Below, piece after piece: positions 1 to 64,000 of a stretch of DNA of 64,000 nucleotides. The stretch covers positions 1 through 64,000 of the IMG/VR virus record IMGVR_UViG_3300042868_013265, one strand, 5' to 3'. This DNA is from an uncultured virus (IMG/VR IMGVR_UViG_3300042868_013265) (taxonomy: Duplodnaviria; Heunggongvirae; Uroviricota; Caudoviricetes). Within the stretch, counting starts at the first letter, position 1. Every line of letters starts with the position of its first letter. Made by a program: the position numbers and the translations under genes. The notes beneath the pieces are model-generated. The model ran no database searches, was not told the DNA's origin, and saw nothing but the letters and a program-made list of their open reading frames with translations.

Positions 1-96
1 ACCGAAGAGTGTTACGGTAACAGTAAACGGTAACAGGGTAAAGGAGGCTCTCAGGGAAAGGAAAAGGGGTAAATGGGGTACAAGTACCCCTTAAAC

Positions 97-120
97 AAAA
101 AAAGAGCCCCTCAGGGCTCC
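97..120 (-). terminator. Rho-independent terminator ending the minus-strand glycosylation operon
   Basis: Minus strand reads GGAGCCCTGAGGGGCTC followed by a T-run, just past the stop of 139..903. Confidence 0.7.
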
Positions 121-138
121 ATTTTCGTGTTTTTGAGG

Positions 139-903
139 TTAATCCGTCAGTTCGATGTTGAATTGATTCATAACCGTTTCAAACTTGTAGCGGTGAACAA
201 AATCATAACCACTGAATTCCCTGTCAAACTCATTTTCAATAAGTTCCTTCCAATTTTTATCACCGTGATGACCCCAAGAGGAAACTTTTTTGAGCATTTG
301 TAATTTGGTTTTGACCCAAGAGAAGTGATGCATAATTACCAATCCATTATACTCTTCATTTTCGATGCTTGGGATATTGTACAATTTGTAACTCCATCTT
401 TCTAACGGTGTGAAGAACAAATTTTCGGTCAATAAACTACGATGAGCAAGTAAACCGCAAATTTCATCTCTTTTCGCCCTATAAATAGGTTCTCTGAAAT
501 ACCAATGACACTTGAAATTTATCAAGGAATTGTATTTTAAATCGGCCTCTTGCAAATAATTGTACATCAAATTGCCGTCAGGTATTTCATCCGCATCTAA
601 AAACAATACGAACTCGCTGTGACTCAATTCAAGACCTTTATATCGCGCATAATTGTGATGATACTTGATATCATTGTTGGGTAAATAATCAAAAATATGA
701 TGCGTTACTCCCAAATGGCTCAAATCTTCAAGTTGATTGTCTATTTGACCGTTAAAATAATGAGAGCAAGAAATAATCACTATTTCATCAGAAAATATTT
801 GACATTGCTCAATAAGAGGCTTAATAAAGCACTTATCGTTACTGCAATATGAAATAACTACACTAATCATATATTCTAACCCAACCCCCTTGCAAACAAG
901 CAA
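139..903 (-). CDS. GT-A (GT2-like) glycosyltransferase
   Basis: ISVVISY N-terminal strand and LFLDADE DxD motif; true start may be the internal MISVVI. Confidence 0.75.
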   Translation of the reverse strand: MLVCKGVGLEYMISVVISYCSNDKCFIKPLIEQCQIFSDEIVIISCSHYFNGQIDNQLEDLSHLGVTHHIFDYLPNNDIKYHHNYARYKGLELSHSEFVLFLDADEIPDGNLMYNYLQEADLKYNSLINFKCHWYFREPIYRAKRDEICGLLAHRSLLTENLFFTPLERWSYKLYNIPSIENEEYNGLVIMHHFSWVKTKLQMLKKVSSWGHHGDKNWKELIENEFDREFSGYDFVHRYKFETVMNQFNIELTD

Positions 904-1574
904 ATGTTTTCATTTGATGGTAATTGATTATCGTGATTAACAAAGTCCAAATAATGATTACCAATTAAAATATTCATATCAATCTGATTATAAATTATCG
1001 ACGCGCAGGATTGGTCGTGTCGATGACCATTACATCTGACATCTTGACTTTCTGTTTGATTTATATTGCTGACTTTGCCATTAAAAATACCGTTTAGCAT
1101 AGATTCTTTCCAAGCGTCATAAAAAAAATTGCTTTTTTGATGTGTAAAATCCAAAGCAAAGAACTTGGTATCCAACATAGTCATATTCATTGTTTCGTCG
1201 CGTGTTAAATTGAAATAATTCAAAGCCCTGTCATTAGTCCAATTTCCAACTTTGAATCCTGAATCCATAAAAACATATCCATATTTATCAAGGGCTTCAA
1301 ATATTGGTCCCAAGTCCCTTACCACAAAAACAGAGCAATCTAACCATATAATTTGATTATATCCCATCGATAATAAATGTTCAAAACAATAAACTTTAAA
1401 TGCGTGTGAGTTATCTGCGTGCAAGGGTGCATTGACTTGACTTTCCGACTTGTACACGAAAAAATCTTCTTTACAATGACGCTGAAGGCTATTTTTTAAA
1501 CGAATTCTACCTTTGGTATAAAATCTACCATCTTTTCTTTTATCCGTGCCCAATGTGATTACAGCCCTTTTCAT
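876..1574 (-). CDS. Putative nucleotide-diphospho-sugar transferase
   Basis: IIWLDCS (DxD-like) and HRHDQS motifs; lies within the GT operon. Confidence 0.6.
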   Translation of the reverse strand: MKRAVITLGTDKRKDGRFYTKGRIRLKNSLQRHCKEDFFVYKSESQVNAPLHADNSHAFKVYCFEHLLSMGYNQIIWLDCSVFVVRDLGPIFEALDKYGYVFMDSGFKVGNWTNDRALNYFNLTRDETMNMTMLDTKFFALDFTHQKSNFFYDAWKESMLNGIFNGKVSNINQTESQDVRCNGHRHDQSCASIIYNQIDMNILIGNHYLDFVNHDNQLPSNENICLFARGLG

Positions 1575-2212
1575 AATATTTTTTTTTTTACATAAATGAC
1601 ATTTTCAGGATTTTTCAAGAACATAGCCATCCCGTATTTAATACATTCTGTATTTATTTGTTCTAAAAGTTCAAAATCGCTATTCCATTCAATACACAAG
1701 CATTCGCACCCCAATTGGTTTAAATCCATTTGACGAAGAAGATTTAAGTCAAAACCTTCGCAGTCAATACTGATAAAATCATATTTCAGGTGATTTTGAC
1801 TACGAAAGTCAAACCAAGTTATAAAATCGGCTTCGACCTCAATAAAAGGCACATCCTGTTTCCATTTTTCAATTTCTTCTTTGTCCAATGATGAATATAA
1901 TGCCACATCTTTACCATCCCTGTAAGCACCGCTTTCGTAAAAAGTTTGAGTTCCATTAAACATTGCAAATCCAAAATTGTGTAAACTAATATTCGGTTTA
2001 TTTGAATGTAATTTTTCAAGAAGAGTAAAGGCCCTCTTGCTTGGTTCGATAAGGGTACATTTCCATCCATTTTCAGCAAATAAAAGACTATTAGAGAATG
2101 TTTTGCCATCATTTGCTCCAATTTCTATCATTGTTCCAATACCTAATTTTTCAGGGTATTGGTTTTTGAAATAATTAAAAATTATTTCATCTTCATTATT
2201 TTGTGAGTACAT
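1571..2212 (-). CDS. FkbM-family SAM-dependent methyltransferase
   Basis: IEIGANDG, LIEP and ISIDCEG motifs. Confidence 0.85.
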   Translation of the reverse strand: MYSQNNEDEIIFNYFKNQYPEKLGIGTMIEIGANDGKTFSNSLLFAENGWKCTLIEPSKRAFTLLEKLHSNKPNISLHNFGFAMFNGTQTFYESGAYRDGKDVALYSSLDKEEIEKWKQDVPFIEVEADFITWFDFRSQNHLKYDFISIDCEGFDLNLLRQMDLNQLGCECLCIEWNSDFELLEQINTECIKYGMAMFLKNPENVIYVKKKIL

Positions 2213-2218
2213 ATTTAA

Positions 2219-2782
2219 TTATTTATGTGAAACGTATTTATAGTGATACAAGCAACCTTTAATCCTTGCTTCATTTTTACAAAAAGGCAATACTCTTTTA
2301 CTGTATTCCCTGTCTTCTCCGTATGTGATATCAGGGAATTTTGCTCTTAAAGCGTGCTCTCTTCTTATTGGGCTAATATGGTTTGGTGTTCTAAAATATT
2401 TGTTGTTTTCTTCATACCAATCTTTGCATTCAATACTTATCAACCAATCTTTTTGTTTCTCACCATCTGTGGTTATAATACCTTCAATGCCAATACAATC
2501 AACATATGGATGCTTCAGTATTGTGAAAAAAATCTTCTCCACGTAGTCATCAGAAACATCATCATCATCATCCACAAAAACAATGAATTTGCCGCGAGAC
2601 ATTTCTAAAAGAGCATTCCTCTTAGCCCCTGTCGTTAGGACATTGTTATTATGGGAACAAATTTCCACTTCGTTACAAAATACTCCCAAATCAAAACATT
2701 GATTATTCAATTTAGCCTTAATAGAATCAAACATTTCTTTCCTGTCGGGCATCGTACAAATCAGTATGCTCAAAGTTATCAT
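2219..2782 (-). CDS. GT2-family glycosyltransferase
   Basis: LSILICT, GAKRN, FVDDDD and GED motifs. Confidence 0.8.
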   Translation of the reverse strand: MITLSILICTMPDRKEMFDSIKAKLNNQCFDLGVFCNEVEICSHNNNVLTTGAKRNALLEMSRGKFIVFVDDDDDVSDDYVEKIFFTILKHPYVDCIGIEGIITTDGEKQKDWLISIECKDWYEENNKYFRTPNHISPIRREHALRAKFPDITYGEDREYSKRVLPFCKNEARIKGCLYHYKYVSHK

Positions 2783-3489
2783 AAGAATTTTTCCCTTTTA
2801 AACCTGAATACAACTTCTTCTTCATTGATGTAGAAATCTGCATCATACCTATCCAAGAACAAAGATTTACCTTGGTCCCAAGTTGAATCATTCTTTACAG
2901 CAATTTCATCTTTTTCCATAAGTCCTATGGTATGGTGATTGTGTTTAAAAACCTTATTAGTAAAATGCTGTAAGTCAATTATTTTGCCCAACATTTTTGC
3001 AACTACCGTCATTTCAGTATCACACCATAAGTGCTTATACTCAGGATAGTAAATGTATCCGAAACGGTTGTAATACTCTCTATCTAAAATCGGCAAAGTG
3101 ATAAGCCAATTGTTACCCAAATAACCGTCATTGGTTTTCACGATAAAATCGTGTTTCCCGTTAAGGTTCTCGTGCAAAAACTGATTCCAACCAAAGAACG
3201 CATCGAAATCATCGCTGACAACTACAAAAAGGTCTCCTTTTGCATTTTTGGCGGCTACGTTAACTGCATCAATTGCACTTCTGTTGGTATTGTATTGAAA
3301 TCTAACATCTTTGGCATTCCTGAATTCCCAATTGTACTGTTGCAAAGTAGGGTCATCATTGTCTACGGACAAGATATATTCAACCTCAGGAGGATTCACA
3401 GCGTTTGTCATCCACTTCTTGTAAGTCTCAAACGCCATTAATGGTCTTTGACGACTTGGGTGAATAATCGATATTGGTTTATTTTTCAT
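2779..3489 (-). CDS. GT2-like glycosyltransferase
   Basis: ISIIHPSR, VDNDD, VVSDDF and LWCD motifs. Confidence 0.75.
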   Translation of the reverse strand: MKNKPISIIHPSRQRPLMAFETYKKWMTNAVNPPEVEYILSVDNDDPTLQQYNWEFRNAKDVRFQYNTNRSAIDAVNVAAKNAKGDLFVVVSDDFDAFFGWNQFLHENLNGKHDFIVKTNDGYLGNNWLITLPILDREYYNRFGYIYYPEYKHLWCDTEMTVVAKMLGKIIDLQHFTNKVFKHNHHTIGLMEKDEIAVKNDSTWDQGKSLFLDRYDADFYINEEEVVFRFKREKFL

Positions 3490-3670
3490 ATGTGTTCAGT
3501 AAGATTTGTTCTATCTGTTGGGAATATTCGCGCCTTACGGCCTCTTCTTTGTTTGTAAGTGGGATTCCTTTTTTGATTTGAAAAGCAATCATTATTAAAT
3601 ATTTATTATCAATATAACCTGTATTAATAAAAATATTCCAAGAATATGAATTAATTATTCCCTCAGCCAT
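3479..3670 (-). CDS. Hypothetical protein
   Basis: ATG ORF overlapping both neighbours in the operon. Confidence 0.5.
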   Translation of the reverse strand: MAEGIINSYSWNIFINTGYIDNKYLIMIAFQIKKGIPLTNKEEAVRREYSQQIEQILLNTYEK

Positions 3671-4079
3671 ATATAATTAATTGTTTATTTTCAGCGTCAT
3701 AATGAAACCCATTTCCGCACCCATACATCACTATTTCTTCTTTTTGGGTCAAAATTCCACTTTCTCCTAAAATTTTTAAAGAATTAACTTGAAAGGTAAA
3801 ACTCATAAATAATCCGTTAACGGAAATCATTTCTGCCAACATATGAGTTGTTTTACATTGTTCGCAGAAAAAAATATTTCCAAAAATAAATGTACAAGAC
3901 CATTTATTTGCCAAGTCATAAATCACAACTCCATTCTCTTCAATGACTTCAGACTCTTTGACAACAAAATTTCTCGTTTCAAAAAGCGTCGCAAAATTTT
4001 CCAATGTGATGGTAGATTCGGATTCCATAATGGCAAAAGAAATTATTTTCCCCAATAAGATAACACTCAATTTTTCCAC
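3663..4079 (-). CDS. Hypothetical protein (CxxC)
   Basis: Coupled ORF within the operon; CEQC motif. Confidence 0.55.
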   Translation of the reverse strand: MEKLSVILLGKIISFAIMESESTITLENFATLFETRNFVVKESEVIEENGVVIYDLANKWSCTFIFGNIFFCEQCKTTHMLAEMISVNGLFMSFTFQVNSLKILGESGILTQKEEIVMYGCGNGFHYDAENKQLIIYG

Positions 4080-4900
4080 AAATTGATGGTTCTTAAATGA
4101 CCATCTCCGTGATATAAAACGAAAGATTTAAAACCAAAATTTTGACATTTTTGAATAAAATTTTCTTGAAAAATATCGAATTCAGGGGTGTGAGAATGGA
4201 ACTCCGCTGCTATACATACTAAACGCTGTAAAGCCGCGTCAGGCAAGGCCCCAAGTACCATTTCCTCTGCGCCTTCTATGTCAATTTTGAGGAAGTCCAC
4301 ATCGCCCCAAATTTTATCGCAAAAAATCGCGCGTATGTCAATGAGGGCGCAAGTTTCAGAATGAACCACATTTGCCAAAAACGGGTTAATTTTTGAGATT
4401 TGGCCACCACCGTTATGAGTATAATCTGTATGAATTTGAAAAGTGGTACTTTCAGATTTGTCCGAAACACCCAATTTGAATGTTTCAATAACATCGGGAG
4501 CAAACTGCGCATTTAATTCAAGACACCTATATGTGGGTGTCATTGGTTCAAAACAATATACTTTTTGCGCACCTCGTAAAACAGCGGCCCTCGCAAATGC
4601 TCCAATATTTGCTCCTATATCAAGGACTTTCATTCCTGAATCTATTCGGCAACCGTATCGTAAGTAATCACATCCCGTCGCATCAAATTGGGAATATGAA
4701 AAATTCTCGTGATAGAGATAGTTGTAAGAATCAAATTGTCCACTGTGATATTTTTCAACTGTGAAGTCTTTATCCTCTTCTTTTAAGTTTCTAAGTTGTA
4801 AGTGCCCTTCAGGGGTTAATGTTACAAAGTCGCCTTCTTGTAAGTTCCAAGGAGCAAATTGCTTTAAATATATCTTGTTCTTCATATGTGATAAATCCAT
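4067..4900 (-). CDS. FkbM-family methyltransferase
   Basis: VLDIGANIG, CFEP and LKIDIEGAE motifs. Confidence 0.88.
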   Translation of the reverse strand: MDLSHMKNKIYLKQFAPWNLQEGDFVTLTPEGHLQLRNLKEEDKDFTVEKYHSGQFDSYNYLYHENFSYSQFDATGCDYLRYGCRIDSGMKVLDIGANIGAFARAAVLRGAQKVYCFEPMTPTYRCLELNAQFAPDVIETFKLGVSDKSESTTFQIHTDYTHNGGGQISKINPFLANVVHSETCALIDIRAIFCDKIWGDVDFLKIDIEGAEEMVLGALPDAALQRLVCIAAEFHSHTPEFDIFQENFIQKCQNFGFKSFVLYHGDGHLRTINLWKN

Positions 4901-5805
4901 CCCTTTTTAAATATTTCTTTCAAAACCTGTTCCGCTGATATTTCTGAACTACAGCAAAACTCTTTTTCAGTTCCCTGATGCTTTGGGCACCAATACCAAT
5001 CACCCCTGTTAAAACTTATGCCATCGGTGGTCCAACAATGCCGACAATCCGAATTGCTTTCAATCCTTATGTGATTTTCGTTTGTGGGTCCAAATTCGTT
5101 TATGTCTTCTGCCCAAGGTGCAATCATAACAGTTTTTTTACCCATAGCCTTTGCCACCCAACTTAAACCACTTGATAAACCGATGTAGAATTCGCTGTGA
5201 GCGATTATATTCAAAACTTCGTCAAATGGTAAGCCAACTTTAATTACAGCGTGTTTGGGAGGCTCGTTCCAATTTGGGTCGACTCCAAAACCAAATTCTT
5301 TATCCACCATAACAGGAGTGACATCTATTTTACGCAACATATGACATAACTCGGCCCATCGTAATGAATATCTATTGTCCTTACGGTTTCCTGAATTCCA
5401 ATATTTTATTTGGGCTGTGGAATGGATACTAAAAGAAACGTATTTGTTTTGAATTGGACGATTCATTTCAGGGTACCAAATCTTTGGGTCAATGAAATCC
5501 CATTTGAATTCTGATTTAGGACATCCATTACCAAATAGTTGATAAGCAAAGCCCGCTTGAACGGGCATATCAAACAGGTAATCTAAGTATATGTCGGCAT
5601 TTATATCATCCACAAAATTTATTGTGGGATAAACGGGCTGCAGATATTTAATGAGCCAATGAGCACAGGAAAAATTCACAATGTCAAAAGGGCTGAATGC
5701 TTGATACTTTTCTACCACTGCTACACAGGCTAAAGTATCACCAAGAGCGTGAGTGTTACATTTTATGTTTTGGTATATCATTGGAAATAATGGCAAATTA
5801 TACAT
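4882..5805 (-). CDS. GT9-like / TibC-Aah-like (autotransporter heptosyltransferase-type) glycosyltransferase
   Basis: LGDTLA, IGLSSGLSWVAKAMG and C-terminal Cys cluster CRHCW...WYWCP...CSSEI. Confidence 0.7.
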   Translation of the reverse strand: MYNLPLFPMIYQNIKCNTHALGDTLACVAVVEKYQAFSPFDIVNFSCAHWLIKYLQPVYPTINFVDDINADIYLDYLFDMPVQAGFAYQLFGNGCPKSEFKWDFIDPKIWYPEMNRPIQNKYVSFSIHSTAQIKYWNSGNRKDNRYSLRWAELCHMLRKIDVTPVMVDKEFGFGVDPNWNEPPKHAVIKVGLPFDEVLNIIAHSEFYIGLSSGLSWVAKAMGKKTVMIAPWAEDINEFGPTNENHIRIESNSDCRHCWTTDGISFNRGDWYWCPKHQGTEKEFCCSSEISAEQVLKEIFKKGWIYHI

Positions 5806-5853
5806 TTTTGCCTTTTTGATGTTACGAAGATATACACAACACTTTAAGTAAAC

Positions 5854-5880
5854 AAAAAACCCCCTGAAAACGGGGGTTAA
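5854..5880 (-). terminator. Rho-independent terminator
   Basis: C-run/G-run stem with a T-run on the minus strand, downstream of 5962..6183. Confidence 0.6.
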
Positions 5881-5961
5881 CTAAACATATGTTTACATTT
5901 TACCATTTCGCATAAGTATATGCTTATCGATTGACCATAACCATTTAAATAGTTTTTTCAT

Positions 5962-6183
5962 TTAATCTCCTTTGAAAATTTCTTTGTTATCATCACCAAA
6001 ATTACGTGACTCTCGATGTTCATCAAAAGTTCGTTCTTTGAATTTTTGAATTACTACTCTAATCGCTTCGGTTATTTCTGAGGGTTTTGGTGGGGGAATT
6101 CCGTCACCTCGCCTCCAATCATTGTAATAAGCCAAAGTAATGATGGCTTCTTTCTCGGACATTGGTCGTGGGTTGTTTTTCAT
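5962..6183 (-). CDS. Hypothetical phage protein
   Basis: ATG ORF with YNDWRRG...PSEITEAI, a pattern typical of small phage proteins. Confidence 0.6.
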   Translation of the reverse strand: MKNNPRPMSEKEAIITLAYYNDWRRGDGIPPPKPSEITEAIRVVIQKFKERTFDEHRESRNFGDDNKEIFKGD

Positions 6184-6356
6184 TCTTCATCCCCTCCAAA
6201 ATTGGTTTTGGCATAATTGACTTCAATCGATTGAATTTCAGATGATATTTTCTCAATCATTTTAATCAACTCTCCTGTTGAATATTTGATTGCCGTGCCG
6301 TTGTCGTTGTCATCAATTTCAATTTCGGTGTCTTTGTGTTTAATCTTAATTTTCAT
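6180..6356 (-). CDS. Small hypothetical protein (58 aa, not in ORF track)
   Basis: Hand translation MKIKIKHKDTEIEIDDND...GGDEE; stop overlaps the next ATG. Confidence 0.55.
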   Translation of the reverse strand: MKIKIKHKDTEIEIDDNDNGTAIKYSTGELIKMIEKISSEIQSIEVNYAKTNFGGDEE

Positions 6357-6510
6357 TTAGCAAATCCTTTTTTGACTTTCGACGTTTAATTTTTCTTTCT
6401 TCTTGATACTCTTGATTTCTCAATTTTTTGCTTTTTGCTTTATTTTCAACAGTGTCTTGGGCCCTCAAATAAACCAAAAGGGCCCAATATATATCACCGT
6501 TTATGTTCAT
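6346..6510 (-). CDS. Small basic hypothetical protein (54 aa, not in ORF track)
   Basis: Hand translation MNINGDIYWALLVYLRAQD...; fills the gap between co-oriented genes. Confidence 0.45.
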   Translation of the reverse strand: MNINGDIYWALLVYLRAQDTVENKAKSKKLRNQEYQEERKIKRRKSKKDLLNEN

Positions 6511-6516
6511 CAATAA

Positions 6517-7113
6517 TTAATAAATTGCCCCCTGTATTTTTTGTAATTCCTGTTGGTGCAAATCAATATTGCTATTGACTTCATACAGAACTACAACCAA
6601 TCCACTACCTTTAATTTCAACGGATACATTTAAATTAGGGAACGAAGTCATATCGAACCAAAGGCTAATCCAACTTCCTTTTTCATTTTCAATCGCATTA
6701 AGTTCATAACCATCTCCTTCATAATATGGGGAACTGAAATATTCATATTTCTCCCCTATGACACCATATTTTGTTTGAAGTAATTCAACCATTGTTTCAT
6801 ATTTGGTTTTTGCAGATTGCCAAGAGACTCCTCCATCATAAAAAATGCTCACCTTTCTGACCTTTTTTGAAGTTATCGTGTGATACACGGTCAGGGTAAC
6901 ATTGTCATTAGCAAGTTTTCCTTTAAGGGATGTGTAACCCTTTTCAGTCTTATCGATGACGAAACCTTTGGCAACGAGCGCATTAACAACATAGTTTTTA
7001 TGTTGGTTTAATTCAATCCCGTAGAATGTTTGAGATTTTAATTCTTTCGGGGCGTAAAAGAAAGTGAATGCAATTAGGATGCATTGAACAACTGATAATT
7101 TGAGATTTTTCAT
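6517..7113 (-). CDS. Exported protein with signal peptide
   Basis: N-terminal hydrophobic segment then KS|QTF; Gln after the likely cleavage site is typical of Bacteroidota secreted proteins. Confidence 0.65.
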   Translation of the reverse strand: MKNLKLSVVQCILIAFTFFYAPKELKSQTFYGIELNQHKNYVVNALVAKGFVIDKTEKGYTSLKGKLANDNVTLTVYHTITSKKVRKVSIFYDGGVSWQSAKTKYETMVELLQTKYGVIGEKYEYFSSPYYEGDGYELNAIENEKGSWISLWFDMTSFPNLNVSVEIKGSGLVVVLYEVNSNIDLHQQELQKIQGAIY

Positions 7114-7116
7114 ATT

Positions 7117-7791
7117 TTATTTTATTTTGATTTGATTGACGTATTCAGGCAAAAGTTTGCGGAATGAGTATGACTGAACGAACTCTTTAAACATTTGCTC
7201 AAAAAACTCATACTGCTTGATTTTGTGCGAACGGAGAAGTGCAACAAAGTTTTCACCTAAATCTATAGGGTAATGGAATGCAAAAGATACTGTTTCGCGT
7301 TGCGTATTTTTTATACGTTCTGATTGTTTTATGCGGTCAAGAATCATATTCCTGTAACGCGGGCGGTCAAGTGCAATTAACATCATTGCTCGACACACTT
7401 CGGTAAGATTGAAACCTGATTCTTTGAGTTGTCGTGAAAACATTTTACCAATTGCAGGGTCTATATAAAGTTGAGTTCCCTTTTTGTTAATCCTGACTTT
7501 TTTGATGACTGATGGGTCAGGTTGAGATTCTTCCTGTGTGGATTCCGAAGATTCCTCTAATGTATTTTGACAATTGGCTTCTGCTGTGAGTTGAACATTC
7601 AAAATTGAATTGTTTGCCTGAAGTTGCTTAATTTCGGTCCTGAGCATAATGTTTTCTTCAATCAATTGACGATTGTAAATCATCATTTCCCTAATAATCA
7701 TAGGGGTTTCAGAATTCAAAGGTTCAGTTTCGTGATGGTTAATCCCAAATAAGGGGGATTTTCTGATTGGATGTTCCATAGTTTTGTTCAT
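7117..7791 (-). CDS. Coiled-coil protein, possibly DNA-binding
   Basis: 224-aa ORF with a heptad-like N-terminal region and basic C-terminal half. Confidence 0.6.
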   Translation of the reverse strand: MNKTMEHPIRKSPLFGINHHETEPLNSETPMIIREMMIYNRQLIEENIMLRTEIKQLQANNSILNVQLTAEANCQNTLEESSESTQEESQPDPSVIKKVRINKKGTQLYIDPAIGKMFSRQLKESGFNLTEVCRAMMLIALDRPRYRNMILDRIKQSERIKNTQRETVSFAFHYPIDLGENFVALLRSHKIKQYEFFEQMFKEFVQSYSFRKLLPEYVNQIKIK

Positions 7792-8159
7792 TGTGTGTTA
7801 TCTATTTGTGATTTCTATGCAATATTAAATAGGCTAATCGATTTGTGCAATGATGTTGATAAAAAATCTAATTGAATATTTGCAAATGGACCAAAATGTT
7901 TGTGAATGGTTGAAATGCATTTAGATTTTGATGATTGAACATAGAAAAAGTAAACTATTGGTTTTGAAAAATGTATTAGTGTAATGGATGATGTAATGCT
8001 ATTTGTAATACAATATGTTAATATAATCAGCAAGATATGATATTATTATGTAACGATGTATGTAACGGTCTTGGTAACGGTACAAAAAAGTTTACATTCA
8101 AGATAAATGTGCATAAACAAGAATTGTACTTTTGAAAAACTTAGCGTAAAATTGCACTT

Positions 8160-8375
8160 ATGGAAAATTCAACCTACGAAGAAATTTACAACATTGTAGA
8201 ATTTGCAATTGATGATGCTATTGTCGCTTACGATATTGACGAAAGACCAATTATGGATAAGGCGAAATTACACGACGTGATAACTGAAATAATTCAGAAA
8301 CGCGAAAAAGCCCTGAGAAAGAGGTTGAACAAGCAAATAAATGAAAGTGTAAAAAATATTTTGGAAAATAATTGA
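8160..8375 (+). CDS. Hypothetical protein
   Basis: ATG ORF downstream of a TACTTTTG -7 element at 8127..8134. Confidence 0.6.
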   Translation: MENSTYEEIYNIVEFAIDDAIVAYDIDERPIMDKAKLHDVITEIIQKREKALRKRLNKQINESVKNILENN

Positions 8376-8401
8376 CTTATTTCCTAAAATAATTATTTTT
8401 G
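8372..8401 (+). promoter_or_regulatory. Bacteroidota-type primary-sigma promoter
   Basis: TTG (8372) - 19 nt - TATTTTTG (8394..8401), matching TTG-N19-TAnnTTTG. Confidence 0.7.
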
Positions 8402-8421
8402 CCCTCACAACGATAACAACA

Positions 8422-8583
8422 ATGAGCATAATTGAGCCTTTTCCTGAAGGTTTTGACCAACAGGACCATTACGAAAAAATGTTTCACACGGATGACGAAG
8501 AGCAATTTTGTCACTGTGACATTAGTGAAGAATCACAGAATGAAGACGGTATTTGTGGTGTTTGCGGATTTAAATACGAATAA
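8422..8583 (+). CDS. Small zinc-ribbon-like protein (53 aa, not in ORF track)
   Basis: MSIIEPFPEG...CHC...CGVC; directly after the promoter. Confidence 0.55.
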   Translation: MSIIEPFPEGFDQQDHYEKMFHTDDEEQFCHCDISEESQNEDGICGVCGFKYE

Positions 8584-8601
8584 ATACGAATAAATACATA
8601 T

Positions 8602-8961
8602 ATGGAAACAATAACAACACAAACATTTTTACCAATCGTTGTCGGTCTTCTTTTGTTAATTGGACTGATTCGATTTCTTGCACAAAAGACTCAAAAGGAC
8701 TATTTGTATGAGCACTATGATTCCGATTACGACCCTGAAAAAGAATTAGGTATTGGAGCCTTTCAAAAACCGATTGAGCACAAAAACCAAAATTTAATCG
8801 TTTTGAAACACTTGGAAAACGGACTTATTGCGGATGACAAATTTGCCAAACAACACGGTATAAAAAAGTTGTCTGCTGTTGTGTCAACATTGAAAAAAAG
8901 AGGTCATAGTATTGATTACTTGAAAGAAGGAAGCGTTAAAGGATACGTTTTGAAAAAATAA
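8602..8961 (+). CDS. Membrane-anchored protein with a C-terminal winged-HTH-like domain
   Basis: N-terminal TM helix; VLKHL...GIKKLSAVVSTLKKRGHSI. Confidence 0.6.
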   Translation: METITTQTFLPIVVGLLLLIGLIRFLAQKTQKDYLYEHYDSDYDPEKELGIGAFQKPIEHKNQNLIVLKHLENGLIADDKFAKQHGIKKLSAVVSTLKKRGHSIDYLKEGSVKGYVLKK

Positions 8962-8964
8962 AAA

Positions 8965-9189
8965 ATGGCAATTACCAAATTAGCAAAATTGCTTATCCTG
9001 AAAGGGATGACGCAACAGGAATTATACAACCTTGTTCAGCAAAAAACGGGCAGGGCAATACAATTGTATCGCATTAGTACAATGGTGAACGGTAAACTTA
9101 CTGATTACAAGGTGAGCACTGCAAGGACTTTGGCAAAAGCATTAGAGGTGTCCACAGATGAAATAATTGAGGATAGTTTTGAAAATTAA
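8965..9189 (+). CDS. Cro/C1-type HTH regulator
   Basis: KGMTQQEL...ISTMVNG...TARTLAKALEVSTDEI. Confidence 0.8.
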   Translation: MAITKLAKLLILKGMTQQELYNLVQQKTGRAIQLYRISTMVNGKLTDYKVSTARTLAKALEVSTDEIIEDSFEN

Positions 9190-9829
9190 AGACTTTTTTA
9201 AAAGGGTAGTAAGTAAAGGTGAGCACTATATGTTGGTGTGGGTCATTGTATTTGCAAATCTTGATGAGTCAATTTCGCTATCTACTATCAGTCAAAAAGT
9301 AGGAATTTCCAAAACGCACGTATTCAGGATTATTAATTGGGGTATGGAAGTATTGAAAGAGTTGGGAGTGGAATGTCAATATGTGAGCGATACATTTGGA
9401 TTTACAGTGAGCGTTGGAAAAGCAGCGGTGAAATCAAATGAAATTATAAAAATCGCAGAAAAGTCGCAATCAATGCCGATACCAAAAAACAACGAAATGA
9501 TTACTCAAATCATCCTGTACCTAAATGAAAAAGCGAATAAGAATTACTCAGTAGAAGCAAAAGAGGCCAAAAGGTGTATTAATGCTCGCATCGCTGAGGG
9601 GTATTCTTTAAACGACTTTAAAAAAGTCATTGACATCAAAATAAGCAAGTGGTTTAACACACCACAGGAAGACTATTTAAGACCCATAACTTTATTCGGA
9701 ACCAAATTTAATTCGTATTTAAATGAAAGACCACAACACGAACAAATCACTCAGCAAAGTAACATCGCAAGAACAATCGCTGTCGCTAACAAAGTCGCAA
9801 GCGAACTTAGCGGTATGGACTCGGAATAG
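9167..9829 (+). CDS. Phage replication initiator / replisome organiser
   Basis: N-terminal HTH; C-terminal IILYLN...ARIAEGY...DFKKVID...YLRPITLFGTKFNSYLN, the conserved phage C-terminal domain. Confidence 0.75.
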   Translation: MRIVLKIKDFFKRVVSKGEHYMLVWVIVFANLDESISLSTISQKVGISKTHVFRIINWGMEVLKELGVECQYVSDTFGFTVSVGKAAVKSNEIIKIAEKSQSMPIPKNNEMITQIILYLNEKANKNYSVEAKEAKRCINARIAEGYSLNDFKKVIDIKISKWFNTPQEDYLRPITLFGTKFNSYLNERPQHEQITQQSNIARTIAVANKVASELSGMDSE

Positions 9830-10610
9830 TGTTGAAAAAGAAGTTGTTCTCGCGGCTTATGACAAGCAACTTGGTAATTATACCACAGCGGAAGACATAA
9901 CCAAATTGATTGGTATGGTCACGAAGTGGCGAATTATGTTGGGCTTGAGTAAAGAGATGAGTGAAGAAGAACTGAAAATCAATGTGCAGTTCATTAAATC
10001 AAACTATCAAAAATTCACCTTGAAGGATATTGACATCGCAATCAATTGGTCCTTACAGGGAAAACTTGGGGTTACCGTTGAGCCTTACGGTGCATTTTCT
10101 CCGCTGTATATCAGCAGGATTCTGAATGCCTATGGTGCTAAAGCAGAAGATATGATAAATGAGATTATGCAAAGGCGAAAAATGGAAGCGCGTTTGCAAG
10201 CGTCAGAAAAAACTGTTTTGACCTACGAGGAAACGATAAAACAACGAAGAAATTATGTGGTGTGGTTTATCAATAAAATCAAAACAGAGAATAAGTACCT
10301 TGGAGACTTTGACAACATTATGTGGGATTTTGTCACCAAATACAACCTGATTAAAGTCAGTGAAAAATGGACTGAAGAGGCAAGCGAATTTGCTGATGGT
10401 GAAATTTTACGTGAAAATATGGATGAGGGATATGCGAAATTTTACGATAAATTACAGTTTAACGATAAAAAAATCGAGATGAAGAAACGTCGTGAAATGT
10501 ATGGCCGATATTACCTCTTAAAGAAATTTTGTGCAACAATTGAAAATCCCGAGGAGTGGATTTCCAAATACGAAGACAGTATGTTAATAGCACCCCCTAA
10601 AAGCAAATAG
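9723..10610 (+). CDS. Replication-associated protein, possible helicase loader
   Basis: Follows the initiator; YGAFSPLYISRILNAY motif; start uncertain because of a long overlap. Confidence 0.5.
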   Translation: MKDHNTNKSLSKVTSQEQSLSLTKSQANLAVWTRNSVEKEVVLAAYDKQLGNYTTAEDITKLIGMVTKWRIMLGLSKEMSEEELKINVQFIKSNYQKFTLKDIDIAINWSLQGKLGVTVEPYGAFSPLYISRILNAYGAKAEDMINEIMQRRKMEARLQASEKTVLTYEETIKQRRNYVVWFINKIKTENKYLGDFDNIMWDFVTKYNLIKVSEKWTEEASEFADGEILRENMDEGYAKFYDKLQFNDKKIEMKKRREMYGRYYLLKKFCATIENPEEWISKYEDSMLIAPPKSK

Positions 10611-10611
10611 A

Positions 10612-11247
10612 ATGGAAGAATTTAGCACCCTTTGTTTGGGTATCCCGACAATTAATCAAGCGGAACTTTTGAATAAAGCCCTTGAAACTTATAAGGATAC
10701 TTTCTACGGTAGACACATATTTGTCGTAGATAATGGAAACCAAGAAATAAACAGGGTTTCTCAGTCGATGAAAATTATGGTTCAAAAGCAAAATTTGGGC
10801 GTGGCGGCTTCGTGGAATTTAATGTGCAGAATGGCATTTTCATCAGGCTACACCCATATTGCAATAATGAACGATGACATCGTTTGCGAAAAATACGCGG
10901 ATGACCTTGAAGACTTTATCGATATTACAGGAGCGGGAATTTACACAGGGTACAAAAACTTTAGTGTGTTCATCATTTCATACGAAACATACAAGTTTAT
11001 TGGTCCATTTGATGAGGATTTCATCGGTGCTTACTTTGAAGATAGTGATTACCTATACAGGTGTAAATTGAAAGGCGTATTCATCGAACAAACGGAATTG
11101 TTGAATCCTGAAATGTACCATCAGTCTATGAGTATTCGTAAAGACCCAAACTTGAATAAAAACTTTGAGGAAAACAAAGCGCGATATATCAAAAAGTGGG
11201 GCGGTGTTCCAACTGAAGAAAAATATTTAACCCCTTATAACCAATAA
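10612..11247 (+). CDS. GT2-family glycosyltransferase
   Basis: VVDNG, NLGVAASWN, MNDD and FEDSD motifs. Confidence 0.85.
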   Translation: MEEFSTLCLGIPTINQAELLNKALETYKDTFYGRHIFVVDNGNQEINRVSQSMKIMVQKQNLGVAASWNLMCRMAFSSGYTHIAIMNDDIVCEKYADDLEDFIDITGAGIYTGYKNFSVFIISYETYKFIGPFDEDFIGAYFEDSDYLYRCKLKGVFIEQTELLNPEMYHQSMSIRKDPNLNKNFEENKARYIKKWGGVPTEEKYLTPYNQ

Positions 11248-11248
11248 T

Positions 11249-11524
11249 ATGAAAAATCAAGAAAATGAAATGAAACCTACAATATTTGATTGGATGGTCA
11301 AATTATTTGAGTTCCCTGCAGTCATCCTCATTGCAATTATTTGGTTCGCCAAATTTATGTATGAAGCGAAAAAAAGGCAATTCGAAAATGAGGATTACAG
11401 TAATGCAATTTTGAGAGTTTGGAAAGAAAACGTCGATTACGCGAATTTTTTCTTGTTCTTATGGAAAATGCCCGTGACAATTCTTTTTTGGTCATCACTC
11501 ATTTGTTTTATGATATTTTTATGA
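11249..11524 (+). CDS. Small membrane protein
   Basis: Two hydrophobic segments. Confidence 0.55.
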   Translation: MKNQENEMKPTIFDWMVKLFEFPAVILIAIIWFAKFMYEAKKRQFENEDYSNAILRVWKENVDYANFFLFLWKMPVTILFWSSLICFMIFL

Positions 11525-11826
11525 AATTCAGAGACCCTCAAATTTACGCGGTAGAAATACACTCCAAAGACCCGAGCAGAAAAGTCAGTGCACCATTTGA
11601 ATATTTGTACGAATATTCCCTGAAAGATGGTTGGTATAACGGAAGTAAACAGCCCGAGTTTGCTAAGAAATTAACACTCTCAGAAGCAAGTATGTTTATT
11701 TCATCATTTTCTAAAATGTATCCTGAATTTTTTCATATAACATTGATAAAATCATACAACGTGCCTATAGAATTAGGTAAAAACAATACAATAATTTTAG
11801 AATCATCGATGAATTCAATGCAATAA
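11521..11826 (+). CDS. Hypothetical protein
   Basis: ATG at 11521 (ATGA overlap with previous stop) is more plausible than the TTG start in the ORF track. Confidence 0.55.
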   Translation: MKFRDPQIYAVEIHSKDPSRKVSAPFEYLYEYSLKDGWYNGSKQPEFAKKLTLSEASMFISSFSKMYPEFFHITLIKSYNVPIELGKNNTIILESSMNSMQ

Positions 11827-11860
11827 ATAAAAACCAAAAAATATTTTAGAAAATATAATT

Positions 11861-12196
11861 ATGAGCGAAGAAAAAAAAGCCCCCGCACCAATTCAAATTT
11901 CTCACACCTACACTCTTGCTGATTATAACGTAGTTAAAAAGGCAAAACTGATACTGAAAGACGGCCATATGGTCAAGTGTCATAAATGTGGCCCTCAGTT
12001 GGTGCCAAATAATCAATTGGGAACGTTGGCACCCCTGTATGAGCATTGTTCAACACATTGTTCGCGAGCATTGATTGGTGTTGAAAACGATAAGGTAGTT
12101 TATATCCAAACTTGTGAAGTTCAGAATCAGAAATTCATCATTGATAATGCGAATGCTTCAACTGAGAAACAAAGCAATTTGATTGTAAATCGATGA
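11861..12196 (+). CDS. Cys/His-rich hypothetical protein
   Basis: CHKC and HCSTHC motifs; A-rich leader. Confidence 0.6.
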   Translation: MSEEKKAPAPIQISHTYTLADYNVVKKAKLILKDGHMVKCHKCGPQLVPNNQLGTLAPLYEHCSTHCSRALIGVENDKVVYIQTCEVQNQKFIIDNANASTEKQSNLIVNR

Positions 12197-13419
12197 AAAG
12201 AGTTTTAGCATATATGGACTTTGATAGTCCCACGGGTTTTGGAAATGTATCTAAGAATCTTTTCGAAAGGTTGACACCATTCTTTGAAAAAAATCAAATC
12301 CAAGTAGACGTGTGTGCTACGAATTATGGGAACAAAGAAACGTATCAATTTCACAAAACTGTTACAGTCTACAACGCGAAAAATTTTGCTAAGGACCTCA
12401 GAGATAAATGGTATCGTGATGGTTTTCTGAAGTTGCTTCAAAGCAAACCTTACGACCTTGTATGGATGATGAATGATTTACCCGTAATCAATTCATTTAT
12501 GTCAGTGATGCCACGAATAAGGGAAACTAAAGCCAAATTAATGCATCCTGATTTTAAACTTCTGTTGTACACGCCAATTGATAGCCCCCCTGACGTATCT
12601 TGGTTGAAATCGGCTAAAGAGATAGACCAAATTGTCACTTACACCCAATATGGATTCAGTGAAATTCAAAATATCAAACGATTGAAAAACCTTTTGGTCG
12701 TACCCCACGGTTTTGACACAAAGAATTTTTTTGAACAATCAGGTAAAAAGCAAGAATGTCGAAAACGAGCGGGCATCCCTCAGGATAAATTCGTAATTGG
12801 CACAGTCAACAAAAATCAGCCAAGAAAAGATATGGCTAATGCTTTAATTGCCTTTTCTGAATTTAAGAATGCTTTACCCAAAGACAATAATGCATTTTTG
12901 TATTTGCACACATATTTTGATGACCCAACAGGAGTTAATCTACGTTCAGTGGGTGACAGGTTAGGGCTTGTTTGGGACAAAGATTATTCAATGCCGATGC
13001 ACAAAAAATACACCGATGGGGCGTACACTCTTGAAGATATGAATGATGTTTACAATTCATTCGATGTTTTTTTGACCACCTCCACGGCTGAAGGATGGGG
13101 TTTGACTCTGACTGAGGCCATCTGCTGCAAATTGCCTGTGATTTATGGTGCTCACACATCATTAAAAGAAATTGCGGGTACCCTTACAACGGGCAAGTGC
13201 GACCAATTGATAAAAACTGTACAAAATAATGATGGCAACGCAATACGGTACAAATTAAATCCCGTACAAATTGCTAATCGGATGTTGAGTTTTTATAAAA
13301 GATATGAAGCATCACAAACCAATATAGAGGCCGATGAGTGTGATAAAATTATCAAAAAGTACAATTGGGATACCATAGCAATTAAGTGGTCGGAAATTAT
13401 TGCTAAATTGCTTAAATGA
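12193..13419 (+). CDS. GT4-family (GT-B) glycosyltransferase
   Basis: PTGFG, PHG, NQPRK and EGWGLTLTEA (Ex7E) motifs. Confidence 0.88.
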   Translation: MKRVLAYMDFDSPTGFGNVSKNLFERLTPFFEKNQIQVDVCATNYGNKETYQFHKTVTVYNAKNFAKDLRDKWYRDGFLKLLQSKPYDLVWMMNDLPVINSFMSVMPRIRETKAKLMHPDFKLLLYTPIDSPPDVSWLKSAKEIDQIVTYTQYGFSEIQNIKRLKNLLVVPHGFDTKNFFEQSGKKQECRKRAGIPQDKFVIGTVNKNQPRKDMANALIAFSEFKNALPKDNNAFLYLHTYFDDPTGVNLRSVGDRLGLVWDKDYSMPMHKKYTDGAYTLEDMNDVYNSFDVFLTTSTAEGWGLTLTEAICCKLPVIYGAHTSLKEIAGTLTTGKCDQLIKTVQNNDGNAIRYKLNPVQIANRMLSFYKRYEASQTNIEADECDKIIKKYNWDTIAIKWSEIIAKLLK

Positions 13420-13556
13420 AATGGGAAGACTACCTGACCGTCTTATTGGTGATGTCAAATACAGTTTGGTATTTTTTATTCAAAGTGGTTCGGAAGGTTG
13501 CTGAATCAAGACGGGACATTATTAATCAACTTTTAGAGGAAAAGAAAAGGGCGTAA
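13416..13556 (+). CDS. Small membrane protein (46 aa, not in ORF track)
   Basis: MKWEDYLTVLLVMSNTVWYFLFKVVRK...; ATGA overlap with the previous stop. Confidence 0.45.
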   Translation: MKWEDYLTVLLVMSNTVWYFLFKVVRKVAESRRDIINQLLEEKKRA

Positions 13557-13571
13557 CATTCCGCTACGCCC
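13540..13571 (-). terminator. Terminator hairpin between convergent genes
   Basis: GGGCGTA/TACGCCC stem with a T-rich tail on the minus strand. Confidence 0.55.
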
Positions 13572-13617
13572 ACTCCTCAGCCGAGTTTGTTCAGACAAAC
13601 TTGATACAAGTCGTTAA

Positions 13618-13725
13618 TTAACGATTCTTGTAAACCAAGTAAGCGAGCAAAGCAATGGTGATGGTGTTGTGAACATTCACTCCACCCAACCAATTGGGGC
13701 TTTTGATGTCGAAAATTCCATTCAT
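13618..13725 (-). CDS. Stand-alone 35-aa membrane microprotein (not in ORF track)
   Basis: MNGIFDIKSPNWLGGVNVHNTITIALLAYLVYKNR; A-run leader; downstream terminator. Confidence 0.6.
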   Translation of the reverse strand: MNGIFDIKSPNWLGGVNVHNTITIALLAYLVYKNR

Positions 13726-13923
13726 AGTTTTTTTGTCATAAATTTGACTCTACAAATATCAATTACAAATTCATTGAATCTGTAAAATTGTTAATTGTAG
13801 TAAAATAAAATTAATTATTTTACTGCAAAAGTTTAATAATCAATAACTTACAACCGTTCAATAATGGATAAATGATATTAAAAGAAACTTAAAAACACTT
13901 TAATACACCCAATTTACATCATT

Positions 13924-14310
13924 ATGAGAAATGGACCTAAGTCTTTGTCACAAACACCCGCACCAAAAAAGGAACAAATACGGGGTAGTAAAATTAATCG
14001 TTCAGGAAGTGCTTCAAGTAAAGCAAGTGCAAAATCAATTCAATTTAGCGAAGCCCTTGACAAGACAGTTCGGGCCAAAGTGTCATCACACAATTTGAAA
14101 TACCCGAACAAAAAAATCACTGTGCCTACAGCGAAAGCGGTAGTAAGGAGGGGTATGGGCGCATATTCAACATCACATAGACCTACTATTAGTGGAGGGG
14201 CTCCAAATTCAAGAACTGCGTGGGGTCTTGCAAGGCTAAATAAGTTTATGGAAAAGAAAGTCGGGAAGCCTGTCAAACGCGCTTATATCCAAGATGATGA
14301 TTTACTTTGA
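13924..14310 (+). CDS. Basic viral protein of unknown function
   Basis: VVRRGMGAYSTSHRP...WGLARLNKF, resembling a motif family recalled from giant viruses and phages. Confidence 0.65.
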   Translation: MRNGPKSLSQTPAPKKEQIRGSKINRSGSASSKASAKSIQFSEALDKTVRAKVSSHNLKYPNKKITVPTAKAVVRRGMGAYSTSHRPTISGGAPNSRTAWGLARLNKFMEKKVGKPVKRAYIQDDDLL

Positions 14311-14328
14311 TATAGATATGGCTATATG

Positions 14329-14359
14329 TTTGAATTACAAGAAAAATACACCAAATTTG
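14329..14359 (+). promoter_or_regulatory. Near-consensus Bacteroidota promoter
   Basis: TTTG-N19-CAAATTTG just upstream of ATG 14367. Confidence 0.45.
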
Positions 14360-14366
14360 TATTAAT

Positions 14367-16661
14367 ATGTCATTTAAAGACGTTTTAAATAAAAATTATG
14401 CGCACACTCAAAATTCGGTGAAAAAATACGAAGTGGGTGGTAAAGTAGTAACCAAAGAAGGTGCTACTAATGATGCAAAGAAAGGAGGTTATTTTGATGG
14501 TAGGCCCCACTCCAAAGGTGGCATAAAAGCCGTTAACATCGATAATAATCAACCGATAGAAGTCGAAGGTGGCGAAGTCGTTATCACAAAACGCGCAGTT
14601 GCTGACGACACGAAAAAAGAATTTGAAGGCAAGATGATGACCAACAAACAAATCTTGTCAAAAATAAATGAATCAGGTGGTGGAGTTTCTTTTGAAAAAG
14701 GTGGACAAGTCAAATCAGACGATTCATCATTTTCTAACGGTGGTAAGTTGGATGAAGATGAATACTATATTTCGGATGAAGATTTGAATTTTGAAATTGA
14801 CGAAAAAGAGTTTGCGGATGGTGGTGTTACTCCTACAAAGAACGAAATTGAAACACTCATTATTCGAATAGCCGATATTCAAAATCCCGAAAAACTGAGT
14901 AACAAAGGTGTTACCAAAAAGTATCTTGGAACTTATGAGCAAATTTTTGAAATGGTAGTTTCCGCTGAGGATGTGGACGAAAAGTTTGAATCATTCGGTC
15001 AAAACGAAAAAGGCAAAGACTTTAACTATTTCACTATTACGTTGACGAATCCTGTTGTAAGATTTGATACAGACCAAGAAGGGGTAGAATTTTTTAAGAA
15101 TTTGTTTGGTGTAGACTATGTGAAGGTAATTTATAAAAACGCGCTTAGTACTCAAGAAGTAAAGATTTTAGATATCGTGAATTTAAAAAATTTGCAAAAT
15201 GAATTTGCAGATTTGGAAGAATTACAAGATGCTTTAGTTCAAAAGAAAACTGTTTTAATGGATGCATTTACCAAGACAGATTTGAAAAATGCTCTTAAAA
15301 AATTGAATGGTGGCACTGATGGTAAGGGTATTTACTATTTAAGTAATACTAAAGGTTACAGTGGTACACGTAAAAAGGAATATTATGGGATTACACAAGA
15401 GGGTATTGACTATTTAAAAAATCTTTCTTTGTCAAACTCCAATACGCCTACGGCAGATGAAAATCAAGAACTCCCAAGTACTGTAGAGTTCCCATATTTT
15501 GCTCCCGATGCGGTAAAAGAGTATAATCCTGAAGCCCTGACTGTTGAGAAAAGGCGTATTGATAATTTAATTTTAAGCCAAGAGTTTGAAAACAAAATTG
15601 AAAAAAAGAAAAAAATTGTTAATGCTGCTACCGAAATATTAAAAGACATACCTGTTGAAAACGTATTAGAAAGGGTAGAATTATCTTTGTTGAGGGATGC
15701 TGAAGAAAAGGAATTGCAATTATTGGAAAATCCAACATTGCAAAAAGTTAAAAAAGAATTTTCTCTCCGTTTTTACAGCGGTAACATTTTGGAAGACTTA
15801 ATACAAGCAGGTCAAATTGAACAAACAAATCTTGTCAATTTTAGGCCAAATGAAGCAAATTTGCGCTCCAAATACAATGCATTAATGCTATATATTATAG
15901 ATTATCCAACCTCTTACGTTGCACATTGGATTGAGAATTTTTTTGGTAAATTTATGCTGTATAGCGATTCTTACAATTTTGATTATGCGAGTTTGAGTAA
16001 TTTTTCAAACATACCTCCAACGATAAGCAAAGTAGGTAGGCTTTTGAATTTAAATAACAAAAAAGTGATGTATGTTCCTGAATTAGTTTTTCAAGGATTA
16101 TCACAGCCATATGACAGGGTAGGGTTCGAAGTTTTTCCTATTTCGTACTATGCAACGAATTGGGATTATGCTGATTGGTTTGCAACTACCAAAGGACAAA
16201 AATTAAACACGAGGGGCGTTATTCTTCCGTGTTTTTTAAATATTCGAAGGGCTTTGGAATTAAGTTTCTTTTCCATCCAAAAAGTTAGCCCTACACAATT
16301 TTTCGATGCCGTTTATTTACAAACAGGTTTGACACCTGAAGAGTTGAAAGTAAATCCTGCCTTTTTATCACCCAACACACCTGATATGGAAGTTTGGGTT
16401 TACATAAGGAGTAATACAGAAATGTTAAAAATCTTGAAAGAATCAAAAATTGTGGATGGTATTCATATGTATGAAAATAACCCCGCAGTGGATGAAAATG
16501 ACGCAGCATATATGACCGAAGTTTGGGTGACTTTTTATCCTGAACAAACTAAAGTGGCTCCATTGTTTCAATATGCAGATGTGATTTATGGTGCTCGTAA
16601 AGAAGTAGACCGAGGATGGTTTACTAAGTCGCAATTTTTAAAAAGTGGAGGTACGATATGA
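14367..16661 (+). CDS. Polyvalent-type protein with a C-terminal ADP-ribosyltransferase-like (ART-PolyVal-like) domain
   Basis: N-terminal GRPHSKGGI...EVEGGEVVI; C-terminal LVFQG...YYATNWDYADWFA...GVILPCFLNIRRAL...DGI...WVTFYPEQTK. Confidence 0.6.
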   Translation: MSFKDVLNKNYAHTQNSVKKYEVGGKVVTKEGATNDAKKGGYFDGRPHSKGGIKAVNIDNNQPIEVEGGEVVITKRAVADDTKKEFEGKMMTNKQILSKINESGGGVSFEKGGQVKSDDSSFSNGGKLDEDEYYISDEDLNFEIDEKEFADGGVTPTKNEIETLIIRIADIQNPEKLSNKGVTKKYLGTYEQIFEMVVSAEDVDEKFESFGQNEKGKDFNYFTITLTNPVVRFDTDQEGVEFFKNLFGVDYVKVIYKNALSTQEVKILDIVNLKNLQNEFADLEELQDALVQKKTVLMDAFTKTDLKNALKKLNGGTDGKGIYYLSNTKGYSGTRKKEYYGITQEGIDYLKNLSLSNSNTPTADENQELPSTVEFPYFAPDAVKEYNPEALTVEKRRIDNLILSQEFENKIEKKKKIVNAATEILKDIPVENVLERVELSLLRDAEEKELQLLENPTLQKVKKEFSLRFYSGNILEDLIQAGQIEQTNLVNFRPNEANLRSKYNALMLYIIDYPTSYVAHWIENFFGKFMLYSDSYNFDYASLSNFSNIPPTISKVGRLLNLNNKKVMYVPELVFQGLSQPYDRVGFEVFPISYYATNWDYADWFATTKGQKLNTRGVILPCFLNIRRALELSFFSIQKVSPTQFFDAVYLQTGLTPEELKVNPAFLSPNTPDMEVWVYIRSNTEMLKILKESKIVDGIHMYENNPAVDENDAAYMTEVWVTFYPEQTKVAPLFQYADVIYGARKEVDRGWFTKSQFLKSGGTI

Positions 16662-18088
16662 ACATCGGTCAAATATATAAATTTGGAGGAGTCAATTTAA
16701 GTGGACTAAGCGCGGCTAAACTTAATGGTAAAACAATAAATAATGTCGAAATTGATGGTAACTATATCCAATCAATTTATTGGGCTAATGATTATTTCTA
16801 TGGCCTTCCAAGCGAAAACAAAATACCAATATTGATACAGTTATCTAAGAATGATTACAGTAAGATTTTTTTGGTTGGATTTTTTAAACACCAATTTTTT
16901 GATGAAATTTCTTCTACTGACGAAACTGTCAATTTCGAAATAAAAATGAATCCTGTTGTGATTCGGAACTCATATGGTTTTTATTATGAAGAAGAGGCTT
17001 ATGATTTCTTTATGGACCTGAATGAGCGATATCAACAACAGCAAACAGGTAATCCACCACCACAGGAGCAAGAACAAAAAATGTTATTGGCTCGATTTGA
17101 TATCAACTCAGACAATTATTTGTATGTGTATGAATCAGAAATGACACCTGATTCGAGTGGTAATTTTACGGGAGAATACGTTACTACACTTGATTTAAGA
17201 CAGGCAAAACTTAATCAATCAACTGCGTTAGTAAAAGATTATACGGTAGATGTAAATGGACAAGAGGTCAATTTTTTATTGGTTTATGATAAAAATTTCA
17301 GTGATAAAGTTTCTTTGCCTATCCCAACGATTTTAAGTGGTAATGGAGGACCTTCCACTACTACATACTTTATGATTCCCCTGCAAAACGATGGTACAGG
17401 TCACGGAGAGCCACCACAAACGCCTTCACAGGGCTCACAGGGCTCACAGGGCTCACAGGGCTCACAGGGTTCACAGGGTTCTCAGGGTTCTCAGGGTTCT
17501 CAGGGTTCCCAAGGTTCTCAGGGTTCCCAAGGTTCTCAAGGCTCAGGTGGTTCACAGGGTTCTCAGGGTTCTCAGGGTTCTCAAGGTTCAGGTGGTTCGC
17601 AGGGCTCTCAAGGCTCACAGGGTTCTCAGGGTTCTCAGGGTTCTCAAGGTTCTCAAGGCTCACAGGGTTCTCAGGGTTCCCAAGGTTCTCAAGGCTCAGG
17701 TGGTTCACAGGGTTCTCAAGGTTCGCAGGGCTCGCAAGGCTCTCAGGGTTCTCAGGGCTCTCAAGGTTCTAAGGGTTCATCAGGCTCGCGTGGTGCGAGT
17801 ACATCAGGGACTTCAGGAAGAGCGGGTAATTTACAAGGAGGGCAAGATAGCGGTGCCGTATATGGTGATACTCAAACTGAAGATATTCCATTAATACAAA
17901 TGGTTGCAGACACACTTAATAAAACTACAAACCAAGTACGCGGTCAACTTAGAACTGCGGGTTCCGCTATGATGTTCCTTGCATCAAATCCTCAAGCAAT
18001 TGAACCTATCAAACAAAATTTAGGCGTAGCAAATACCAACATATCAATGAATGATTTGGCAAAAAAAATAATTGAAAAAATAAGATAA
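16658..18088 (+). CDS. Protein with a (Gly-Ser-Gln)n repeat
   Basis: Globular N-terminus followed by about 38 GSQ-type triplets. Confidence 0.75.
   Translation: MNIGQIYKFGGVNLSGLSAAKLNGKTINNVEIDGNYIQSIYWANDYFYGLPSENKIPILIQLSKNDYSKIFLVGFFKHQFFDEISSTDETVNFEIKMNPVVIRNSYGFYYEEEAYDFFMDLNERYQQQQTGNPPPQEQEQKMLLARFDINSDNYLYVYESEMTPDSSGNFTGEYVTTLDLRQAKLNQSTALVKDYTVDVNGQEVNFLLVYDKNFSDKVSLPIPTILSGNGGPSTTTYFMIPLQNDGTGHGEPPQTPSQGSQGSQGSQGSQGSQGSQGSQGSQGSQGSQGSQGSQGSGGSQGSQGSQGSQGSGGSQGSQGSQGSQGSQGSQGSQGSQGSQGSQGSQGSGGSQGSQGSQGSQGSQGSQGSQGSKGSSGSRGASTSGTSGRAGNLQGGQDSGAVYGDTQTEDIPLIQMVADTLNKTTNQVRGQLRTAGSAMMFLASNPQAIEPIKQNLGVANTNISMNDLAKKIIEKIR
17426..17773 (+). repeat. 9-bp coding tandem repeat encoding GSQ
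   Basis: tcacagggc / tctcagggt / tctcaaggt units. Confidence 0.95.
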
Positions 18089-18096
18089 TAAATTAT

Positions 18097-19500
18097 ATGG
18101 CACAAAGAGGCACATTAGAATACTATCAGGAAATCGTTAATGATACGAACAATCCTGAATTACTTAGAAATCAAGCACAAAAGCAAATTGACCGTTTGGC
18201 TTCGATTGGCTCTGCTCAGGTTCAAACAGGTGCCGTAACAGGCAATATGGACCCACAAATTCAAGCGGTGATAAATGCGATGCAGGCTGCAGTAAATGCA
18301 TATGCGGGAAAGTCAGCAAATCCACAGCAAATCAAACAAATTGTAGACGATGAAATTGCAAAAGCAAAAATTGATTTTTCTCAGTTGAGCGATGGATTGA
18401 AGGCAATGCTTCAGTCTCAGGTTAAAGTTGAATTGACTTTACGTCAAATGGCCGTAGTTTCTACTAAAGTCGTAAGTAATTCCTTTATTAAACGCCCGCT
18501 TGTTCAAGATTTGTTATCTGACGTGCAAGCACGAAATAACGCATATTTGTATGGCGGTGCAGGAACGGGTAAAACATTTACTGCGGGTGAAATAGCGGAT
18601 TTGTTGGATTGGGAATTGATTACTTTAAATTGTAACCAATTTACTTCTCCAATTGATATCATCGGAGGTCAAACTATTGATGGTTATCAAGAGGGTAAAG
18701 TATCTATGGCTTGGGCAAATGAAATCATTTCCCCAAATGGAGACAAAAGAAAAGTATCAGGAGTCGTTTTGCTGTTAGATGAGTTGCCTAAACTTGACCC
18801 AAACACTGCGGGTTTGTTAAACGAAGCGTTAGCCAAAGTCAAAGATTTCAAATTGGATAAAGTGACGGGTGCAATTAAGCCACCAACTATATTGAATGGT
18901 CGAAATGAAAAATTGGTTTTGGGTAATTTGATGGTAATTGCAACGGGTAACGTACCCTTAAATACTATTGACCCTGACTATGAAGCAAACTTCAAACAGG
19001 ATTTGTCTTTGCAAGACCGTTTTGTCGGAAGCACATATAAAATCTTTGTAGATTATGAATATGAATTCAATTCAATTATGGAAGGTTTCGCATTCATATG
19101 GATTTATGGTACCAAATTGCGCGAAAAAGTGATTTCATTGAACGCCACAGGACAAGCGTTTGTATCAATTCGTTTAATGATGAACTTAAAAGAGACTTAC
19201 AAGGTTTACAGAGAGGTAGTGGACAAGAACAAGCAAAATGTTGGGAATCAAGCATTTGATTTAATTACAGAACCTAAGACGATTATTGAATCTCTTCAAA
19301 CCTTTTTAGATTTGTTCAAACCTGCAATTAAACAAGCAATTCAAGATGACCCAATGACCAATCTTGATAATTTTAAAGTAATTGTAGATGCAAAAAATCA
19401 AATGCCATATGACCCAAAAGCACCAAATTTCAACACGCAATCGGAACTCAGTGAGGCCGAAAGAATGATTAAAGCATACGAGGCGAGTAAAAATTCGTAA
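18097..19500 (+). CDS. MoxR/CobS-like AAA+ ATPase
   Basis: Walker A GGAGTGKT, Walker B LLLDE, ATGN and DRF motifs. Confidence 0.85.
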   Translation: MAQRGTLEYYQEIVNDTNNPELLRNQAQKQIDRLASIGSAQVQTGAVTGNMDPQIQAVINAMQAAVNAYAGKSANPQQIKQIVDDEIAKAKIDFSQLSDGLKAMLQSQVKVELTLRQMAVVSTKVVSNSFIKRPLVQDLLSDVQARNNAYLYGGAGTGKTFTAGEIADLLDWELITLNCNQFTSPIDIIGGQTIDGYQEGKVSMAWANEIISPNGDKRKVSGVVLLLDELPKLDPNTAGLLNEALAKVKDFKLDKVTGAIKPPTILNGRNEKLVLGNLMVIATGNVPLNTIDPDYEANFKQDLSLQDRFVGSTYKIFVDYEYEFNSIMEGFAFIWIYGTKLREKVISLNATGQAFVSIRLMMNLKETYKVYREVVDKNKQNVGNQAFDLITEPKTIIESLQTFLDLFKPAIKQAIQDDPMTNLDNFKVIVDAKNQMPYDPKAPNFNTQSELSEAERMIKAYEASKNS

Positions 19501-19505
19501 TTGAT

Positions 19506-21158
19506 ATGGCAATTTTTGGTAATTGGACAGGATTTCCTATTGTTGGTTGGTCATATGATGACCAAGAGGCTTTAATAAAGGCAATTGCAGATTTTTCGGG
19601 CAATCGGGTTGATTGGGGCCAAAGGACTTATGACGAGGAAATTTCTACATACCGTCAAGATTTTTATGACTCAAGTTTTAAAAAGGTACTTTTTGATTTT
19701 GGTTTAAAATTTCAATTAGGAGGCTCAAAAGACAAATCTCGAATTATAACTACTGACAAACCACAGGGCATTTTTGATTTTTCGTTGGCCTCAAAAGGCT
19801 TGTACAGAGTTCCTGAGTATTATTCAGAAAAGTTGGCAACAGAAAAGCCTAATAGGTTTGCTGAATATGAAACCCTAAGTGGTATTGTGCCACCGAATTT
19901 TGTTCAGCAAAGGAATTTACTTGGTATTCGCCAATTTTATTTCATTGATGAGGATGGGAAGGAATACATATGCCAACAATATCAAAAAGGAACTGTTGCA
20001 ATCAAAGACAACGTTAAGGGTGCCAAATTAAAATTTGCAACCAATACTAAAAAAGTTTATTTGAAATTCAAAAGACAGGGCGGTAAAGTAAATTACGTTG
20101 AAATTTACTCTTTATTTTATTATACAAGTGTTGTCGGTAATGAGGGTTTTGCCTTACGACATCTACCTGCAATTATGGTTTGTGAATACTTTGAAAGTCT
20201 TGGTATTAAATGCCGTTTTTATCCGACTCGATTTGTTGTGTTCAGTTCAAACCATACAATCAGAGAAAAAGATTTGCTCACAGATGCAGAACTTCCGATG
20301 TATAAAATACGAAATTTACTTACAGAGAAGGCTGATTATTTAACTGTTCAACCATTTTTAGCAAAAGAATATGGCGAAGAATTTGACCCTGCAATAGCCT
20401 TGGCTATATCAAAAGAGTATTCGGGACAAATATATAGAAACGTAATTAAAGAGGCGCAAAGGCACGATTTGGTTGCGGACGCATATCCCACAGGAGGAAA
20501 TCCTGATTGGCAGGAAATTGATTATAGGGTGGGATTTGAGCGGTATAAAAATAAATATCAAGAGTATGTAAAAGCAGGTATTTTTAAAGGTAAAGAAGTA
20601 AAACCTGAGGCTCAAATTTTATTTCACTCGATGTCAATTAAGTACTATCAATATGAAATTTTTAATGAGGCCCAAAATATTTATAGATTAAATGAGATTG
20701 ATAGAATTATAGCGAAGTCTCAATATTATGGTAAATTTATCGAGTGGTGGATGAATTTTTGCGCAATGAAATTACGCGATTATATTCTTTTATTGAACAC
20801 AAAAGAACCGAGAAAAGAAATGGAGTATATCGCTAAAGAAATGAAAAACTTTTTGAGCGAATACGTTTATTACGTTAACAATAAAGCGGTAACAGATGAG
20901 GATAAACGATTTCGTGACCAAGCGATTTTCCGCTATATGGGTCCTATATGTTCACAAGAATATTTATCCTTAAACGAACAAGTTTCGGGTGTTGATATCA
21001 AAATAAATCCTGATATCAAAGGATATATTAGTAATTTGATTAATGATGTTGCGATTTATGCTGAAAATGAGCCATTCCCAACACCCGCAGAACAAATTGA
21101 AAAAATGGATGCATTGGCAGAGAATTTATATAATGAATTGGAAAGGGTAAACATATGA
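19506..21158 (+). CDS. Putative degenerate VWA-like partner of the AAA+ ATPase
   Basis: Immediately after the MoxR-type AAA+; AIMVCEYFESLGIKCRF segment; no intact MIDAS motif seen. Confidence 0.45.
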   Translation: MAIFGNWTGFPIVGWSYDDQEALIKAIADFSGNRVDWGQRTYDEEISTYRQDFYDSSFKKVLFDFGLKFQLGGSKDKSRIITTDKPQGIFDFSLASKGLYRVPEYYSEKLATEKPNRFAEYETLSGIVPPNFVQQRNLLGIRQFYFIDEDGKEYICQQYQKGTVAIKDNVKGAKLKFATNTKKVYLKFKRQGGKVNYVEIYSLFYYTSVVGNEGFALRHLPAIMVCEYFESLGIKCRFYPTRFVVFSSNHTIREKDLLTDAELPMYKIRNLLTEKADYLTVQPFLAKEYGEEFDPAIALAISKEYSGQIYRNVIKEAQRHDLVADAYPTGGNPDWQEIDYRVGFERYKNKYQEYVKAGIFKGKEVKPEAQILFHSMSIKYYQYEIFNEAQNIYRLNEIDRIIAKSQYYGKFIEWWMNFCAMKLRDYILLLNTKEPRKEMEYIAKEMKNFLSEYVYYVNNKAVTDEDKRFRDQAIFRYMGPICSQEYLSLNEQVSGVDIKINPDIKGYISNLINDVAIYAENEPFPTPAEQIEKMDALAENLYNELERVNI

Positions 21159-21466
21159 AAATAAGTCAAAATGCGTTTAAAACGCTACAAGAAATACTGA
21201 AAAACTTGCAAATTGCGAGCACGAATGGTGCTAAAGTATTGAACCTTTTGGTACTACAGAATCCAATTATCCCTGATACATTTTTCATTAAATATGATAT
21301 TGAATATATGTCAGGGGGTGACAGAAAATTTGAACCACGCTTGACCCAAATAACCGACTCAGGTGAGCCAATGGATATTAATGACCAATTCGACAATGTG
21401 TATCAGAGATACGCATTTTTAGGGGATTGTATCCCCGTTAATGTATCTGATTTAAAAATAAAATAA
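21155..21466 (+). CDS. Hypothetical protein
   Basis: Translationally coupled ORF. Confidence 0.6.
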   Translation: MKISQNAFKTLQEILKNLQIASTNGAKVLNLLVLQNPIIPDTFFIKYDIEYMSGGDRKFEPRLTQITDSGEPMDINDQFDNVYQRYAFLGDCIPVNVSDLKIK

Positions 21467-24375
21467 TGGCTAATCGGGATAAATATAATTTTACACAGAA
21501 AACAGACGATTGGGGCTCTATTTACTATCAGAATGTCCCATCATATAGCAATACAAGTATTGGAAGTACAGGAAATGCTTATTTAATAAGAAATTTCCTT
21601 AAAACTTTTTTTCCATTTTTGGATGTATCTGTTAACAAAACTTCAGGTGGCTCAGTCAGTGTCAAAATGCTGAATTATGAAGTGAAATTCAAGTTTACTG
21701 AAAATGGAGTAAATAAAGAATTTTTACTTAATCCAAGAGCGTTGGAGGATATTTTGGAACCACTATTCGAAGGTCAAGGATTCGATGGAATGACCGATTC
21801 AACATATTCAAAACCATTGCCTAAAATGTTGAATGATTTAGGTGATGATACGAGTTATGGATACAATTATCTTTTCATTGGAGCCAACAATCTTGATGGA
21901 ATATATGAGGTAGAGTTAAATGCTAATATTTCCGTATCAGCAGCGTACCCATTTATTGTTGGACGTAGCAATGGTAAAATGGTTGACAAATATATTAAAA
22001 TTCCTGAGAAAACTCAGGAGTATATAAGAAAAGTCGCTAATTCAATCAGCAGTTCACCGTCAACTCAAACCAATAAAAGTGATTTGGTCACTTTGGAAAA
22101 AGGGGATGCAAAATTATCATTGACGACTTTAGAACAAGAAATAATCGATTTTTTGGCAGAAAATAATTCGGGTGTGGAGTTGATTACAATTCGTAATTTT
22201 TTCTTAGCGAATAAAAATTATGTAGACAGTGATGTTAATCGTGCGATAAGTAATTTGCTTCAAAAAGACTTAGTCGATAATAACCAAGTTAGTAATGTGG
22301 GATTACTGTATTATGTCACCACAAAAGGTTTGGATTATGTGAGTAATCCCGCTGTACAAATATTAGTGGAGGAGGCTACCCGAAATTTAACTGAAGACGA
22401 AGAAGATATTTTAAAATTATTAAATCGAGGCCCATCACTTACTCTAAACCAACTTTACCAATTTTTAACAATACCTGACCTACGAATAAATGATGGTGTA
22501 AAAGAGTTATTAAAAGATAATTTTATAGCATTTGTAGACCCCACAAAAAAAAGACTCAAATATGAAATCACTCAAAAGGGTAAAAATGCCCTTCTGAATA
22601 CATCGGCTTCACCCGCTGTACAAGCAGTAGTGGAAGAGGCCACACCCGTATCAAAGCCTATTCCAATGGCTACAGAAGGAGAAATGGCGAGTTTTAAATT
22701 TATAAGTCAAAACATCGACACGTTAAAGGATATGGAAAATAATGACCCTGAGTTGTTCGATGCGCTGAGTCAAGGTATTAGATTGTTGCAAAAATTGACG
22801 GCAAATACGACGGGAGAACTTTTACCTTTCACACCTACAGGAGACCAAGAAAAAATTGAATCCGCTTTAATGGATGATGATTTTGATTTGAATGAAGCAG
22901 ACTTGGCAGAAATTGACTTGTCAGGAATTGAAGAAGATTTAGAACTAAGTGATGATGAATTAGCCTTTACAGACCTTGGTGAATTCGAGGAGTTAAAAGA
23001 TTTTGTAGAAAATGAATTAATGCCGAGTAAACCCCTGACACCTGAATTATATTCAGTTTTAACTGCAGTTGTAGTAGCAGGTATTGGCAAAGGTGATGAA
23101 GCCACAAAAAAAGACATTTTTGATTTAGCATCAAAGGAAAGGTCAAAAGGTTATCGAATTGACAATGCAGGCTTGAAACCCGAAGAAAACCAAATTAATA
23201 ATTTGACTTGGGATTTATTCACGTTGGAGGAACAGGGATATGTAAATAGAAAGGCTGATAAAACTTTTGGTACAGTTTACTACAGTGTCACAGATAAGGG
23301 TGGTGAAGCAATATTGAAGTATCCTGAAGAACAAAAACAAGTATCAAACGCACCTTTTGACATCGAAAATTTGAGTGCTCTTGAAAAAAATATTTTGCTC
23401 ATTTTGGATAAGCCACCCGCTGCAGAAAAAGGAACATTGTATAATGAAATGACCCTATCTGAAATTTGGGCAGAAGTGGATGAGACAATAGCGTCTCAAT
23501 ATAGTAGAGATTTGGTTGAAATTGCATTACATAATCTCATCGACTATCAATTAGTTAATGAATTAAATCGTGTACCTGTAGAATACAGAAATTTTGATGA
23601 TGCAAGGACAAATTCAACTATATCGGAATTAAAAAAGAAACCCACAACTTTAACTCCGACAACATTAAAAATACTTCGAATTTTATACCGTTTTACAGGT
23701 AAATTATCCGCTGATAATATTAAAGATGATTTATCATTTGAAAATGTTGCATTTCCTCATAAGGCAGTATTTAATCGTTTAATTGAATTGCGAGATATGG
23801 GATTAGTTGAAGAAACTAATACATCTTATGGAGGAATCGTGTGGCAAATTACACAGGCAGGAAATGAATATATCGATAAACTCCCAAAAGAAAAAACAGT
23901 AAATCAAATTAGGGAAGAGGAAAAACAACAGAAAGCCAAAAAAACAGGCGATGGACTTGATTACGAATATTACTTGATAGCCAAGATTTTAAATGACGAT
24001 ACAGGATATCTCACTGCAGGAAGTGTAACAACAATTCTTCAACAGCAATTCAACAAAACCCCAAAGTGGGATGAAAAGGAAATATTACTAAAACTTCAGG
24101 TTTTAGCGGCTTTAGGAGTGGTTGCATCATACATTCAGAACTCGGTTCCCTATTTTGAAATTAATGAATTAGGAGAAGACGTTGTAAAGTATTTAACTGA
24201 AAAAGATAATCAAGGTTTATTTAGTGCTACAGAAACGAAAGTTTCCTCACGACCATCTCCAACGGACAGTGCCACGATGTACAATGTAGGAACTATAAAA
24301 GTAGGTAATGACGGTAACAATTGGCAGATAAAAGAAAGTAAAACAGGTGTCAAGCGTTGGGTAAAAATGAAATAA
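21466..24375 (+). CDS. Multidomain protein: LPD29-like N-terminus, six winged-helix-like repeats, short C-terminal GNDG domain
   Basis: RNFLKTFFP...FEGQGFDGMTD; repeated L[TS]xxExxIL...L...LV...Y.[VI]TxKG units; C-terminal RPSP...GNDGNNW...GVKRW. Confidence 0.65.
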   Translation: MANRDKYNFTQKTDDWGSIYYQNVPSYSNTSIGSTGNAYLIRNFLKTFFPFLDVSVNKTSGGSVSVKMLNYEVKFKFTENGVNKEFLLNPRALEDILEPLFEGQGFDGMTDSTYSKPLPKMLNDLGDDTSYGYNYLFIGANNLDGIYEVELNANISVSAAYPFIVGRSNGKMVDKYIKIPEKTQEYIRKVANSISSSPSTQTNKSDLVTLEKGDAKLSLTTLEQEIIDFLAENNSGVELITIRNFFLANKNYVDSDVNRAISNLLQKDLVDNNQVSNVGLLYYVTTKGLDYVSNPAVQILVEEATRNLTEDEEDILKLLNRGPSLTLNQLYQFLTIPDLRINDGVKELLKDNFIAFVDPTKKRLKYEITQKGKNALLNTSASPAVQAVVEEATPVSKPIPMATEGEMASFKFISQNIDTLKDMENNDPELFDALSQGIRLLQKLTANTTGELLPFTPTGDQEKIESALMDDDFDLNEADLAEIDLSGIEEDLELSDDELAFTDLGEFEELKDFVENELMPSKPLTPELYSVLTAVVVAGIGKGDEATKKDIFDLASKERSKGYRIDNAGLKPEENQINNLTWDLFTLEEQGYVNRKADKTFGTVYYSVTDKGGEAILKYPEEQKQVSNAPFDIENLSALEKNILLILDKPPAAEKGTLYNEMTLSEIWAEVDETIASQYSRDLVEIALHNLIDYQLVNELNRVPVEYRNFDDARTNSTISELKKKPTTLTPTTLKILRILYRFTGKLSADNIKDDLSFENVAFPHKAVFNRLIELRDMGLVEETNTSYGGIVWQITQAGNEYIDKLPKEKTVNQIREEEKQQKAKKTGDGLDYEYYLIAKILNDDTGYLTAGSVTTILQQQFNKTPKWDEKEILLKLQVLAALGVVASYIQNSVPYFEINELGEDVVKYLTEKDNQGLFSATETKVSSRPSPTDSATMYNVGTIKVGNDGNNWQIKESKTGVKRWVKMK

Positions 24376-24394
24376 AAAATAAAGAAATACGAAT

Positions 24395-27300
24395 ATGAAT
24401 AATCAAGCAAAAATCAAACTTGAGAAGATAAAAAAACTGAAACTCCCTGAAAAAGTAAGGGCTACAGCAGACAAAATTGAAAAAGGTTTGTCAAGTGAAG
24501 ACGCGGCTACTCAAAAGAAGGCTGAAGATGCATTGAATAAACTTTATGAACAAATCAAAGCAGTTGCGGCTAAACAGCGCGAAGAAAAAACGGAAAAAGA
24601 AGTCAATGAAAAGACGATTGTTCCTCAAAACGCTGACATCGCGGCTCCTGAAGTTAAAAAAGAGTTAACAAAAAAAACCACGGTTGCAGATGAGATTATT
24701 GATAAGGCATTAAAAAACGACCCTGAACTTGCGGGATTTGGAAAATCAGATAAGCGCAGAGACGCGGGTCGTAAAGCACTTCCTGCGGGTAGACGTGTAT
24801 CTAAAAAAGGATGGAAAAATCAATATGGTAAATCTGATGGTGGACGTGTGTATTACGAAAACCGTGAAAACCGTAAAGACCGTAAAAGTCCTGCGTACAA
24901 AGCAGGATATCCTTTTTTGGCCAAAGGGGGTAAAATTCACCCTATGGATGACGAAGACGGAACTTTTTATGTAAACCTTTACAAAACTAAAGGAGACCAA
25001 ATTGTTTCAGTGGATGAGCGCGAATACAATTCTAAAGCATCGGCTATGACTTATGCGATGATGAAACGCGATTTTATGAAAGTTGGTGAAAGCATATTTG
25101 TTATGAATGATGACGGTGATGTGTTGTACACTTCAATCGGTACCAAAAAAATGGCTATGGGAGGCAAATTCCCTTATCAAAATGCTCAAGTGGGAGATAA
25201 TGCTCGAGTAATTCTTGACAATAAAATGGGAACTATTATGGTGGCTTATGGCCGTAGATTCCATTTGAAATTCCCTGATGGAACTGAAAAGACATATTCC
25301 GCTGAGGAATTGGAATTTTTTCCGACGGATGAAATGATGGCTGATGGTGGTAATATTGGAAATCCAACATTCGTAGTTAAAAACTTAGACGGAAAAGTTG
25401 TTTTGAAAACTAAAAGTTTAAATAAAGCATCGGATTATCACGGTTTACTCGGTAGGGATACTCATACGGTTGAAACTCTTGACGGCAGAATATTGAGTGG
25501 TTCAAGTGATGATATGGCCGATGGTGGAATGATGCCTAATAGTGGTAAAAAATATGATTATTCTGAGTATTTCGACTTTAATGCTAAAGGTAATTTTGCA
25601 TCTAATTTAAATGGTAAAAATTACGAAATAATTTATCGTGATGACAAATCTAAAATGTATGATTTGTTTGAAGATGGGAAAAAGATAAAAAGTAGTATGT
25701 ATGTTCTAAATTTAATGTTTTTTCCTGATGAGAGGAGGGAGTATTTTCAAGGTACTATGAGTGATGATGCTTTAAAAAGTATTTTAGATTATGAATATCC
25801 TAATAATAGTTTTTCTGTTGAGTATGATTCAATATCAGGGACAAAAATTTATGGAGCAAAATCCAACCTTTTAAAGGCACAAGCCAAACTCAAAGATATT
25901 TATAAAATGAAAACCACATTGATGGGTGAAAATCAAATAGGTAAGAATTATTTATCCGTTCCTTCACAATTTGTGTATTTTGCTAAAGGTGGTATGATGG
26001 CCAAAGGTGGCTATATGGCGAAAGACGAAAATTATGAGTATGTAAATACATTCAACTATTATGATAGCAATGTTCCTGTACCTCAGGATGATTTTGAAAA
26101 ATTGATTGATGCTTATCACAAAAAACTTTCAGGTGATAAACTTGATGAGGCCAAATACAATGTATTGAAAATTCAAATGGGTAACTATTTGGGCCATAAA
26201 ACAGTTGACAAAATGGAAGAATACATTGAAAAAACACACAATGCACACAAAATGGCAAAAGGTGGCTATGTTTCCAAAAGAGATGTTGAAGCAATCACTA
26301 TCATAAATCCAAATAAAAGTGATTCCGCAAAGAAATATTTGACATTTAAGAGTGGTGAATTCCTTAATGGATTAAATCAGTTTGAGAAAGGTGGAAAATT
26401 GATTGATAATTACACTTACATCAAGCGAGGTGATATTTTTGCTGTTTATTACAAGGACAAAACTAAAAAAGCCTATTTCCAAACTACGATGGAAGATAAA
26501 CCTAAAAATGGTTTTTGGGTCAGCAAAAAGGCTTTAATTAGAGAGGGTGGAAAAACGCCAAGTAAGTCAAGTGCAACTTTTGATGCTTACGAATCATATG
26601 ATGAATTATCCAAGTTGAATGGCAAAATTTGGGACAAATTAAAAATTGAAAGTGGCAGTCAAATTTATGCTTCGGACTCATTACAAAAGAAATTGGCTAT
26701 TGAGTATCCAAATTCAGGTATTGATGCCAAATTCAAAAGTTTGAAAGCCGCTCAAAGAAAAAAAGTTGCTGAAGTTATGACCGATGAAAACGAGCATAGT
26801 TTACGTAATTATTTGACACTACGAGGATACCTTGGACCAAAAGAATATGACAGTTATGAAAGAATATTTGACCCAAAAAGTCGGTATGTATTAAATCCTG
26901 ATAATTTCAAAAATTATACTGCTGATAAGGTGAAAGTTGGTTCAATTTTAACTACAAAAACAGGTACAAAAGTAAAGGTAGTTGAATACAATCCTCAATA
27001 CGGAGTGAAGGCTATACGAATGGATGCGACTGCAGCCGATAAGCCATCTCAATATATAGAATTGTCAAAATTTAAAGGATTTGAAAAAATGGCTGATGGA
27101 GGTTCTATTGGTTTTGAGGCACTTTCCAAAAAAGTTGCATCGAGGTATGCGGGCAAAAATGTAAAGCCTAAATATCAAAAAGAATATGGAAAGACCTATG
27201 ACAAGGCTGAAGCAAAAGAAGTCGGTGACAAAGTAGCGGCAAAAGTGTACCGTATGCAGCAAGGTAAAATGGCCTCAGGTGGTAAAATTGAATTGCCTCA

Positions 27301-27679
27301 TCAATTGGACAAATACTTTACAAAGCCCGCAGGTACAATCGAAGTTGAAATGAGTAAATTAATTCCGATTCGTGCACGAAAAAGCGGTATTGAGAATGCA
27401 GAAGTGTATATGAAAAAGGCTTACGATGGCGAAATGTCGAAGCGTAAACCTATTGAAATTTACAAGACGCGCAATAAAAAGTATCGCGTGAACGATGGAA
27501 ATAGCACTTTTGCCGTTGCTAAAAAGAATGGTTGGGAAACGATTTATGCTACCGTAGTTTCCAATCCAAACGTCACAAAACGCGCGGAAAAAAGTACATT
27601 TACAATAGCAAAAGAAATAAGAAAAGCAGGTGAAAGTTGGTCGGATGCAGTTAAAAGAGTAAAGGAAAACAGAAAATGA
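24395..27679 (+). CDS. Large polyvalent/polyprotein-like protein with a C-terminal ParB/Srx-like domain
   Basis: Ten [MFL]-[AE]-x-GG linkers; C-terminal KPIEI...YRVNDGNST...AKKNGWETIYATV. Confidence 0.65.
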   Translation: MNNQAKIKLEKIKKLKLPEKVRATADKIEKGLSSEDAATQKKAEDALNKLYEQIKAVAAKQREEKTEKEVNEKTIVPQNADIAAPEVKKELTKKTTVADEIIDKALKNDPELAGFGKSDKRRDAGRKALPAGRRVSKKGWKNQYGKSDGGRVYYENRENRKDRKSPAYKAGYPFLAKGGKIHPMDDEDGTFYVNLYKTKGDQIVSVDEREYNSKASAMTYAMMKRDFMKVGESIFVMNDDGDVLYTSIGTKKMAMGGKFPYQNAQVGDNARVILDNKMGTIMVAYGRRFHLKFPDGTEKTYSAEELEFFPTDEMMADGGNIGNPTFVVKNLDGKVVLKTKSLNKASDYHGLLGRDTHTVETLDGRILSGSSDDMADGGMMPNSGKKYDYSEYFDFNAKGNFASNLNGKNYEIIYRDDKSKMYDLFEDGKKIKSSMYVLNLMFFPDERREYFQGTMSDDALKSILDYEYPNNSFSVEYDSISGTKIYGAKSNLLKAQAKLKDIYKMKTTLMGENQIGKNYLSVPSQFVYFAKGGMMAKGGYMAKDENYEYVNTFNYYDSNVPVPQDDFEKLIDAYHKKLSGDKLDEAKYNVLKIQMGNYLGHKTVDKMEEYIEKTHNAHKMAKGGYVSKRDVEAITIINPNKSDSAKKYLTFKSGEFLNGLNQFEKGGKLIDNYTYIKRGDIFAVYYKDKTKKAYFQTTMEDKPKNGFWVSKKALIREGGKTPSKSSATFDAYESYDELSKLNGKIWDKLKIESGSQIYASDSLQKKLAIEYPNSGIDAKFKSLKAAQRKKVAEVMTDENEHSLRNYLTLRGYLGPKEYDSYERIFDPKSRYVLNPDNFKNYTADKVKVGSILTTKTGTKVKVVEYNPQYGVKAIRMDATAADKPSQYIELSKFKGFEKMADGGSIGFEALSKKVASRYAGKNVKPKYQKEYGKTYDKAEAKEVGDKVAAKVYRMQQGKMASGGKIELPHQLDKYFTKPAGTIEVEMSKLIPIRARKSGIENAEVYMKKAYDGEMSKRKPIEIYKTRNKKYRVNDGNSTFAVAKKNGWETIYATVVSNPNVTKRAEKSTFTIAKEIRKAGESWSDAVKRVKENRK

Positions 27680-28791
27680 AACTATTAAAATTAACTAAAC
27701 AGGAAGTCGCAAAACTTCAAAAGCAATATAAATTTGGTTCTGATTTGACCAAACAGGATGTAGTTGTCAAAATTTTTAATCCATATGGTCGCGGCAGATG
27801 GTATTTGGTAAACCAAGACCCTGATGACCCTGATTATATTTGGGCAATCGTAGATATGGGAATGGGACCTGAGGTTGGCTCGGTAAGTTTAAGCGAACTA
27901 CAAAACTTTCGAATGCCTGTATATGGGTATAAATTTCCTTTGGAAAAGGACAGGTTTACACAACGGAACGCTGTTGAAGTGATTGAAGGATTACAGCGAG
28001 GAAACTATTTTGCAGATGGTGGTGAAATTAAGGTCAAAGTTGCATCCAAAGATATTTACAACAAAAATCACTACAGGGGTATTTTTCAAGATTCCGATAA
28101 GGATGGTGTTCCTGACATAGATGATTTGCAGCCTAAAAATCCCAAATTACAGGGTGAAGTTGAAGAGTTAAAGTTTTCTCAAGTCTTTGAACGATTGCTC
28201 AGAACAAAAAAGTCTTTGGACAAAATTATGAGGGCGGCCATCGCAGAACTTGAAGCAATTTCTCCCGCAGGAAGCACAATTTATGCAAGAACTAAAACTC
28301 CATACTCAATTGTCAATAAATTGATAAATAAAAAGTCTACAAGTCTTGAAAGGACGAAGTTAGGCGATGTCGAGGGTTTGACGGATTTAATTGGAACTAC
28401 GGTAGTTGTGAAAAGTTTGGATGACATTAATGATGTAGCAAAAGAATTGGATAAGGGAGTATTAGGTGAGATTTTGGAGAAAAAAGATTACTATGAAAAA
28501 CCAAAAGCGGGATATCGCGCGATTCACTACATTACAATTTTTGAGGGTGTCGCGATTGAAGTTCAATTAAAAACTTATCGTCAGAAAGAAATAAATGAGG
28601 CTTCGCACGAGGCTTATAAATATGAAAATCTTGAAGCGGACCGTTTATTGTATTTAACCAATTTGGCAAATGAGGCTGACAAAGGAAATAGAAAAGCACA
28701 ACTTGCAATTGACAAGATATTCCTTGATAAAAAAGCATTGAAGGAATCTTTGTACAAGGACAAAATCAGACGAAATAAATTACCTTCGTAA
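27676..28791 (+). CDS. DUF2958-like domain fused to a RelA/SpoT-type alarmone synthetase domain
   Basis: KIFNPYGRGRWY...EVGSVSLSEL; then RTKTPYSIVNK, DLIG, GYRAIH and EVQLKT. Confidence 0.8.
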   Translation: MKLLKLTKQEVAKLQKQYKFGSDLTKQDVVVKIFNPYGRGRWYLVNQDPDDPDYIWAIVDMGMGPEVGSVSLSELQNFRMPVYGYKFPLEKDRFTQRNAVEVIEGLQRGNYFADGGEIKVKVASKDIYNKNHYRGIFQDSDKDGVPDIDDLQPKNPKLQGEVEELKFSQVFERLLRTKKSLDKIMRAAIAELEAISPAGSTIYARTKTPYSIVNKLINKKSTSLERTKLGDVEGLTDLIGTTVVVKSLDDINDVAKELDKGVLGEILEKKDYYEKPKAGYRAIHYITIFEGVAIEVQLKTYRQKEINEASHEAYKYENLEADRLLYLTNLANEADKGNRKAQLAIDKIFLDKKALKESLYKDKIRRNKLPS

Positions 28792-28805
28792 TAAAATTTA
28801 CATAT

Positions 28806-29237
28806 ATGAAAAAAATAACAGTTATCCTTCAGGAGAAAAATGTGAAATTGAACAGTTTACCTGAGAACATTCAGACAGCAATTGAAAATTCAATTAATTT
28901 GTATGATGACATTCAGAATTTGGAAGCAACATTGACCGAAGAGTCAACTGATGAAGAAAAGGCTGAATTAGTCGAAATGAGAGAGACCCACGATGAATTT
29001 AATGAATCTATCGTAGGTGCTATTGAAAATTTTCAGAAAGAAACTGAGGCTAAGACAAAAGCCGAACAGAAAAACGACCAACCCCCAACTCCCCCACCTG
29101 CGCCAATAAACACACCCGCGCCAATTGGCGAAACTGATGAAAAGAAAAAAGGTTTTGGAATCGGAACCTTTATTCTCGGAGCGGCTGTATTGATTGCAAC
29201 AGCGGGTGCAGTTAATATGATGAGAAACAAAAACTAA
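28806..29237 (+). CDS. C-terminally anchored membrane protein
   Basis: Acidic coiled coil, Pro-rich linker, C-terminal TM helix. Confidence 0.7.
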   Translation: MKKITVILQEKNVKLNSLPENIQTAIENSINLYDDIQNLEATLTEESTDEEKAELVEMRETHDEFNESIVGAIENFQKETEAKTKAEQKNDQPPTPPPAPINTPAPIGETDEKKKGFGIGTFILGAAVLIATAGAVNMMRNKN

Positions 29238-29446
29238 TGGAAAAATTACCCCAACACTACTTTGCATTTAATCCACAATCCGTCCGTTGGATGGATATGG
29301 TATTTGTAGCACCAATAATGATTTATGCGGGTGTCAAGGGTGATTTTAAACCGTATGTTAAATTTTCTTTGATTGCTATTGGGTCTTTGACTTTTCTGTA
29401 CAACGGCATTAATTATGTAACCAATTTACAAAACGGAGAGAAATGA
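29237..29446 (+). CDS. Small two-TM membrane protein
   Basis: QSVRWMDMVFVAP...TFLYNGINY. Confidence 0.65.
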   Translation: MEKLPQHYFAFNPQSVRWMDMVFVAPIMIYAGVKGDFKPYVKFSLIAIGSLTFLYNGINYVTNLQNGEK

Positions 29447-29736
29447 GTTACCGTATTACGAGATACACTTTTGAACAGGCCAAAAAATTGGGGGTGACGG
29501 TGAAGCCGTCTACGGTCCAAGGCAAAAAAATTGATGTGTTCAAAAACGGAACTAAAGTCGCTTCGGTTGGAGCAGTTGGCTACAATGATTATCCGACATT
29601 TATGCGATTAGAGCGCGAAAGAAAAGTTCCCGAAGGAACAGCAAATTTGCGTAGGAAAGCATATAAAATCAGACATCAAAAAGACAGGACCGTCCGTGGA
29701 AGCAATGGATGGTACGCTGATAAACTATTATGGTAA
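29443..29736 (+). CDS. Basic viral protein (DUF5754-like)
   Basis: KKIDVFK...GAVGYNDY...RRKAYKIRH...YADKLLW. Confidence 0.65.
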   Translation: MSYRITRYTFEQAKKLGVTVKPSTVQGKKIDVFKNGTKVASVGAVGYNDYPTFMRLERERKVPEGTANLRRKAYKIRHQKDRTVRGSNGWYADKLLW

Positions 29737-29888
29737 TGGACAAGAAATTAAAAGTAGTAATCGTAGCATCAATAGGTATTGCCGCAGTTTTGATTGGAGT
29801 GTCTTTACTCTTTATTCAAAGGGGTATTGACCGAAAAGCAATTACAGAGGAAGACCGAAATGTTTTAAGACAAATTAGAATTTCGTAA
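29736..29888 (+). CDS. Small membrane protein (50 aa, not in ORF track)
   Basis: MDKKLKVVIVASIGIAAVLIGVSLLFIQRG...; TAATG coupling. Confidence 0.6.
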   Translation: MDKKLKVVIVASIGIAAVLIGVSLLFIQRGIDRKAITEEDRNVLRQIRIS

Positions 29889-29890
29889 TT

Positions 29891-30616
29891 ATGGAAATCA
29901 AAATACCCGCAATTCAAAAGGAGTGGAAAGTCCCATCCAATCAACCACCTTGGAAAAACCAAGCAATATCTGTAATTAAGAAAATTAAAGCAAATTACAG
30001 TGTTCAAATGGCAAAAGCATCACAATATACAGGTGTTCCTGTGAATATTTTGGTAGCGTTTGCGGCTACGGAGAGTGGAGGTGCTTTGAATCAAACTTTA
30101 AATGGACCATCAAAAGGTATTATGCAAGTCAATCCGTCATCGGCTTGGCAGGCTTTATCTGACCAAATAAAAGTCGATACAATAGGTCGTTTTTATCCTT
30201 TGTATCAATTGGCACCAAATGCATTTGTTGTAAAGAAAGCGGTTGCTGCTAATTCTGTAGGAAAGGCTACTGATTATCTCACTTTGAAGCCTGTTTCTAC
30301 GGCTGCGCCTTACCTTGGACAAAGAATGGTGGCAGATGCACAATTCGCTATTTATATGGGGTCGTTATTGTTGGCTCAGTTAATTGCAGGAACTATTGCA
30401 AAAACAGGTCAGATTCGTCTTGACCATATTATTGTAAAGTATAATGCGGGCACGGGTCGATTTAAACAGGTTGTAACAAATCGTGGTTTGGAAAGTGCGA
30501 GTGTGGATACCACCCAACTATACAGCAAATTAGGGATTCCTGTTTCTCAAGCGTACATTGTCAAGATGATGGGAATCAATGGATATTTAGATGTGCAAAA
30601 ACAGGGATTGGCGTGA
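29891..30616 (+). CDS. SLT-type lytic transglycosylase
   Basis: ATESGG (catalytic Glu), GIMQV and YNAG motifs. Confidence 0.8.
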   Translation: MEIKIPAIQKEWKVPSNQPPWKNQAISVIKKIKANYSVQMAKASQYTGVPVNILVAFAATESGGALNQTLNGPSKGIMQVNPSSAWQALSDQIKVDTIGRFYPLYQLAPNAFVVKKAVAANSVGKATDYLTLKPVSTAAPYLGQRMVADAQFAIYMGSLLLAQLIAGTIAKTGQIRLDHIIVKYNAGTGRFKQVVTNRGLESASVDTTQLYSKLGIPVSQAYIVKMMGINGYLDVQKQGLA

Positions 30617-30630
30617 TAACAATAACGGCA

Positions 30631-30660
30631 TTGAACTGTAGAAAAAAGTCACTATTTTTG
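30631..30660 (+). promoter_or_regulatory. Bacteroidota-type promoter
   Basis: TTG (30631) - 19 nt - TATTTTTG (30653..30660). Confidence 0.7.
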
Positions 30661-30685
30661 TTTTAACAATTTAATTAATAACGCT

Positions 30686-30805
30686 ATGTCAAACACTAAA
30701 TCAGGATTCGTACCAATGGCTATTGGAATTGCATTGTCTCTTGCCACAATTTATGTTATTGCATATTTTGCAGGTAAAGGATGGGAAAAGGCAACCGATA
30801 AATAA
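30686..30805 (+). CDS. Small membrane protein (39 aa, not in ORF track)
   Basis: MSNTKSGFVPMAIGIALSLATIYVIAYFAGKGWEKATDK. Confidence 0.6.
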   Translation: MSNTKSGFVPMAIGIALSLATIYVIAYFAGKGWEKATDK

Positions 30806-30807
30806 TT

Positions 30808-31302
30808 GTGCAAGGAATCTTTAAACAAATATTGGATGCGACGGAAGGTCGTCACGCAAGTGGAGTTCTCTATGCAGGGGCTGTAGGAATTTTATTGTCT
30901 AATATTATACCAACCCCCGCTGAAGCATTATTCTACCATACTGAAAAGAAACTCAGAAATAAATGGGATAATGATGAAATAACTGCTGAAAAATATTGGC
31001 AAAAAACTGCAAGCGCATATTACTTGTATAAACCCGTTTGGTGGGGACTTGTAATCAGTGCAATGTATTTTACCAAGGGCGATGTGAAAAACAAAGCAAA
31101 AATTGGTTTAATAATTGTAACTGCAGGTGCGGTTGTGGGCATAATTTACAAAAATTACACAAAAGACATTCGCGATATACGTCGAGAAGTATTGACTTCT
31201 ATGGAGCCCAAGAAAAATGTTACAGGTCCTACAAAACCTGTAAAGGTGGGTCAATATAGGTCAGTTCTCAGAAAAGGCAACGTATTGAAGTTTGTCGCTT
31301 AA
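30808..31302 (+). CDS. Membrane protein
   Basis: GTG start; 2-3 hydrophobic segments. Confidence 0.65.
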   Translation: MQGIFKQILDATEGRHASGVLYAGAVGILLSNIIPTPAEALFYHTEKKLRNKWDNDEITAEKYWQKTASAYYLYKPVWWGLVISAMYFTKGDVKNKAKIGLIIVTAGAVVGIIYKNYTKDIRDIRREVLTSMEPKKNVTGPTKPVKVGQYRSVLRKGNVLKFVA

Positions 31303-31312
31303 TAAATAAAAA

Positions 31313-31672
31313 ATGGAAAATTCAACAGCAACACCTGCAGCAGCAGCACCCGCAACACCCGCAGCACCTGCGGCACCCGCAGCACCCGCGGCACCATCAG
31401 CACCCGCTATGGCACACGGTGGTAGCGTTGCAGACGCAGCACCACAAATGATAGAGGGTGGTGATGTATCATCAATAGAAAATAATTGGGGCACTTGGAT
31501 AGCCATCGGTTTAGTCTCTCTTACGCTTGTTGCATTAATTTTACAGATTGCTGTACATCGCAAAAATTTGAAAAAAGTCGATGCAGACGATGAAGCATTG
31601 CTTAAAGATGTCAGAGAACTGAAAATGAATGTGAAGAAACAAATGGGCGAAAAGTATGAAACCTTGGCTTGA
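31313..31672 (+). CDS. Ala/Pro-rich membrane protein
   Basis: (PAA)n, MAHGG, one TM helix, coiled-coil tail. Confidence 0.7.
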   Translation: MENSTATPAAAAPATPAAPAAPAAPAAPSAPAMAHGGSVADAAPQMIEGGDVSSIENNWGTWIAIGLVSLTLVALILQIAVHRKNLKKVDADDEALLKDVRELKMNVKKQMGEKYETLA

Positions 31673-32303
31673 CGAAGTTACATATGGCAACCCAAATGAT
31701 GAACTACTTCCTTATTTAGAAAAAGGGGAATTCGATTTCGTTTACGAATCCCTAAAAAAATATCCCTTTCCCAAAAACACTTCGGAGACGACGAGGGATG
31801 AAATGAGAGAACTGATTTCAATTCAGAACGCTCCCGAACAAAAAAACGAAGAAATTATGTCGAGGTATCTAAACTACGACGAACACTTCGGAGATGTGAT
31901 AAAAACCTATTGTAAGGAAAAAATAGGTGTAGATATGGATGAGGTTATTGACTCAATAACAAAAGATGGGTACTATGTTCTTGTTAAATTAAAATTTTTC
32001 TATCAGCGACCACGCCCCTATCAGTTGGCACAATATTTAAGGGCGCGGCTTTTTCCATATAAGGCCCCTTCTGCACTGACTCCCGCATATCCTTCGGGAC
32101 ATTCATTTGAGTCATATGCGTTAGCGGAATTTATTGGAAGTAAATATCCTGAACACTATCAGTTTTTAACTGATTTAGCACACGACATATCAATTAGTCG
32201 ATTATTTCTTGGATTGCATTTTGCCTCGGATTTGGATTTTGGCAGATTTGCGGCTAAAAAATATGTCGGCTCAAAACAATTTGCAAGTAAATATGGAATA
32301 TGA
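31656..32303 (+). CDS. PAP2/haloperoxidase-superfamily phosphatase
   Basis: KxxxxRPRP, PSGH and SRxxxGLHFxSD motifs. Confidence 0.85.
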   Translation: MKPWLDEVTYGNPNDELLPYLEKGEFDFVYESLKKYPFPKNTSETTRDEMRELISIQNAPEQKNEEIMSRYLNYDEHFGDVIKTYCKEKIGVDMDEVIDSITKDGYYVLVKLKFFYQRPRPYQLAQYLRARLFPYKAPSALTPAYPSGHSFESYALAEFIGSKYPEHYQFLTDLAHDISISRLFLGLHFASDLDFGRFAAKKYVGSKQFASKYGI

Positions 32304-32706
32304 ATTTCTTGTAACTCCTATTGGAAAGCCACGAATGACGCAAAGGGATAAATGGTTGAATCCTCCGCGTAAACCTGTCTTGAATTATAGACTTGCAAAA
32401 AATGGTTTGCAATTTTATGCTTGTGAACAAAAATTTACTTTGCCCGAAATTATTAATGTTATTTTTGTTTTACCTGTTTCACTAACTTGGAGCAAAAAGA
32501 AAAAAACATCAATGATTGGGCACCCACATCGTCAAAAACCTGATTTAGACAACATCCTCAAATTTTTGATGGATGGTTTGATGCCCAACGGTGGTGATGA
32601 AGTTGTACATACCATAAACGCCCGTAAAATTTGGGGTGAAGAAGGTAAAATATTAATTGAAACAAACAATGACCCGACAACGCAAAATCGAAACGAAACC
32701 AATTGA
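32293..32706 (+). CDS. rusA: RusA-like Holliday junction resolvase
   Basis: GKPRMTQRDKW...KPDLDNILKFLMDGL; start moved to ATG 32293. Confidence 0.8.
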   Translation: MEYEFLVTPIGKPRMTQRDKWLNPPRKPVLNYRLAKNGLQFYACEQKFTLPEIINVIFVLPVSLTWSKKKKTSMIGHPHRQKPDLDNILKFLMDGLMPNGGDEVVHTINARKIWGEEGKILIETNNDPTTQNRNETN

Positions 32707-33103
32707 ACAACTATTTTCAGCATTAAGTGAAACGCTGAATGAAATTGGTTATATGAGAACAATTCACCTTCTGAGGAAGGGGCAAGAAAATGTATGGAAT
32801 TCTGATTTAAAACTTGCAACGGATGCTGTTTGCAAGGTGTTTAATATATCTCCCGACGTAGTATTTGGCAAATCAAGAAAATATCCCCGAAAATATGCTT
32901 TTGCAATTTGGGTTTATTTATCATACACTAAATTAAATTATACTTTGCCTGACTTAGTGAATTATACACACAAGTCGTTATCCACTATTAGCAAGGCGAA
33001 AGGCACAATCGACAATCGAAGAAACACAACGGCATTTGAAAAAAAGATTAATGACAAACTTGATGAATGCATCACAATCATAAATGAAATTAAACCCGAA
33101 TAA
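32657..33103 (+). CDS. DnaA C-terminal-like HTH protein
   Basis: VCKVFNISPDVVFGKSRK...YL...YTLPDL...STI pattern. Confidence 0.55.
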   Translation: MKQTMTRQRKIETKPIEQLFSALSETLNEIGYMRTIHLLRKGQENVWNSDLKLATDAVCKVFNISPDVVFGKSRKYPRKYAFAIWVYLSYTKLNYTLPDLVNYTHKSLSTISKAKGTIDNRRNTTAFEKKINDKLDECITIINEIKPE

Positions 33104-34080
33104 TGATGGAAAATACAGAAAATGTGAATTCAGAAATCTTTGAAGATTTCTCCCCGCTTACGCAAGACAATGTAATTCAACGTGATTACACAAAACCAAA
33201 CGTAGACTATTCCCAAGTCAATGCAAGCCCTATTGAAGAGCCCATATTTACCGCACCTTCTTTTGAGGATATGGATAAACATTGGAACTCAAAAGGAGTT
33301 GAAGAGGCGCAAATCATAGATGAAAAGGCAAGTGCAAATCCATATACTGAAAACCTTGATAAAAAAGACCAACGGAAAGCGTCAGCGGCTTTAGTCGAGG
33401 CTTTATTGGATGGGTATTCTCAGTTAAATAAATTTGGTAACAAACTTGTTCAATTCAATCCCGAAAAAATTCAAGCGATGATGCGCTCAGGGGAAATAGA
33501 CCCTGATTTGACCATCCCTATTAATGGTAGGAATATTGGAGTGCTCGACTATGTAAACGCATACAATGAGGAAACGTCAACGGTTATTTCTGTGGATGAT
33601 GACTTCAAAGACAAGGTTCGTCCTTTGTTAATTGAAGAATTTATGGAGCGGAATATCGGTATGACCCGCCTACAACTTATTGGATATTATTTTGGTACAG
33701 ATTTGTTGACTAAGGGAACATTAATTTATTCATTAAGAAAGCAAAATCAAGCAGTATTGGATTCATTGGTGGAAATAAGTAATAATTCACGTCCTGCGCC
33801 AACACCACAAGCAAGTCGTGTAGAGAAGACTGAACCTAATACTGAAGAGAAGCCTGTTAGGGAGCCACAACGCGAATTTGTAGAACCCGAGGAAGAATAC
33901 GCTGTGATTGAGGATTTCGAACCAATCATTGAAGTGAAAAATGCAAATGACGACGTGAAGCGTTCAAGAAAACCAACAGCAGGACCAAGGTTCGGTGACA
34001 GTGCGATTTTAGAACAAATGGAACAAATTGCCAATGGTGAAACCTCGTCCAAGCGTAGAGGAAGACCAAGGAAAAAATAA
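33103..34080 (+). CDS. Hypothetical protein upstream of the packaging ATPase
   Basis: 325 aa, acidic, with a basic RRGRPRKK tail. Confidence 0.7.
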   Translation: MMENTENVNSEIFEDFSPLTQDNVIQRDYTKPNVDYSQVNASPIEEPIFTAPSFEDMDKHWNSKGVEEAQIIDEKASANPYTENLDKKDQRKASAALVEALLDGYSQLNKFGNKLVQFNPEKIQAMMRSGEIDPDLTIPINGRNIGVLDYVNAYNEETSTVISVDDDFKDKVRPLLIEEFMERNIGMTRLQLIGYYFGTDLLTKGTLIYSLRKQNQAVLDSLVEISNNSRPAPTPQASRVEKTEPNTEEKPVREPQREFVEPEEEYAVIEDFEPIIEVKNANDDVKRSRKPTAGPRFGDSAILEQMEQIANGETSSKRRGRPRKK

Positions 34081-34089
34081 TTTAAAAAT

Positions 34090-34911
34090 ATGAGAGAACC
34101 ATTATTGGGCGTAGCCGTCGGAAAGAAAGGGGTAGGGAAAACCTTTACAACCAATAGGGTGATTAAACAATATGTGATGGGTAATCCCGCTTCGGGAATT
34201 ATGCCAAGAAAAGTTTTGATTTTAGATGCAAACGATGAATATACTGAGTATAAGGCAATTGCATTAAAGGATTTGATGTTGTTTAGTGTACACCCTTTGG
34301 TTGAAGCAAGAAGAATTAGACCGATTCACCCCGACGGTAAAAAAATGACCTTGGATGATTTGGCTGCTACGTTGAATTATATTTTGGAGGTATTTTCAGG
34401 GGGCCTATTATTGATTGAAGACATTAATCGATTTACTTCTGATTTTATGCCACAAGATTTAATGGGAGCGATTGCGACGAATCGACATCGTGACTTGGAC
34501 ATCATTTTACACTATCAAGGTATAGGTCGTATTGGAACGAAGGTATGGCAAAATATCAATTGGCTAAGGATGCATAAAATTACGGAGTCCGCAATCAGGC
34601 ACGCCAAAAAGTTTGAAGATAAATATGAGATAATCCGTATATGCGAATTGATGGTAAACATTCAGTATTTTTTGGGTAACGAAAGGACTTTTCAGTACAT
34701 CGATTGTGAGAATATGTGTTTTCAAGGTAAGGTGGATGAAAAACTATTTGCAGATGCTTGTAAGCAATATTTGGAGGAAAATTATCGTAGAATTATTTCA
34801 CCACTTTTACAGATTCGTGGTGTGGGTGATAAAAAGAAATTTACTGCAGATACCGCAATGAAGTCTGAGATGGAAAGATTGCGTAAAATGTATTTAAAAA
34901 GGCAAGTGTAA
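34090..34911 (+). CDS. A32/P9-like FtsK-HerA-superfamily genome-packaging ATPase
   Basis: Walker A GKKGVGKT near the N-terminus, Walker B LLLIED, then RH (arginine finger) and IILHYQ (sensor Gln); 273 aa with no nuclease domain. Confidence 0.75.
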   Translation: MREPLLGVAVGKKGVGKTFTTNRVIKQYVMGNPASGIMPRKVLILDANDEYTEYKAIALKDLMLFSVHPLVEARRIRPIHPDGKKMTLDDLAATLNYILEVFSGGLLLIEDINRFTSDFMPQDLMGAIATNRHRDLDIILHYQGIGRIGTKVWQNINWLRMHKITESAIRHAKKFEDKYEIIRICELMVNIQYFLGNERTFQYIDCENMCFQGKVDEKLFADACKQYLEENYRRIISPLLQIRGVGDKKKFTADTAMKSEMERLRKMYLKRQV

Positions 34912-34943
34912 GTTACATTAAGTGTACTATACAAATAATCGAT

Positions 34944-34970
34944 AAGCCCCCTTGTAAACAGGGGGTTTTT
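34944..34970 (+). terminator. Rho-independent terminator
   Basis: AAGCCCCC...GGGGGTTTTT. Confidence 0.75.
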
Positions 34971-35049
34971 CATTTTATATACTTGTATTTTACCATACAA
35001 ATATTATTTGCTAAAATAATCAATCGATAATAGTACATTTTATCAAAGG

Positions 35050-35057
35050 TATTTTTG
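35050..35057 (+). promoter_or_regulatory. Bacteroidota -7 element (TATTTTTG) upstream of the capsid-candidate unit
   Basis: Matches TAnnTTTG; no -33 TTG at canonical spacing. Confidence 0.4.
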
Positions 35058-35097
35058 AAACAATAAGCAGTCTGAACGGCTTATAAAACAAAAACTT

Positions 35098-35211
35098 ATG
35101 AACGTAGAATCTTTAAAAAAAATCGGAGGACAAGTCCTTTTAATTGTAGTCGGTGTTATTGTTGCTAATGAAATTCAAAAGCAAATTGACAAACGTCGCG
35201 CAGCAATGTAA
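35098..35211 (+). CDS. Small membrane protein (37 aa, not in ORF track)
   Basis: MNVESLKKIGGQVLLIVVGVIVANEIQKQIDKRRAAM; A-rich leader. Confidence 0.65.
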   Translation: MNVESLKKIGGQVLLIVVGVIVANEIQKQIDKRRAAM

Positions 35212-35249
35212 ACTCACAAAAAAACAAAAACCTTAAAAAAACAAAAACT

Positions 35250-35951
35250 ATGAATAATGTCCGTAAATACCTTGCTGACGCACAAAATCGTGCTCACGAG
35301 GGCTTCTTGAATGCCGATGGCTTCTTTGATGACGATTTGAACTTCACCGCAGGTGATGATTTTATGAATGCAAATGGCAACGACGCTATGCCTGCTGCCG
35401 CTCCAACCTCACAACCTTACATCATTCAAATTTCTAACACAGGTTCTGCTGTTGCGAATTTCAGTGTATTGGGTTCTTACGAGCAGTTGGGTGATACTGC
35501 AGCATTTACTTCGGGTAACTTTATATCAGGAGACGTGACTATTTCGTCTGCTATTCCAAACGTAACCTATCAGCAAATGTTGTATCAGTTTATGAACAAC
35601 CCTTTCAGCACAGGTTTGACTTACATTCAGTCTTCTTCAAACACACAGTTGTTGGAAACAATCAGTGTGCAAACTAAAGACGCGAATGGTAACGTGGCCC
35701 AAAAGCCTTTGGTGCCTACTATTGACCCATATCAGTTTCAGACTACCGTCCTTGCTCTCCGTTTCGGATACAGAATTGACGGTTACACTAAATTGATTTT
35801 GAATTCAATTTTGGCTTCAACCACCGTGAAGTTGTATCTGTACCCTGCAGACAACATCAACTTGGCTCGTGGATTGTCAGGACGCGCTGTATCAAAAGAT
35901 TTCAGCAGCCCAGGCATTGTACGTGCTCAAACCGTGAAAATCCAAGGTTAA
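35250..35951 (+). CDS. Putative major capsid protein (jelly-roll candidate)
   Basis: Beta-rich soluble protein near the packaging ATPase, long A-rich leader, many C-ending codons (ttc, aac, tac, atc), own terminator; fold not verified. Confidence 0.55.
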   Translation: MNNVRKYLADAQNRAHEGFLNADGFFDDDLNFTAGDDFMNANGNDAMPAAAPTSQPYIIQISNTGSAVANFSVLGSYEQLGDTAAFTSGNFISGDVTISSAIPNVTYQQMLYQFMNNPFSTGLTYIQSSSNTQLLETISVQTKDANGNVAQKPLVPTIDPYQFQTTVLALRFGYRIDGYTKLILNSILASTTVKLYLYPADNINLARGLSGRAVSKDFSSPGIVRAQTVKIQG

Positions 35952-35972
35952 TCCCTTTTTTACGATTTATAG

Positions 35973-36010
35973 AAAAGGGGCGATGGCACACAGCCTCGCC
36001 CCTTTTTTTT
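35973..36010 (+). terminator. Rho-independent terminator
   Basis: AAAAGGGGCGA...TCGCCCCTTTTTTTT. Confidence 0.85.
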
Positions 36011-36033
36011 TAATAGGCTAAAATCAAATAATT

Positions 36034-36204
36034 ATGGCATATAAAGTCAAATTGGGTAACAAGGATTACTTCTCAGAAGAATTTTCTTCAGAGACGGAAG
36101 CAAAAAAAGCAAAGTATTTCGCCATTGTAGGTGCAAAAACTTTTCGCAGTGCATCGAAATCGATGGACACAAAAATTGTAAAAGTTGTAAAAAAGAAAAA
36201 ATAA
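36034..36204 (+). CDS. Small basic protein (56 aa, not in ORF track)
   Basis: MAYKVKLGNKDYFSEEF...KVVKKKK; TAATG coupling. Confidence 0.55.
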   Translation: MAYKVKLGNKDYFSEEFSSETEAKKAKYFAIVGAKTFRSASKSMDTKIVKVVKKKK

Positions 36205-36587
36205 TGACAATCTACGAGTATATCGCAAGAAACAATCCGATGGGTGCTAAAAGAGTAATTGAATCTTTTGGCTATGTGGTAACACAACCTAAAAAAATGG
36301 GCGATAACCTTCGTATGTTGGTTGCGCAAGAAGGAGAGCCCGCTTTAAAAGCAGTCGTTGATTTACATCCTGATAAAGACTTAATTTTAGAAGTTTTCGG
36401 GAATAGTCAAAGTGTTAAAGCAACGGGTGAAAATTTCTTTGGAGCCGATGGTCTACTTCAAAGCGCAGTTTTAAATAACAACCAACAGCAAAATGACAGC
36501 AACAATAAAATGGTGCTTCAAACAAACACATTAATTGTGGCCTTATCACTCCTTGTAGTTGCAGGGTTAATATTAAAGAATCGATGA
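36204..36587 (+). CDS. Putative virion membrane protein
   Basis: LHPDKD and FFGADG motifs; C-terminal TM helix. Confidence 0.7.
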   Translation: MTIYEYIARNNPMGAKRVIESFGYVVTQPKKMGDNLRMLVAQEGEPALKAVVDLHPDKDLILEVFGNSQSVKATGENFFGADGLLQSAVLNNNQQQNDSNNKMVLQTNTLIVALSLLVVAGLILKNR

Positions 36588-37186
36588 AAAATTTGAAACC
36601 TAACGAAATTTACGCTGTATCAGCGATGACAATTGACAACAATACTGAAGGGGTAAAAACCCTGATTACAAAGTATGGTGTCATTTTGCCAAACAATGCA
36701 AGTCGAAGTGATATTGACAAAGCATTTGCAGCCCTTTTAAGAAAGAGTAAATCTTTCCGCAACGATTTTGCTGTATTGGCGGCAAATGAAAGTCAGAAGA
36801 GCGAAAACTTCTCAAATTTTATGGAATTTTTAGGTATGTCAGGAAGAGGTATTGGAACAGCAAGTGCTCCTTTAAAAACTCCCGACCCAATTCCTGTAAA
36901 AACAAGTTTACCGAACACAACTGCAAAAAAACCAAGTGCATTTGCGGAAGCATTTGATGCTGACACAATTAGAAACGTCATCAATACGGGATTAAATATT
37001 TGGGCTACCCGCTCAGGTACTACAGCCTCAACTACAAATGATTTACAATCAGGTAGGGAATCTTTGAATTTACAACCCCAAAGTCAACAAACACGTGGTA
37101 TTGGAACGACGGGAATCGTTTTGATTTCAATTGGTGCACTTGCAGCGGTAGGTGTTTTGATTTATTACCTATCTAAAAACAAATGA
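36584..37186 (+). CDS. Putative virion membrane protein
   Basis: C-terminal TM helix plus Lys tail. Confidence 0.7.
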   Translation: MKNLKPNEIYAVSAMTIDNNTEGVKTLITKYGVILPNNASRSDIDKAFAALLRKSKSFRNDFAVLAANESQKSENFSNFMEFLGMSGRGIGTASAPLKTPDPIPVKTSLPNTTAKKPSAFAEAFDADTIRNVINTGLNIWATRSGTTASTTNDLQSGRESLNLQPQSQQTRGIGTTGIVLISIGALAAVGVLIYYLSKNK

Positions 37187-37187
37187 T

Positions 37188-37361
37188 ATGGAAAATAAAG
37201 ATTATACCAAAGTCGTTGGATACTCTCAAATAGGTGGTGCCATAGGTATCATTTATGCATTTTCAACAAAATCAGGATTCTTCAAAGGGGTCGGCTATTA
37301 TTTAGTTGGGTCTTTTGTTGCAGGACTGATTGCATCAGGTGTGACCGCAGTAAAGAAATAA
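37188..37361 (+). CDS. Small two-TM protein (57 aa, not in ORF track)
   Basis: MENKDYTKVVGYSQIGGAIGIIYAF... Confidence 0.6.
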   Translation: MENKDYTKVVGYSQIGGAIGIIYAFSTKSGFFKGVGYYLVGSFVAGLIASGVTAVKK

Positions 37362-37585
37362 TGGCAAACGAATTTCAAGACGCTTTAGACAATGTTAAAG
37401 AACTGAGTGGACAATCTACTCACGATACCTTTTTGAAGCAAAGCAAGCGCATTATGAAGGGCAGTGCTACAGGTCTTGTTGTTGGTTTGATGTATGGATG
37501 GTACACGAAAAAAAATATTTATGTAACTGCAATACTTGGAGTAATTGCAGGAGGCGCGGTTAATTACTTTATTTTCTCAGAATAA
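37361..37585 (+). CDS. Small two-TM protein
   Basis: Gly-rich helical hairpin, similar in layout to the preceding ORF. Confidence 0.65.
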   Translation: MANEFQDALDNVKELSGQSTHDTFLKQSKRIMKGSATGLVVGLMYGWYTKKNIYVTAILGVIAGGAVNYFIFSE

Positions 37586-37589
37586 AATT

Positions 37590-37997
37590 ATGACTTTAGA
37601 TTCAGCGATAAAATATAAAGATTTTTCGAACCCAAATATAGTTCGTGCAAGGCCAATTAATATACAAATGGCCAATGATGACTATTTTTCTGTAGCGGGT
37701 CCTGCGGGCGCAACACAATTAAAACTCACCAAGGTTTTGACTGTAAAAAATGCTCAGGGTAAAAATACGAATTATGAGGTGGGTTCAGTTGTTTGGGCGT
37801 TCCCTATTCAAACCATCGCCAAATCAAATAGTTATGTTTTTACAACGGAAGGTCAAGGGTATATTTTGACTGTAGGTGTTAACGCTGAAATTTATAATCA
37901 AAAAGAGTCTAAAGAGACAAAAAAAGGTTTTCCTTTTTCTTTAGTCGGATTAGCCTTAATCGGAATAGTAATAATTTATACAATGAAAAAATTATGA
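37590..37997 (+). CDS. Putative virion membrane protein
   Basis: ATG 37590 preferred over the TTG start; C-terminal TM helix. Confidence 0.65.
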   Translation: MTLDSAIKYKDFSNPNIVRARPINIQMANDDYFSVAGPAGATQLKLTKVLTVKNAQGKNTNYEVGSVVWAFPIQTIAKSNSYVFTTEGQGYILTVGVNAEIYNQKESKETKKGFPFSLVGLALIGIVIIYTMKKL

Positions 37998-38095
37998 AAA
38001 CAGCGAATGATGAAAAGAAAAAAGGTGGTGCGTTGATGCTTGTAGGTTTTGCGATGCTCGCCTATGTTGTTTATAAAATAATCGAAAGTAAATGA
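37994..38095 (+). CDS. Membrane microprotein (33 aa, not in ORF track)
   Basis: MKTANDEKKKGGALMLVGFAMLAYVVYKIIESK; ATGA overlaps at both ends. Confidence 0.6.
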   Translation: MKTANDEKKKGGALMLVGFAMLAYVVYKIIESK

Positions 38096-38316
38096 AAAAA
38101 GAATATATTGAAGCCCTCGTTTTAATTGGAGCCATTGGATTGGCTATTTACTTAGCAAGTTCTAAGGACTCCGTATTGAAAAGTGCAAAATCAAATTCTC
38201 CAACACCGACAGGACCAAAAGGCGGTTTTGAGAATTTCACTGCAGACGAATTAACTTATGACGACCATTTGTATGGAAATGCAGATGGAGGATTAAAAGG
38301 TTTAACATTTAAATAA
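38092..38316 (+). CDS. Small membrane protein
   Basis: N-terminal TM helix; YGNADGG. Confidence 0.65.
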   Translation: MKKEYIEALVLIGAIGLAIYLASSKDSVLKSAKSNSPTPTGPKGGFENFTADELTYDDHLYGNADGGLKGLTFK

Positions 38317-38324
38317 ATAAAACT

Positions 38325-38414
38325 ATGACAAAAAACACAAAAACAATCTTGACTTTAGCCGCTGTTGCTGCGGTATTGTTCTTCGTTTTCAAGAAGCCAA
38401 AAACAGACGCTTAA
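38325..38414 (+). CDS. Membrane microprotein (29 aa, not in ORF track)
   Basis: MTKNTKTILTLAAVAAVLFFVFKKPKTDA. Confidence 0.55.
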   Translation: MTKNTKTILTLAAVAAVLFFVFKKPKTDA

Positions 38415-38425
38415 TTGTAATTGAA

Positions 38426-38920
38426 ATGAATCGTGACGTATTATTAGGCGCGGGGGTCGTTTTGGCCTTCATCGTCCTTGTTAATCGAGCCAAAAAAAAC
38501 CAAGTAACTGACACCCAAGGTGGCGGTGGTGGTGGTGGCGGTGGTTTTGGTGGTGGTCCCTTTGTAGGGGGCGTACCCGCAGGACCAATGACTGTCAATA
38601 CTATTGTTCAACCCGCAGCGCGTCCTGCAAATCAAGGACGCTCTTACAACGCTGCTGATGTGACTAAAAGTAAAGACACCACTCCAACTGCAGCAGTTAC
38701 AAGTTCCGCTCAAGCAAAAGCGATAGAAACAGCCACCAACACGGGTGGAATCGTTCCTATCGGTCAAGGGGGAAGCAGTACACCTACCTACAGCACAGGG
38801 ACAGTGACTCAAGCAGATTTAGCGAAAGGTGTTGCAGGTAACACTGTATTCAAACCTTTCAGCGGAGATGCTAAATTCTTGGGATTTGTAGGTTCAAGAC
38901 CTAAATTTGAATTTAATTAA
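38426..38920 (+). CDS. Gly-rich membrane-anchored protein
   Basis: N-terminal TM helix and poly-Gly tract. Confidence 0.65.
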   Translation: MNRDVLLGAGVVLAFIVLVNRAKKNQVTDTQGGGGGGGGGFGGGPFVGGVPAGPMTVNTIVQPAARPANQGRSYNAADVTKSKDTTPTAAVTSSAQAKAIETATNTGGIVPIGQGGSSTPTYSTGTVTQADLAKGVAGNTVFKPFSGDAKFLGFVGSRPKFEFN

Positions 38921-38921
38921 T

Positions 38922-39203
38922 ATGTTGTCAGCAAATAAACTATACAAGGAATCAGGTACCACTTTGTCTTTCAAAGAATGGTTGGAGCGTGAAAAGGCAA
39001 AAGGCAAATTCATTCCCAACGTGGAAGCGATGGAAGAGTTTGTGAATGCCGATGGTGGAACTTCAGAGCAAGCCTCTGAGCAACCCGAAATCACAGCGAA
39101 ATCAGTTGAGAATAAACAGATGTTTACCTCGATTGCTCGAGTAGGTTTAATTGTTGTATTGACATACTTCGTTTATCGAACTATCAAAAATGAAATTAAG
39201 TAA
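38922..39203 (+). CDS. Putative virion membrane protein
   Basis: ATG 38922; FKEWLEREK and FVNADGG; C-terminal TM helix. Confidence 0.65.
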   Translation: MLSANKLYKESGTTLSFKEWLEREKAKGKFIPNVEAMEEFVNADGGTSEQASEQPEITAKSVENKQMFTSIARVGLIVVLTYFVYRTIKNEIK

Positions 39204-39414
39204 TACTCAAATAAAGCGCATCATTATTGCAGGGGGATTTTTCTTCCTGCTTTTGCGCTTTAGAGGATACTTAAATCCCTCAAAAGAAACATTGTCGGCA
39301 AAAGACGATAGTGTTTCTGCAAATGGTACCAAATCGGTAATCGACAGAGCGATTCACAAAGTAAAAAGTGGCGCGGTAAAAGTTGCAAGCACACCATCTG
39401 AAATAAAAAACTGA
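39190..39414 (+). CDS. Small membrane protein
   Basis: N-terminal TM helix. Confidence 0.6.
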   Translation: MKLSNTQIKRIIIAGGFFFLLLRFRGYLNPSKETLSAKDDSVSANGTKSVIDRAIHKVKSGAVKVASTPSEIKN

Positions 39415-40196
39415 TGAAAGAACAAAGAATTGCAACAAAATATGCTCCACTTACGCTGTGTGTGGTTTTGAAAACTGAATTCCCTACCAAATTAAACTTG
39501 GTGGTGTTTGATGCAAAAAATCCGAAGAGGAAGTTTACTGAGCGTTACAAAACAGTAACAGGGGAAGAAACGCTGTTTGTTCGAATGCCGTTATCTCCTG
39601 ACACCGCTGTTGTTCAGGTGTTTGGAGGCGCGGGGATTACAAAAAAGAATGATTCCAATTTTACTATTGTAAGAGTTTACAAAAAAGGGTTGGAGCGTCG
39701 ATTTGATTTGAATGATATTGGGAACCCCCAAATACGTTCATTCGTCAAATTCGCGCAGAAATTTTGTTTTAATGTGAGTGAATTAGAGCCTGAAGAAACT
39801 TATCGAAGTGATGACGGAGAATATTTCATTCAGTTAAAGCAACAAATCAGAGATGCAAATGGAAAAGTGTTGGGTACTCCCGCACGTATTGGCCGTCAGA
39901 CGGGGGTTATTCAAGTGAGTAAAACACAATTTGAAGCCTTTACAATTCCTATGCGAATGGCAATATTGCTCCACGAATTTTCACATTTTTACTTAAATGA
40001 AAAAATGGATGATGAAATGGAGGCAGACTTAAATGGATTGTTGATTTATCTCGGACTTGGATATCCAAGGATTGAGGCTTATCAAGCGTTTCTTGAAACA
40101 TTCAAAAATGCACCAAGCAACTTGAATAAAAAACGCTATGATATGATTAATAACTTCATCAACAATTTTGAAAAAATGGACATTGTAATAAAATAG
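39414..40196 (+). CDS. Zincin-like metallopeptidase
   Basis: ILLHEFSH (HExxH) followed by EMEAD (third ligand), as in M48/M78-type enzymes. Confidence 0.75.
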   Translation: MKEQRIATKYAPLTLCVVLKTEFPTKLNLVVFDAKNPKRKFTERYKTVTGEETLFVRMPLSPDTAVVQVFGGAGITKKNDSNFTIVRVYKKGLERRFDLNDIGNPQIRSFVKFAQKFCFNVSELEPEETYRSDDGEYFIQLKQQIRDANGKVLGTPARIGRQTGVIQVSKTQFEAFTIPMRMAILLHEFSHFYLNEKMDDEMEADLNGLLIYLGLGYPRIEAYQAFLETFKNAPSNLNKKRYDMINNFINNFEKMDIVIK

Positions 40197-40198
40197 AG

Positions 40199-40621
40199 AT
40201 GGCAGTTACAACTTGGAATACAGCACCTAATTATGATGAATGGGGTCCTGATGACTCTTGGAGTTGCGAGGATTGGATACAATGGCACAAATTGCTAAAA
40301 TTAAAGTTTGGCAAGGAAAAGGCTAATTATGTTTGGAATTATGCTTACGCTCAAGGTACGCAAGGAGCATCCCATTGGAGTTGCAGGACAAGCAATACTG
40401 CGTTTCGTAATTATACATCCAAAGAAGGATTGAATCCGTATGAGAGTGCGGGGGCATTCGCTCCAATTTTGAATGTTATTGGAGGAGTGGGCGACGTTGT
40501 TAGTGGCACAGGAGATGTATTGTCCAATTTGGGAAAAAATTTGAAAATAATCACATATATAGCCGTTTTAGGTGTGGCTATTTATGTAGGTGTAACCGTT
40601 TATAAAAAGACGAAACAATGA
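40199..40621 (+). CDS. Putative virion membrane protein
   Basis: Trp-rich N-terminal domain; C-terminal TM helix. Confidence 0.7.
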   Translation: MAVTTWNTAPNYDEWGPDDSWSCEDWIQWHKLLKLKFGKEKANYVWNYAYAQGTQGASHWSCRTSNTAFRNYTSKEGLNPYESAGAFAPILNVIGGVGDVVSGTGDVLSNLGKNLKIITYIAVLGVAIYVGVTVYKKTKQ

Positions 40622-40776
40622 AAAAAGAATTTATCTATATCGGTGGTATATTGATTTCGTTAGGTGCAATTTATTATATTTTTAATCAATACAAAAAAAA
40701 TAAGGATGGTTCAGCCGCTTTAGAAGATAAAGAAATCATAGCGTTGTTTAAAAAAATTGATTCAGCAAAAAAATGA
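40618..40776 (+). CDS. Small membrane protein (52 aa, not in ORF track)
   Basis: MKKEFIYIGGILISLGAIYYIFNQYKK...; ATGA overlaps at both ends. Confidence 0.6.
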   Translation: MKKEFIYIGGILISLGAIYYIFNQYKKNKDGSAALEDKEIIALFKKIDSAKK

Positions 40777-41318
40777 GCGCAGAAAAAGGATTGAAATATG
40801 GGTTTTTTGCCTTGGCAGGGATTGCAGTAATTCTTGGTGTAGTATTATTGGGCAAAAAGAAACCCGATGACGACGGGGGCGGGGGAGATGAAGTTGAACC
40901 TGTAAAACCAAATCAGCCCGTAATTGACCCAAGGCAAGCGGCAGTACCGTTGGATTTAAAAGCAATTCTTGCAAGCAAAGACCCTATGTCACTATTGAAA
41001 GGTCGAAAACTTTATGCAAAAATTAACAAAGCAAAAGGTAGAAACGAAGCAAGAGTAAATGATGGTTGGGGATTAGGTAGTAATGTAATTTTCGAAAGTA
41101 CGCCCGAAGGGGAATTTCTTGGGTATGCACAATTTGTTTCAAATGATAGAAATTCCGCTAAAGATGCTAAGGGTAAAGTGTATAAATGGATTCGCATTAC
41201 TTTAGACGATAAGGCTTGGAATCGATACAATGACACCAAATCTTTCTTGACTCGACAGTTAGTAAAAAATAAAAATAATGATTGGGCTTACTTCAGAGAA
41301 GATGTAATTAGATTTTAA
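40773..41318 (+). CDS. Membrane-anchored protein, possible SH3-like C-terminal domain
   Basis: N-terminal TM helix; YKWIRI...WAYFREDVI. Confidence 0.6.
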   Translation: MSAEKGLKYGFFALAGIAVILGVVLLGKKKPDDDGGGGDEVEPVKPNQPVIDPRQAAVPLDLKAILASKDPMSLLKGRKLYAKINKAKGRNEARVNDGWGLGSNVIFESTPEGEFLGYAQFVSNDRNSAKDAKGKVYKWIRITLDDKAWNRYNDTKSFLTRQLVKNKNNDWAYFREDVIRF

Positions 41319-41319
41319 T

Positions 41320-41868
41320 ATGAAAAAAATAGTACTGAATAAAAATTTACAATATGGCCTTTACGTAGTAGCGGCTATAATTGGTGGTTTTGCAATAGTA
41401 AAAATTGTCAAAGCAATTAAAGACAATGCGGATAAAGGTGATGATGATGACAAAAAGCCTGAACCTGAAACCAAAACGGTTTATGTAGATGCATACTTGT
41501 CGAAGTTACCTTTAGGAGTAGATAATTTGACTTGGGGTTCACGAATCCCCGCGAAGTATTTACCGTCTTTTAATGCTATTTCAGCAGCCAATTCAGATGC
41601 TACATTTAAAGCGAATGCTATCAGAGTTCAAACTTTGTTGAATCAAAGACTTGCCGCGATTGGTGGTGCTTACCCAAAAATAACAGTTGATGGAAAAATT
41701 GGTGAAGAAACAACCAAAGCGATGTTGGCAGTTGCAAGCCAATATGGTAGATTGAACTTATTACCTTTAACGAAAAAAGAAGACCTGAACAATTGGTTGA
41801 CTTTTTTCAATGTAAAATCAACTTCGGATTCTTCTCCAAAGAATGAATTCCCATTTTTCAACAAATAA
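41320..41868 (+). CDS. Membrane-anchored protein with a peptidoglycan-binding-like domain
   Basis: N-terminal TM helix; VQTLLN...VDGKIGEETTKA. Confidence 0.65.
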   Translation: MKKIVLNKNLQYGLYVVAAIIGGFAIVKIVKAIKDNADKGDDDDKKPEPETKTVYVDAYLSKLPLGVDNLTWGSRIPAKYLPSFNAISAANSDATFKANAIRVQTLLNQRLAAIGGAYPKITVDGKIGEETTKAMLAVASQYGRLNLLPLTKKEDLNNWLTFFNVKSTSDSSPKNEFPFFNK

Positions 41869-41880
41869 TACGATAAGAAT

Positions 41881-42441
41881 ATGGACATAGATTCTTTTTT
41901 CACAGATGGCGACCTAAGTTTCGGAATGGACGGTGCAAGCCCTAAATTCAAAAACTTTGCAGGAACAGGTCAAAATGTTTCGAGGGGACCTAAATATGGT
42001 GAATTTCAATTCAATAAATACCCCGAGTATGGGTTTACTGATGATATTTATTCAAACGCTACGGGCGGTTCAAGGTTAAATCAGCCAACGGAATGGTATG
42101 TTTCAAAACTTTCCGAAGCCGATAAAAAAGACTGTAAAAAATTGCAGGGTATTATGGATAATATTTCCATAGATATTGATAAGAACAACAAAAAAATAAG
42201 CACTGCAAAAAGAGGTGAAAGAAGAGTTCTTGAAGAGTATAACAAGGGCTTGGAATTGGCAGGCAAAAGAGTATTGGAATTAATGAACGCTGCAAATTGC
42301 ACTCTCGTTCAGCAGGAAGAATTTAATAAAGCGTTAGGCGCGGCAGGTGCACCATCAAAATCATCGAAAGTTGTTTTGTATGTTGGCATTGGAGTTGCAG
42401 CCTTGGCTCTTGGAGTTGTACTTTACAAAAAATTTAAGTAA
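41881..42441 (+). CDS. Putative virion membrane protein
   Basis: YSNATGG, coiled coil, C-terminal TM helix. Confidence 0.7.
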   Translation: MDIDSFFTDGDLSFGMDGASPKFKNFAGTGQNVSRGPKYGEFQFNKYPEYGFTDDIYSNATGGSRLNQPTEWYVSKLSEADKKDCKKLQGIMDNISIDIDKNNKKISTAKRGERRVLEEYNKGLELAGKRVLELMNAANCTLVQQEEFNKALGAAGAPSKSSKVVLYVGIGVAALALGVVLYKKFK

Positions 42442-43208
42442 TGAGAACAAACATCAGTAAACAATTGGGATTACCCATCGCTCCCCCACAGCCTAAAGCA
42501 CCGTCTATAGAGGCTCAATTGGGTTTTGTAGCAGAATATGATAATTCTTTGAATAAAAGTAATTTTAATTTCGTAGCAGAATATGATAAGTCTTTAAACA
42601 CCAAAAATAATGGTGGCTATTTTGACGCTACAGGAGAAGAAAAGAACTTCAAAGAATATTACAAAGGAAATGTTGCAAACGTTCGCGCTTTGTTGGCACA
42701 GGAGAAAATTTCTACCTCAGAGGATTTAGATTTTCTTGAAGCCAAGAAAAAGTTTTATCAAGAAGGAAAGAAATCTTTGGAAAAAGATATCAATGGTATC
42801 AAAATAAATCAAGCACAAAAAGCATTTGGGACGCAAGCCTATACACAGCGCGGAAAATATGTTTCTCAATTATGGAGCGTAGATAAAACAATCGAATTGA
42901 TTGATGAAAGAATTGCGGATGTAAAAGTCATTTTGGAGAAAAGAGCGGCAAAGGCGAAGGCTGATGCAGATGCGGCAGCAGCAAAAATGAAAGCAGAAGC
43001 AGAAGCCGCCAAACAAGCAAAAATCAATGCATTAAAAAAACAAATTGCAGAATCTAATGACCCGAATGCCAAAAAACAACTGAAGGACCAATTGAATGAT
43101 TTATTGCAGGAAGGAACTGAAGGAGTGAAATCAAACAAATTTATTTTGATTGGTGGAGCGGTAGCCGTCATTGGAATTTTGTATTACTTTTTTAGAAACA
43201 AGGAATAA
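42441..43208 (+). CDS. Coiled-coil membrane-anchored protein
   Basis: FVAEYDxSLN twice, Ala/Lys helix, C-terminal TM helix. Confidence 0.7.
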   Translation: MRTNISKQLGLPIAPPQPKAPSIEAQLGFVAEYDNSLNKSNFNFVAEYDKSLNTKNNGGYFDATGEEKNFKEYYKGNVANVRALLAQEKISTSEDLDFLEAKKKFYQEGKKSLEKDINGIKINQAQKAFGTQAYTQRGKYVSQLWSVDKTIELIDERIADVKVILEKRAAKAKADADAAAAKMKAEAEAAKQAKINALKKQIAESNDPNAKKQLKDQLNDLLQEGTEGVKSNKFILIGGAVAVIGILYYFFRNKE

Positions 43209-43210
43209 TT

Positions 43211-43507
43211 ATGTCAATTCAATATCAAGGTGCAGGTTATAGTTCATTTGAAGAATTTATGAATGATACGGGCGTAGACAAAGATAATTTTGCCGATGCT
43301 AAAAAATCAGCAAATCAATTTGGAACCAAGTTTCAAGAAACATTCAATAAAGAATTTAAAAACCAATATACGGAGGCTAAAGAAAGGGCCAAAAGATTGG
43401 ATTCGCAACCAAAAGTGTTGAATCCCATTCCCAACAGTTTATTGTATTTTGGATTGGTGACGGCAGGTATTTATTTGGCATATTCGTTTATTTTCAAATC
43501 AGAATGA
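43211..43507 (+). CDS. Small membrane protein
   Basis: C-terminal TM helix. Confidence 0.65.
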   Translation: MSIQYQGAGYSSFEEFMNDTGVDKDNFADAKKSANQFGTKFQETFNKEFKNQYTEAKERAKRLDSQPKVLNPIPNSLLYFGLVTAGIYLAYSFIFKSE

Positions 43508-44016
43508 AGAAAAAATTATTAATCATTGGAGGTGCTACAATTGTAGCCGCGATAGCGTTCAGGACGTTATATAAGAACTTGTATTTAGCAGGTCAATGGG
43601 ATTTTAATATGGGTACTTTCGGCATAAAATCTTTAAAGCCCCTTATAGTAACCCAAACTATTGATTTTATCAACAAAAGCAATTTAAAGTTAACTGTGAA
43701 AAACATCAAAATTGGTGTTTATAGCAATGATATCAGAATCGGTCAAATCGATAGGGCTAATGAGCAAACTATCGGCCCAAAAGGTATCAGTAAGTTCACT
43801 TTAGAGTATGCTTTAACTCCAACTTTAGGGAATCAAGCCGCTAAAGATGCAATTACAAAAGTCGCGTCTACCTATTTGCAGACAAAAGACTTACCTGTGG
43901 ACTTTGTTGGTTCCCTTGACGTAAAAACTCCATTTGGTTTTGTGACCGTTCCCGTAAGATATTCATCCACGGGGAAAAATTTATACAAATTGTGGTATGA
44001 ATATATGAACGGATAA
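43504..44016 (+). CDS. Membrane-anchored LEA_2/WHy-like beta-sandwich protein
   Basis: N-terminal TM helix; INKSNLKLTVKNIKIGVYSNDIRIG...TIGPKG. Confidence 0.55.
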   Translation: MKKKLLIIGGATIVAAIAFRTLYKNLYLAGQWDFNMGTFGIKSLKPLIVTQTIDFINKSNLKLTVKNIKIGVYSNDIRIGQIDRANEQTIGPKGISKFTLEYALTPTLGNQAAKDAITKVASTYLQTKDLPVDFVGSLDVKTPFGFVTVPVRYSSTGKNLYKLWYEYMNG

Positions 44017-44048
44017 TTGCTATATTTGAGCAATAGTTGTGTACATAT

Positions 44049-44426
44049 ATGAATATTAAAAAAGATTTTTTTAAAGGAGTCAGTCTTTATGCTACCGAAT
44101 CTTCGGTTCAAGAAACAGAAGTGCAGGTTAGATTGACTATTGGTCAGACCGAATCTGAGCCTATTAATTATCAGTGGTGCATTAATTGGCAGCCCAATCG
44201 TGTTACTAATTATAACGAAGTAATGGGGCGCAAAATTATCAATATCACTGAGGCTTTAGTGGTTCCTATGTTGCATCAAGCAATGGTCAAGTGGGCAAGA
44301 ACGCTTGACATTTCATTTGAAGATTTCAGTGGTTTTTTGTTCAAAAAAGACGATGTTATTGGTGTTGCTATCTACGATAAGACAACTCCAAAAAAATTAT
44401 GTCCAATTGAAGAATTACTTGGATGA
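44049..44426 (+). CDS. Hypothetical protein
   Basis: ATG 44049, downstream of a TATATTTG -7 element (44021..44028). Confidence 0.6.
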   Translation: MNIKKDFFKGVSLYATESSVQETEVQVRLTIGQTESEPINYQWCINWQPNRVTNYNEVMGRKIINITEALVVPMLHQAMVKWARTLDISFEDFSGFLFKKDDVIGVAIYDKTTPKKLCPIEELLG

Positions 44427-45307
44427 GCATCAAAGTAGCACGAAGTTCACATTGGGTGATTCGAACTCTTGAAGGGAATGGTTTAGCCGTTTACTTAGGA
44501 GAAGATGAGCAAATTTATGTCAAAGACCAAAATGGGACCATTCAATTATTAAAAGAACTTCTCGGGTCGCTATCCTTAGATATTCCCGAAGGTGGTTTTC
44601 AAAGTGGAACTTCAGGAACATCGGGTAAAACAAACGGAACATCGGGCTCATCGGGAACGAGCGGTTCGAATGGTCAAGACGGAACATCAGGTCAAAACGG
44701 AGTCGATGGAACTTCAGGGTCATCAGGCTCATCAGGGAGTGCGGGTACGAGCGGGGTGGATGGAAGTTCAGGCTCTTCGGGTATTAGTGGTGTGGATGGA
44801 AGTTCAGGCTCTTCAGGAATTTCAGGTTTCAATGGTGTAGATGGTTCTTCGGGAACAAGCGGTAATGGTGGAACGAATGGTACGAGTGGTATTAATGGTA
44901 CCTCAGGTTCTTCGGGAAAAGATGGAGATATTGGGGTTAAAGGAAGTAATGGAACATCGGGTTCTTCGGGTATTTGCGGTTCCTCAGGTACAAGCGGTAA
45001 AGGATATTCTTTTGAAGAAATTGAAAGTCGTTCTAAGACAATATTGGATTTTACAAAAAGTCAAATACTTTCCTTAAATTTGAATAATAACACGACCCTA
45101 AATTTTGCAGGTTTTCCTGTCGGAATATTTTATCTGATTGTGAAGCAAGGTATTGGTAATTACAGTGTTAATTTGCCTTACGTTGTCAAACAACCAAAAG
45201 GTTTTGAATATGTTCCAAGCATTTACCCAAATGCTGTAGATGTGTTACAATTTATGTGCGATGGCACATCATTTTATGTGATTGACTGTAAAAAAGAATT
45301 GCAATGA
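44423..45307 (+). CDS. Short collagen-like (Gly-X-Y, Ser/Thr-rich) fibre protein
   Basis: GSSGTSG repeats between globular ends. Confidence 0.75.
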   Translation: MSIKVARSSHWVIRTLEGNGLAVYLGEDEQIYVKDQNGTIQLLKELLGSLSLDIPEGGFQSGTSGTSGKTNGTSGSSGTSGSNGQDGTSGQNGVDGTSGSSGSSGSAGTSGVDGSSGSSGISGVDGSSGSSGISGFNGVDGSSGTSGNGGTNGTSGINGTSGSSGKDGDIGVKGSNGTSGSSGICGSSGTSGKGYSFEEIESRSKTILDFTKSQILSLNLNNNTTLNFAGFPVGIFYLIVKQGIGNYSVNLPYVVKQPKGFEYVPSIYPNAVDVLQFMCDGTSFYVIDCKKELQ

Positions 45308-46071
45308 CCAATATTTTAACCACGAGTTTAGGAAGAAACATTAATACCGTAGAGGGTAATGGTCTTGCTATATTCGTTGACGACACGGATTTCGTGTTGA
45401 AGTTAAAAGACGTTGATGGCAATATACAACCTGTAACAGACTTCACAGGTAGCGGTGGAACGAGCGGTGGTGGAATACAATCCATCAATGCCTTGACAGC
45501 ACCCGCGCAATTTTTGGTGACAGGTACTTCAGGAAATGATTTTGCGGTACAGTCTTCAGGCAATACACATACCTTTAATTTGCCAAATGCGAGTACAAGC
45601 GCACGAGGTGTAGTTAGCACGGGCCCACAAACAATCAAAGGGATAAAAACATTTACAGACAATGCATTTTTTCAAGGCGATGTTGATATTTTAGGTACGC
45701 TTACAGCGGAAGCAAAATCGTTCTTGATTCCACACCCCGACCCTGACAAACAAGGGTGGGATTTACAACACGGAAACTTGGAGGGTGGCGAACACGGTAT
45801 TTATCACCGTGGCCGTCTTCAGGGGACAAATATGATATATCTACCTTCATATTGGAAGTTTTTGGTGAGTCAGCATACCATTACGGTACACTTGACAAGT
45901 GCCAAAGGCAACTTCAATTATTTCGTAGAAGATGTGACTTTAGAAACTATTAGAATTGCAAAATCCGAGGGTGATTGGTACTCTTATGATTGCTATTTTA
46001 TAATTCACGCTGAAAGACGAGATATTGGCAAATTGAAGGTGGAAATTACACCTCAAGAAAAGCAATATTGA
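45304..46071 (+). CDS. Fibre/spike-associated protein
   Basis: N-terminus paralogous to 44423; C-terminal KSFLIPHP...LEGGE..IYHRG...LPSYW...HAERRD, a type of domain seen in phage fibres. Confidence 0.6.
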   Translation: MTNILTTSLGRNINTVEGNGLAIFVDDTDFVLKLKDVDGNIQPVTDFTGSGGTSGGGIQSINALTAPAQFLVTGTSGNDFAVQSSGNTHTFNLPNASTSARGVVSTGPQTIKGIKTFTDNAFFQGDVDILGTLTAEAKSFLIPHPDPDKQGWDLQHGNLEGGEHGIYHRGRLQGTNMIYLPSYWKFLVSQHTITVHLTSAKGNFNYFVEDVTLETIRIAKSEGDWYSYDCYFIIHAERRDIGKLKVEITPQEKQY

Positions 46072-48047
46072 TGAAAAAAATACTCCATTTAATTCCTCAC
46101 CTGAGCACGGGTGGGTGCCCCCAATTCGCTTACGATTTATTAAGAAAAACCAAAGATACCACAGATGCTTATGTGGTTGAATATGCATTTATTGCTTGGG
46201 ACTATGTTGTGCAAAGAAATCGAATTATCGATTTGATGCAAGACAGATTTTTTTCTTTAGGAGAGCAGAAGGAGCAACTCTTTGACATTATTGATACGAT
46301 TAAGCCCGATGTCATTCATATTCAAGAATTCCCTGAATATTTTATGGACGATGAAATCGCGCGTAAATTGTACAATAAGAATCGAGAATATGTAATTGTA
46401 GAAACGAGTCACGACAGTGGATTTAATCCCGCGAATAAGCGGTTTTTCTCAGACCATTTAGCATTGATAAGCCAATGGCAAATTGATAAATTCAAGGATT
46501 ATGAAATACCGATTACTCTGTTAGAAAGTGACATTGAATACAAAACCAAAATTCCCAATCAGAGGGAACAAGGGTTATTAAAACTTGGATTGGACCCCAA
46601 TAAAAAACACGTTTTGAACGTGGGTCTTTGGACAAGTAGAAAAAACCAAGCGGAAGCCTTACAGTATGCGAAAGAACTTGAATGGTGTTCTGATATCCAA
46701 TTTCATTTTATTGGGAATCAGGCTCCTAATTTTGAGAATTATTGGGCTCCGTTGATGCACGACTTACCATCAAATGTGCAAGTTTGGGGTGAGAGGAGCG
46801 ATGTGCATTCATTTTATGAGTGTATGGACCTGTTCCTCTTCACATCGCGAGGCACAAATGGCGATATGGAAACAAGTCCGTTGGTTCTCAGAGAGGCAAC
46901 AGGACATCAAATGCCGATACTGATGTACAACCTCCCTGTGTATCTGAATTACTATGATAGGTTTTCGAACGTTAATTACCTCAGCGATTTCACAACCAAC
47001 AAAAATTTAATTTTGTCACTATTGAAAATTGAAGAAGAATCTTCAAGCGAATTATTCAAATTTGATTACGCAATTGCTGATAATAAAATTTTCATCAACT
47101 ATCAAAAAGACAGCAAAATCGAGGTTTGGTTTTCAATATGCGATACTGATACCAAACACGCAATTTATGCTTTCAAAGGGCAATTTGAATACAAATCTTC
47201 GATGTGGGTAATCCCTATCCCAAAAGATACTTTTGACACTATATACAACTCCAAAGGCAATTTCAGAGGTTTTGAAATATCTGTTTGGGACAGTTTGCAA
47301 GAGAACAAATTAGACAGCGAAATTATTTGGTTCAATCAGACTTTACCCATCCCAAATTTTAGAGTATTTGAAACAAATCCTTGGAATTTTACTTGGTCTA
47401 ATTACAATGAAATGTTCATTGATAAATATTATGAAAAAACCAACATTGTAGTTGGTAAGGTTTGCTTAGATATTGGGGCAAATGATGGTTTATTTACTGA
47501 ATGGTTAATTAGTCAAGGTGTTGAGAAAATTTATGCGATTGAATGCGACCCAAGGTGTATAAAATTTTTAAATAAAAAATTCAACTCAAATAAAAATGTG
47601 ACTGTAATAAACAAGGCTCTATGGAAAGAAAATCAAAGTGAAATGAAACTTTATTATGTTGATGACACCTCGGTTTTTAGTAGTTTGAAAGAAGAAGGTA
47701 ATTGTAAGGGTAAGAATTATTATGATGTTTGTTCTTGGGATTTTGAAACATTAATTAGTAAACACAACATCAATCAAATAGACTTATTTAAAATAGATAT
47801 CGAGGGTGCGGAATATGAAGTATTTGAATCGATGACTGATGAGCAAATTAGTAAAATAAATTCGTTTTTGATTGAAATCCATTTAAATACAAATGGTCAA
47901 GTTTATAAAATAACTGATAGATTCAAAATGTTAGGTTATGAAATACAGTTCAGAGAGCATAAAAATAACAGTTTGATAAATAATGAATTGGAATGGAAAA
48001 ATTATGAATGGGCTTATTTAACAGCAACCAAAAAAGTAAATTATTAA
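46068..48047 (+). CDS. GT4 glycosyltransferase fused to an FkbM methyltransferase
   Basis: HLSTGG, RKNQ, ETSPLVLREA; LDIGANDG, KIDIEGAE. Confidence 0.85.
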   Translation: MMKKILHLIPHLSTGGCPQFAYDLLRKTKDTTDAYVVEYAFIAWDYVVQRNRIIDLMQDRFFSLGEQKEQLFDIIDTIKPDVIHIQEFPEYFMDDEIARKLYNKNREYVIVETSHDSGFNPANKRFFSDHLALISQWQIDKFKDYEIPITLLESDIEYKTKIPNQREQGLLKLGLDPNKKHVLNVGLWTSRKNQAEALQYAKELEWCSDIQFHFIGNQAPNFENYWAPLMHDLPSNVQVWGERSDVHSFYECMDLFLFTSRGTNGDMETSPLVLREATGHQMPILMYNLPVYLNYYDRFSNVNYLSDFTTNKNLILSLLKIEEESSSELFKFDYAIADNKIFINYQKDSKIEVWFSICDTDTKHAIYAFKGQFEYKSSMWVIPIPKDTFDTIYNSKGNFRGFEISVWDSLQENKLDSEIIWFNQTLPIPNFRVFETNPWNFTWSNYNEMFIDKYYEKTNIVVGKVCLDIGANDGLFTEWLISQGVEKIYAIECDPRCIKFLNKKFNSNKNVTVINKALWKENQSEMKLYYVDDTSVFSSLKEEGNCKGKNYYDVCSWDFETLISKHNINQIDLFKIDIEGAEYEVFESMTDEQISKINSFLIEIHLNTNGQVYKITDRFKMLGYEIQFREHKNNSLINNELEWKNYEWAYLTATKKVNY

Positions 48048-48057
48048 AATTAAATAT

Positions 48058-49821
48058 ATGACAAACATAGCAACCCCTTTATTTAGAGTAGAGTATGAAA
48101 AAGACGGCAACAAAATTTTTGTTTACTATCAAAATGAAAAACCAATTGATGTAAGTATATCCGTAGCAGACATCGATTCAAAACACGCGATTTATGCATT
48201 TGACTCTCATTTTAGAGATTATTCAGGCTGTTGGAATGTTCCTGTACCTGTAGCCGCTTTGAATCATTACAATCGGACAGGATACTTTAGGGGATATGAG
48301 GTTTCGATTTACACTTCGGATAGACTTACTCTGTTGGAACAACATACGATTTGGTATAATGAAAACGCTCCAAAATTTGATAGAGTATTATTCCCTACTG
48401 ACCCTTGGAATTTGACTTGGATTAATTACACGGAAATGTTTGTTGAAGACTTCTACAACCCGCTTCAAATGAACATCAATGGAGTTTGTTTGGATATTGG
48501 CGCAAATGATGGTCTATACACAGAATATTTGCTTCGTAATGGAGCAGAACGGGTTTATGCAGTAGAATGTGACCCCCGTAGTATAAAGTTCCTTAACAAG
48601 CGTTTTAATGGCGATAAAAGGGTAGTTGTGGTTGACAAAGGATTATGGAATGCAAACCAAAATGGTGTAAAGTTGGCTTACAAAGAGGACACGAGCACAG
48701 TTTCATCTATCAAGACTGAAGTTCATCACTTTGATGAAAACAATTATTTTTACATTGATACTTGGGATTATGCGACTTTGAAGAGCAAAATGAATATCAG
48801 TAAAGTTGATTTTTTCAAGATTGATATTGAAGGTGCTGAATATGAAGTTTTCGAATCAATGACCGATGATGACATTTGTGAAATTGAAGGTTTTATGGTC
48901 GAGATTCATTGGAATTCAAATGGCCGTATTTATGGTATCACTGATAGACTTGAGAAATTAGGTTATTCAATTGAACTTCGCAGACATACGGTGGACAATG
49001 CCGTAGTAGAGAACCGTGACGAATGGAAAGATTACGACCTATGCACATTCTACGCTTCAAAAAAAAAAGAGCCACGGAAGTTTAGTTTAAGCATCCATCA
49101 TTTGCAAACGAGTCTTTTTACTGATGTTGAAAGGCAAAGTCGTGACAAAATTGATTATTTAATTCATTTGTTGAAGAAAGATTCTCGTTTTAGTGAGGTC
49201 TATTGGAGTCGTCATATCAATACTCCTTGGAAGGAATTACCAACTAAAGAGAATTGTAAAAGACCAAATGCGTTGTCGATGGAAAAATTTCCAAATGGCA
49301 TAAATGAATATGGAGAAACTGCGCTGACACCCGCTCACTATGGCTGCTTTAGAGCATTTAATGATGCTATTCAGATGCATTTCAACAAGGACTATTCAGC
49401 GACGTTGATATTTGAGGGTGACGCGGATATTCGAGATGTGTATTCGTTTATTGAATGCCTATACCTTGCCCTGTGTGAGGCAGACAAAAATGAAATAGAT
49501 TTCATTTCATTTGGAGGAGCGTATCATTTGGAGACAGGCGAATTATTAGCACATCCCGTGGAGAGAATTGATTCCTTAAATTTTGGGTGGATTTCAAAAC
49601 ACGTTCCATTTGCACATTCGATAATTATTCCTCAGAGATACATCAAACAGATGATGCACGCCTTTGCAACTGAGCCTTGGGATGTTGCTGATTTATTTTT
49701 TATGAATCATTTTAATATGCATCCAAACAGGAGACAATTTGTAAGCGAAATTCAACTGAGTCATCAAATTGATGGATATTCATTAATCGATAAAAAAGTC
49801 AAAAATTACTTAATCAAATGA
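48058..49821 (+). CDS. FkbM methyltransferase fused to a GT25-like glycosyltransferase
   Basis: LDIGANDG, KIDIEGAE; HYGCFRA...LIFEGDA. Confidence 0.75.
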   Translation: MTNIATPLFRVEYEKDGNKIFVYYQNEKPIDVSISVADIDSKHAIYAFDSHFRDYSGCWNVPVPVAALNHYNRTGYFRGYEVSIYTSDRLTLLEQHTIWYNENAPKFDRVLFPTDPWNLTWINYTEMFVEDFYNPLQMNINGVCLDIGANDGLYTEYLLRNGAERVYAVECDPRSIKFLNKRFNGDKRVVVVDKGLWNANQNGVKLAYKEDTSTVSSIKTEVHHFDENNYFYIDTWDYATLKSKMNISKVDFFKIDIEGAEYEVFESMTDDDICEIEGFMVEIHWNSNGRIYGITDRLEKLGYSIELRRHTVDNAVVENRDEWKDYDLCTFYASKKKEPRKFSLSIHHLQTSLFTDVERQSRDKIDYLIHLLKKDSRFSEVYWSRHINTPWKELPTKENCKRPNALSMEKFPNGINEYGETALTPAHYGCFRAFNDAIQMHFNKDYSATLIFEGDADIRDVYSFIECLYLALCEADKNEIDFISFGGAYHLETGELLAHPVERIDSLNFGWISKHVPFAHSIIIPQRYIKQMMHAFATEPWDVADLFFMNHFNMHPNRRQFVSEIQLSHQIDGYSLIDKKVKNYLIK

Positions 49822-51968
49822 GAATAGCACATATTCAACCAAGCGTAATTTCAGTCCCCCCTAACGGATGGGGGGCAATTGAAAAAATCATTTGGGAATA
49901 CAAAATGGTTTTGAATCAGTTAGGACACGTCTGCGAAGTAGTCAATTTGCAGGATTTGAAGGCTGAAGAATGGGATATCATCCATTGCCATATGTTTGAC
50001 CAAGCATTATGGTTGGCTGAACAAAAAGTTCCATATTTTTATTCGCACCACGACCATCATTCGATGGTTTGGGGTGAAGAAAGTGCTAATTATCAATTAA
50101 ATCTAAAAGCAATGAGACTTGCTGAGATTGCCTTTGTTCACGCACAAAGTAGTATTGAGATGTTTAAAAATATCCCTTATTATTTGAGTCACGGTGTGAA
50201 TACTGAATTCTTTGATTTTATAAGGCCGAAAAATATTGATGAACCGAATATTATTATTGTCGGGAACAATGGTTTGGCGGGAACTGAGCAAGTCTTTGAC
50301 CGAAAAGGTTTCAGGTATGCAATTGAGGCCGCACGTGAATTAAAATGGACAATTACTATGGTTGGTCCCAAAGCAACCCAAGAACAGTTTCTGAAGGAAA
50401 ATCCCGATTTGCAGTATGAAAAACTAAGGTTGGTTTTTGATGCGGACGAGGAGCGGTTGAAGAAAGAATTACAGAATGCTCATTTAATGATTCACGCTAC
50501 GTTTGTAGAGGCAGGTCATCCACCTTTAACACCTTTGGAAGCAATGTCTTGCGGGGTCCCTGTAATTGGTACACCAATGGGTATTGATGTGCCTCAAATA
50601 ATATGTGAAAGAACTACCGAAAGCGTAGTAGAAGGAATTAAACAATTCGTATTTCAAAGAAATTCATTAATTGCAGAAGCACGCCTAATTGCTGAAAATT
50701 ACGATTGGAAAATTATTGTTGAAAATAATTTATTGAAATGGTATTTTCAGGTCTTGGACCGAAACAATATGGCTAATACGGCCCGTAGAATTTACCATCA
50801 ATCGACCATAAATAAAGTGCAAGACACTATGATGTTCAAGTACTTAGATGGTGCGAGAGTGGATTTGGTTGGTAGTAGCGATAAAACGTATAAGGCCGAA
50901 CTTTCGGTTCGGGATGAGCACTTAGGAATTATTTTCAGTGCAGATTTAAAATGCGGTATGTATGCTCAGGGTGCAATGAAATATCATAGATATTGGGAAT
51001 GGAAAATTACGGATGAAAAAGGGAACGAATTTTTACATCCATATGATGCGACGGACAAACGTGTTTATGTGGCGATTGAAAGTTCAAGTTTAGGAGACTC
51101 TTTGGCTTGGGTCCCAATAGTTGATGAGTTTAGAAAGGTGCACAATTGCAAAATGATTATCAGCACTTTTTGGAACGATATGTTCAGGGATGCATACCCT
51201 GAAATGGAATTTATCAGGGCGGGAACACCCGTTAATAATATTTATGCAATGTACAGGATTGGTTGGTATTACGAGAACGACGGTTTAGAGGTACATTATG
51301 GACATCACTCACGCGATTTCCGCAAATTTTCTTTGCAAGGTACAGCCTGTGATATTTTAGGTCTTCCTGACATCGAAATAAAACCAAAATTAAAGGAAAT
51401 TGAAGGGCAAAAAAATGATAAAAAATATGTAGTTATTGCACCTCACGCTTCGAGCCATTGTAAATATTGGCACAACGAAGAAGGATGGTCTAAAGTTGTC
51501 GAATTTTTAAACGAGTTAGGTTATGAGGTTTGGAACATCTCAAAGGAGTCTGCATCAAGCGATTGGGAGAATTCTAAGTTGCCAAAAAATGCATTAAAAA
51601 ACGTAATTGATAAGACGGGAGACATACATATAGACGAAAGGATTTCTCAAATAAAATCCTCATCTTTGTTTATTGGATTAGGAAGCGGACTTTCTTGGTT
51701 GGCTTGGGCCTGTGATACACCTGTTGTTCTGATAAGTGGTTTCTCACGGCCTATAAGCGAATTTAGTGATTGCACCCGCGTTTTTAATCAAAATGTGTGT
51801 AATGGATGCTTTAACGATTACAGGCTTGACGCGGGTAATTGGAATTGGTGCCCTAAATATGAAAATACTGACAAAATGTATGAATGCAGTAAGTCAATTA
51901 CACCTGAACAGGTAATTGACGCAATTAGGAAAACACTAAACAAGCACCAAACAGCACCCGATGGCTAA
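49818..51968 (+). CDS. GT4 domain fused to a TibC/Aah-like protein O-glycosyltransferase domain
   Basis: PPNGWGAIE, EAGHPPLTPLEAM; then SSLGDSLAW, IGLGSGLSWLAWA, CNGC...WCP...EC. Confidence 0.8.
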   Translation: MRIAHIQPSVISVPPNGWGAIEKIIWEYKMVLNQLGHVCEVVNLQDLKAEEWDIIHCHMFDQALWLAEQKVPYFYSHHDHHSMVWGEESANYQLNLKAMRLAEIAFVHAQSSIEMFKNIPYYLSHGVNTEFFDFIRPKNIDEPNIIIVGNNGLAGTEQVFDRKGFRYAIEAARELKWTITMVGPKATQEQFLKENPDLQYEKLRLVFDADEERLKKELQNAHLMIHATFVEAGHPPLTPLEAMSCGVPVIGTPMGIDVPQIICERTTESVVEGIKQFVFQRNSLIAEARLIAENYDWKIIVENNLLKWYFQVLDRNNMANTARRIYHQSTINKVQDTMMFKYLDGARVDLVGSSDKTYKAELSVRDEHLGIIFSADLKCGMYAQGAMKYHRYWEWKITDEKGNEFLHPYDATDKRVYVAIESSSLGDSLAWVPIVDEFRKVHNCKMIISTFWNDMFRDAYPEMEFIRAGTPVNNIYAMYRIGWYYENDGLEVHYGHHSRDFRKFSLQGTACDILGLPDIEIKPKLKEIEGQKNDKKYVVIAPHASSHCKYWHNEEGWSKVVEFLNELGYEVWNISKESASSDWENSKLPKNALKNVIDKTGDIHIDERISQIKSSSLFIGLGSGLSWLAWACDTPVVLISGFSRPISEFSDCTRVFNQNVCNGCFNDYRLDAGNWNWCPKYENTDKMYECSKSITPEQVIDAIRKTLNKHQTAPDG

Positions 51969-54900
51969 AAACATTTTAATAACACCCTATAGGAATTCCA
52001 CGAATCCTTTAGAGTTGCCGAAAATAGACTTTATTAATGGCTCGACTGCCATTACACTTCAAGTTGAAGAAACCTCACAGTCGTTAACTTTTGTTGGTTC
52101 TGCAGGCACACTGTTGCAAATCAATAATGATTTAACAGGCACGACAATATCAACCAAAAACATTGCAATTACAGGTGTAATTAAAAACACAGGTATAACC
52201 TCGAATTCGGGGCTCAATGATTTTGTGGTAGTTGATATTGCTACGGGTCAGTTTTATTACCGTAGTGCACCAACGGGCACTTCAGGTAGTTCAGGTCAAA
52301 GTGGAACAAGCGGAACCTCGGGAGCAAACGGCTCTTCGGGCACCTCGGGAGCAAGCGGTTCAAGTGGTACTTCAGGAGCAAATGGCTCATCAGGTACTTC
52401 GGGAGCAAACGGCTCAAGTGGTACTTCAGGAGTGAACGGTACATCGGGAACATCGGCATCAAGTGGTACATCAGGAGCAAATGGCTCTTCGGGTACTTCA
52501 GGTGATTCAGGTAGTTCAGGTACGTCAGGAGCAAATGGCTCATCAGGCACTTCGGGAGCAAACGGTTCATCGGGAACATCGGGCGCAAACGGCTCAAGTG
52601 GAACATCGGGTAACTCGGGTTCATCGGGAACATCGGGTGCAAATGGTTCATCAGGTACGTCAGGTGAAAGTGGTTCTTCAGGTACTTCAGGGTCGAATGG
52701 TTCATCAGGAACTTCGGGTTCAAGCGGAACTTCAGGGAACTCAGGCTCTTCAGGTACGTCGGGTGACTCAGGTTCTTCGGGTACTTCAGGTGCTAACGGC
52801 ACTTCAGGAACTTCGGGTGAAAGTGGCTCAAGTGGAACATCGGGTAATTCAGGTTCGTCAGGAACATCGGGTAACTCAGGTTCATCAGGCACATCAGGAG
52901 CAAACGGTTCTTCGGGAACATCAGGTGCAAGTGGTGCAGAAATTACAGATGGTTGGGATTGGGGAACTCCTGTTAACAGTACGAAAATGTATTCAAGTAA
53001 TGGAAACTTGGATTCATCAACTGTATTATTAAATATTTCGGAAACCTCTTTATCATTGACCGATTATGCAAGTCAATTTGCATTGATGGGAGTTGGGTCT
53101 CGAATCACTACAAGAGGGGGCCTTTTTGCGGCAAATGTTACAAATTGGGAAGTTACCTCAGTTACAGATGCGGGAACGTATTACGAATTCGGAGTTGTAT
53201 ATCTTTCAGGTACACAATGGACTCCAACTTCAGGAGATGATATTTTATGTGATTTTGCAATTGCAGGTAAATCGGGTTCAAGTGGAACAGCGGGTACCTC
53301 AGGGCAAAATGGCTCTTCGGGTACTTCAGGAGCGAATGGTACATCAGGTACTGCAGGAACAACGGGTTCATCAGGTACTTCAGGTGCAGGTGTAGCAAAC
53401 TATTATGCTCAATATAGCAGTAGCCAATCACAACCATTATTGGCTGTAAATACACCTCAGGTAGTTACTTATGACACGGTTGAAATTGAAAATGGTATTT
53501 CGTTTTCAGGTGGACAAATCACTGTTCAATACTCGGGTATTTACGAATTTACTTTTTCTCCTCAAGTAGAAAAAACGCAAGGTGGTACAGCAGTAAACGT
53601 CGACTTTTTTATAAGGAAAAATGGCTTTGATGTTATTCGAACGGATTCAATACTCGGATTAGTATCTAATAGTTCGACACAACTTCCGTTTGTTGCATTG
53701 ACGTTGGAATTATTGCAAAATGATTTTATTGAATTATTATTTGCATCAACCACCACCTTTGTACAGTTAACTGCGGTTGGCGCAAAGACAACACCATTTA
53801 TTGCGCCCGCAGCACCATCAATTATTGTTTCATTGAAAAATATTGGTGTAGCCGCAGTTGCATATACATCAACATCAGGTACTTCGGGTCAAAGTGGTAC
53901 TGCGGGAGTTTCGGGGTCTTCAGGAACATCAGGTTCTACAGGTTCAAGCGGAACGTCAGGAGAAAGCGGCACAAGTGGTACATCAGGTTCTACAGGTTCA
54001 AGTGGTACATCGGGAGAAAATGGTTCAAGTGGAACTTCGGGTTCTACAGGTTCAAGCGGTACATCGGGAGAATCAGGTTCAAGCGGAACTTCAGGAGAAA
54101 ACGGTTCAAGCGGAACTTCGGGTTCTGCAGGTTCAAGTGGAACATCAGGTTCTACAGGTTCAAGCGGAACTTCAGGAGAAAGCGGCTCAAGCGGTACATC
54201 AGGGTCTTCAGGAACATCGGCATCAAGTGGCACATCAGGTTCTACAGGTTCGAGCGGTACATCGGGTTCTGCAGGTTCAAGTGGAACTTCAGGTTCTACA
54301 GGTTCATCAGGAACTTCAGGAGAAAGCGGCTCAAGTGGAACTTCAGGTTCTACAGGTTCATCAGGAACTTCAGGAGAAAGCGGCTCAAGCGGTACATCAG
54401 GTGAAAGTGGTTCAAGCGGTACATCAGGTGATAGCGGTTCAAGCGGAACTTCAGGAGAAAGCGGTTCAAGCGGAACTTCAGGAGAAAGCGGTTCAAGTGG
54501 AACTTCAGGAGAATCAGGTTCAAGTGGAACTTCAGGTACATCGGCATCGAGTGGAACGTCAGGTTCTACAGGTAGTTCGGGCACTTCGGGAGAAAATGGT
54601 TCAAGTGGAACGTCAGGTTCTACAGGGACTTCGGGTTCTTCAGGAAGTTCAGGTACTTCAGGAGAAAATGGCTCATCAGGTACAAGCGGTGAATCAGGAA
54701 CCTCGGGAACTTCAGGTTCGAGCGGTAGTACGGGTACATCAGGTTCTGCGGGCACAAGTGGCAGCACAGGAACCTCAGGTTCTACAGGTTCATCAGGAAC
54801 AAGCGGTTCTTCAGGTACTTCGGGCGAAAATGGCTCAAGCGGTACTTCAGGTTCAGCGGGCTCAAGCGGCACTTCGGGCGAAAATGGCTCAAGTGGTACG

Positions 54901-57900
54901 TCAGGTTCATCAGGGACTTCGGGTTCTACAGGGACAAGCGGTGAATCAGGAACGTCGGGAACTGCGGGTTCAAGCGGTAGTACAGGTACATCAGGTTCTG
55001 CGGGCACAAGTGGTAGCACAGGTACTTCGGGTTCTGCGGGTTCAAGCGGAACAAGCGGCTCTTCAGGCACTTCGGGCGAAAATGGCTCAAGCGGTACTTC
55101 AGGTTCAACGGGCTCAAGCGGAACAAGCGGTAGCACAGGAACTTCAGGTTCTACGGGTACAAGTGGTTCAAGCGGTAGCACAGGCTCAAGTGGGTCTTCG
55201 GGCGAATCAGGAACTTCAGGTTCTACGGGCACTTCGGGTTCTACAGGTTCTTCAGGAACAAGTGGTGAATCAGGAACATCAGGCACTACGGGTTCAAGCG
55301 GTTCGACAGGTTCTTCAGGAACGTCGGGCTCAAGTGGTACATCGGCATCAAGTGGAACGAGCGGCTCATCAGGTATAAATGGTTCTTCAGGAACTTCAGG
55401 AAGCACAGGTACTTCGGGTTCTGCAGGAACTTCAGGTGCAAATGGCTCTTCAGGAACAAGCGGAAGCGCAGGTTCAAGTGGAACAAGTGGTTCTACGGGT
55501 TCTTCAGGCACTTCGGGTAGTTCAGGAACGTCCGCATCAAGCGGTTCAAGTGGTTCAAGCGGCTCTACGGGGTCAAGCGGAACTTCAGGTTCATCAGGAA
55601 CTTCAGGCGCAAATGGCTCTTCAGGAACAAGCGGAAGTGCGGGTTCAAGTGGAACAAGCGGTTCAACAGGTTCTTCAGGGACATCAGGTTCAAGTGGTAC
55701 ATCCGCATCAAGCGGCTCAAGCGGTTCAACAGGTTCTTCAGGAACATCAGGAAGCGCAGGCTCATCAGGAACTTCAGGCGCGAATGGTTCTTCAGGAACA
55801 AGCGGTTCATCAGCAACATCGGGTTCAGCAGGTTCAAGTGGTTCTGCGGGTACTTCAGGTAGTTCAGCAACATCAGGTTCTTCAGGGTCTTCAGGCACTT
55901 CAGGTAGTTCAGGTACCTCAGGGGCTAACGGTTCATCGGGAACAAGTGGCTCATCAGGAACGAGTGGTTCTACAGGTTCAAGCGGCACATCGGGTGCCAA
56001 TGGTTCATCGGGAACATCGGGTTCTTCAGGAACAAGCGGTTCTGCGGGTTCAAGTGGCTCTACAGGCTCATCGGGAACATCAGGCTCTTCAGGAACAAGT
56101 GGTTCTGCGGGGTCAAGTGGCTCTACGGGCTCTTCGGGAACAAGCGGCTCTTCGGGTTCAAGTGGAACATCAGGTGCAAATGGTTCGAGCGGAACTGCAG
56201 GTTCAAGTGGTACATCAGGTTCTTCAGGAACAAGCGGAAGCGCGGGTTCAAGTGGAACATCAGGTGCAAATGGCTCTTCAGGTACTGCAGGTTCGTCAGG
56301 AACAAGCGGAAGCGCAGGCTCAAGTGGTTCTGCAGGTACGTCGGGAGCAAATGGCTCTTCAGGGACTTCGGGTAGTTCAGGTTCAAGTGGCTCCACAGGT
56401 TCAAGTGGAACATCGGGAAGTTCAGGTTCTACAGGAACTTCAGGGTCTTCAGGAACATCGGCATCAAGTGGAACTTCAGGTTCTTCAGGAAGTGCAGGAA
56501 CGTCAGGAGCAAATGGTTCTTCAGGAACATCAGGGTCAAGCGGTAGTTCGGGTTCAACAGGTTCGTCAGGAACATCGGGTGCAAATGGCTCATCGGGAAC
56601 AAGTGGTTCTGCGGGTTCAAGTGGCTCTACAGGTTCTTCAGGAACATCAGGGTCTTCAGGAACTTCAGGTTCTACAGGTTCAAGCGGTTCTGCAGGTACA
56701 TCAGGTAGTTCGGCAACTTCAGGCTCTTCAGGTTCTTCAGGAACAAGCGGAAGTGCAGGAACATCAGGTGCAAATGGCTCTTCAGGGACTTCGGGTTCAT
56801 CAGGAACAAGCGGAAGCACGGGTTCAAGCGGTTCTGCGGGTACATCAGGTGCAAACGGCTCTTCGGGCACTTCAGGCTCCACAGGTTCAAGCGGAACTTC
56901 AGGTTCTGCAGGTTCAAGTGGTTCTACAGGCTCTTCAGGAACATCGGGTTCTACAGGTTCAAGTGGTTCAACGGGCTCTTCAGGGACTTCGGGTTCATCA
57001 GGAACAAGCGGAAGCGCGGGTTCAAGCGGTTCTGCGGGCACTTCAGGTGCCAACGGCTCTTCAGGAACTTCAGGCTCTTCAGGTACAAGCGGAAACGCAG
57101 GCTCTTCAGGTACATCAGGTTCATCAGGCTCAAGTGGTTCTGCAGGGACAAGCGGTTCTACAGGTTCATCAGGAACAAGTGGCTCTGCAGGTTCAAGTGG
57201 AACATCAGGTTCAGCGGGTTCAAGTGGTTCAACAGGTTCCTCAGGTACTTCAGGCGCAAATGGCTCTTCAGGTACTTCAGGCTCTTCAGGAACTTCGGGA
57301 AGCACAGGTTCAAGTGGCTCTTCAGGGTCTACAGGCTCATCAGGAACTTCAGGTTCATCAGGAACGAGTGGTTCTACGGGTTCAAGCGGTTCTACAGGTT
57401 CTTCAGGAACAAGCGGTAGCGCAGGTTCATCGGGAACATCGGGCGCAAATGGTTCGAGCGGAACATCGGGCTCATCAGGAACTTCAGGGTCTACAGGTTC
57501 TTCAGGAACTGCAGGCTCATCAGGTACTTCAGGAACAAGAGGTTCTTCAGGTACAAGCGGAAGTACGGGTTCAAGTGGTTCTACAGGTTCTTCAGGTACT
57601 TCAGGCTCAAGCGGCACAAGTGGAAGCGCAGGCTCTTCGGGCTCTGCAGGTACTTCAGGTGCAAACGGGTCATCAGGAACGTCAGGTTCAAGCGGTACAA
57701 GTGGTAGCACGGGCTCAAGTGGTTCTTCAGGTTCTACAGGCACTTCAGGAACGGCAGGCTCTTCAGGAACAAGTGGAAGCGCGGGTTCAAGCGGTTCAAC
57801 AGGTTCTTCAGGGTCAAGCGGAACAGCAGGCTCGTCAGGAACATCAGGAGCGAATGGGTCCTCAGGCACTTCAGGTTCAAGTGGTTCTTCAGGTTCAACA

Positions 57901-60900
57901 GGTTCTTCGGGAACATCAGGGTCTTCAGGAACAAGCGGAAGCGCAGGTTCAAGCGGTTCTACAGGTTCTTCGGGCTCAAGTGGTACTGCAGGTTCTTCAG
58001 GAACATCGGCATCAAGTGGTAGCGCAGGAACTTCAGGTTCATCAGGAACTTCGGGTGCAAACGGTTCAAGCGGAACGAGCGGAAGCGCAGGTTCATCAGG
58101 AACCTCGGGCTCTTCAGGTTCTGCAGGAACTTCAGGTATAAATGGTTCTTCAGGAACATCGGGGTCTTCAGGGACATCGGGTTCTTCAGGTTCAAGTGGT
58201 TCAACAGGCTCAAGTGGAACAAGCGGTAGCGCGGGTTCAAGCGGTTCTACAGGTTCATCGGGCTCAAGCGGAACTGCGGGTTCATCAGGAACTTCAGGCG
58301 CAAATGGTTCTTCAGGAACGAGCGGAAGCGCAGGTTCATCAGGAACATCAGGTTCAAGCGGAACATCAGGAACTGCAGGTTCAAGCGGAACGTCGGGTAC
58401 AAGAGGTTCAAGTGGAACGAGTGGCAGCACAGGTTCAAGCGGTTCTACGGGTTCTTCAGGCACCTCAGGTTCTTCAGGAACTTCAGGAGCAAACGGTTCA
58501 TCAGGGACTTCAGGTTCAAGCGGAACAAGTGGTTCTGCGGGCTCTTCAGGCACTTCGGGTTCAAGCGGAACAAGCGGTAGCACAGGGTCAAGTGGGTCAA
58601 CAGGTTCAAGTGGCACAAGCGGTAGCGCAGGTTCTTCAGGAACATCAGGTTCTGCAGGTTCCTCAGGTACTTCAGGCGCAAATGGTTCAAGCGGAACAAG
58701 CGGAAGCGCAGGTTCTTCGGGTTCTACGGGCTCATCAGGTACCTCAGGTTCAAGCGGAACAAGCGGTAGCGCAGGCTCAAGCGGTTCTACAGGTTCAAGT
58801 GGAACATCAGGCTCGGCAGGTTCAAGTGGCTCAACAGGTTCATCAGGTTCTTCAGGAACTGCAGGCTCTTCAGGAACATCAGGAGCAAACGGCTCAAGTG
58901 GCACATCGGGCTCTTCAGGAAGCGCGGGCTCTTCGGGTTCTACAGGAAGTTCAGGAACCTCAGGTTCAAGTGGAACGAGCGGTAGCACAGGTTCTTCGGG
59001 TTCTACGGGCTCTTCAGGCACATCAGGCTCAAGCGGAACATCCGCGTCAAGTGGTTCTTCGGGTACATCGGGTTCCGCAGGTTCTTCAGGAACTTCGGGA
59101 GCAAATGGCTCTTCAGGAACTTCGGGCTCTGCAGGAAGTGCGGGCTCAAGCGGTTCAACAGGCTCTTCAGGCACATCAGGCTCAAGCGGAACATCAGGAA
59201 GTACGGGTTCAAGTGGCTCTACGGGTTCGTCAGGAACTTCGGGTTCTTCAGCAACATCAGGCTCTGCGGGTTCTTCGGGAACAGCAGGCTCGTCAGGTTC
59301 TTCGGGAACTTCGGGCGCAAACGGCTCAAGTGGTACTTCAGGTTCTGCAGGTTCTACAGGCTCAAGTGGTACTTCGGGCTCCTCAGGAACTTCGGGCACA
59401 GCGGGTTCAAGTGGTACTTCGGGCACAGCGGGTTCAAGTGGTACTTCAGGCACAAGGGGTTCGAGCGGTACTTCAGGAAGTACAGGCTCAAGCGGTTCTA
59501 CGGGTTCATCAGGAACGAGTGGTTCTTCAGGCACCTCGGGTGCAAACGGTTCAAGCGGAACTTCGGGTTCTTCAGGTAGTGCGGGGTCAAGTGGCTCTAC
59601 AGGCTCATCAGGAACTTCAGGTTCAAGCGGTACAAGTGGTAGTACAGGTTCTTCAGGCTCTACGGGTTCTTCAGGGACATCAGGTTCATCAGCAACTTCG
59701 GGCTCTGCAGGTTCGTCAGGGACTTCAGGAAGTGCGGGTTCATCAGGTACTTCGGGGGCAAATGGGTCGAGCGGAACAAGCGGTAGCGCAGGTTCTTCGG
59801 GTTCTACAGGTTCATCAGGAACCTCAGGTTCAAGCGGAACAAGCGGAAGTGCAGGCTCAAGCGGTTCAACGGGTTCAAGCGGAACATCAGGCTCTGCAGG
59901 TTCAAGTGGAACGAGCGGTTCTGCAGGTTCTTCAGGAAGTGCGGGCTCATCAGGTACATCAGGTGCAAATGGTTCAAGCGGAACAAGCGGAAGCGCGGGT
60001 TCTTCAGGAAGCACAGGTTCATCAGGAACATCGGGTTCTTCAGGAACAAGCGGTAGCACGGGTTCTTCGGGGTCTACAGGCTCAAGCGGAACAAGCGGTA
60101 GCGCAGGTTCTTCAGGAACATCGGCATCAAGTGGAAGTTCAGGAAGCGCAGGTACATCAGGAAGTTCAGGAACATCGGGGGCCAACGGCTCAAGCGGTAC
60201 TTCAGGTTCTGCAGGTAGTGCGGGCTCAAGTGGTTCTACAGGGTCAAGTGGTACTTCGGGTTCATCAGGAACAAGTGGTAGCACGGGTTCAAGTGGTTCT
60301 ACAGGCTCATCAGGAACTTCAGGTTCGAGTGGAACAAGTGGTAGTGCAGGTTCAAGCGGAACTTCAGGTTCTTCGGGAACTTCGGGCACAGCGGGGTCAA
60401 GCGGTACTTCAGGAACAAGAGGTTCGTCAGGAACTTCAGGTTCGACAGGTTCATCAGGTTCTACGGGCTCATCAGGTTCTACAGGAACTTCAGGCTCAAG
60501 CGGTTCGTCAGGAACTTCAGGAGCAAACGGTTCAAGTGGTACAAGCGGTAGTGCGGGCTCATCAGGTTCTACAGGTTCTTCAGGCACATCAGGCTCAAGC
60601 GGTACATCAGGAAGCGCGGGTTCAAGCGGCTCTACGGGGTCATCAGGAACATCAGGTTCTTCAGCAACTTCGGGTTCTGCAGGTTCATCAGGAACTGCAG
60701 GCTCTTCAGGTTCTTCGGGAACTTCAGGTGCAAATGGCTCAAGCGGTTCAAGCGGAACAAGTGGTAGTTCAGGTTCATCAGGCTCTACAGGTTCTTCAGG
60801 AACATCAGGTTCAAGCGGAACAAGCGGAAGCGCGGGTTCTTCGGGTTCAACGGGTTCAAGCGGTACAAGCGGCTCTTCAGGAACATCGGCATCAAGCGGA

Positions 60901-63900
60901 AGTTCAGGAAGCGCAGGCACATCAGGTAGTTCGGGTACTTCAGGAGCAAATGGTTCAAGTGGCTCAAGTGGAACAAGTGGTTCTTCAGGAAGCGCAGGTT
61001 CAACAGGGTCATCAGGTTCATCAGGAACTTCGGGTTCGAGCGGTACAAGTGGTTCAACAGGTTCAAGCGGCTCTACGGGCTCAAGTGGGTCTACGGGTAC
61101 ATCGGGTTCAAGCGGTTCAAGCGGAACTTCGGGAGTAAATGGTTCAAGTGGTTCATCAGGAACAAGTGGTAGTGCAGGTTCAAGTGGAACAAGTGGTTCT
61201 GCGGGTTCATCAGGAACATCAGGCTCTGCAGGCTCTTCGGGAACTTCAGGCACAGCGGGTTCAAGTGGAACATCAGGAACACGTGGTTCTTCAGGTTCAT
61301 CAGGCTCTACAGGTTCTTCAGGTACTTCGGGTTCATCAGGAACAAGTGGTAGCACGGGTTCATCAGGCTCTACAGGTTCAAGCGGAACGTCGGGCTCATC
61401 AGGAACATCAGCATCAAGCGGAAGTTCAGGAAGCGCGGGTACATCGGGCTCAAGCGGAACTTCAGGAGCAAATGGCTCGTCAGGTACTTCGGGCTCTTCA
61501 GGAAGTGCGGGCTCAAGCGGTTCAACAGGTTCTTCGGGCACATCAGGCTCAAGCGGTACATCAGGAAGCGCGGGTTCAAGTGGTTCTACAGGTTCTTCGG
61601 GAACAAGCGGTAGCGCAGGTTCTTCAGGCACATCGGGTTCTGCAGGCTCGTCAGGCACGTCAGGTGCAAATGGCTCAAGTGGTACTTCGGGGTCTGCGGG
61701 TAGTGCGGGTTCATCGGGCTCTACGGGTTCATCAGGGACATCAGGTTCAAGCGGTACATCAGGAAGCGCAGGTTCTTCAGGCTCTACAGGTTCTTCAGGA
61801 ACGAGTGGTAGCGCGGGTTCTTCAGGTACATCAGGTTCTGCGGGCTCTTCAGGCACATCAGGTGCAAACGGTTCAAGTGGTACAAGCGGAAGCGCAGGTT
61901 CAAGCGGTTCTACGGGTTCGAGCGGTACGAGCGGGTCAAGCGGAACAAGTGGTAGTACAGGTTCAAGCGGTTCAACAGGCTCAAGTGGAACAAGCGGAAG
62001 CACAGGCTCTTCAGGCACATCGGGCTCGGCAGGTTCTTCAGGAACATCAGGCTCGGCAGGTTCTTCAGGAACATCAGGCACAGCAGGTTCGAGTGGTACT
62101 TCAGGAACACGTGGTTCTTCAGGTTCATCAGGTTCTACAGGAACGAGCGGTTCAAGCGGAACAAGCGGTAGCACAGGTTCAAGCGGTTCAACGGGTTCGA
62201 GCGGAACAAGTGGAAGTACAGGTTCTTCAGGCTCTACAGGCTCAAGTGGAACATCAGGTTCAAGCGGAACAAGTGGAAGCACAGGTTCAAGCGGCTCAAC
62301 GGGTTCAAGTGGTACTTCGGGTTCATCAGGAACATCAGCATCAAGCGGAAGTTCAGGAAGTGCGGGTACCTCAGGTAGTTCAGGCACTTCAGGGGCAAAT
62401 GGGTCGAGTGGCTCAAGCGGAACAGCAGGTTCTTCAGGAAGCGCAGGTTCTTCGGGTTCTACAGGTTCTTCAGGAACAAGCGGTTCATCAGGAACAAGTG
62501 GTAGCGCAGGTTCTTCAGGCTCTACAGGCTCAAGCGGAACAAGCGGTAGCGCAGGTTCATCAGGCACATCGGGTTCTGCAGGCTCTTCAGGCACATCAGG
62601 TGCAAATGGTTCAAGTGGCACAAGCGGTTCAAGCGGAAGCGCAGGTTCTTCGGGTTCTACAGGAAGTTCAGGAACCTCAGGTTCAAGTGGCACAAGTGGT
62701 AGCACAGGTTCAAGCGGGTCAACAGGTTCAAGCGGAACGAGCGGTAGCGCAGGTTCTTCAGGAACATCAGGCTCGGCAGGTTCTTCAGGAACATCAGGCA
62801 CAGCGGGCTCTTCAGGCACGTCAGGCACAGCAGGTTCAAGTGGTACTTCGGGAACACGTGGTTCTTCAGGTTCATCAGGTTCTACAGGAACAAGCGGTTC
62901 AAGCGGAACAAGTGGAAGCACAGGCTCAAGCGGCTCTACAGGCTCAAGTGGTACTTCGGGTTCGTCAGGAACATCGGCATCAAGTGGAAGTTCAGGAAGT
63001 GCGGGTACCTCAGGTAGTTCAGGCACTTCAGGGGCAAATGGCTCGAGTGGCTCAAGCGGAACATCAGGGTCTTCAGGAAGCGCAGGTTCTTCAGGTTCTA
63101 CAGGTTCTTCGGGAACAAGCGGTTCATCAGGAACAAGTGGTAGCACGGGCTCAAGCGGTTCTACAGGCTCAAGTGGGTCTACGGGAACATCGGGCTCAAG
63201 CGGAACTTCAGGGGTAAATGGGTCAAGTGGTTCTTCAGGAACTTCGGGTTCTGCGGGCTCATCAGGAACGTCAGGTTCTGCGGGCTCTTCGGGAACGAGC
63301 GGAAGCGCAGGTTCAAGCGGAAGCACAGGTTCATCAGGTTCTACAGGCTCATCAGGAACGTCGGGTTCTGCGGGCTCATCAGGAACGTCAGGTTCTGCGG
63401 GCTCTTCGGGAACTTCAGGCACAGCAGGTTCAAGTGGAACATCAGGAACTCGAGGTTCTTCAGGTTCATCAGGTTCTACAGGCACTTCAGGCTCAAGCGG
63501 AACAAGTGGAAGCACAGGTTCAAGCGGGTCAACGGGCTCAAGCGGAACAAGTGGAAGTACAGGTTCAAGCGGTTCGACAGGTTCAAGTGGAACAAGTGGA
63601 AGTACAGGTTCATCGGGTTCTACGGGTTCAAGCGGTACGAGTGGCTCATCAGGAACATCGGCATCAAGCGGAAGTTCAGGAAGTGCAGGTACGTCAGGTA
63701 GTTCAGGAACATCAGGAGCAAACGGCTCATCAGGCTCATCAGGAACTGCAGGTTCGTCAGGTAGCGCAGGTTCTACAGGTTCTTCAGGTTCCTCAGGAAC
63801 TTCGGGTTCATCAGGAACAAGCGGAAGCGCGGGTTCAACAGGTTCATCGGGCTCAAGTGGGTCTACGGGAACATCGGGCTCAAGTGGCTCAAGCGGTACA

Positions 63901-64000
63901 TCAGGTGCAAATGGCTCGAGCGGCTCAAGCGGAACAAGCGGTAGTGCGGGCTCATCAGGAACTTCGGGTTCTGCAGGCTCATCAGGAACGTCAGGTTCTG
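51961..64000 (+). CDS. Giant collagen-like Gly-X-Y fibre protein with a C1q/TNF-like domain (3'-partial, >4,013 aa, absent from ORF track)
   Basis: ATG at 51961 (MAKNILITPY...); no in-frame stop seen to the window end; C1q-like segment at about 53401..53850 (GIYEFTFSPQ, IRKNG, NDFIEL, PAAPSIIV). Confidence 0.88.
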   Translation, partial: MAKNILITPYRNSTNPLELPKIDFINGSTAITLQVEETSQSLTFVGSAGTLLQINNDLTGTTISTKNIAITGVIKNTGITSNSGLNDFVVVDIATGQFYYRSAPTGTSGSSGQSGTSGTSGANGSSGTSGASGSSGTSGANGSSGTSGANGSSGTSGVNGTSGTSASSGTSGANGSSGTSGDSGSSGTSGANGSSGTSGANGSSGTSGANGSSGTSGNSGSSGTSGANGSSGTSGESGSSGTSGSNGSSGTSGSSGTSGNSGSSGTSGDSGSSGTSGANGTSGTSGESGSSGTSGNSGSSGTSGNSGSSGTSGANGSSGTSGASGAEITDGWDWGTPVNSTKMYSSNGNLDSSTVLLNISETSLSLTDYASQFALMGVGSRITTRGGLFAANVTNWEVTSVTDAGTYYEFGVVYLSGTQWTPTSGDDILCDFAIAGKSGSSGTAGTSGQNGSSGTSGANGTSGTAGTTGSSGTSGAGVANYYAQYSSSQSQPLLAVNTPQVVTYDTVEIENGISFSGGQITVQYSGIYEFTFSPQVEKTQGGTAVNVDFFIRKNGFDVIRTDSILGLVSNSSTQLPFVALTLELLQNDFIELLFASTTTFVQLTAVGAKTTPFIAPAAPSIIVSLKNIGVAAVAYTSTSGTSGQSGTAGVSGSSGTSGSTGSSGTSGESGTSGTSGSTGSSGTSGENGSSGTSGSTGSSGTSGESGSSGTSGENGSSGTSGSAGSSGTSGSTGSSGTSGESGSSGTSGSSGTSASSGTSGSTGSSGTSGSAGSSGTSGSTGSSGTSGESGSSGTSGSTGSSGTSGESGSSGTSGESGSSGTSGDSGSSGTSGESGSSGTSGESGSSGTSGESGSSGTSGTSASSGTSGSTGSSGTSGENGSSGTSGSTGTSGSSGSSGTSGENGSSGTSGESGTSGTSGSSGSTGTSGSAGTSGSTGTSGSTGSSGTSGSSGTSGENGSSGTSGSAGSSGTSGENGSSGTSGSSGTSGSTGTSGESGTSGTAGSSGSTGTSGSAGTSGSTGTSGSAGSSGTSGSSGTSGENGSSGTSGSTGSSGTSGSTGTSGSTGTSGSSGSTGSSGSSGESGTSGSTGTSGSTGSSGTSGESGTSGTTGSSGSTGSSGTSGSSGTSASSGTSGSSGINGSSGTSGSTGTSGSAGTSGANGSSGTSGSAGSSGTSGSTGSSGTSGSSGTSASSGSSGSSGSTGSSGTSGSSGTSGANGSSGTSGSAGSSGTSGSTGSSGTSGSSGTSASSGSSGSTGSSGTSGSAGSSGTSGANGSSGTSGSSATSGSAGSSGSAGTSGSSATSGSSGSSGTSGSSGTSGANGSSGTSGSSGTSGSTGSSGTSGANGSSGTSGSSGTSGSAGSSGSTGSSGTSGSSGTSGSAGSSGSTGSSGTSGSSGSSGTSGANGSSGTAGSSGTSGSSGTSGSAGSSGTSGANGSSGTAGSSGTSGSAGSSGSAGTSGANGSSGTSGSSGSSGSTGSSGTSGSSGSTGTSGSSGTSASSGTSGSSGSAGTSGANGSSGTSGSSGSSGSTGSSGTSGANGSSGTSGSAGSSGSTGSSGTSGSSGTSGSTGSSGSAGTSGSSATSGSSGSSGTSGSAGTSGANGSSGTSGSSGTSGSTGSSGSAGTSGANGSSGTSGSTGSSGTSGSAGSSGSTGSSGTSGSTGSSGSTGSSGTSGSSGTSGSAGSSGSAGTSGANGSSGTSGSSGTSGNAGSSGTSGSSGSSGSAGTSGSTGSSGTSGSAGSSGTSGSAGSSGSTGSSGTSGANGSSGTSGSSGTSGSTGSSGSSGSTGSSGTSGSSGTSGSTGSSGSTGSSGTSGSAGSSGTSGANGSSGTSGSSGTSGSTGSSGTAGSSGTSGTRGSSGTSGSTGSSGSTGSSGTSGSSGTSGSAGSSGSAGTSGANGSSGTSGSSGTSGSTGSSGSSGSTGTSGTAGSSGTSGSAGSSGSTGSSGSSGTAGSSGTSGANGSSGTSGSSGSSGSTGSSGTSGSSGTSGSAGSSGSTGSSGSSGTAGSSGTSASSGSAGTSGSSGTSGANGSSGTSGSAGSSGTSGSSGSAGTSGINGSSGTSGSSGTSGSSGSSGSTGSSGTSGSAGSSGSTGSSGSSGTAGSSGTSGANGSSGTSGSAGSSGTSGSSGTSGTAGSSGTSGTRGSSGTSGSTGSSGSTGSSGTSGSSGTSGANGSSGTSGSSGTSGSAGSSGTSGSSGTSGSTGSSGSTGSSGTSGSAGSSGTSGSAGSSGTSGANGSSGTSGSAGSSGSTGSSGTSGSSGTSGSAGSSGSTGSSGTSGSAGSSGSTGSSGSSGTAGSSGTSGANGSSGTSGSSGSAGSSGSTGSSGTSGSSGTSGSTGSSGSTGSSGTSGSSGTSASSGSSGTSGSAGSSGTSGANGSSGTSGSAGSAGSSGSTGSSGTSGSSGTSGSTGSSGSTGSSGTSGSSATSGSAGSSGTAGSSGSSGTSGANGSSGTSGSAGSTGSSGTSGSSGTSGTAGSSGTSGTAGSSGTSGTRGSSGTSGSTGSSGSTGSSGTSGSSGTSGANGSSGTSGSSGSAGSSGSTGSSGTSGSSGTSGSTGSSGSTGSSGTSGSSATSGSAGSSGTSGSAGSSGTSGANGSSGTSGSAGSSGSTGSSGTSGSSGTSGSAGSSGSTGSSGTSGSAGSSGTSGSAGSSGSAGSSGTSGANGSSGTSGSAGSSGSTGSSGTSGSSGTSGSTGSSGSTGSSGTSGSAGSSGTSASSGSSGSAGTSGSSGTSGANGSSGTSGSAGSAGSSGSTGSSGTSGSSGTSGSTGSSGSTGSSGTSGSSGTSGSAGSSGTSGSSGTSGTAGSSGTSGTRGSSGTSGSTGSSGSTGSSGSTGTSGSSGSSGTSGANGSSGTSGSAGSSGSTGSSGTSGSSGTSGSAGSSGSTGSSGTSGSSATSGSAGSSGTAGSSGSSGTSGANGSSGSSGTSGSSGSSGSTGSSGTSGSSGTSGSAGSSGSTGSSGTSGSSGTSASSGSSGSAGTSGSSGTSGANGSSGSSGTSGSSGSAGSTGSSGSSGTSGSSGTSGSTGSSGSTGSSGSTGTSGSSGSSGTSGVNGSSGSSGTSGSAGSSGTSGSAGSSGTSGSAGSSGTSGTAGSSGTSGTRGSSGSSGSTGSSGTSGSSGTSGSTGSSGSTGSSGTSGSSGTSASSGSSGSAGTSGSSGTSGANGSSGTSGSSGSAGSSGSTGSSGTSGSSGTSGSAGSSGSTGSSGTSGSAGSSGTSGSAGSSGTSGANGSSGTSGSAGSAGSSGSTGSSGTSGSSGTSGSAGSSGSTGSSGTSGSAGSSGTSGSAGSSGTSGANGSSGTSGSAGSSGSTGSSGTSGSSGTSGSTGSSGSTGSSGTSGSTGSSGTSGSAGSSGTSGSAGSSGTSGTAGSSGTSGTRGSSGSSGSTGTSGSSGTSGSTGSSGSTGSSGTSGSTGSSGSTGSSGTSGSSGTSGSTGSSGSTGSSGTSGSSGTSASSGSSGSAGTSGSSGTSGANGSSGSSGTAGSSGSAGSSGSTGSSGTSGSSGTSGSAGSSGSTGSSGTSGSAGSSGTSGSAGSSGTSGANGSSGTSGSSGSAGSSGSTGSSGTSGSSGTSGSTGSSGSTGSSGTSGSAGSSGTSGSAGSSGTSGTAGSSGTSGTAGSSGTSGTRGSSGSSGSTGTSGSSGTSGSTGSSGSTGSSGTSGSSGTSASSGSSGSAGTSGSSGTSGANGSSGSSGTSGSSGSAGSSGSTGSSGTSGSSGTSGSTGSSGSTGSSGSTGTSGSSGTSGVNGSSGSSGTSGSAGSSGTSGSAGSSGTSGSAGSSGSTGSSGSTGSSGTSGSAGSSGTSGSAGSSGTSGTAGSSGTSGTRGSSGSSGSTGTSGSSGTSGSTGSSGSTGSSGTSGSTGSSGSTGSSGTSGSTGSSGSTGSSGTSGSSGTSASSGSSGSAGTSGSSGTSGANGSSGSSGTAGSSGSAGSTGSSGSSGTSGSSGTSGSAGSTGSSGSSGSTGTSGSSGSSGTSGANGSSGSSGTSGSAGSSGTSGSAGSSGTSGS
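52276..52935 (+). repeat. Gly-X-Y coding repeat block 1 (about 73 triplets)
   Basis: GTS/GSS/GAN units. Confidence 0.9.
53878..64000 (+). repeat. Main Gly-X-Y coding repeat (about 1,120 triplets, continues past the window)
   Basis: 9-nt periodicity; Gly codons at 53878, 58081 and 63967 share the same register modulo 9. Confidence 0.95.

What the first reader, a model, noticed from the sequence alone, without database searches (positions are those of the whole stretch)
35250..43208. Second shared motif ([FY]-x-N-A-D-G-like) in structural proteins next to an HExxH peptidase
Seen: FLNADG (35304) and FMNANG (35361) in the capsid-candidate leader, FFGADG (ORF 36204), YGNADGG (38092), FVNADGG (38922), YSNATGG (41881), YFDATG (42441), and looser FLGMSG, YFSVAG and FKNFAG, all in otherwise unrelated proteins. 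A zincin-like gene (39414..40196) sits in the same operon. Inference: a maturation cleavage site or capsid-docking peptide. Metalloprotease-driven maturation would differ from the cysteine proteases of eukaryotic varidnaviruses.
Basis: partly seen in the sequence, partly recalled or inferred. Interest (0 to 1): 0.75.

Follow-up and report, generated by a model that had tools for sequence, protein, structure and literature searches.

The report
Shared peptide tag on virion proteins
An uncultured, apparently tailless 84-kb bacterial virus carries the same six-residue tag on its coat-protein candidate and on several unrelated membrane proteins, next to a zinc protease gene, which looks like an address or cutting code for building the particle, though no cutting has been shown.

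Summary
The pattern [FY]-x-[NGD]-A-[DNT]-G occurs 7 times in all six frames of the window, always in + strand ORFs between 35304 and 42618. Residue shuffles of these 19 genes give 0.07 hits on average. Relatives keep the five defined residues while the x position and the flanks drift, and synonymous codons vary freely, so selection acts on the peptide.

The tag sits in flexible segments: the disordered leader of a jelly-roll coat candidate, and mostly the N-terminal parts of C-terminally anchored membrane proteins.

ORF 39414-40196 is a beta-sandwich fused to a zincin domain with invariant HExxH...E-x-x-A-D. Its nearest solved fold is M48 (BepA, Z 8.6). It lies 3-8 kb downstream of a leader-bearing coat gene in 64 of 65 related viral loci. 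Co-folding of peptidase and leader gave only weak support (0.60, best control 0.02).

Best reading (0.45): a recognition and cleavage motif for this peptidase. Main rival (0.3): a docking tag that is not cut. Cleavage is unproven.

This scan noted the same motif earlier on other DNA (e1-6082821).

The parts
34090..34911 (+). P-loop ATPase (packaging-ATPase candidate), context for the virion module
   Evidence: Weak, sub-threshold Pfam AAA_22 (E 0.0015) and DUF87/HerA (E 0.0038). No PDB sequence match. 52-94% identical in related loci.
35250..35951 (+). Jelly-roll coat-protein candidate (233 aa): helix 3-17, disordered leader to about residue 50, beta-sandwich 53-217
   Evidence: AF2 mean pLDDT 87.0, with pLDDT <50 at residues 19-27 and 30-37. 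VIA best Z 6.7, with viral jelly rolls among the rows. 579 family representatives.
35304..35321 (+). Motif copy 1, FLNADG, in the coat-candidate leader
   Evidence: Five fixed positions 0.97 conserved in 8 sequences, x position 0.29.
35361..35378 (+). Motif copy 2, FMNANG, in the coat-candidate leader
   Evidence: fixed positions 0.71 conserved.
36204..36587 (+). 127-aa C-terminally anchored protein; motif FFGADG at 36435-36452, between a conserved N-domain and the TM helix
   Evidence: Motif 0.80 against flanks 0.50.
36809..36826 (+). Degenerate site FSNFME in the 200-aa tail-anchored protein 36584-37186, orthologous to FSNANG/YANASS in relatives
Evidence: Alignment.
37545..37997 (+). 150-aa tail-anchored protein with a second shared motif (DFSNPNIVRARP, like the coat candidate's C-terminus), followed by a degenerate copy of the tag (orthologue in L004 has FIGADG)
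38092..38316 (+). 74-aa N-terminally anchored protein; motif YGNADG at 38272-38289, 8 residues from the C-terminus
   Evidence: Motif lost in the L006 and L008 orthologues.
38907..39203 (+). 98-aa tail-anchored protein; motif FVNADG at 39039-39056
   Evidence: Motif 0.77 against flanks 0.46, x position 0.14.
39414..40196 (+). Zinc metallopeptidase candidate (260 aa): beta-sandwich 1-93 plus zincin domain 105-254. HEFSH at 39972-39986; E201 at 40014-40016.
   Evidence: AF2 pLDDT 89.9. VIA: BepA 6sar_A Z 8.6, rmsd 3.6, 118 aligned. H187, E188, H191, E201, A204 and D205 invariant in 52 sequences. 1710 homologues.
41881..42441 (+). 186-aa tail-anchored protein; motif YSNATG at 42049-42066
   Evidence: Motif 0.67 against flanks 0.37.
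42441..43208 (+). 255-aa tail-anchored coiled-coil protein; motif YFDATG at 42618-42635
   Evidence: Only 4 sequences aligned; motif 0.47 against flanks 0.31.

Best explanation
The motif aromatic-x-(N/G)-A-(D/N/T)-G is a short linear recognition motif. It sits on flexible, cytoplasm-facing (hence capsid-facing) segments of proteins destined for the particle: the N-terminal leader of the jelly-roll coat candidate (two copies) and the N-terminal parts of tail-anchored membrane proteins. The most likely reader is the module's own soluble zinc peptidase (39414-40196). It would bind these segments during assembly and cut at or next to the motif. That would remove or chop the roughly 50-residue acidic leader of the coat protein and trim or release the N-terminal domains of the membrane proteins. 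This resembles the prohead-protease and propeptide systems of T4 and the phiKZ-like phages, but with a zincin enzyme in a tailless-type, membrane-rich virion module. Shown: the motif, its selection at the peptide level, its topology, the peptidase fold and catalytic residues, and the co-occurrence. Inferred: that the peptidase reads the motif, that it cuts there, and that the jelly-roll protein is the major coat protein.
For: (1) Enrichment: 7 hits against 0.07 expected in the module, 1 in the rest of the genome. In 37 non-redundant related loci there are 58, 15, 2 and 9 hits in the four 2-kb bins after the coat-gene start. That compares with 4 hits in 57,421 aa upstream, 3 in 58,497 aa further downstream and 0 in 10,525 aa on the minus strand. 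(2) Selection on the peptide: fixed positions are 0.67-0.97 conserved against flanks of 0.37-0.80 and an x position of 0.14-0.33 in 4 of 7 sites, and synonymous codons are mixed. (3) The motif recurs in 46 non-coat instances across several unrelated small-protein families. (4) Location: the leader is disordered in the model. In the membrane proteins the motif lies between conserved domains and variable linkers. 33 of 283 C-terminally anchored proteins carry it, against 4 of 147 N-terminally anchored ones (Fisher p 0.001; not phylogenetically independent). (5) Peptidase: confident model, HExxH plus E-x-x-A-D invariant in 52 sequences down to 34% identity, and a catalytic domain nearest to the M48 enzymes BepA, 3c37 and Ste24/ZMPSTE24 (Z 8.6-6.2). 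(6) Co-occurrence: 64 of 65 viral loci with the peptidase have a leader-bearing coat gene 3-8 kb upstream; the exception lacks upstream DNA. The same holds in 8 of 8 genome-collection loci with enough upstream sequence. (7) Family members that lack the leader start 3-10 residues before the conserved xQPY strand, so the leader is an add-on that the fold does not need. (8) Co-fold of peptidase + Zn + leader 1-60: verdict 'weak support'. Score 0.60 (runs 0.63, 0.58, 0.60), best of 3 controls 0.02. The mark was reached by 116 of 157 solved complexes and 2 of 215 mismatches, but at 0.60 or under by only 18 of those 157 and by both mismatches that passed. The runs share at least 41% of contacts and the partner's pLDDT is at least 45. 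My own alignments and a riding Zn were used, so these counts hold only roughly, and no interface was reported. (9) Multiple motif copies inside a propeptide are also seen in SPN3US, where long propeptides are cut several times (passages of PMC10052503).
Against: No cleavage product, mature N-terminus or activity is known. The co-fold pass is weak and does not say whether the motif lies in the active-site cleft. Co-occurrence of peptidase, leader and motif may simply reflect shared ancestry. My attempted phyletic test failed: the 'leaderless' relatives L014-L017 are paralogues, and at least two of them (L016, L017) sit in genomes that also carry the peptidase. The exact motif is not universal. 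Distant clades show FIGVDG, FFGADA or HYNGDG. In ORF 38092 the motif lies 8 residues from the C-terminus, so cutting there would remove almost nothing, and its orthologues in L006 and L008 have lost it. Cutting in ORFs 36204 and 38907 would detach well-conserved N-terminal domains from their anchors, which is unusual for simple trimming. Tandem aromatic-acidic repeats in some leaders also fit multivalent binding. Pfam places the peptidase in no family: M48 matches 4 of 52 members, all below the cut-off.
Confidence: 0.45

Rival explanations
1. Docking or address tag without cleavage. The motif, probably a tight turn presenting the aromatic residue, plugs into a pocket on the coat lattice or another assembly hub (possibly the peptidase's beta-sandwich domain). 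This gathers tail-anchored proteins and coat subunits on the same membrane patch and ties membrane to shell.
For: The motif sits on segments that would face the shell. Some leaders carry tandem aromatic-acidic copies, which suggests avidity. A second short motif at the coat candidate's C-terminus is also copied in a tail-anchored protein, directly followed by the tag, as if membrane proteins mimic the coat termini. The ORF 38092 copy near the C-terminus makes more sense as a plug than as a cut site.
Against: No binding pocket or partner is identified. The monomer model leaves the leader undocked. The only partner tested in silico, the peptidase, passed weakly. A conserved, apparently active protease in every module needs substrates, and the tagged proteins are the obvious candidates.
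Confidence: 0.3
2. A local structural or metal/lipid-binding element that each protein needs on its own (for example a Ca2+- or head-group-binding turn), with no common reader.
For: N-x-D-G-type turns with acidic neighbours recall calcium-binding loops (recalled). The motif is often followed by acidic residues: D is the commonest residue at positions +8 (27 of 81 contexts), +9 (15) and +10 (21) of the logo.
Against: The first position is aromatic rather than the Asp required in EF-hand or DxDxDG loops (recalled definition). The flanks differ widely between carriers. The motif lies in segments modelled as disordered. Restriction to one gene module points to a shared process.
Confidence: 0.1
3. 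Chance or compositional artefact, or a DNA-level signal that happens to be translated.
For: The regex was defined after the fact. An unbiased word count inside this one genome did not single the motif out.
Against: None of 2000 shuffles reaches 7 hits. The motif is conserved in orthologues while the flanks drift. The same concentration appears in 37 other loci. Synonymous codons are mixed at every fixed position.
Confidence: 0.02

Closest known systems
Prohead protease with consensus cut sites and propeptides in large tailed phages (T4 gp21 with capsid-targeting sequences; phiKZ/SPN3US gp245)
   Same: A protease is encoded among the particle genes. A short shared motif occurs on many otherwise unrelated particle proteins and on the coat protein's N-terminal extension. 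Several motif copies lie inside one propeptide. In SPN3US there are 14 sites in 9 substrates, long propeptides are cut several times, and T4 propeptides serve targeting (passages of PMC10052503 read).
   Different: Those enzymes are serine proteases of the assemblin-like kind (recalled) in tailed phages, and their substrates are soluble internal head proteins. Here the enzyme is a zincin, the virus has no detectable tailed-phage genes in the window, most carriers are tail-anchored membrane proteins, the motif lies 20-110 residues in rather than at a fixed N-terminal position, and cleavage is unproven.
Adenovirus protease AVP, ASFV pS273R and poxvirus I7 with small-residue consensus sites (all recalled, not tested here)
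   Same: The virions have jelly-roll coats, in some cases with an internal membrane, and several structural proteins share a short cut-site consensus with a hydrophobic residue a few positions before small residues or Gly.
   Different: Those are cysteine proteases of eukaryotic viruses, with no sequence or fold relation to the zincin found here.
M48/M56 gluzincins (BepA, HtpX, Ste24/ZMPSTE24, BlaR1) and the soluble 'minigluzincins'
   Same: HExxH followed by a Glu in an E-x-x-A-D helix (the signature itself is recalled). The best structural matches for residues 105-254 are BepA Z 8.6 (rmsd 3.6, 118 aligned), 3c37 Z 6.8, ZMPSTE24 Z 6.4 and Ste24p Z 6.2. Many cellular members act on membrane or envelope proteins (recalled).
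   Different: There are no TM helices, and an N-terminal beta-sandwich takes the place of TPR or membrane domains. No Pfam family reaches its cut-off: weak hits to SprT-like in 11, PhageMetallopep in 8, M56 in 8 and M48 in 4 of 52 members. A PDB profile search by sequence found nothing.
Encapsulin cargo-loading peptides (recalled)
   Same: A short conserved peptide on unrelated proteins docks them to the inside of a protein shell; this models the docking rival.
   Different: Those peptides are terminal, bind an HK97-fold shell and are not linked to a protease or to membrane proteins.

Membership tests
Zincin metallopeptidase (clan MA), M48-like gluzincin | HExxH zinc-binding and catalytic motif | tested here: met
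   HEFSH at residues 187-191. H187, E188 and H191 are invariant in 38 and in 52 aligned homologues.
Zincin metallopeptidase (clan MA), M48-like gluzincin | Third zinc ligand Glu on a downstream helix (the E-x-x-A-D signature of M48/M56, recalled) | tested here: met
   E201, A204 and D205 are invariant in 52 sequences and lie in helix 201-214 of the model. The ligand role itself is inferred.
Zincin metallopeptidase (clan MA), M48-like gluzincin | Catalytic-domain fold like solved M48 enzymes | tested here: inconclusive
   BepA 6sar_A is the top row at Z 8.6 (rmsd 3.6, 118 aligned, model 125-254), with 3c37, 6bh8 and 4il3 at Z 6.2-6.8. The tool notes that a best Z of 7-8 is common for models without clear relatives. 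Foldseek found nothing at E <= 0.001.
Zincin metallopeptidase (clan MA), M48-like gluzincin | Match to the Pfam Peptidase_M48 profile above the gathering score | tested here: not met
   The window's protein has only M56 at E 0.3 (10.7 bits against a cut-off of 31). M48 matches 4 of 52 members, best E 0.001.
Zincin metallopeptidase (clan MA), M48-like gluzincin | Proteolytic activity | not testable with these tools
   Needs an enzyme assay.
Virion maturation protease with consensus-site substrates (T4/phiKZ type) | Protease gene inside the particle-gene block, conserved across relatives | tested here: met
   Same strand and gene string. 3-8 kb downstream of the coat candidate in 64 of 65 loci.
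Virion maturation protease with consensus-site substrates (T4/phiKZ type) | Shared short motif on several unrelated particle proteins | tested here: met
Virion maturation protease with consensus-site substrates (T4/phiKZ type) | Cleavage at the motif (mature N-termini, loss of propeptides) | not testable with these tools
   No isolate or proteome is available. The co-fold gave weak support for binding only.
Virion maturation protease with consensus-site substrates (T4/phiKZ type) | Assemblin-like serine protease fold (family definition recalled) | tested here: not met
   The model is a beta-sandwich plus a zincin domain with HExxH.
Tailless, internal-membrane (PRD1/STIV-like) virion module | FtsK/HerA-type packaging ATPase | tested here: inconclusive
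   Only sub-threshold AAA_22 and DUF87 hits and no PDB sequence match.
Tailless, internal-membrane (PRD1/STIV-like) virion module | Jelly-roll major capsid protein | tested here: inconclusive
   Confident single beta-sandwich model. Viral jelly rolls appear among the rows at Z 5.2-6.6, but so do unrelated sandwiches.

The most novel reading that the evidence does not exclude
A large, widespread group of uncultured 70-100 kb tailless-type bacterial viruses uses a virus-encoded peptide code. One six-residue tag marks the coat protein's leader and the cytoplasmic parts of tail-anchored membrane proteins for recruitment to the assembly site. A dedicated M48-like zinc protease then erases it. This would be the first metalloprotease-driven particle maturation, and the first sorting signal for virion membrane proteins, described in a prokaryotic membrane-containing virus.
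Probability: 0.35. Interest if true: 0.8.

Novelty: new variant of a known kind. Interest (0 to 1): 0.62.

Why it matters
How membrane-containing tailless phages choose which membrane proteins enter the particle is an open question. So is whether their shells mature by proteolysis. No such sorting signal or metalloprotease turned up in my searches (listings and abstracts only). Here a defined six-residue motif, a defined set of candidate substrates and a defined enzyme make the question directly testable by co-expression, without culturing the virus. The family is large: 1710 peptidase homologues and 579 coat-family cluster representatives. Any rule found would therefore apply to many environmental viruses. 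Notes from this scan report analogous tag-plus-protease arrangements in other large tailless-type viruses (unchecked leads), so the principle may be general.

Tried and rejected
1. Phyletic test (leaderless coat genes should lack the peptidase). L014-L017 looked like leaderless relatives without a peptidase or any HExxH ORF. However, L016 and L017 lie on the same contigs as the peptidase loci L034 and L035, so these are paralogues elsewhere in peptidase-bearing genomes. The test is void.
2. Loci for other leader types. P0182 gave one locus (L084), with a basic-leader homologue beside very large genes and no peptidase within 10 kb downstream; this is a different context and uninformative. P0231 gave nothing. 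The alignment A2 was too divergent to use as a scan query.
3. An unbiased reduced-alphabet word count within the module was dominated by TM-helix words.
4. Sequence-level identification of the peptidase failed: no Pfam or PHROGs family at default thresholds, no PDB hit by profile, no Foldseek PDB match at E <= 0.001.
5. No match to the peptidase or the coat candidate in 50,697 GenBank phage records. Cluster look-up gave only 'hypothetical protein'.
6. The coat candidate against BFVD and PDB gave only generic sandwich matches with low TM-scores.
7. ESM Atlas gave its own unnamed viral clusters, with DUF4344 metallopeptidase (0.87) and a viral cluster in which 25% of members carry M48 (0.80) as sub-0.9 leads only.
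8. PDB sequence searches of the ATPase and of the 1094-aa and 550-aa proteins found nothing.
9. Considered and rejected from recalled definitions: sortase or PEP-CTERM-like signals (the motif is not adjacent to the TM helix), N-glycosylation sequon (NAD does not fit N-x-S/T), and EF-hand loop (first position aromatic).

Full report
SETTING. The window is bases 1-64000 of an 84,420-bp IMG/VR virus record classed as having inverted terminal repeats and rated 100% complete by CheckV. I find a perfect 127-nt terminal inverted repeat. From about 8.6 kb onward nearly all genes are on the + strand. The stretch 33-46 kb holds:
- a P-loop ATPase with weak AAA_22/HerA-like hits;
- a 233-aa protein with no family;
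- about twenty small ORFs, most with one predicted TM helix;
- a 260-aa HExxH protein;
- collagen-like proteins.
No portal, terminase, HK97-type coat or tail-tube family was hit in the 29 + 34 + 22 proteins scanned. The only 'tail' hits are collagen repeats. This fits a tailless, membrane-rich particle module but does not prove one. Two earlier notes of this scan reached the same reading on related genomes (e1-6112765, e1-6091932).

THE OBSERVATION. A six-frame scan of the window with [FY].[NGD]A[DNT]G returns exactly these seven, all in real + strand ORFs between 35304 and 42618. In the whole genome there is one more, at 81316, in a 170-aa protein with an N-terminal TM helix. With a simple gene call (110 genes), the 19 + strand genes starting between 35000 and 43300 (2,661 aa) hold 7 hits. 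In 2000 within-protein shuffles the mean is 0.07 and the maximum 2. The other 91 genes (24,389 aa) hold 1 hit against 0.26 expected. Because the pattern was framed after looking, I put more weight on the independent tests below. An unbiased reduced-alphabet word count within this genome alone did not rank the motif above TM-helix words. The carriers are otherwise unrelated: all-vs-all blastp gives only short local matches.

CONSERVATION. The coat candidate retrieved 17 viral loci, and orthologues of most module genes are present at 30-96% identity. In alignments of non-redundant orthologues the five defined motif positions are better kept than their surroundings:
- coat copy 1: 0.97 against flanks 0.80;
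- ORF 36204: 0.80 against 0.50;
- ORF 38907: 0.77 against 0.46;
- ORF 41881: 0.67 against 0.37.
The x position is 0.14-0.33 at these sites. Coat copy 2, ORF 42441 (only 4 sequences) and ORF 38092 are not clearly better than background, and ORF 38092's motif is lost in two orthologues. Codons at the fixed positions are mixed (GCC/GCT/GCA, GGC/GGT/GGA/GGG, TTC/TTT, GAT/GAC) among the 8 copies in this genome and among 35 orthologous coat sites. Selection is therefore on the peptide, not on a DNA word. In ORF 36584 the orthologous column is FSNFME, where relatives have FSNANG or YANASS. In ORF 37545 it is QMANDD, where L004 has FIGADG. FLGMSG and YFSVAG lie 5-6 residues away from these columns.

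A WIDER SAMPLE. The peptidase alignment retrieved 66 viral loci. In 65 of them analysed together, 64 have a coat-profile hit 3-8 kb upstream of the peptidase. The exception (L072) has under 3 kb of upstream DNA.
- 0-2 kb: 58 hits in 25,613 aa;
- 2-4 kb: 15 hits in 23,000 aa;
- 4-6 kb: 2 hits in 22,566 aa;
- 6-8 kb: 9 hits in 24,097 aa.
This compares with 4 hits in 57,421 aa upstream, 3 in 58,497 aa beyond 8 kb and 0 in 10,525 aa on the minus strand. Shuffle expectations are at most 0.8 per bin. Of 91 instances, 85 lie in the module, giving 81 distinct contexts. The logo is F59/Y22 - x - N57/G22/D2 - A81 - D57/N13/T11 - G81, with E43/D17 two residues before the aromatic. The A and G columns are fixed by the regex. 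Forty-six instances are in proteins other than the coat candidate, from several small-protein families.

The exact motif fades with distance. Clades with about 44% peptidase identity show FIGVDG and FFGADA, and have 0-3 widened-regex hits per locus. Loci at 34% identity show HYNGDG, FYNGNG or FLNFGG. Among the 150 best of 579 coat-family representatives, 99 have a recognisable leader of 25 aa or more. Eleven have almost no leader and start a few residues before the conserved xQPY strand, and others have basic or hydrophobic N-termini instead.

WHERE THE MOTIF SITS. The coat candidate's model (mean pLDDT 87.0, pTM 0.76) has a helix at residues 3-17, a low-confidence stretch (pLDDT below 50 at residues 19-27 and 30-37) that holds both motif copies, and a single beta-sandwich from about residue 53 to 217. 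Structural matches are only middling. The best is Z 6.7. Viral jelly rolls lie at Z 5.2-6.6 (grapevine fanleaf virus, a 124-residue PR772 capsid chain, PBCV-1, FLiP, faustovirus, phiCjT23, PM2), among unrelated sandwiches. 'Coat protein' therefore rests mainly on context, and a vertex protein is not excluded.

In the window, ten ORFs between 36204 and 43507 have a single C-terminal TM helix, and four of them carry the strict motif. Of six with an N-terminal helix, one does. Across the 37 loci the figures are 33 of 283 C-terminally anchored, 4 of 147 N-terminally anchored, 7 of 199 without a helix, and 0 of 20 others. Fisher p is 0.001 for the first two classes, but these proteins are related, so the counts are not independent. 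By the established topology of tail-anchored proteins, the N-terminal parts stay in the cytoplasm. That is the side where coat protein and a soluble peptidase would meet them, and it would face the shell if the membrane is wrapped as in PRD1 (inference from recalled knowledge). Within these proteins the motif lies at the border between a conserved domain and a variable linker.

THE PEPTIDASE. ORF 39414-40196 has 1710 homologues at E <= 0.001 among 2318 candidates, none with a Pfam domain on record. The model is confident (pLDDT 89.9, pTM 0.88), with a beta-sandwich at 1-93 and an alpha/beta domain at 105-254. H187, E188, H191, E201, A204 and D205 are invariant in 52 sequences down to 34% identity. 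This is HExxH followed by E-x-x-A-D, which I recall as the M48/M56 gluzincin signature. A fold search independent of Foldseek puts E. coli BepA on top (Z 8.6, rmsd 3.6, 118 aligned, model residues 125-254). It also lists 3c37 (Z 6.8), ZMPSTE24 (Z 6.4) and Ste24p (Z 6.2). The sandwich matches GOLD domains and carbohydrate-binding modules at Z 6-8.4. The tool warns that Z 7-8 is a common best score, so I treat M48 as the nearest fold, not as membership. Pfam agrees only faintly: SprT-like in 11, PhageMetallopep in 8, M56 in 8 and M48 in 4 of 52 members, all below the cut-offs. Profile search of PDB sequences and Foldseek found nothing significant. The protein has no predicted TM helix.

LINK BETWEEN MOTIF AND PEPTIDASE. 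Co-occurrence is complete wherever it can be seen: 64 of 65 viral loci, and 8 of 8 genome-collection loci with enough upstream DNA. This may only reflect common descent. A phyletic contrast failed. The leaderless relatives L014-L017 lack a nearby peptidase, but at least two of them lie on contigs that carry the peptidase about 20 kb away (L016 with L034, L017 with L035), so they are paralogues.

The verdict was 'weak support':
- score 0.60 (runs 0.63, 0.58, 0.60), best of 3 controls 0.02;
- the mark was reached by 116 of 157 solved complexes and 2 of 215 mismatched pairs;
- at 0.60 or under, it was reached by only 18 of those 157 and by both mismatches that passed;
- the runs share at least 41% of contacts and the partner's pLDDT is at least 45;
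- my own alignments and the riding zinc make these counts rough;
- no interface was given.
This nudges the odds towards the peptidase as a reader of the leader. It does not show that the motif lies in the active site.

MECHANISM. The most likely reading (0.45) is that the tag marks flexible, cytoplasm-facing segments of particle proteins for the module's zincin. The enzyme would cut at or beside it, removing or chopping the acidic coat leader. That leader is absent from some natural family members, so the fold does not need it. The enzyme would also trim the membrane proteins. The nearest precedent is the prohead protease with consensus sites and multiply cut propeptides in SPN3US, phiKZ and T4. 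There, propeptides also serve targeting (passages of PMC10052503; T4 details recalled).

The main rival (0.3) is a docking tag that is never cut. It is favoured by the near-C-terminal copy in ORF 38092 and by tandem aromatic-acidic copies in some leaders. It is also favoured by a second shared motif: the coat candidate's C-terminal DFSSPGIVRAQ recurs as DFSNPNIVRAR in ORF 37545, directly before a tag copy in relatives. That pattern looks like membrane proteins imitating coat termini. The two readings can combine, as address first and trimming later, as in T4. A self-contained structural or metal-binding turn (0.1) and chance (0.02) are less likely.

NOVELTY AND LIMITS. Neither protein matches any of 50,697 GenBank phage records. 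Five literature searches found no description of a metalloprotease-linked maturation or sorting motif in membrane-containing phages (listings and abstracts only, except passages of one paper). Relatives are binned in metagenome-assembled genomes of mixed labels, five of twelve Bacteroidota, which hints at the host but no more. This scan had already noted the same motif on another genome (e1-6082821) and analogous tag-plus-protease sets in other large tailless-type viruses. Those notes are unchecked leads, not evidence. In kind, this is a new variant of the 'maturation protease plus shared site' theme: a different enzyme class, a different virion type and membrane-anchored carriers.

Noticed in passing
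window 35895-35951 and 37617-37670: A second shared short motif: the coat candidate's C-terminus (DFSSPGIVRAQTVKIQG) recurs near the N-terminus of the tail-anchored ORF 37545 (DFSNPNIVRARPINIQ), 65% identical over 17 residues. It is conserved at the coat C-terminus in all 13 related loci printed, and in L022's ORF 37545 orthologue, where it is directly followed by FIGADG.
   Followed up: partly
window 35331-35378, 38233-38289, 42019-42066: The tag is often preceded 5-10 residues upstream by an F-T-(A)-x-D/E element (NFTAGDDF-MNANG, NFTADELTYDDHLY-GNADG, YGFTDDIY-SNATG). ORFs 38092 and 41881 match at 43% over 28 residues across it. The recognised unit may be bipartite.
   Followed up: no
window 51961-64000 and beyond (next called gene starts at genome position 67977): One ORF of more than 4,000 codons runs off the window. 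Its G+C is 52-55% against about 35% elsewhere, and the opposite strand is also open for more than 3,000 codons, which suggests a long biased repeat protein.
   Followed up: no
whole genome (G000): Linear 84,420-bp record with a perfect 127-nt terminal inverted repeat. No DNA polymerase family was recognised among the proteins scanned. The 1094-aa, 969-aa, 764-aa and 550-aa proteins have no informative hits.
   Followed up: partly
window 139-5805 (- strand), 10612-13419, 46068-51968: Unusually many glycosyltransferase and FkbM-type methyltransferase genes, some fused (659, 587 and 716 aa), flank the particle module.
   Followed up: no
window 27676-28791: A protein combining DUF2958 with a RelA/SpoT-type nucleotide pyrophosphokinase domain. 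A PAP2 phosphatase (31656-32303) and a RusA resolvase (32209-32706) lie nearby.
   Followed up: no
genome 80866-81378 (outside the window): A 170-aa protein with an N-terminal TM helix carries YIGSDG and YFNANG close to its C-terminus, far from the particle module.
   Followed up: no
L051:5667-7093, L083:1760-5678, L079:4009-7441; L016/L034 and L017/L035: Some relatives have two or three coat-family paralogues side by side. Others have a leaderless paralogue about 20 kb from the peptidase. This genome has only one copy.
   Followed up: partly
window 38426-38920: A small N-terminally anchored protein has a run of nine glycines followed by FGGGPFVGG.
   Followed up: no

Follow-up and report, generated by a model that had tools for sequence, protein, structure and literature searches.

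Among the known systems closest to the locus reported here are TibC and Aah of E. coli, protein O-heptosyltransferases of the bacterial autotransporter heptosyltransferase (BAHT) type paired with the autotransporters TibA and AIDA-I, respectively, which share profile family TIGR04414 and a fold (PDB 4RAP/4RB4) with an N-terminal beta-barrel, a GT-B core, and a four-cysteine iron finger (PMC4358343). In TibC, D110, K230, R286, and W305 as well as the iron-finger cysteines have been named as key residues, and the enzyme acts on a folded beta-helix in which it modifies only Ser (PMC4358343). Both enzymes are cytoplasmic and encoded directly ahead of a long, repetitive, Ser-rich surface protein.

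Precedents exist for sugar-coated collagen-like proteins. BclA is a glycosylated collagen-like filament, and the Bcl spore glycoproteins of Bacillus and Clostridioides combine a Thr-rich Gly-X-Y filament, O-linked sugars, and non-collagen ends in a surface nap (PMC8968730), with a 2-O-methylated sugar in the BclA glycan (PMC6222408). Among viruses, Mimivirus has been reported to hydroxylate and glycosylate its own collagen (PMC8968730), and mycobacteriophages use enzymes of their own to glycosylate their virions (Freeman et al. 2023, PMC10527164, cited in PMC12619734), with capsid and tail-tube subunits modified at their C-termini.

The locus lies in a 64,000-nt window, the whole stretch of DNA analyzed here, of the complete 84-kb genome of a virus of bacteria, with perfect inverted terminal repeats of 127 bp (CheckV estimate 100%), in which Pfam and PHROG profile searches recognized no tail, portal, or HK97 capsid genes. 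A single collagen-like fiber gene takes up a fifth of this genome and is directly preceded by a cassette of same-strand genes:

44423..45307, + strand: small collagen-like protein of 294 aa with Gly-Ser/Thr triplets (GTSGSSGTSG...; Pfam Collagen 2.7e-17)
45304..46071, + strand: 255-aa protein (phrog_28536 3.1e-27 and phrog_17490 8.5e-24, both of unknown function)
46068..48047, + strand: 659-aa fusion of GT4, a middle domain of ~130 aa, and an FkbM methyltransferase (Pfam, TIGR01444)
48058..49821, + strand: 587-aa fusion of an N-terminal domain of ~130 aa, FkbM (TIGR01444, 67.1 bits), and a GT25-like GT-A domain
49818..50813, + strand: GT4 domain of a 716-aa fusion enzyme (Glyco_trans_1_4 1e-10; Glycos_transf_1 3.9e-10, residues 159-272)
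50814..51968, + strand: TibC/Aah-type protein O-heptosyltransferase domain, residues 333-716 of the 716-aa protein (TIGR04414)
51961..64000, + strand: giant fiber gene, open at the window end (translation; Pfam Collagen)

Gene layout and domain searches confirm what the first-pass annotation had read from the letters, i.e., three fusion genes (GT4-FkbM, FkbM-GT25-like, and GT4-TibC-like) flanked by two genes for Gly-Ser/Thr collagen-like proteins. Genes overlap by 4 nt at 44423/44426, 45304/45307, 46068/46071, and 49818/49821, and a 10-nt gap (48047/48058) separates the genes of the 659-aa and 587-aa proteins. The TibC-like gene indeed runs into the fiber gene, its stop codon (TAA, 51966-51968) overlapping the fiber ATG (51961) by 8 nt, which couples the 716-aa enzyme and the fiber translationally. 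The 294-aa protein also matches PHROG tail-fiber families (e.g., phrog_6320 at 2.5e-18) and is a candidate second acceptor, while the 255-aa protein matched no Pfam family at E <0.01. In the 659-aa protein, Pfam finds Glycos_transf_1 (4.8e-08, residues 172-299) and Methyltransf_21 (6.2e-13), with 81.4 bits to TIGR01444 (cut-off 37.7); its middle domain (residues 330-460) was without match in a Pfam search and, when sequences are compared by eye, looks like the N-terminus of the 587-aa protein.

The assignment of the 716-aa protein to the TibC family is solid by profile and predicted fold. It matches NCBIfam TIGR04414 (hepto_Aah_TibC) at 3.9e-90 with 302.5 bits (cut-off 200), covering profile positions 7-373 of 374, and a PDB search with the TibC-type domain finds TibC (4rap) at 4.5e-54. 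The domain model (pLDDT 87) superimposes on 4rap with a TM score of 0.84, compared to 0.39-0.50 for the LPS heptosyltransferases WaaC and WaaF (0.39-0.53 if another GT9 heptosyltransferase is included). Residues D427, S545, K549, R608, W627, C661, C664, C678, and C690 are kept, so that counterparts of the key TibC residues D110, K230, R286, and W305 and of the four iron-binding cysteines are present, with the catalytic Asp and the ADP-heptose contacts in common. Because of this score, the closer structural match to TibC than to WaaC, WaaF, or the other GT9 enzyme, and these residues, the viral enzyme is, as judged by family and modeled fold, a protein glycosyltransferase rather than one of the LPS type. 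It differs from TibC and Aah in being virus-encoded and fused to a GT4 domain, a fusion seen in 14/18 long TibC-bearing frames from other loci, and in the thumb-tip residues needed for the TibC dodecamer, where W583/E584 replace TibC F265/V266.

Enzymes of this kind beside a fiber gene might instead alter the envelope of the host, be it the core or O-chain of LPS, the capsule, or a protein on the host surface, e.g., to block superinfection, with their proximity to the fiber reflecting a shared variable host-interaction region. Glycosyltransferases in the tail-fiber region of pelagimyophages have been interpreted in this way (PMC7029224), and GT9, GT25, and GT4 are, according to their Pfam descriptions, families in which LPS enzymes are common. 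The genome as a whole encodes up to ~9 glycosyltransferase and 5 FkbM domains, part of them distant from the fiber, and also another collagen-like protein:

139..5805, - strand: second sugar-enzyme block with a GT2, a weak GT2-like match below the Pfam cut-off, a glycosyltransferase recognized by PHROG only, and two FkbM domains (Pfam, PHROG)
10612-11247, + strand: GT2 gene (PHROG/Pfam)
12193-13419, + strand: GT4 gene (PHROG/Pfam)
16658..18088, + strand: 476-aa collagen-like protein with a (Gly-Ser-Gln) triplet run (Pfam Collagen 5e-16)

PHROG matches in the 10612..13419 region include phrog_29879 (1.6e-23) and phrog_2170 (1e-39). We nevertheless consider envelope remodeling unlikely, given the passed protein-heptosyltransferase equivalog, the fold comparison, the 8-nt overlap with the fiber gene, and the genomic company that bacterial relatives of the enzyme keep.

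This company emerged from a tree of 112 TibC-type domains, whose rows are not independent and which splits into clades A and B with a support of 100 (SH-aLRT). None of the 26 rows of clade A adjoin Gly-Ser/Thr repeats and 11 are labeled AIDA-adjacent, while none of the 86 clade B rows, including all viral ones, stand beside AIDA autotransporters; 32/56 viral clade B rows and 18/30 from bacterial assemblies adjoin Gly-Ser/Thr triplet proteins (Fisher test on the non-independent bacterial-assembly rows, 4e-07). The viral enzyme thus sits in a sister clade of the classical adhesin enzymes, and the partner switches with the clade, from AIDA-type beta-helix autotransporters to Gly-X-Y triplet proteins. 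The kinship with TibC and Aah that the first-pass annotation had drawn therefore holds for the family and not for the adhesin clade itself. The bacterial partner in clade B is a small protein with a signal peptide or lipobox and GTSGTSGTAG-type repeats, usually no more than ~1.1 kb from the enzyme and in several orientations. Since these pairs occur outside any phage context, mere hitch-hiking in a phage fiber module is ruled out. Two more bacterial cases (L246 and L259) fell under the pairing threshold.

Among viral TibC loci, a Ser/Thr-rich, Pro-poor Gly-X-Y frame accompanies the enzyme in 35/44 whose flanks reach 3 kb or more on each side, 26/31 with 6 kb or more, and 15/18 with 9 kb or more, though in only 6/9 de-duplicated rows with full flanks. 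All five large TibC-bearing phage genomes contain Gly-Ser/Thr repeats (reversed control pattern: 0). In two of these five, however, the distance to TibC is ~100 kb and ~147-168 kb, which would also suit envelope remodeling, and in a third 18-26 kb. Seen from the repeats, TibC lies in the retrieved flank of only 6/64 viral contigs and just outside in 2 more, it is absent from 76 further loci, and the TibC relative in LR756504 has no Gly-Ser/Thr triplet frame within 15 kb. The co-occurrence that the first-pass annotation had proposed to look for is thus found in phages and bacteria alike, with a linkage that is frequent and not universal. A literature search for a TibC-type enzyme paired with a Gly-Ser/Thr fiber found no published account.

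The fiber gene extends to genome position 67977 and encodes 5,338 aa: an N-terminal domain (residues 1-105), Gly-X-Y repeats (106-327), a globular domain (328-435), Gly-X-Y (436-474), a second globular domain (475-639), the main Gly-X-Y run (640-5172), and, at the C-terminus, a domain containing a Peptidase_S74 chaperone. Along the main run, Gly occupies every third position in a single phase for 1,511 uninterrupted triplets (4,533 residues) with 22 Gly-to-Ala changes and no phase shift, a repeat far beyond chance. Pfam Collagen matches the first 1000 aa at 9.7e-87 and Peptidase_S74 the last 300 aa at 4.4e-16, where PHROG tail-fiber families match as well. The product holds 2118 Ser, 755 Thr, and 15 Pro, and its Gly-X-Y repeats are almost uncharged and proline-free, whereas those of BclA contain proline. 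The C-terminal chaperone is shared with S74 (endosialidase-type) phage fibers and spikes, from which the viral fiber differs by a shaft of collagen-type repeats of unprecedented length. In its overall plan the fiber, known here from genes, resembles the Bcl glycoproteins, whose collagen regions span 27-1,158 residues, and where PMC8968730 treats BclA it describes no TibC-type enzyme for it.

That so long a frame is an assembly artifact of repeats hiding a much shorter gene is extremely unlikely, even though the sequence comes from metagenome assemblies and 13.6 kb of it form an array of internal repeats. Measured from the TibC domain, the unique fiber 3' end lies equally far away in three of four near-identical records (G000, G001, and G005) and 135 bp nearer in G002, giving identical fiber lengths and one 45 aa shorter, respectively; a relative with 88% TibC-domain identity encodes a 4,184-aa version, and the genome ends in the perfect terminal repeats described above. 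As DNA, the repeats themselves are imperfect (65-87% matches) and use more than one Ser codon, which indicates that selection acts on the protein pattern. The same pattern speaks against a lack of any functional link, in which the fiber would be unglycosylated or a disordered Ser/Thr-rich linker and the TibC-like enzyme would modify another protein. Without proline and nearly without charge, the repeats do lack the known bacterial collagen stabilizers (PMC8968730), and 56/64 repeat-bearing contigs have no TibC nearby. Yet a disordered linker would not need 1,511 triplets in phase, a trimerizing S74 domain stands at the C-terminus, and the clade-partner association holds, which makes this reading quite improbable.

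With these enzymes encoded directly ahead of the fiber and one of them a true TibC relative, the virus therefore most likely sugar-coats its own fiber, and we regard the cassette as a probable virus-encoded protein O-glycosylation system for Gly-Ser/Thr triplet proteins. In the host cytoplasm, the TibC-type domain would take a sugar from a donor activated with ADP and attach it to serines in the GSS/GTS triplets of the fiber, probably before the trimer zips up, with the 294-residue protein probably glycosylated likewise. The fused GT4 domain and the GT4-FkbM and FkbM-GT25-like enzymes would then extend and O-methylate the glycan, and the S74 domain would trimerize the chains. The resulting proline-free thread of collagen type on the virion would be densely covered with glycans and measure up to ~1.3-1.4 micrometers. 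The coat may serve helix stabilization, hydration, or protection; glycosylated Thr stabilizes the Pro-poor cuticle collagen of Riftia. ADP-heptose made by the host would be the most likely donor; a search of the viral genome for genes of its synthesis (rfaE domain II and gmhA) found none, a point that weighs against the proposal. As a whole, the first-pass reading of the cassette is partly supported. Both computational checks that it had suggested, the profile search and the co-occurrence survey, turned out favorably, and its priming of Ser and Thr is better worded as Ser, perhaps Thr, in line with the modification of Ser and not Thr by TibC (PMC4358343). A collagen-like chain is also a very different acceptor from the TibC beta-helix, which weighs against the fiber as substrate. 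The proposed FkbM steps parallel the methylated BclA sugar, and phage glycosyltransferases acting on their own structural proteins have the mycobacteriophage precedent, though not with a collagen-like fiber as target and, where PMC12619734 discusses it, with no mention of a BAHT-type enzyme.

The GT25-like assignment is supported indirectly. The C-terminal 268 aa of the 587-aa protein gave no direct Pfam match even at E 10, including PF01755, which is matched by 8/32 aligned homologues. Its AF2 model (pLDDT 91.4) has human COLGALT1 (GT25) as best Foldseek match in the PDB (3.9e-09, TM 0.55), followed by Mimivirus R655 and R699, and a protein atlas likewise points to GT25 clusters. The likeness to COLGALT1/GLT25D1 is one of fold only (13-17% identity), and animal collagen galactosyltransferases target hydroxylysine, while the viral fiber has only 27 Lys. 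Roles might be split, with GT4-TibC alone acting on the fiber and the other two fusions making a separate methylated glycan whose target is a lipid carrier, a host polymer, or a different protein of the virion. The survey of recurrence across loci covered the GT4-TibC pairing, the GT25-like homologues mostly reside in multi-enzyme proteins of 500-1,500 aa, and the second block of glycosyltransferases and FkbM domains lies 40 kb from the cassette. We give this division little probability in view of the tight packing of all three genes between two repeat proteins, the collagen galactosyltransferases among the top fold matches, and the cultured Microcystis phage Mel-JY01. There, TibC and repeats are likewise paired, and a 1,226-aa protein annotated as FkbM unites GT4 and TibC domains beside the repeat gene; being cultured, this phage offers a test system for the pairing.

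The record IMGVR_UViG_3300042868_013265 is 84,420 bp long, and the window covers its first 64 kb. Since it is bounded by perfect inverted terminal repeats of 127 bp (genome positions 1-127 and 84294-84420) and its completeness is estimated at 100% by CheckV, it represents a complete linear viral genome. A chain of tightly packed plus-strand genes begins at 44037, extends at least as far as genome position 68654, and includes the following:

44423-45307, plus strand: collagen-like protein of 294 aa (gene call)
45304-46071, plus strand: protein of 255 aa, function not assigned (gene call)
46068-48047, plus strand: protein of 659 aa with GT4 and FkbM domains (domain matches)
48058-49821, plus strand: protein of 587 aa with an FkbM domain and a C-terminal domain without Pfam name (domain matches)
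49818-51968, plus strand: protein of 716 aa with GT4 and TIGR04414 domains (domain matches)
51961-67977, plus strand: giant fibre of 5,338 residues, open at the window end and with its stop at genome position 67977 (translation)

Neighbouring genes of this chain overlap by 4 nt or are separated by 10 nt, and the TAA stop codon of the 716-aa gene (51966-51968) reaches 8 nt into the fibre gene, which starts with an ATG at 51961 and takes up 19% of the genome. Between 43000 and 53000, there was no excess of promoter-like sites (30 vs. 32.4 expected from shuffles), and none was called for terminator-like sites (11 vs. 6.7 expected). Long minus-strand frames rich in Pro, Glu, and Val at 53889-63515 and 52296-52892 (up to 3,208 aa) were rejected as antisense shadows of the Gly-X-Y pattern.

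A search for virion hallmarks with PHROGs (E 1) yielded a single weak match, the nuclease half of a large terminase at 34090-34911 (phrog_2666, E 0.0011). The 1,094-aa protein had no tblastn match among 50,697 phage records, and the genome showed no recognisable HK97 capsid, portal, sheath, or protein-primed polymerase. With no hallmark found beyond the weak terminase match, the label "tail fibre" is therefore not justified for the giant protein. The 325-aa gene ahead of 34090-34911 may be the ATPase half of the terminase.

The first-pass annotation had described the C-terminal part of the 716-aa protein as TibC-like, and an HMM search against the autotransporter heptosyltransferase family bears this out. 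TIGR04414 ("autotransporter strand-loop-strand O-heptosyltransferase") matches residues 333-705 over profile positions 7-373 of 374 and, at 302.5 bits, clears its curated cut-off of 200, and in a comparison with solved structures the domain aligns with TibC at 4.5e-54. An AlphaFold model built from 26 relatives (pLDDT 87.1) superposes on 4rap with TM-scores of 0.84/0.85 and an rmsd of 3.2 A, compared to a TM-score of 0.50 for the LPS heptosyltransferase WaaF (1psw) and 0.39-0.47 for WaaC. The domain is thus predicted to have the protomer fold of TibC, i.e., an N-terminal beta-barrel and a GT-B core, distinct from that of LPS heptosyltransferases. This bears on the main rival reading, in which the glycosyltransferases of phage fibre regions modify the O-chains of the host, as such enzymes are interpreted in the relevant part of a published study (PMC7029224). 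For the window's enzyme we consider this unlikely because it matches the curated family, because the TibC-like domain is distant in fold from LPS enzymes, and because enzyme and repeats are also paired in bacteria outside any phage, as described below.

An excerpt of the structural work on TibC (PMC4358343) names Asp110 as the catalytic base, Thr226, Lys230, Arg286, and Trp305 as contacts of ADP-heptose, Cys339, 342, 358, and 370 as iron ligands, and Phe265 and Val266 at the thumb's tip as required for the dodecamer. In an alignment to 4rap, the equivalent of the base is D427, those of the ADP-heptose contacts are S545 (Ser for Thr226), K549, R608, and W627, and those of the iron-finger cysteines are C661, C664, C678, and C690, for which iron binding is a prediction. 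A phylogenetic tree of 112 TibC domains falls into two parts, clade A and clade B, the latter including the window's enzyme; the Asp, Lys, and Trp are present in 86/86 rows of clade B and the Arg in 60/86. At the thumb tip, the window's protein has W583/E584 against Phe265/Val266 of TibC, with W-H or a gap mostly found in clade B and Y-G mostly in clade A. We discarded Pro300, the stereoselectivity residue of TibC, as a marker of the donor sugar: Gly occupies this position in the window's protein, in 25/26 rows of clade A, and in 79/86 rows of clade B, and a residue that is the rule in both clades is uninformative on the donor. The putative activity of the enzyme is the transfer of heptose from ADP-heptose to protein serine. 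Among long TibC-bearing frames, 14 of the 18 tested likewise had GT4 and TibC domains fused. No scanned frame of this genome matched an autotransporter family of Pfam.

The most independent evidence for a tie between enzyme and repeats comes from bacteria. One-per-species bacterial genomes contained 148 stretches that encode TibC relatives, of which 79 loci were kept. A small protein that combines a lipobox or signal peptide with repeats of the GTSGTSGTAG type is encoded mostly no more than ca. 1.1 kb from the TibC gene of methanotrophs, Polaromonas-like Burkholderiales, Arenicellales, and uncultured Gammaproteobacteria, to either side of it and on either strand. AIDA-type autotransporters follow the TibC gene in enterobacteria, Oxalobacter, Elusimicrobia, and others, and Pfam confirmed seven such neighbours with AIDA repeats and three with the beta-domain.

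This division is mirrored in a maximum-likelihood tree of the 112 de-duplicated domains, in which clades A and B are split at 100% SH-aLRT. Clade A comprises 26 rows from bacterial assemblies only, with 11 labelled as AIDA-adjacent, 15 with neither partner, and none beside Gly-Ser/Thr repeats. Clade B comprises 86 rows, i.e., all 56 viral ones and 30 from bacterial assemblies; none of the 86 lies beside AIDA-like frames, and Gly-Ser/Thr repeats are adjacent in 32/56 viral and 18/30 bacterial-assembly rows (loci L242 and L243, discussed below, included). The window's enzyme is placed not in the characterised adhesin clade with its AIDA-type neighbours but in its sister clade. A Fisher test on the bacterial-assembly rows gave 4e-07, a value that overstates the independence of rows, and none of 500 label shuffles on the tree needed as few changes as observed. 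Two clade B loci scored as having no partner (L246 and L259) do contain repeats below the scoring threshold. The AIDA labels were assigned by phmmer, and two of the 11 clade A rows that carry them, both Acetobacter, show only a Hint domain by Pfam; the large Hint-domain proteins encoded after these classical-clade TibC genes (L308, 11155-14319; L317, 11149-13848) are a possible third type of acceptor. Three loci filed under MAGs of Winogradskyella, Flavobacteriales, and Rickettsiaceae (L242, L243, and L244) encode TibC relatives together with large Gly-Ser/Thr fibre frames. The first two fall within the main viral subclade and the third beside viral rows; all three are probably phage contigs binned into bacterial MAGs.

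Among viruses, TibC-like genes and GSSGTSG proteins, whose co-occurrence the first-pass annotation proposed to examine, often share a locus when the enzyme is taken as the starting point and seldom when the repeat is. With a profile guiding the scan, 2.9 million viral contigs yielded at least 584 stretches that code for TibC relatives; the best 80 of these stretches were kept. We counted a frame as Gly-Ser/Thr if it had at least 30 residues in runs of at least eight Gly-X-Y triplets, with Ser/Thr making up at least 55% of X and Y and Pro no more than 6%. Such a frame was present in the locus of 41/86 viral TibC domains overall (near-duplicates and the window's relatives included). For loci with flanks of 3 kb or more to either side this rose to 35/44, and it was 26/31 with flanks of at least 6 kb and 15/18 with at least 9 kb, each time with near-duplicates and the window's relatives included. 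Among de-duplicated viral rows with full flanks it was 6/9, and the three misses were two loci with proline-containing collagen frames and one with a single short proline-containing run. The repeats lie on the same strand 1-5 kb upstream of the TibC gene (25 cases), on the opposite strand downstream (7), or directly downstream as in the window (5). The sole internal control for the base rate of Gly-Ser/Thr frames is the set of clade A bacterial loci (0/26). In the opposite direction, a DNA search with a degenerate pattern that encodes six Gly-Ser/Thr triplets retrieved at least 156 stretches. Among the 64 distinct repeat-bearing contigs listed, six have a TibC relative within the fetched flank and two more just outside it, and none was found in 76 further stored repeat loci, so that most such fibres are encoded without a TibC gene nearby. 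Five of five large TibC-bearing genomes contain the repeats (0 matches for the reversed control pattern), at distances from the TibC gene of 4.5-19 kb, 7.5-16.5 kb, 18-26 kb, ca. 100 kb, and ca. 147-168 kb.

The same pairing is found in the cultured Microcystis phage Mel-JY01 (PP395634; 190 kb), in which a 1,226-aa protein annotated as "methyltransferase FkbM" has GT4 and TibC-type domains. The same strand carries, about 1.8 kb upstream, an open frame (positions 2-2998, plus strand, of the fetched locus L326) that is 999 residues or more in length and full of GTSGSSGTSGTRG repeats; this stretch is annotated as two minus-strand hypothetical proteins (1-651 and 739-2298). Our literature search found no paper on Mel-JY01. 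The huge phage LR756501 encodes a GT4-TibC protein (37% identity over 98% of the query) and, 3.7 kb away, a 699-aa frame with 87 repeat residues; LR756504 encodes a TibC relative but no Gly-Ser/Thr frame within 15 kb.

In the giant fibre of the window, Ser accounts for 40% of residues, Gly for 30%, and Thr for 14%, and there are only 15 Pro and 27 Lys in total. The protein is organised as follows:

Residues 1-105: N-terminal domain
Residues 106-327: Gly-X-Y
Residues 328-435: non-repeat region
Residues 436-474: Gly-X-Y
Residues 475-639: non-repeat region
Residues 640-5172: Gly-X-Y, main run
After residue 5172: C-terminal domain (Peptidase_S74, 4.4e-16)

Peptidase_S74 domains are self-cleaving trimerisation chaperones of phage fibres and spikes. 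The Pfam Collagen family matches the fibre at 9.7e-87, and its three Gly-X-Y regions add up to 4,794 residues. The main run keeps a single triplet phase over 4,533 residues, with 22 Gly-to-Ala substitutions as the sole departures. GSS, GTS, GST, and GSA account for most triplets, and Ser or Thr occupies X in 1,374 and Y in 1,212 of 1,489 triplets of the main region. Known stabilisers of the helix are scarce, since the main region has no Pro at X or Y and charged residues are rare, leaving little room for Pro/Hyp or for charged/polar networks of the Scl2 type; a glycan could fill this gap. The collagen triple helix rises by 0.286 nm per residue, so that 4,794 helical residues would span ca. 1.37 micrometres if a triple helix forms. 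At the DNA level, the repeats are degenerate (65-87% matches), with heavy use of five serine codons. This speaks for selection acting on the pattern of the protein and against an expansion that is recent or an artefact. Measured from the TibC domain, the unique 3' end of the fibre gene lies at the same distance in three near-identical records and 135 bp closer in a fourth, and a relative with 88% identity in the TibC domain has a fibre of 4,184 residues. A third collagen-like protein, with ca. 50 triplets of a different type (Gly-Ser-Gln), is encoded at 16658-18088 (476 aa).

Enzymes of the TibC family work in the cytoplasm, which is also where virion proteins are made. According to an excerpt of the TibC study (PMC4358343), TibC uses ADP-heptose as donor and modifies serines, not threonines, of a repetitive protein. 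Given a serine-specific cytoplasmic family that shares its compartment with virion proteins, we therefore read the cassette, i.e., the three fusion genes of 659, 587, and 716 aa, as most likely a system for fibre glycosylation. Its layout, families, residues, and genomic pairing are observed, and from this reading we infer a likely acceptor, donor, order of steps, and benefit. The TibC domain would place a first sugar onto triplet serines, GT4, GT4-FkbM, and FkbM-GT25-like enzymes would extend and methylate it, and the S74 domain would then trimerise the chains. Modification of the fibre may precede trimerisation by analogy with animal collagen, where it has to come before trimer formation according to the relevant part of PMC8968730. 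Matches to rfaE domain II were absent from this genome (with one below the cut-off in one of five genomes) and gmhA was found neither here nor in any of the five, so the donor would come from the host. It seems improbable to us that roles are split such that GT4-TibC alone among the cassette enzymes acts on the fibre.

Both FkbM assignments are well above the cut-off of TIGR01444 (81.4 bits for the 659-aa and 67.1 for the 587-aa protein vs. 37.7). The C-terminal domain of the 587-aa protein matches nothing in Pfam even at E 10, PF01755 (GT25) included. A search of 1.84 billion representatives gave 158 relatives of this domain at E up to 0.001, mainly as parts of bigger multi-enzyme proteins, and 8 of 32 aligned relatives match PF01755 (best 1.5e-05). 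In a Foldseek search with its model (pLDDT 91.4), the human collagen hydroxylysine galactosyltransferase COLGALT1 comes first (3.9e-09; TM 0.55), the first seven places are taken by COLGALT1 or by glycosyltransferase entries without a name (3.9e-09 to 1.4e-07; TM 0.53-0.58), and Mimivirus R655 and R699 as well as other GT-A enzymes follow close behind. An acidic E-x-D pair (E134 and D136) is invariant in the alignment, and at the level of the predicted fold "GT25-like" is a fair name, though not a family assignment. A domain of ca. 130 aa ahead of each FkbM domain (47055-47447 and 48058-48477), which likewise matches nothing in Pfam even at E 10, looks alike in both fusions and may be a substrate-binding module.

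TibC-TibA and Aah-AIDA-I share the enzyme family with the window's system but differ in clade and acceptor. Collagen glycosylation by GT25 enzymes is also among the systems closest to the cassette, as reportedly is virion glycosylation in mycobacteriophages. BclA is a glycosylated collagen-like filament with a region of up to 1,158 residues in the part of PMC8968730 that quotes it, compared to 4,533 in the main run of the window's fibre. Our full-text literature search found no paper that ties TibC/Aah-type heptosyltransferases to phages or collagen-like repeats. We tentatively propose, as a possibility that we would not call probable, that a sister clade of the adhesin heptosyltransferases in hundreds of phages and several bacterial lineages is dedicated to Gly-Ser/Thr triplets, with sugars replacing hydroxyproline in proline-free triple helices. 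If true, this would constitute a microbial "glyco-collagen" system. A glycosylation family known only from bacterial adhesins would gain viral members and a new kind of acceptor, collagen-type triplets. The system would possibly explain the stability of proline-free collagen-like repeats, which are common in fibres of aquatic phages, and challenge the usual view of glycosyltransferases from phage fibre regions as modifiers of host LPS or phage DNA. With it, an 84-kb virus would be able to build a virion thread of more than 1 micrometre and of unprecedented length, about four times as long as the largest collagen-like region that is quoted for bacteria, at the expense of almost a fifth of its genome, and might use this thread to capture hosts at long range. 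Mel-JY01 makes this idea directly testable in a cultured phage, and a sugar-stabilised, proline-free collagen would be of interest for biomaterials.

Additional glycosyltransferase/FkbM genes are encoded in the window at 139-5805 (minus strand) and 10612-13419 (plus strand) and at genome positions 83635-84276 (plus strand), which brings the 84-kb genome to a total of up to about nine glycosyltransferase and five FkbM domains. At 27676-28791, a DUF2958 domain is joined to a RelA/SpoT nucleotide pyrophosphokinase domain (3.8e-16) in what may be a viral alarmone synthetase.
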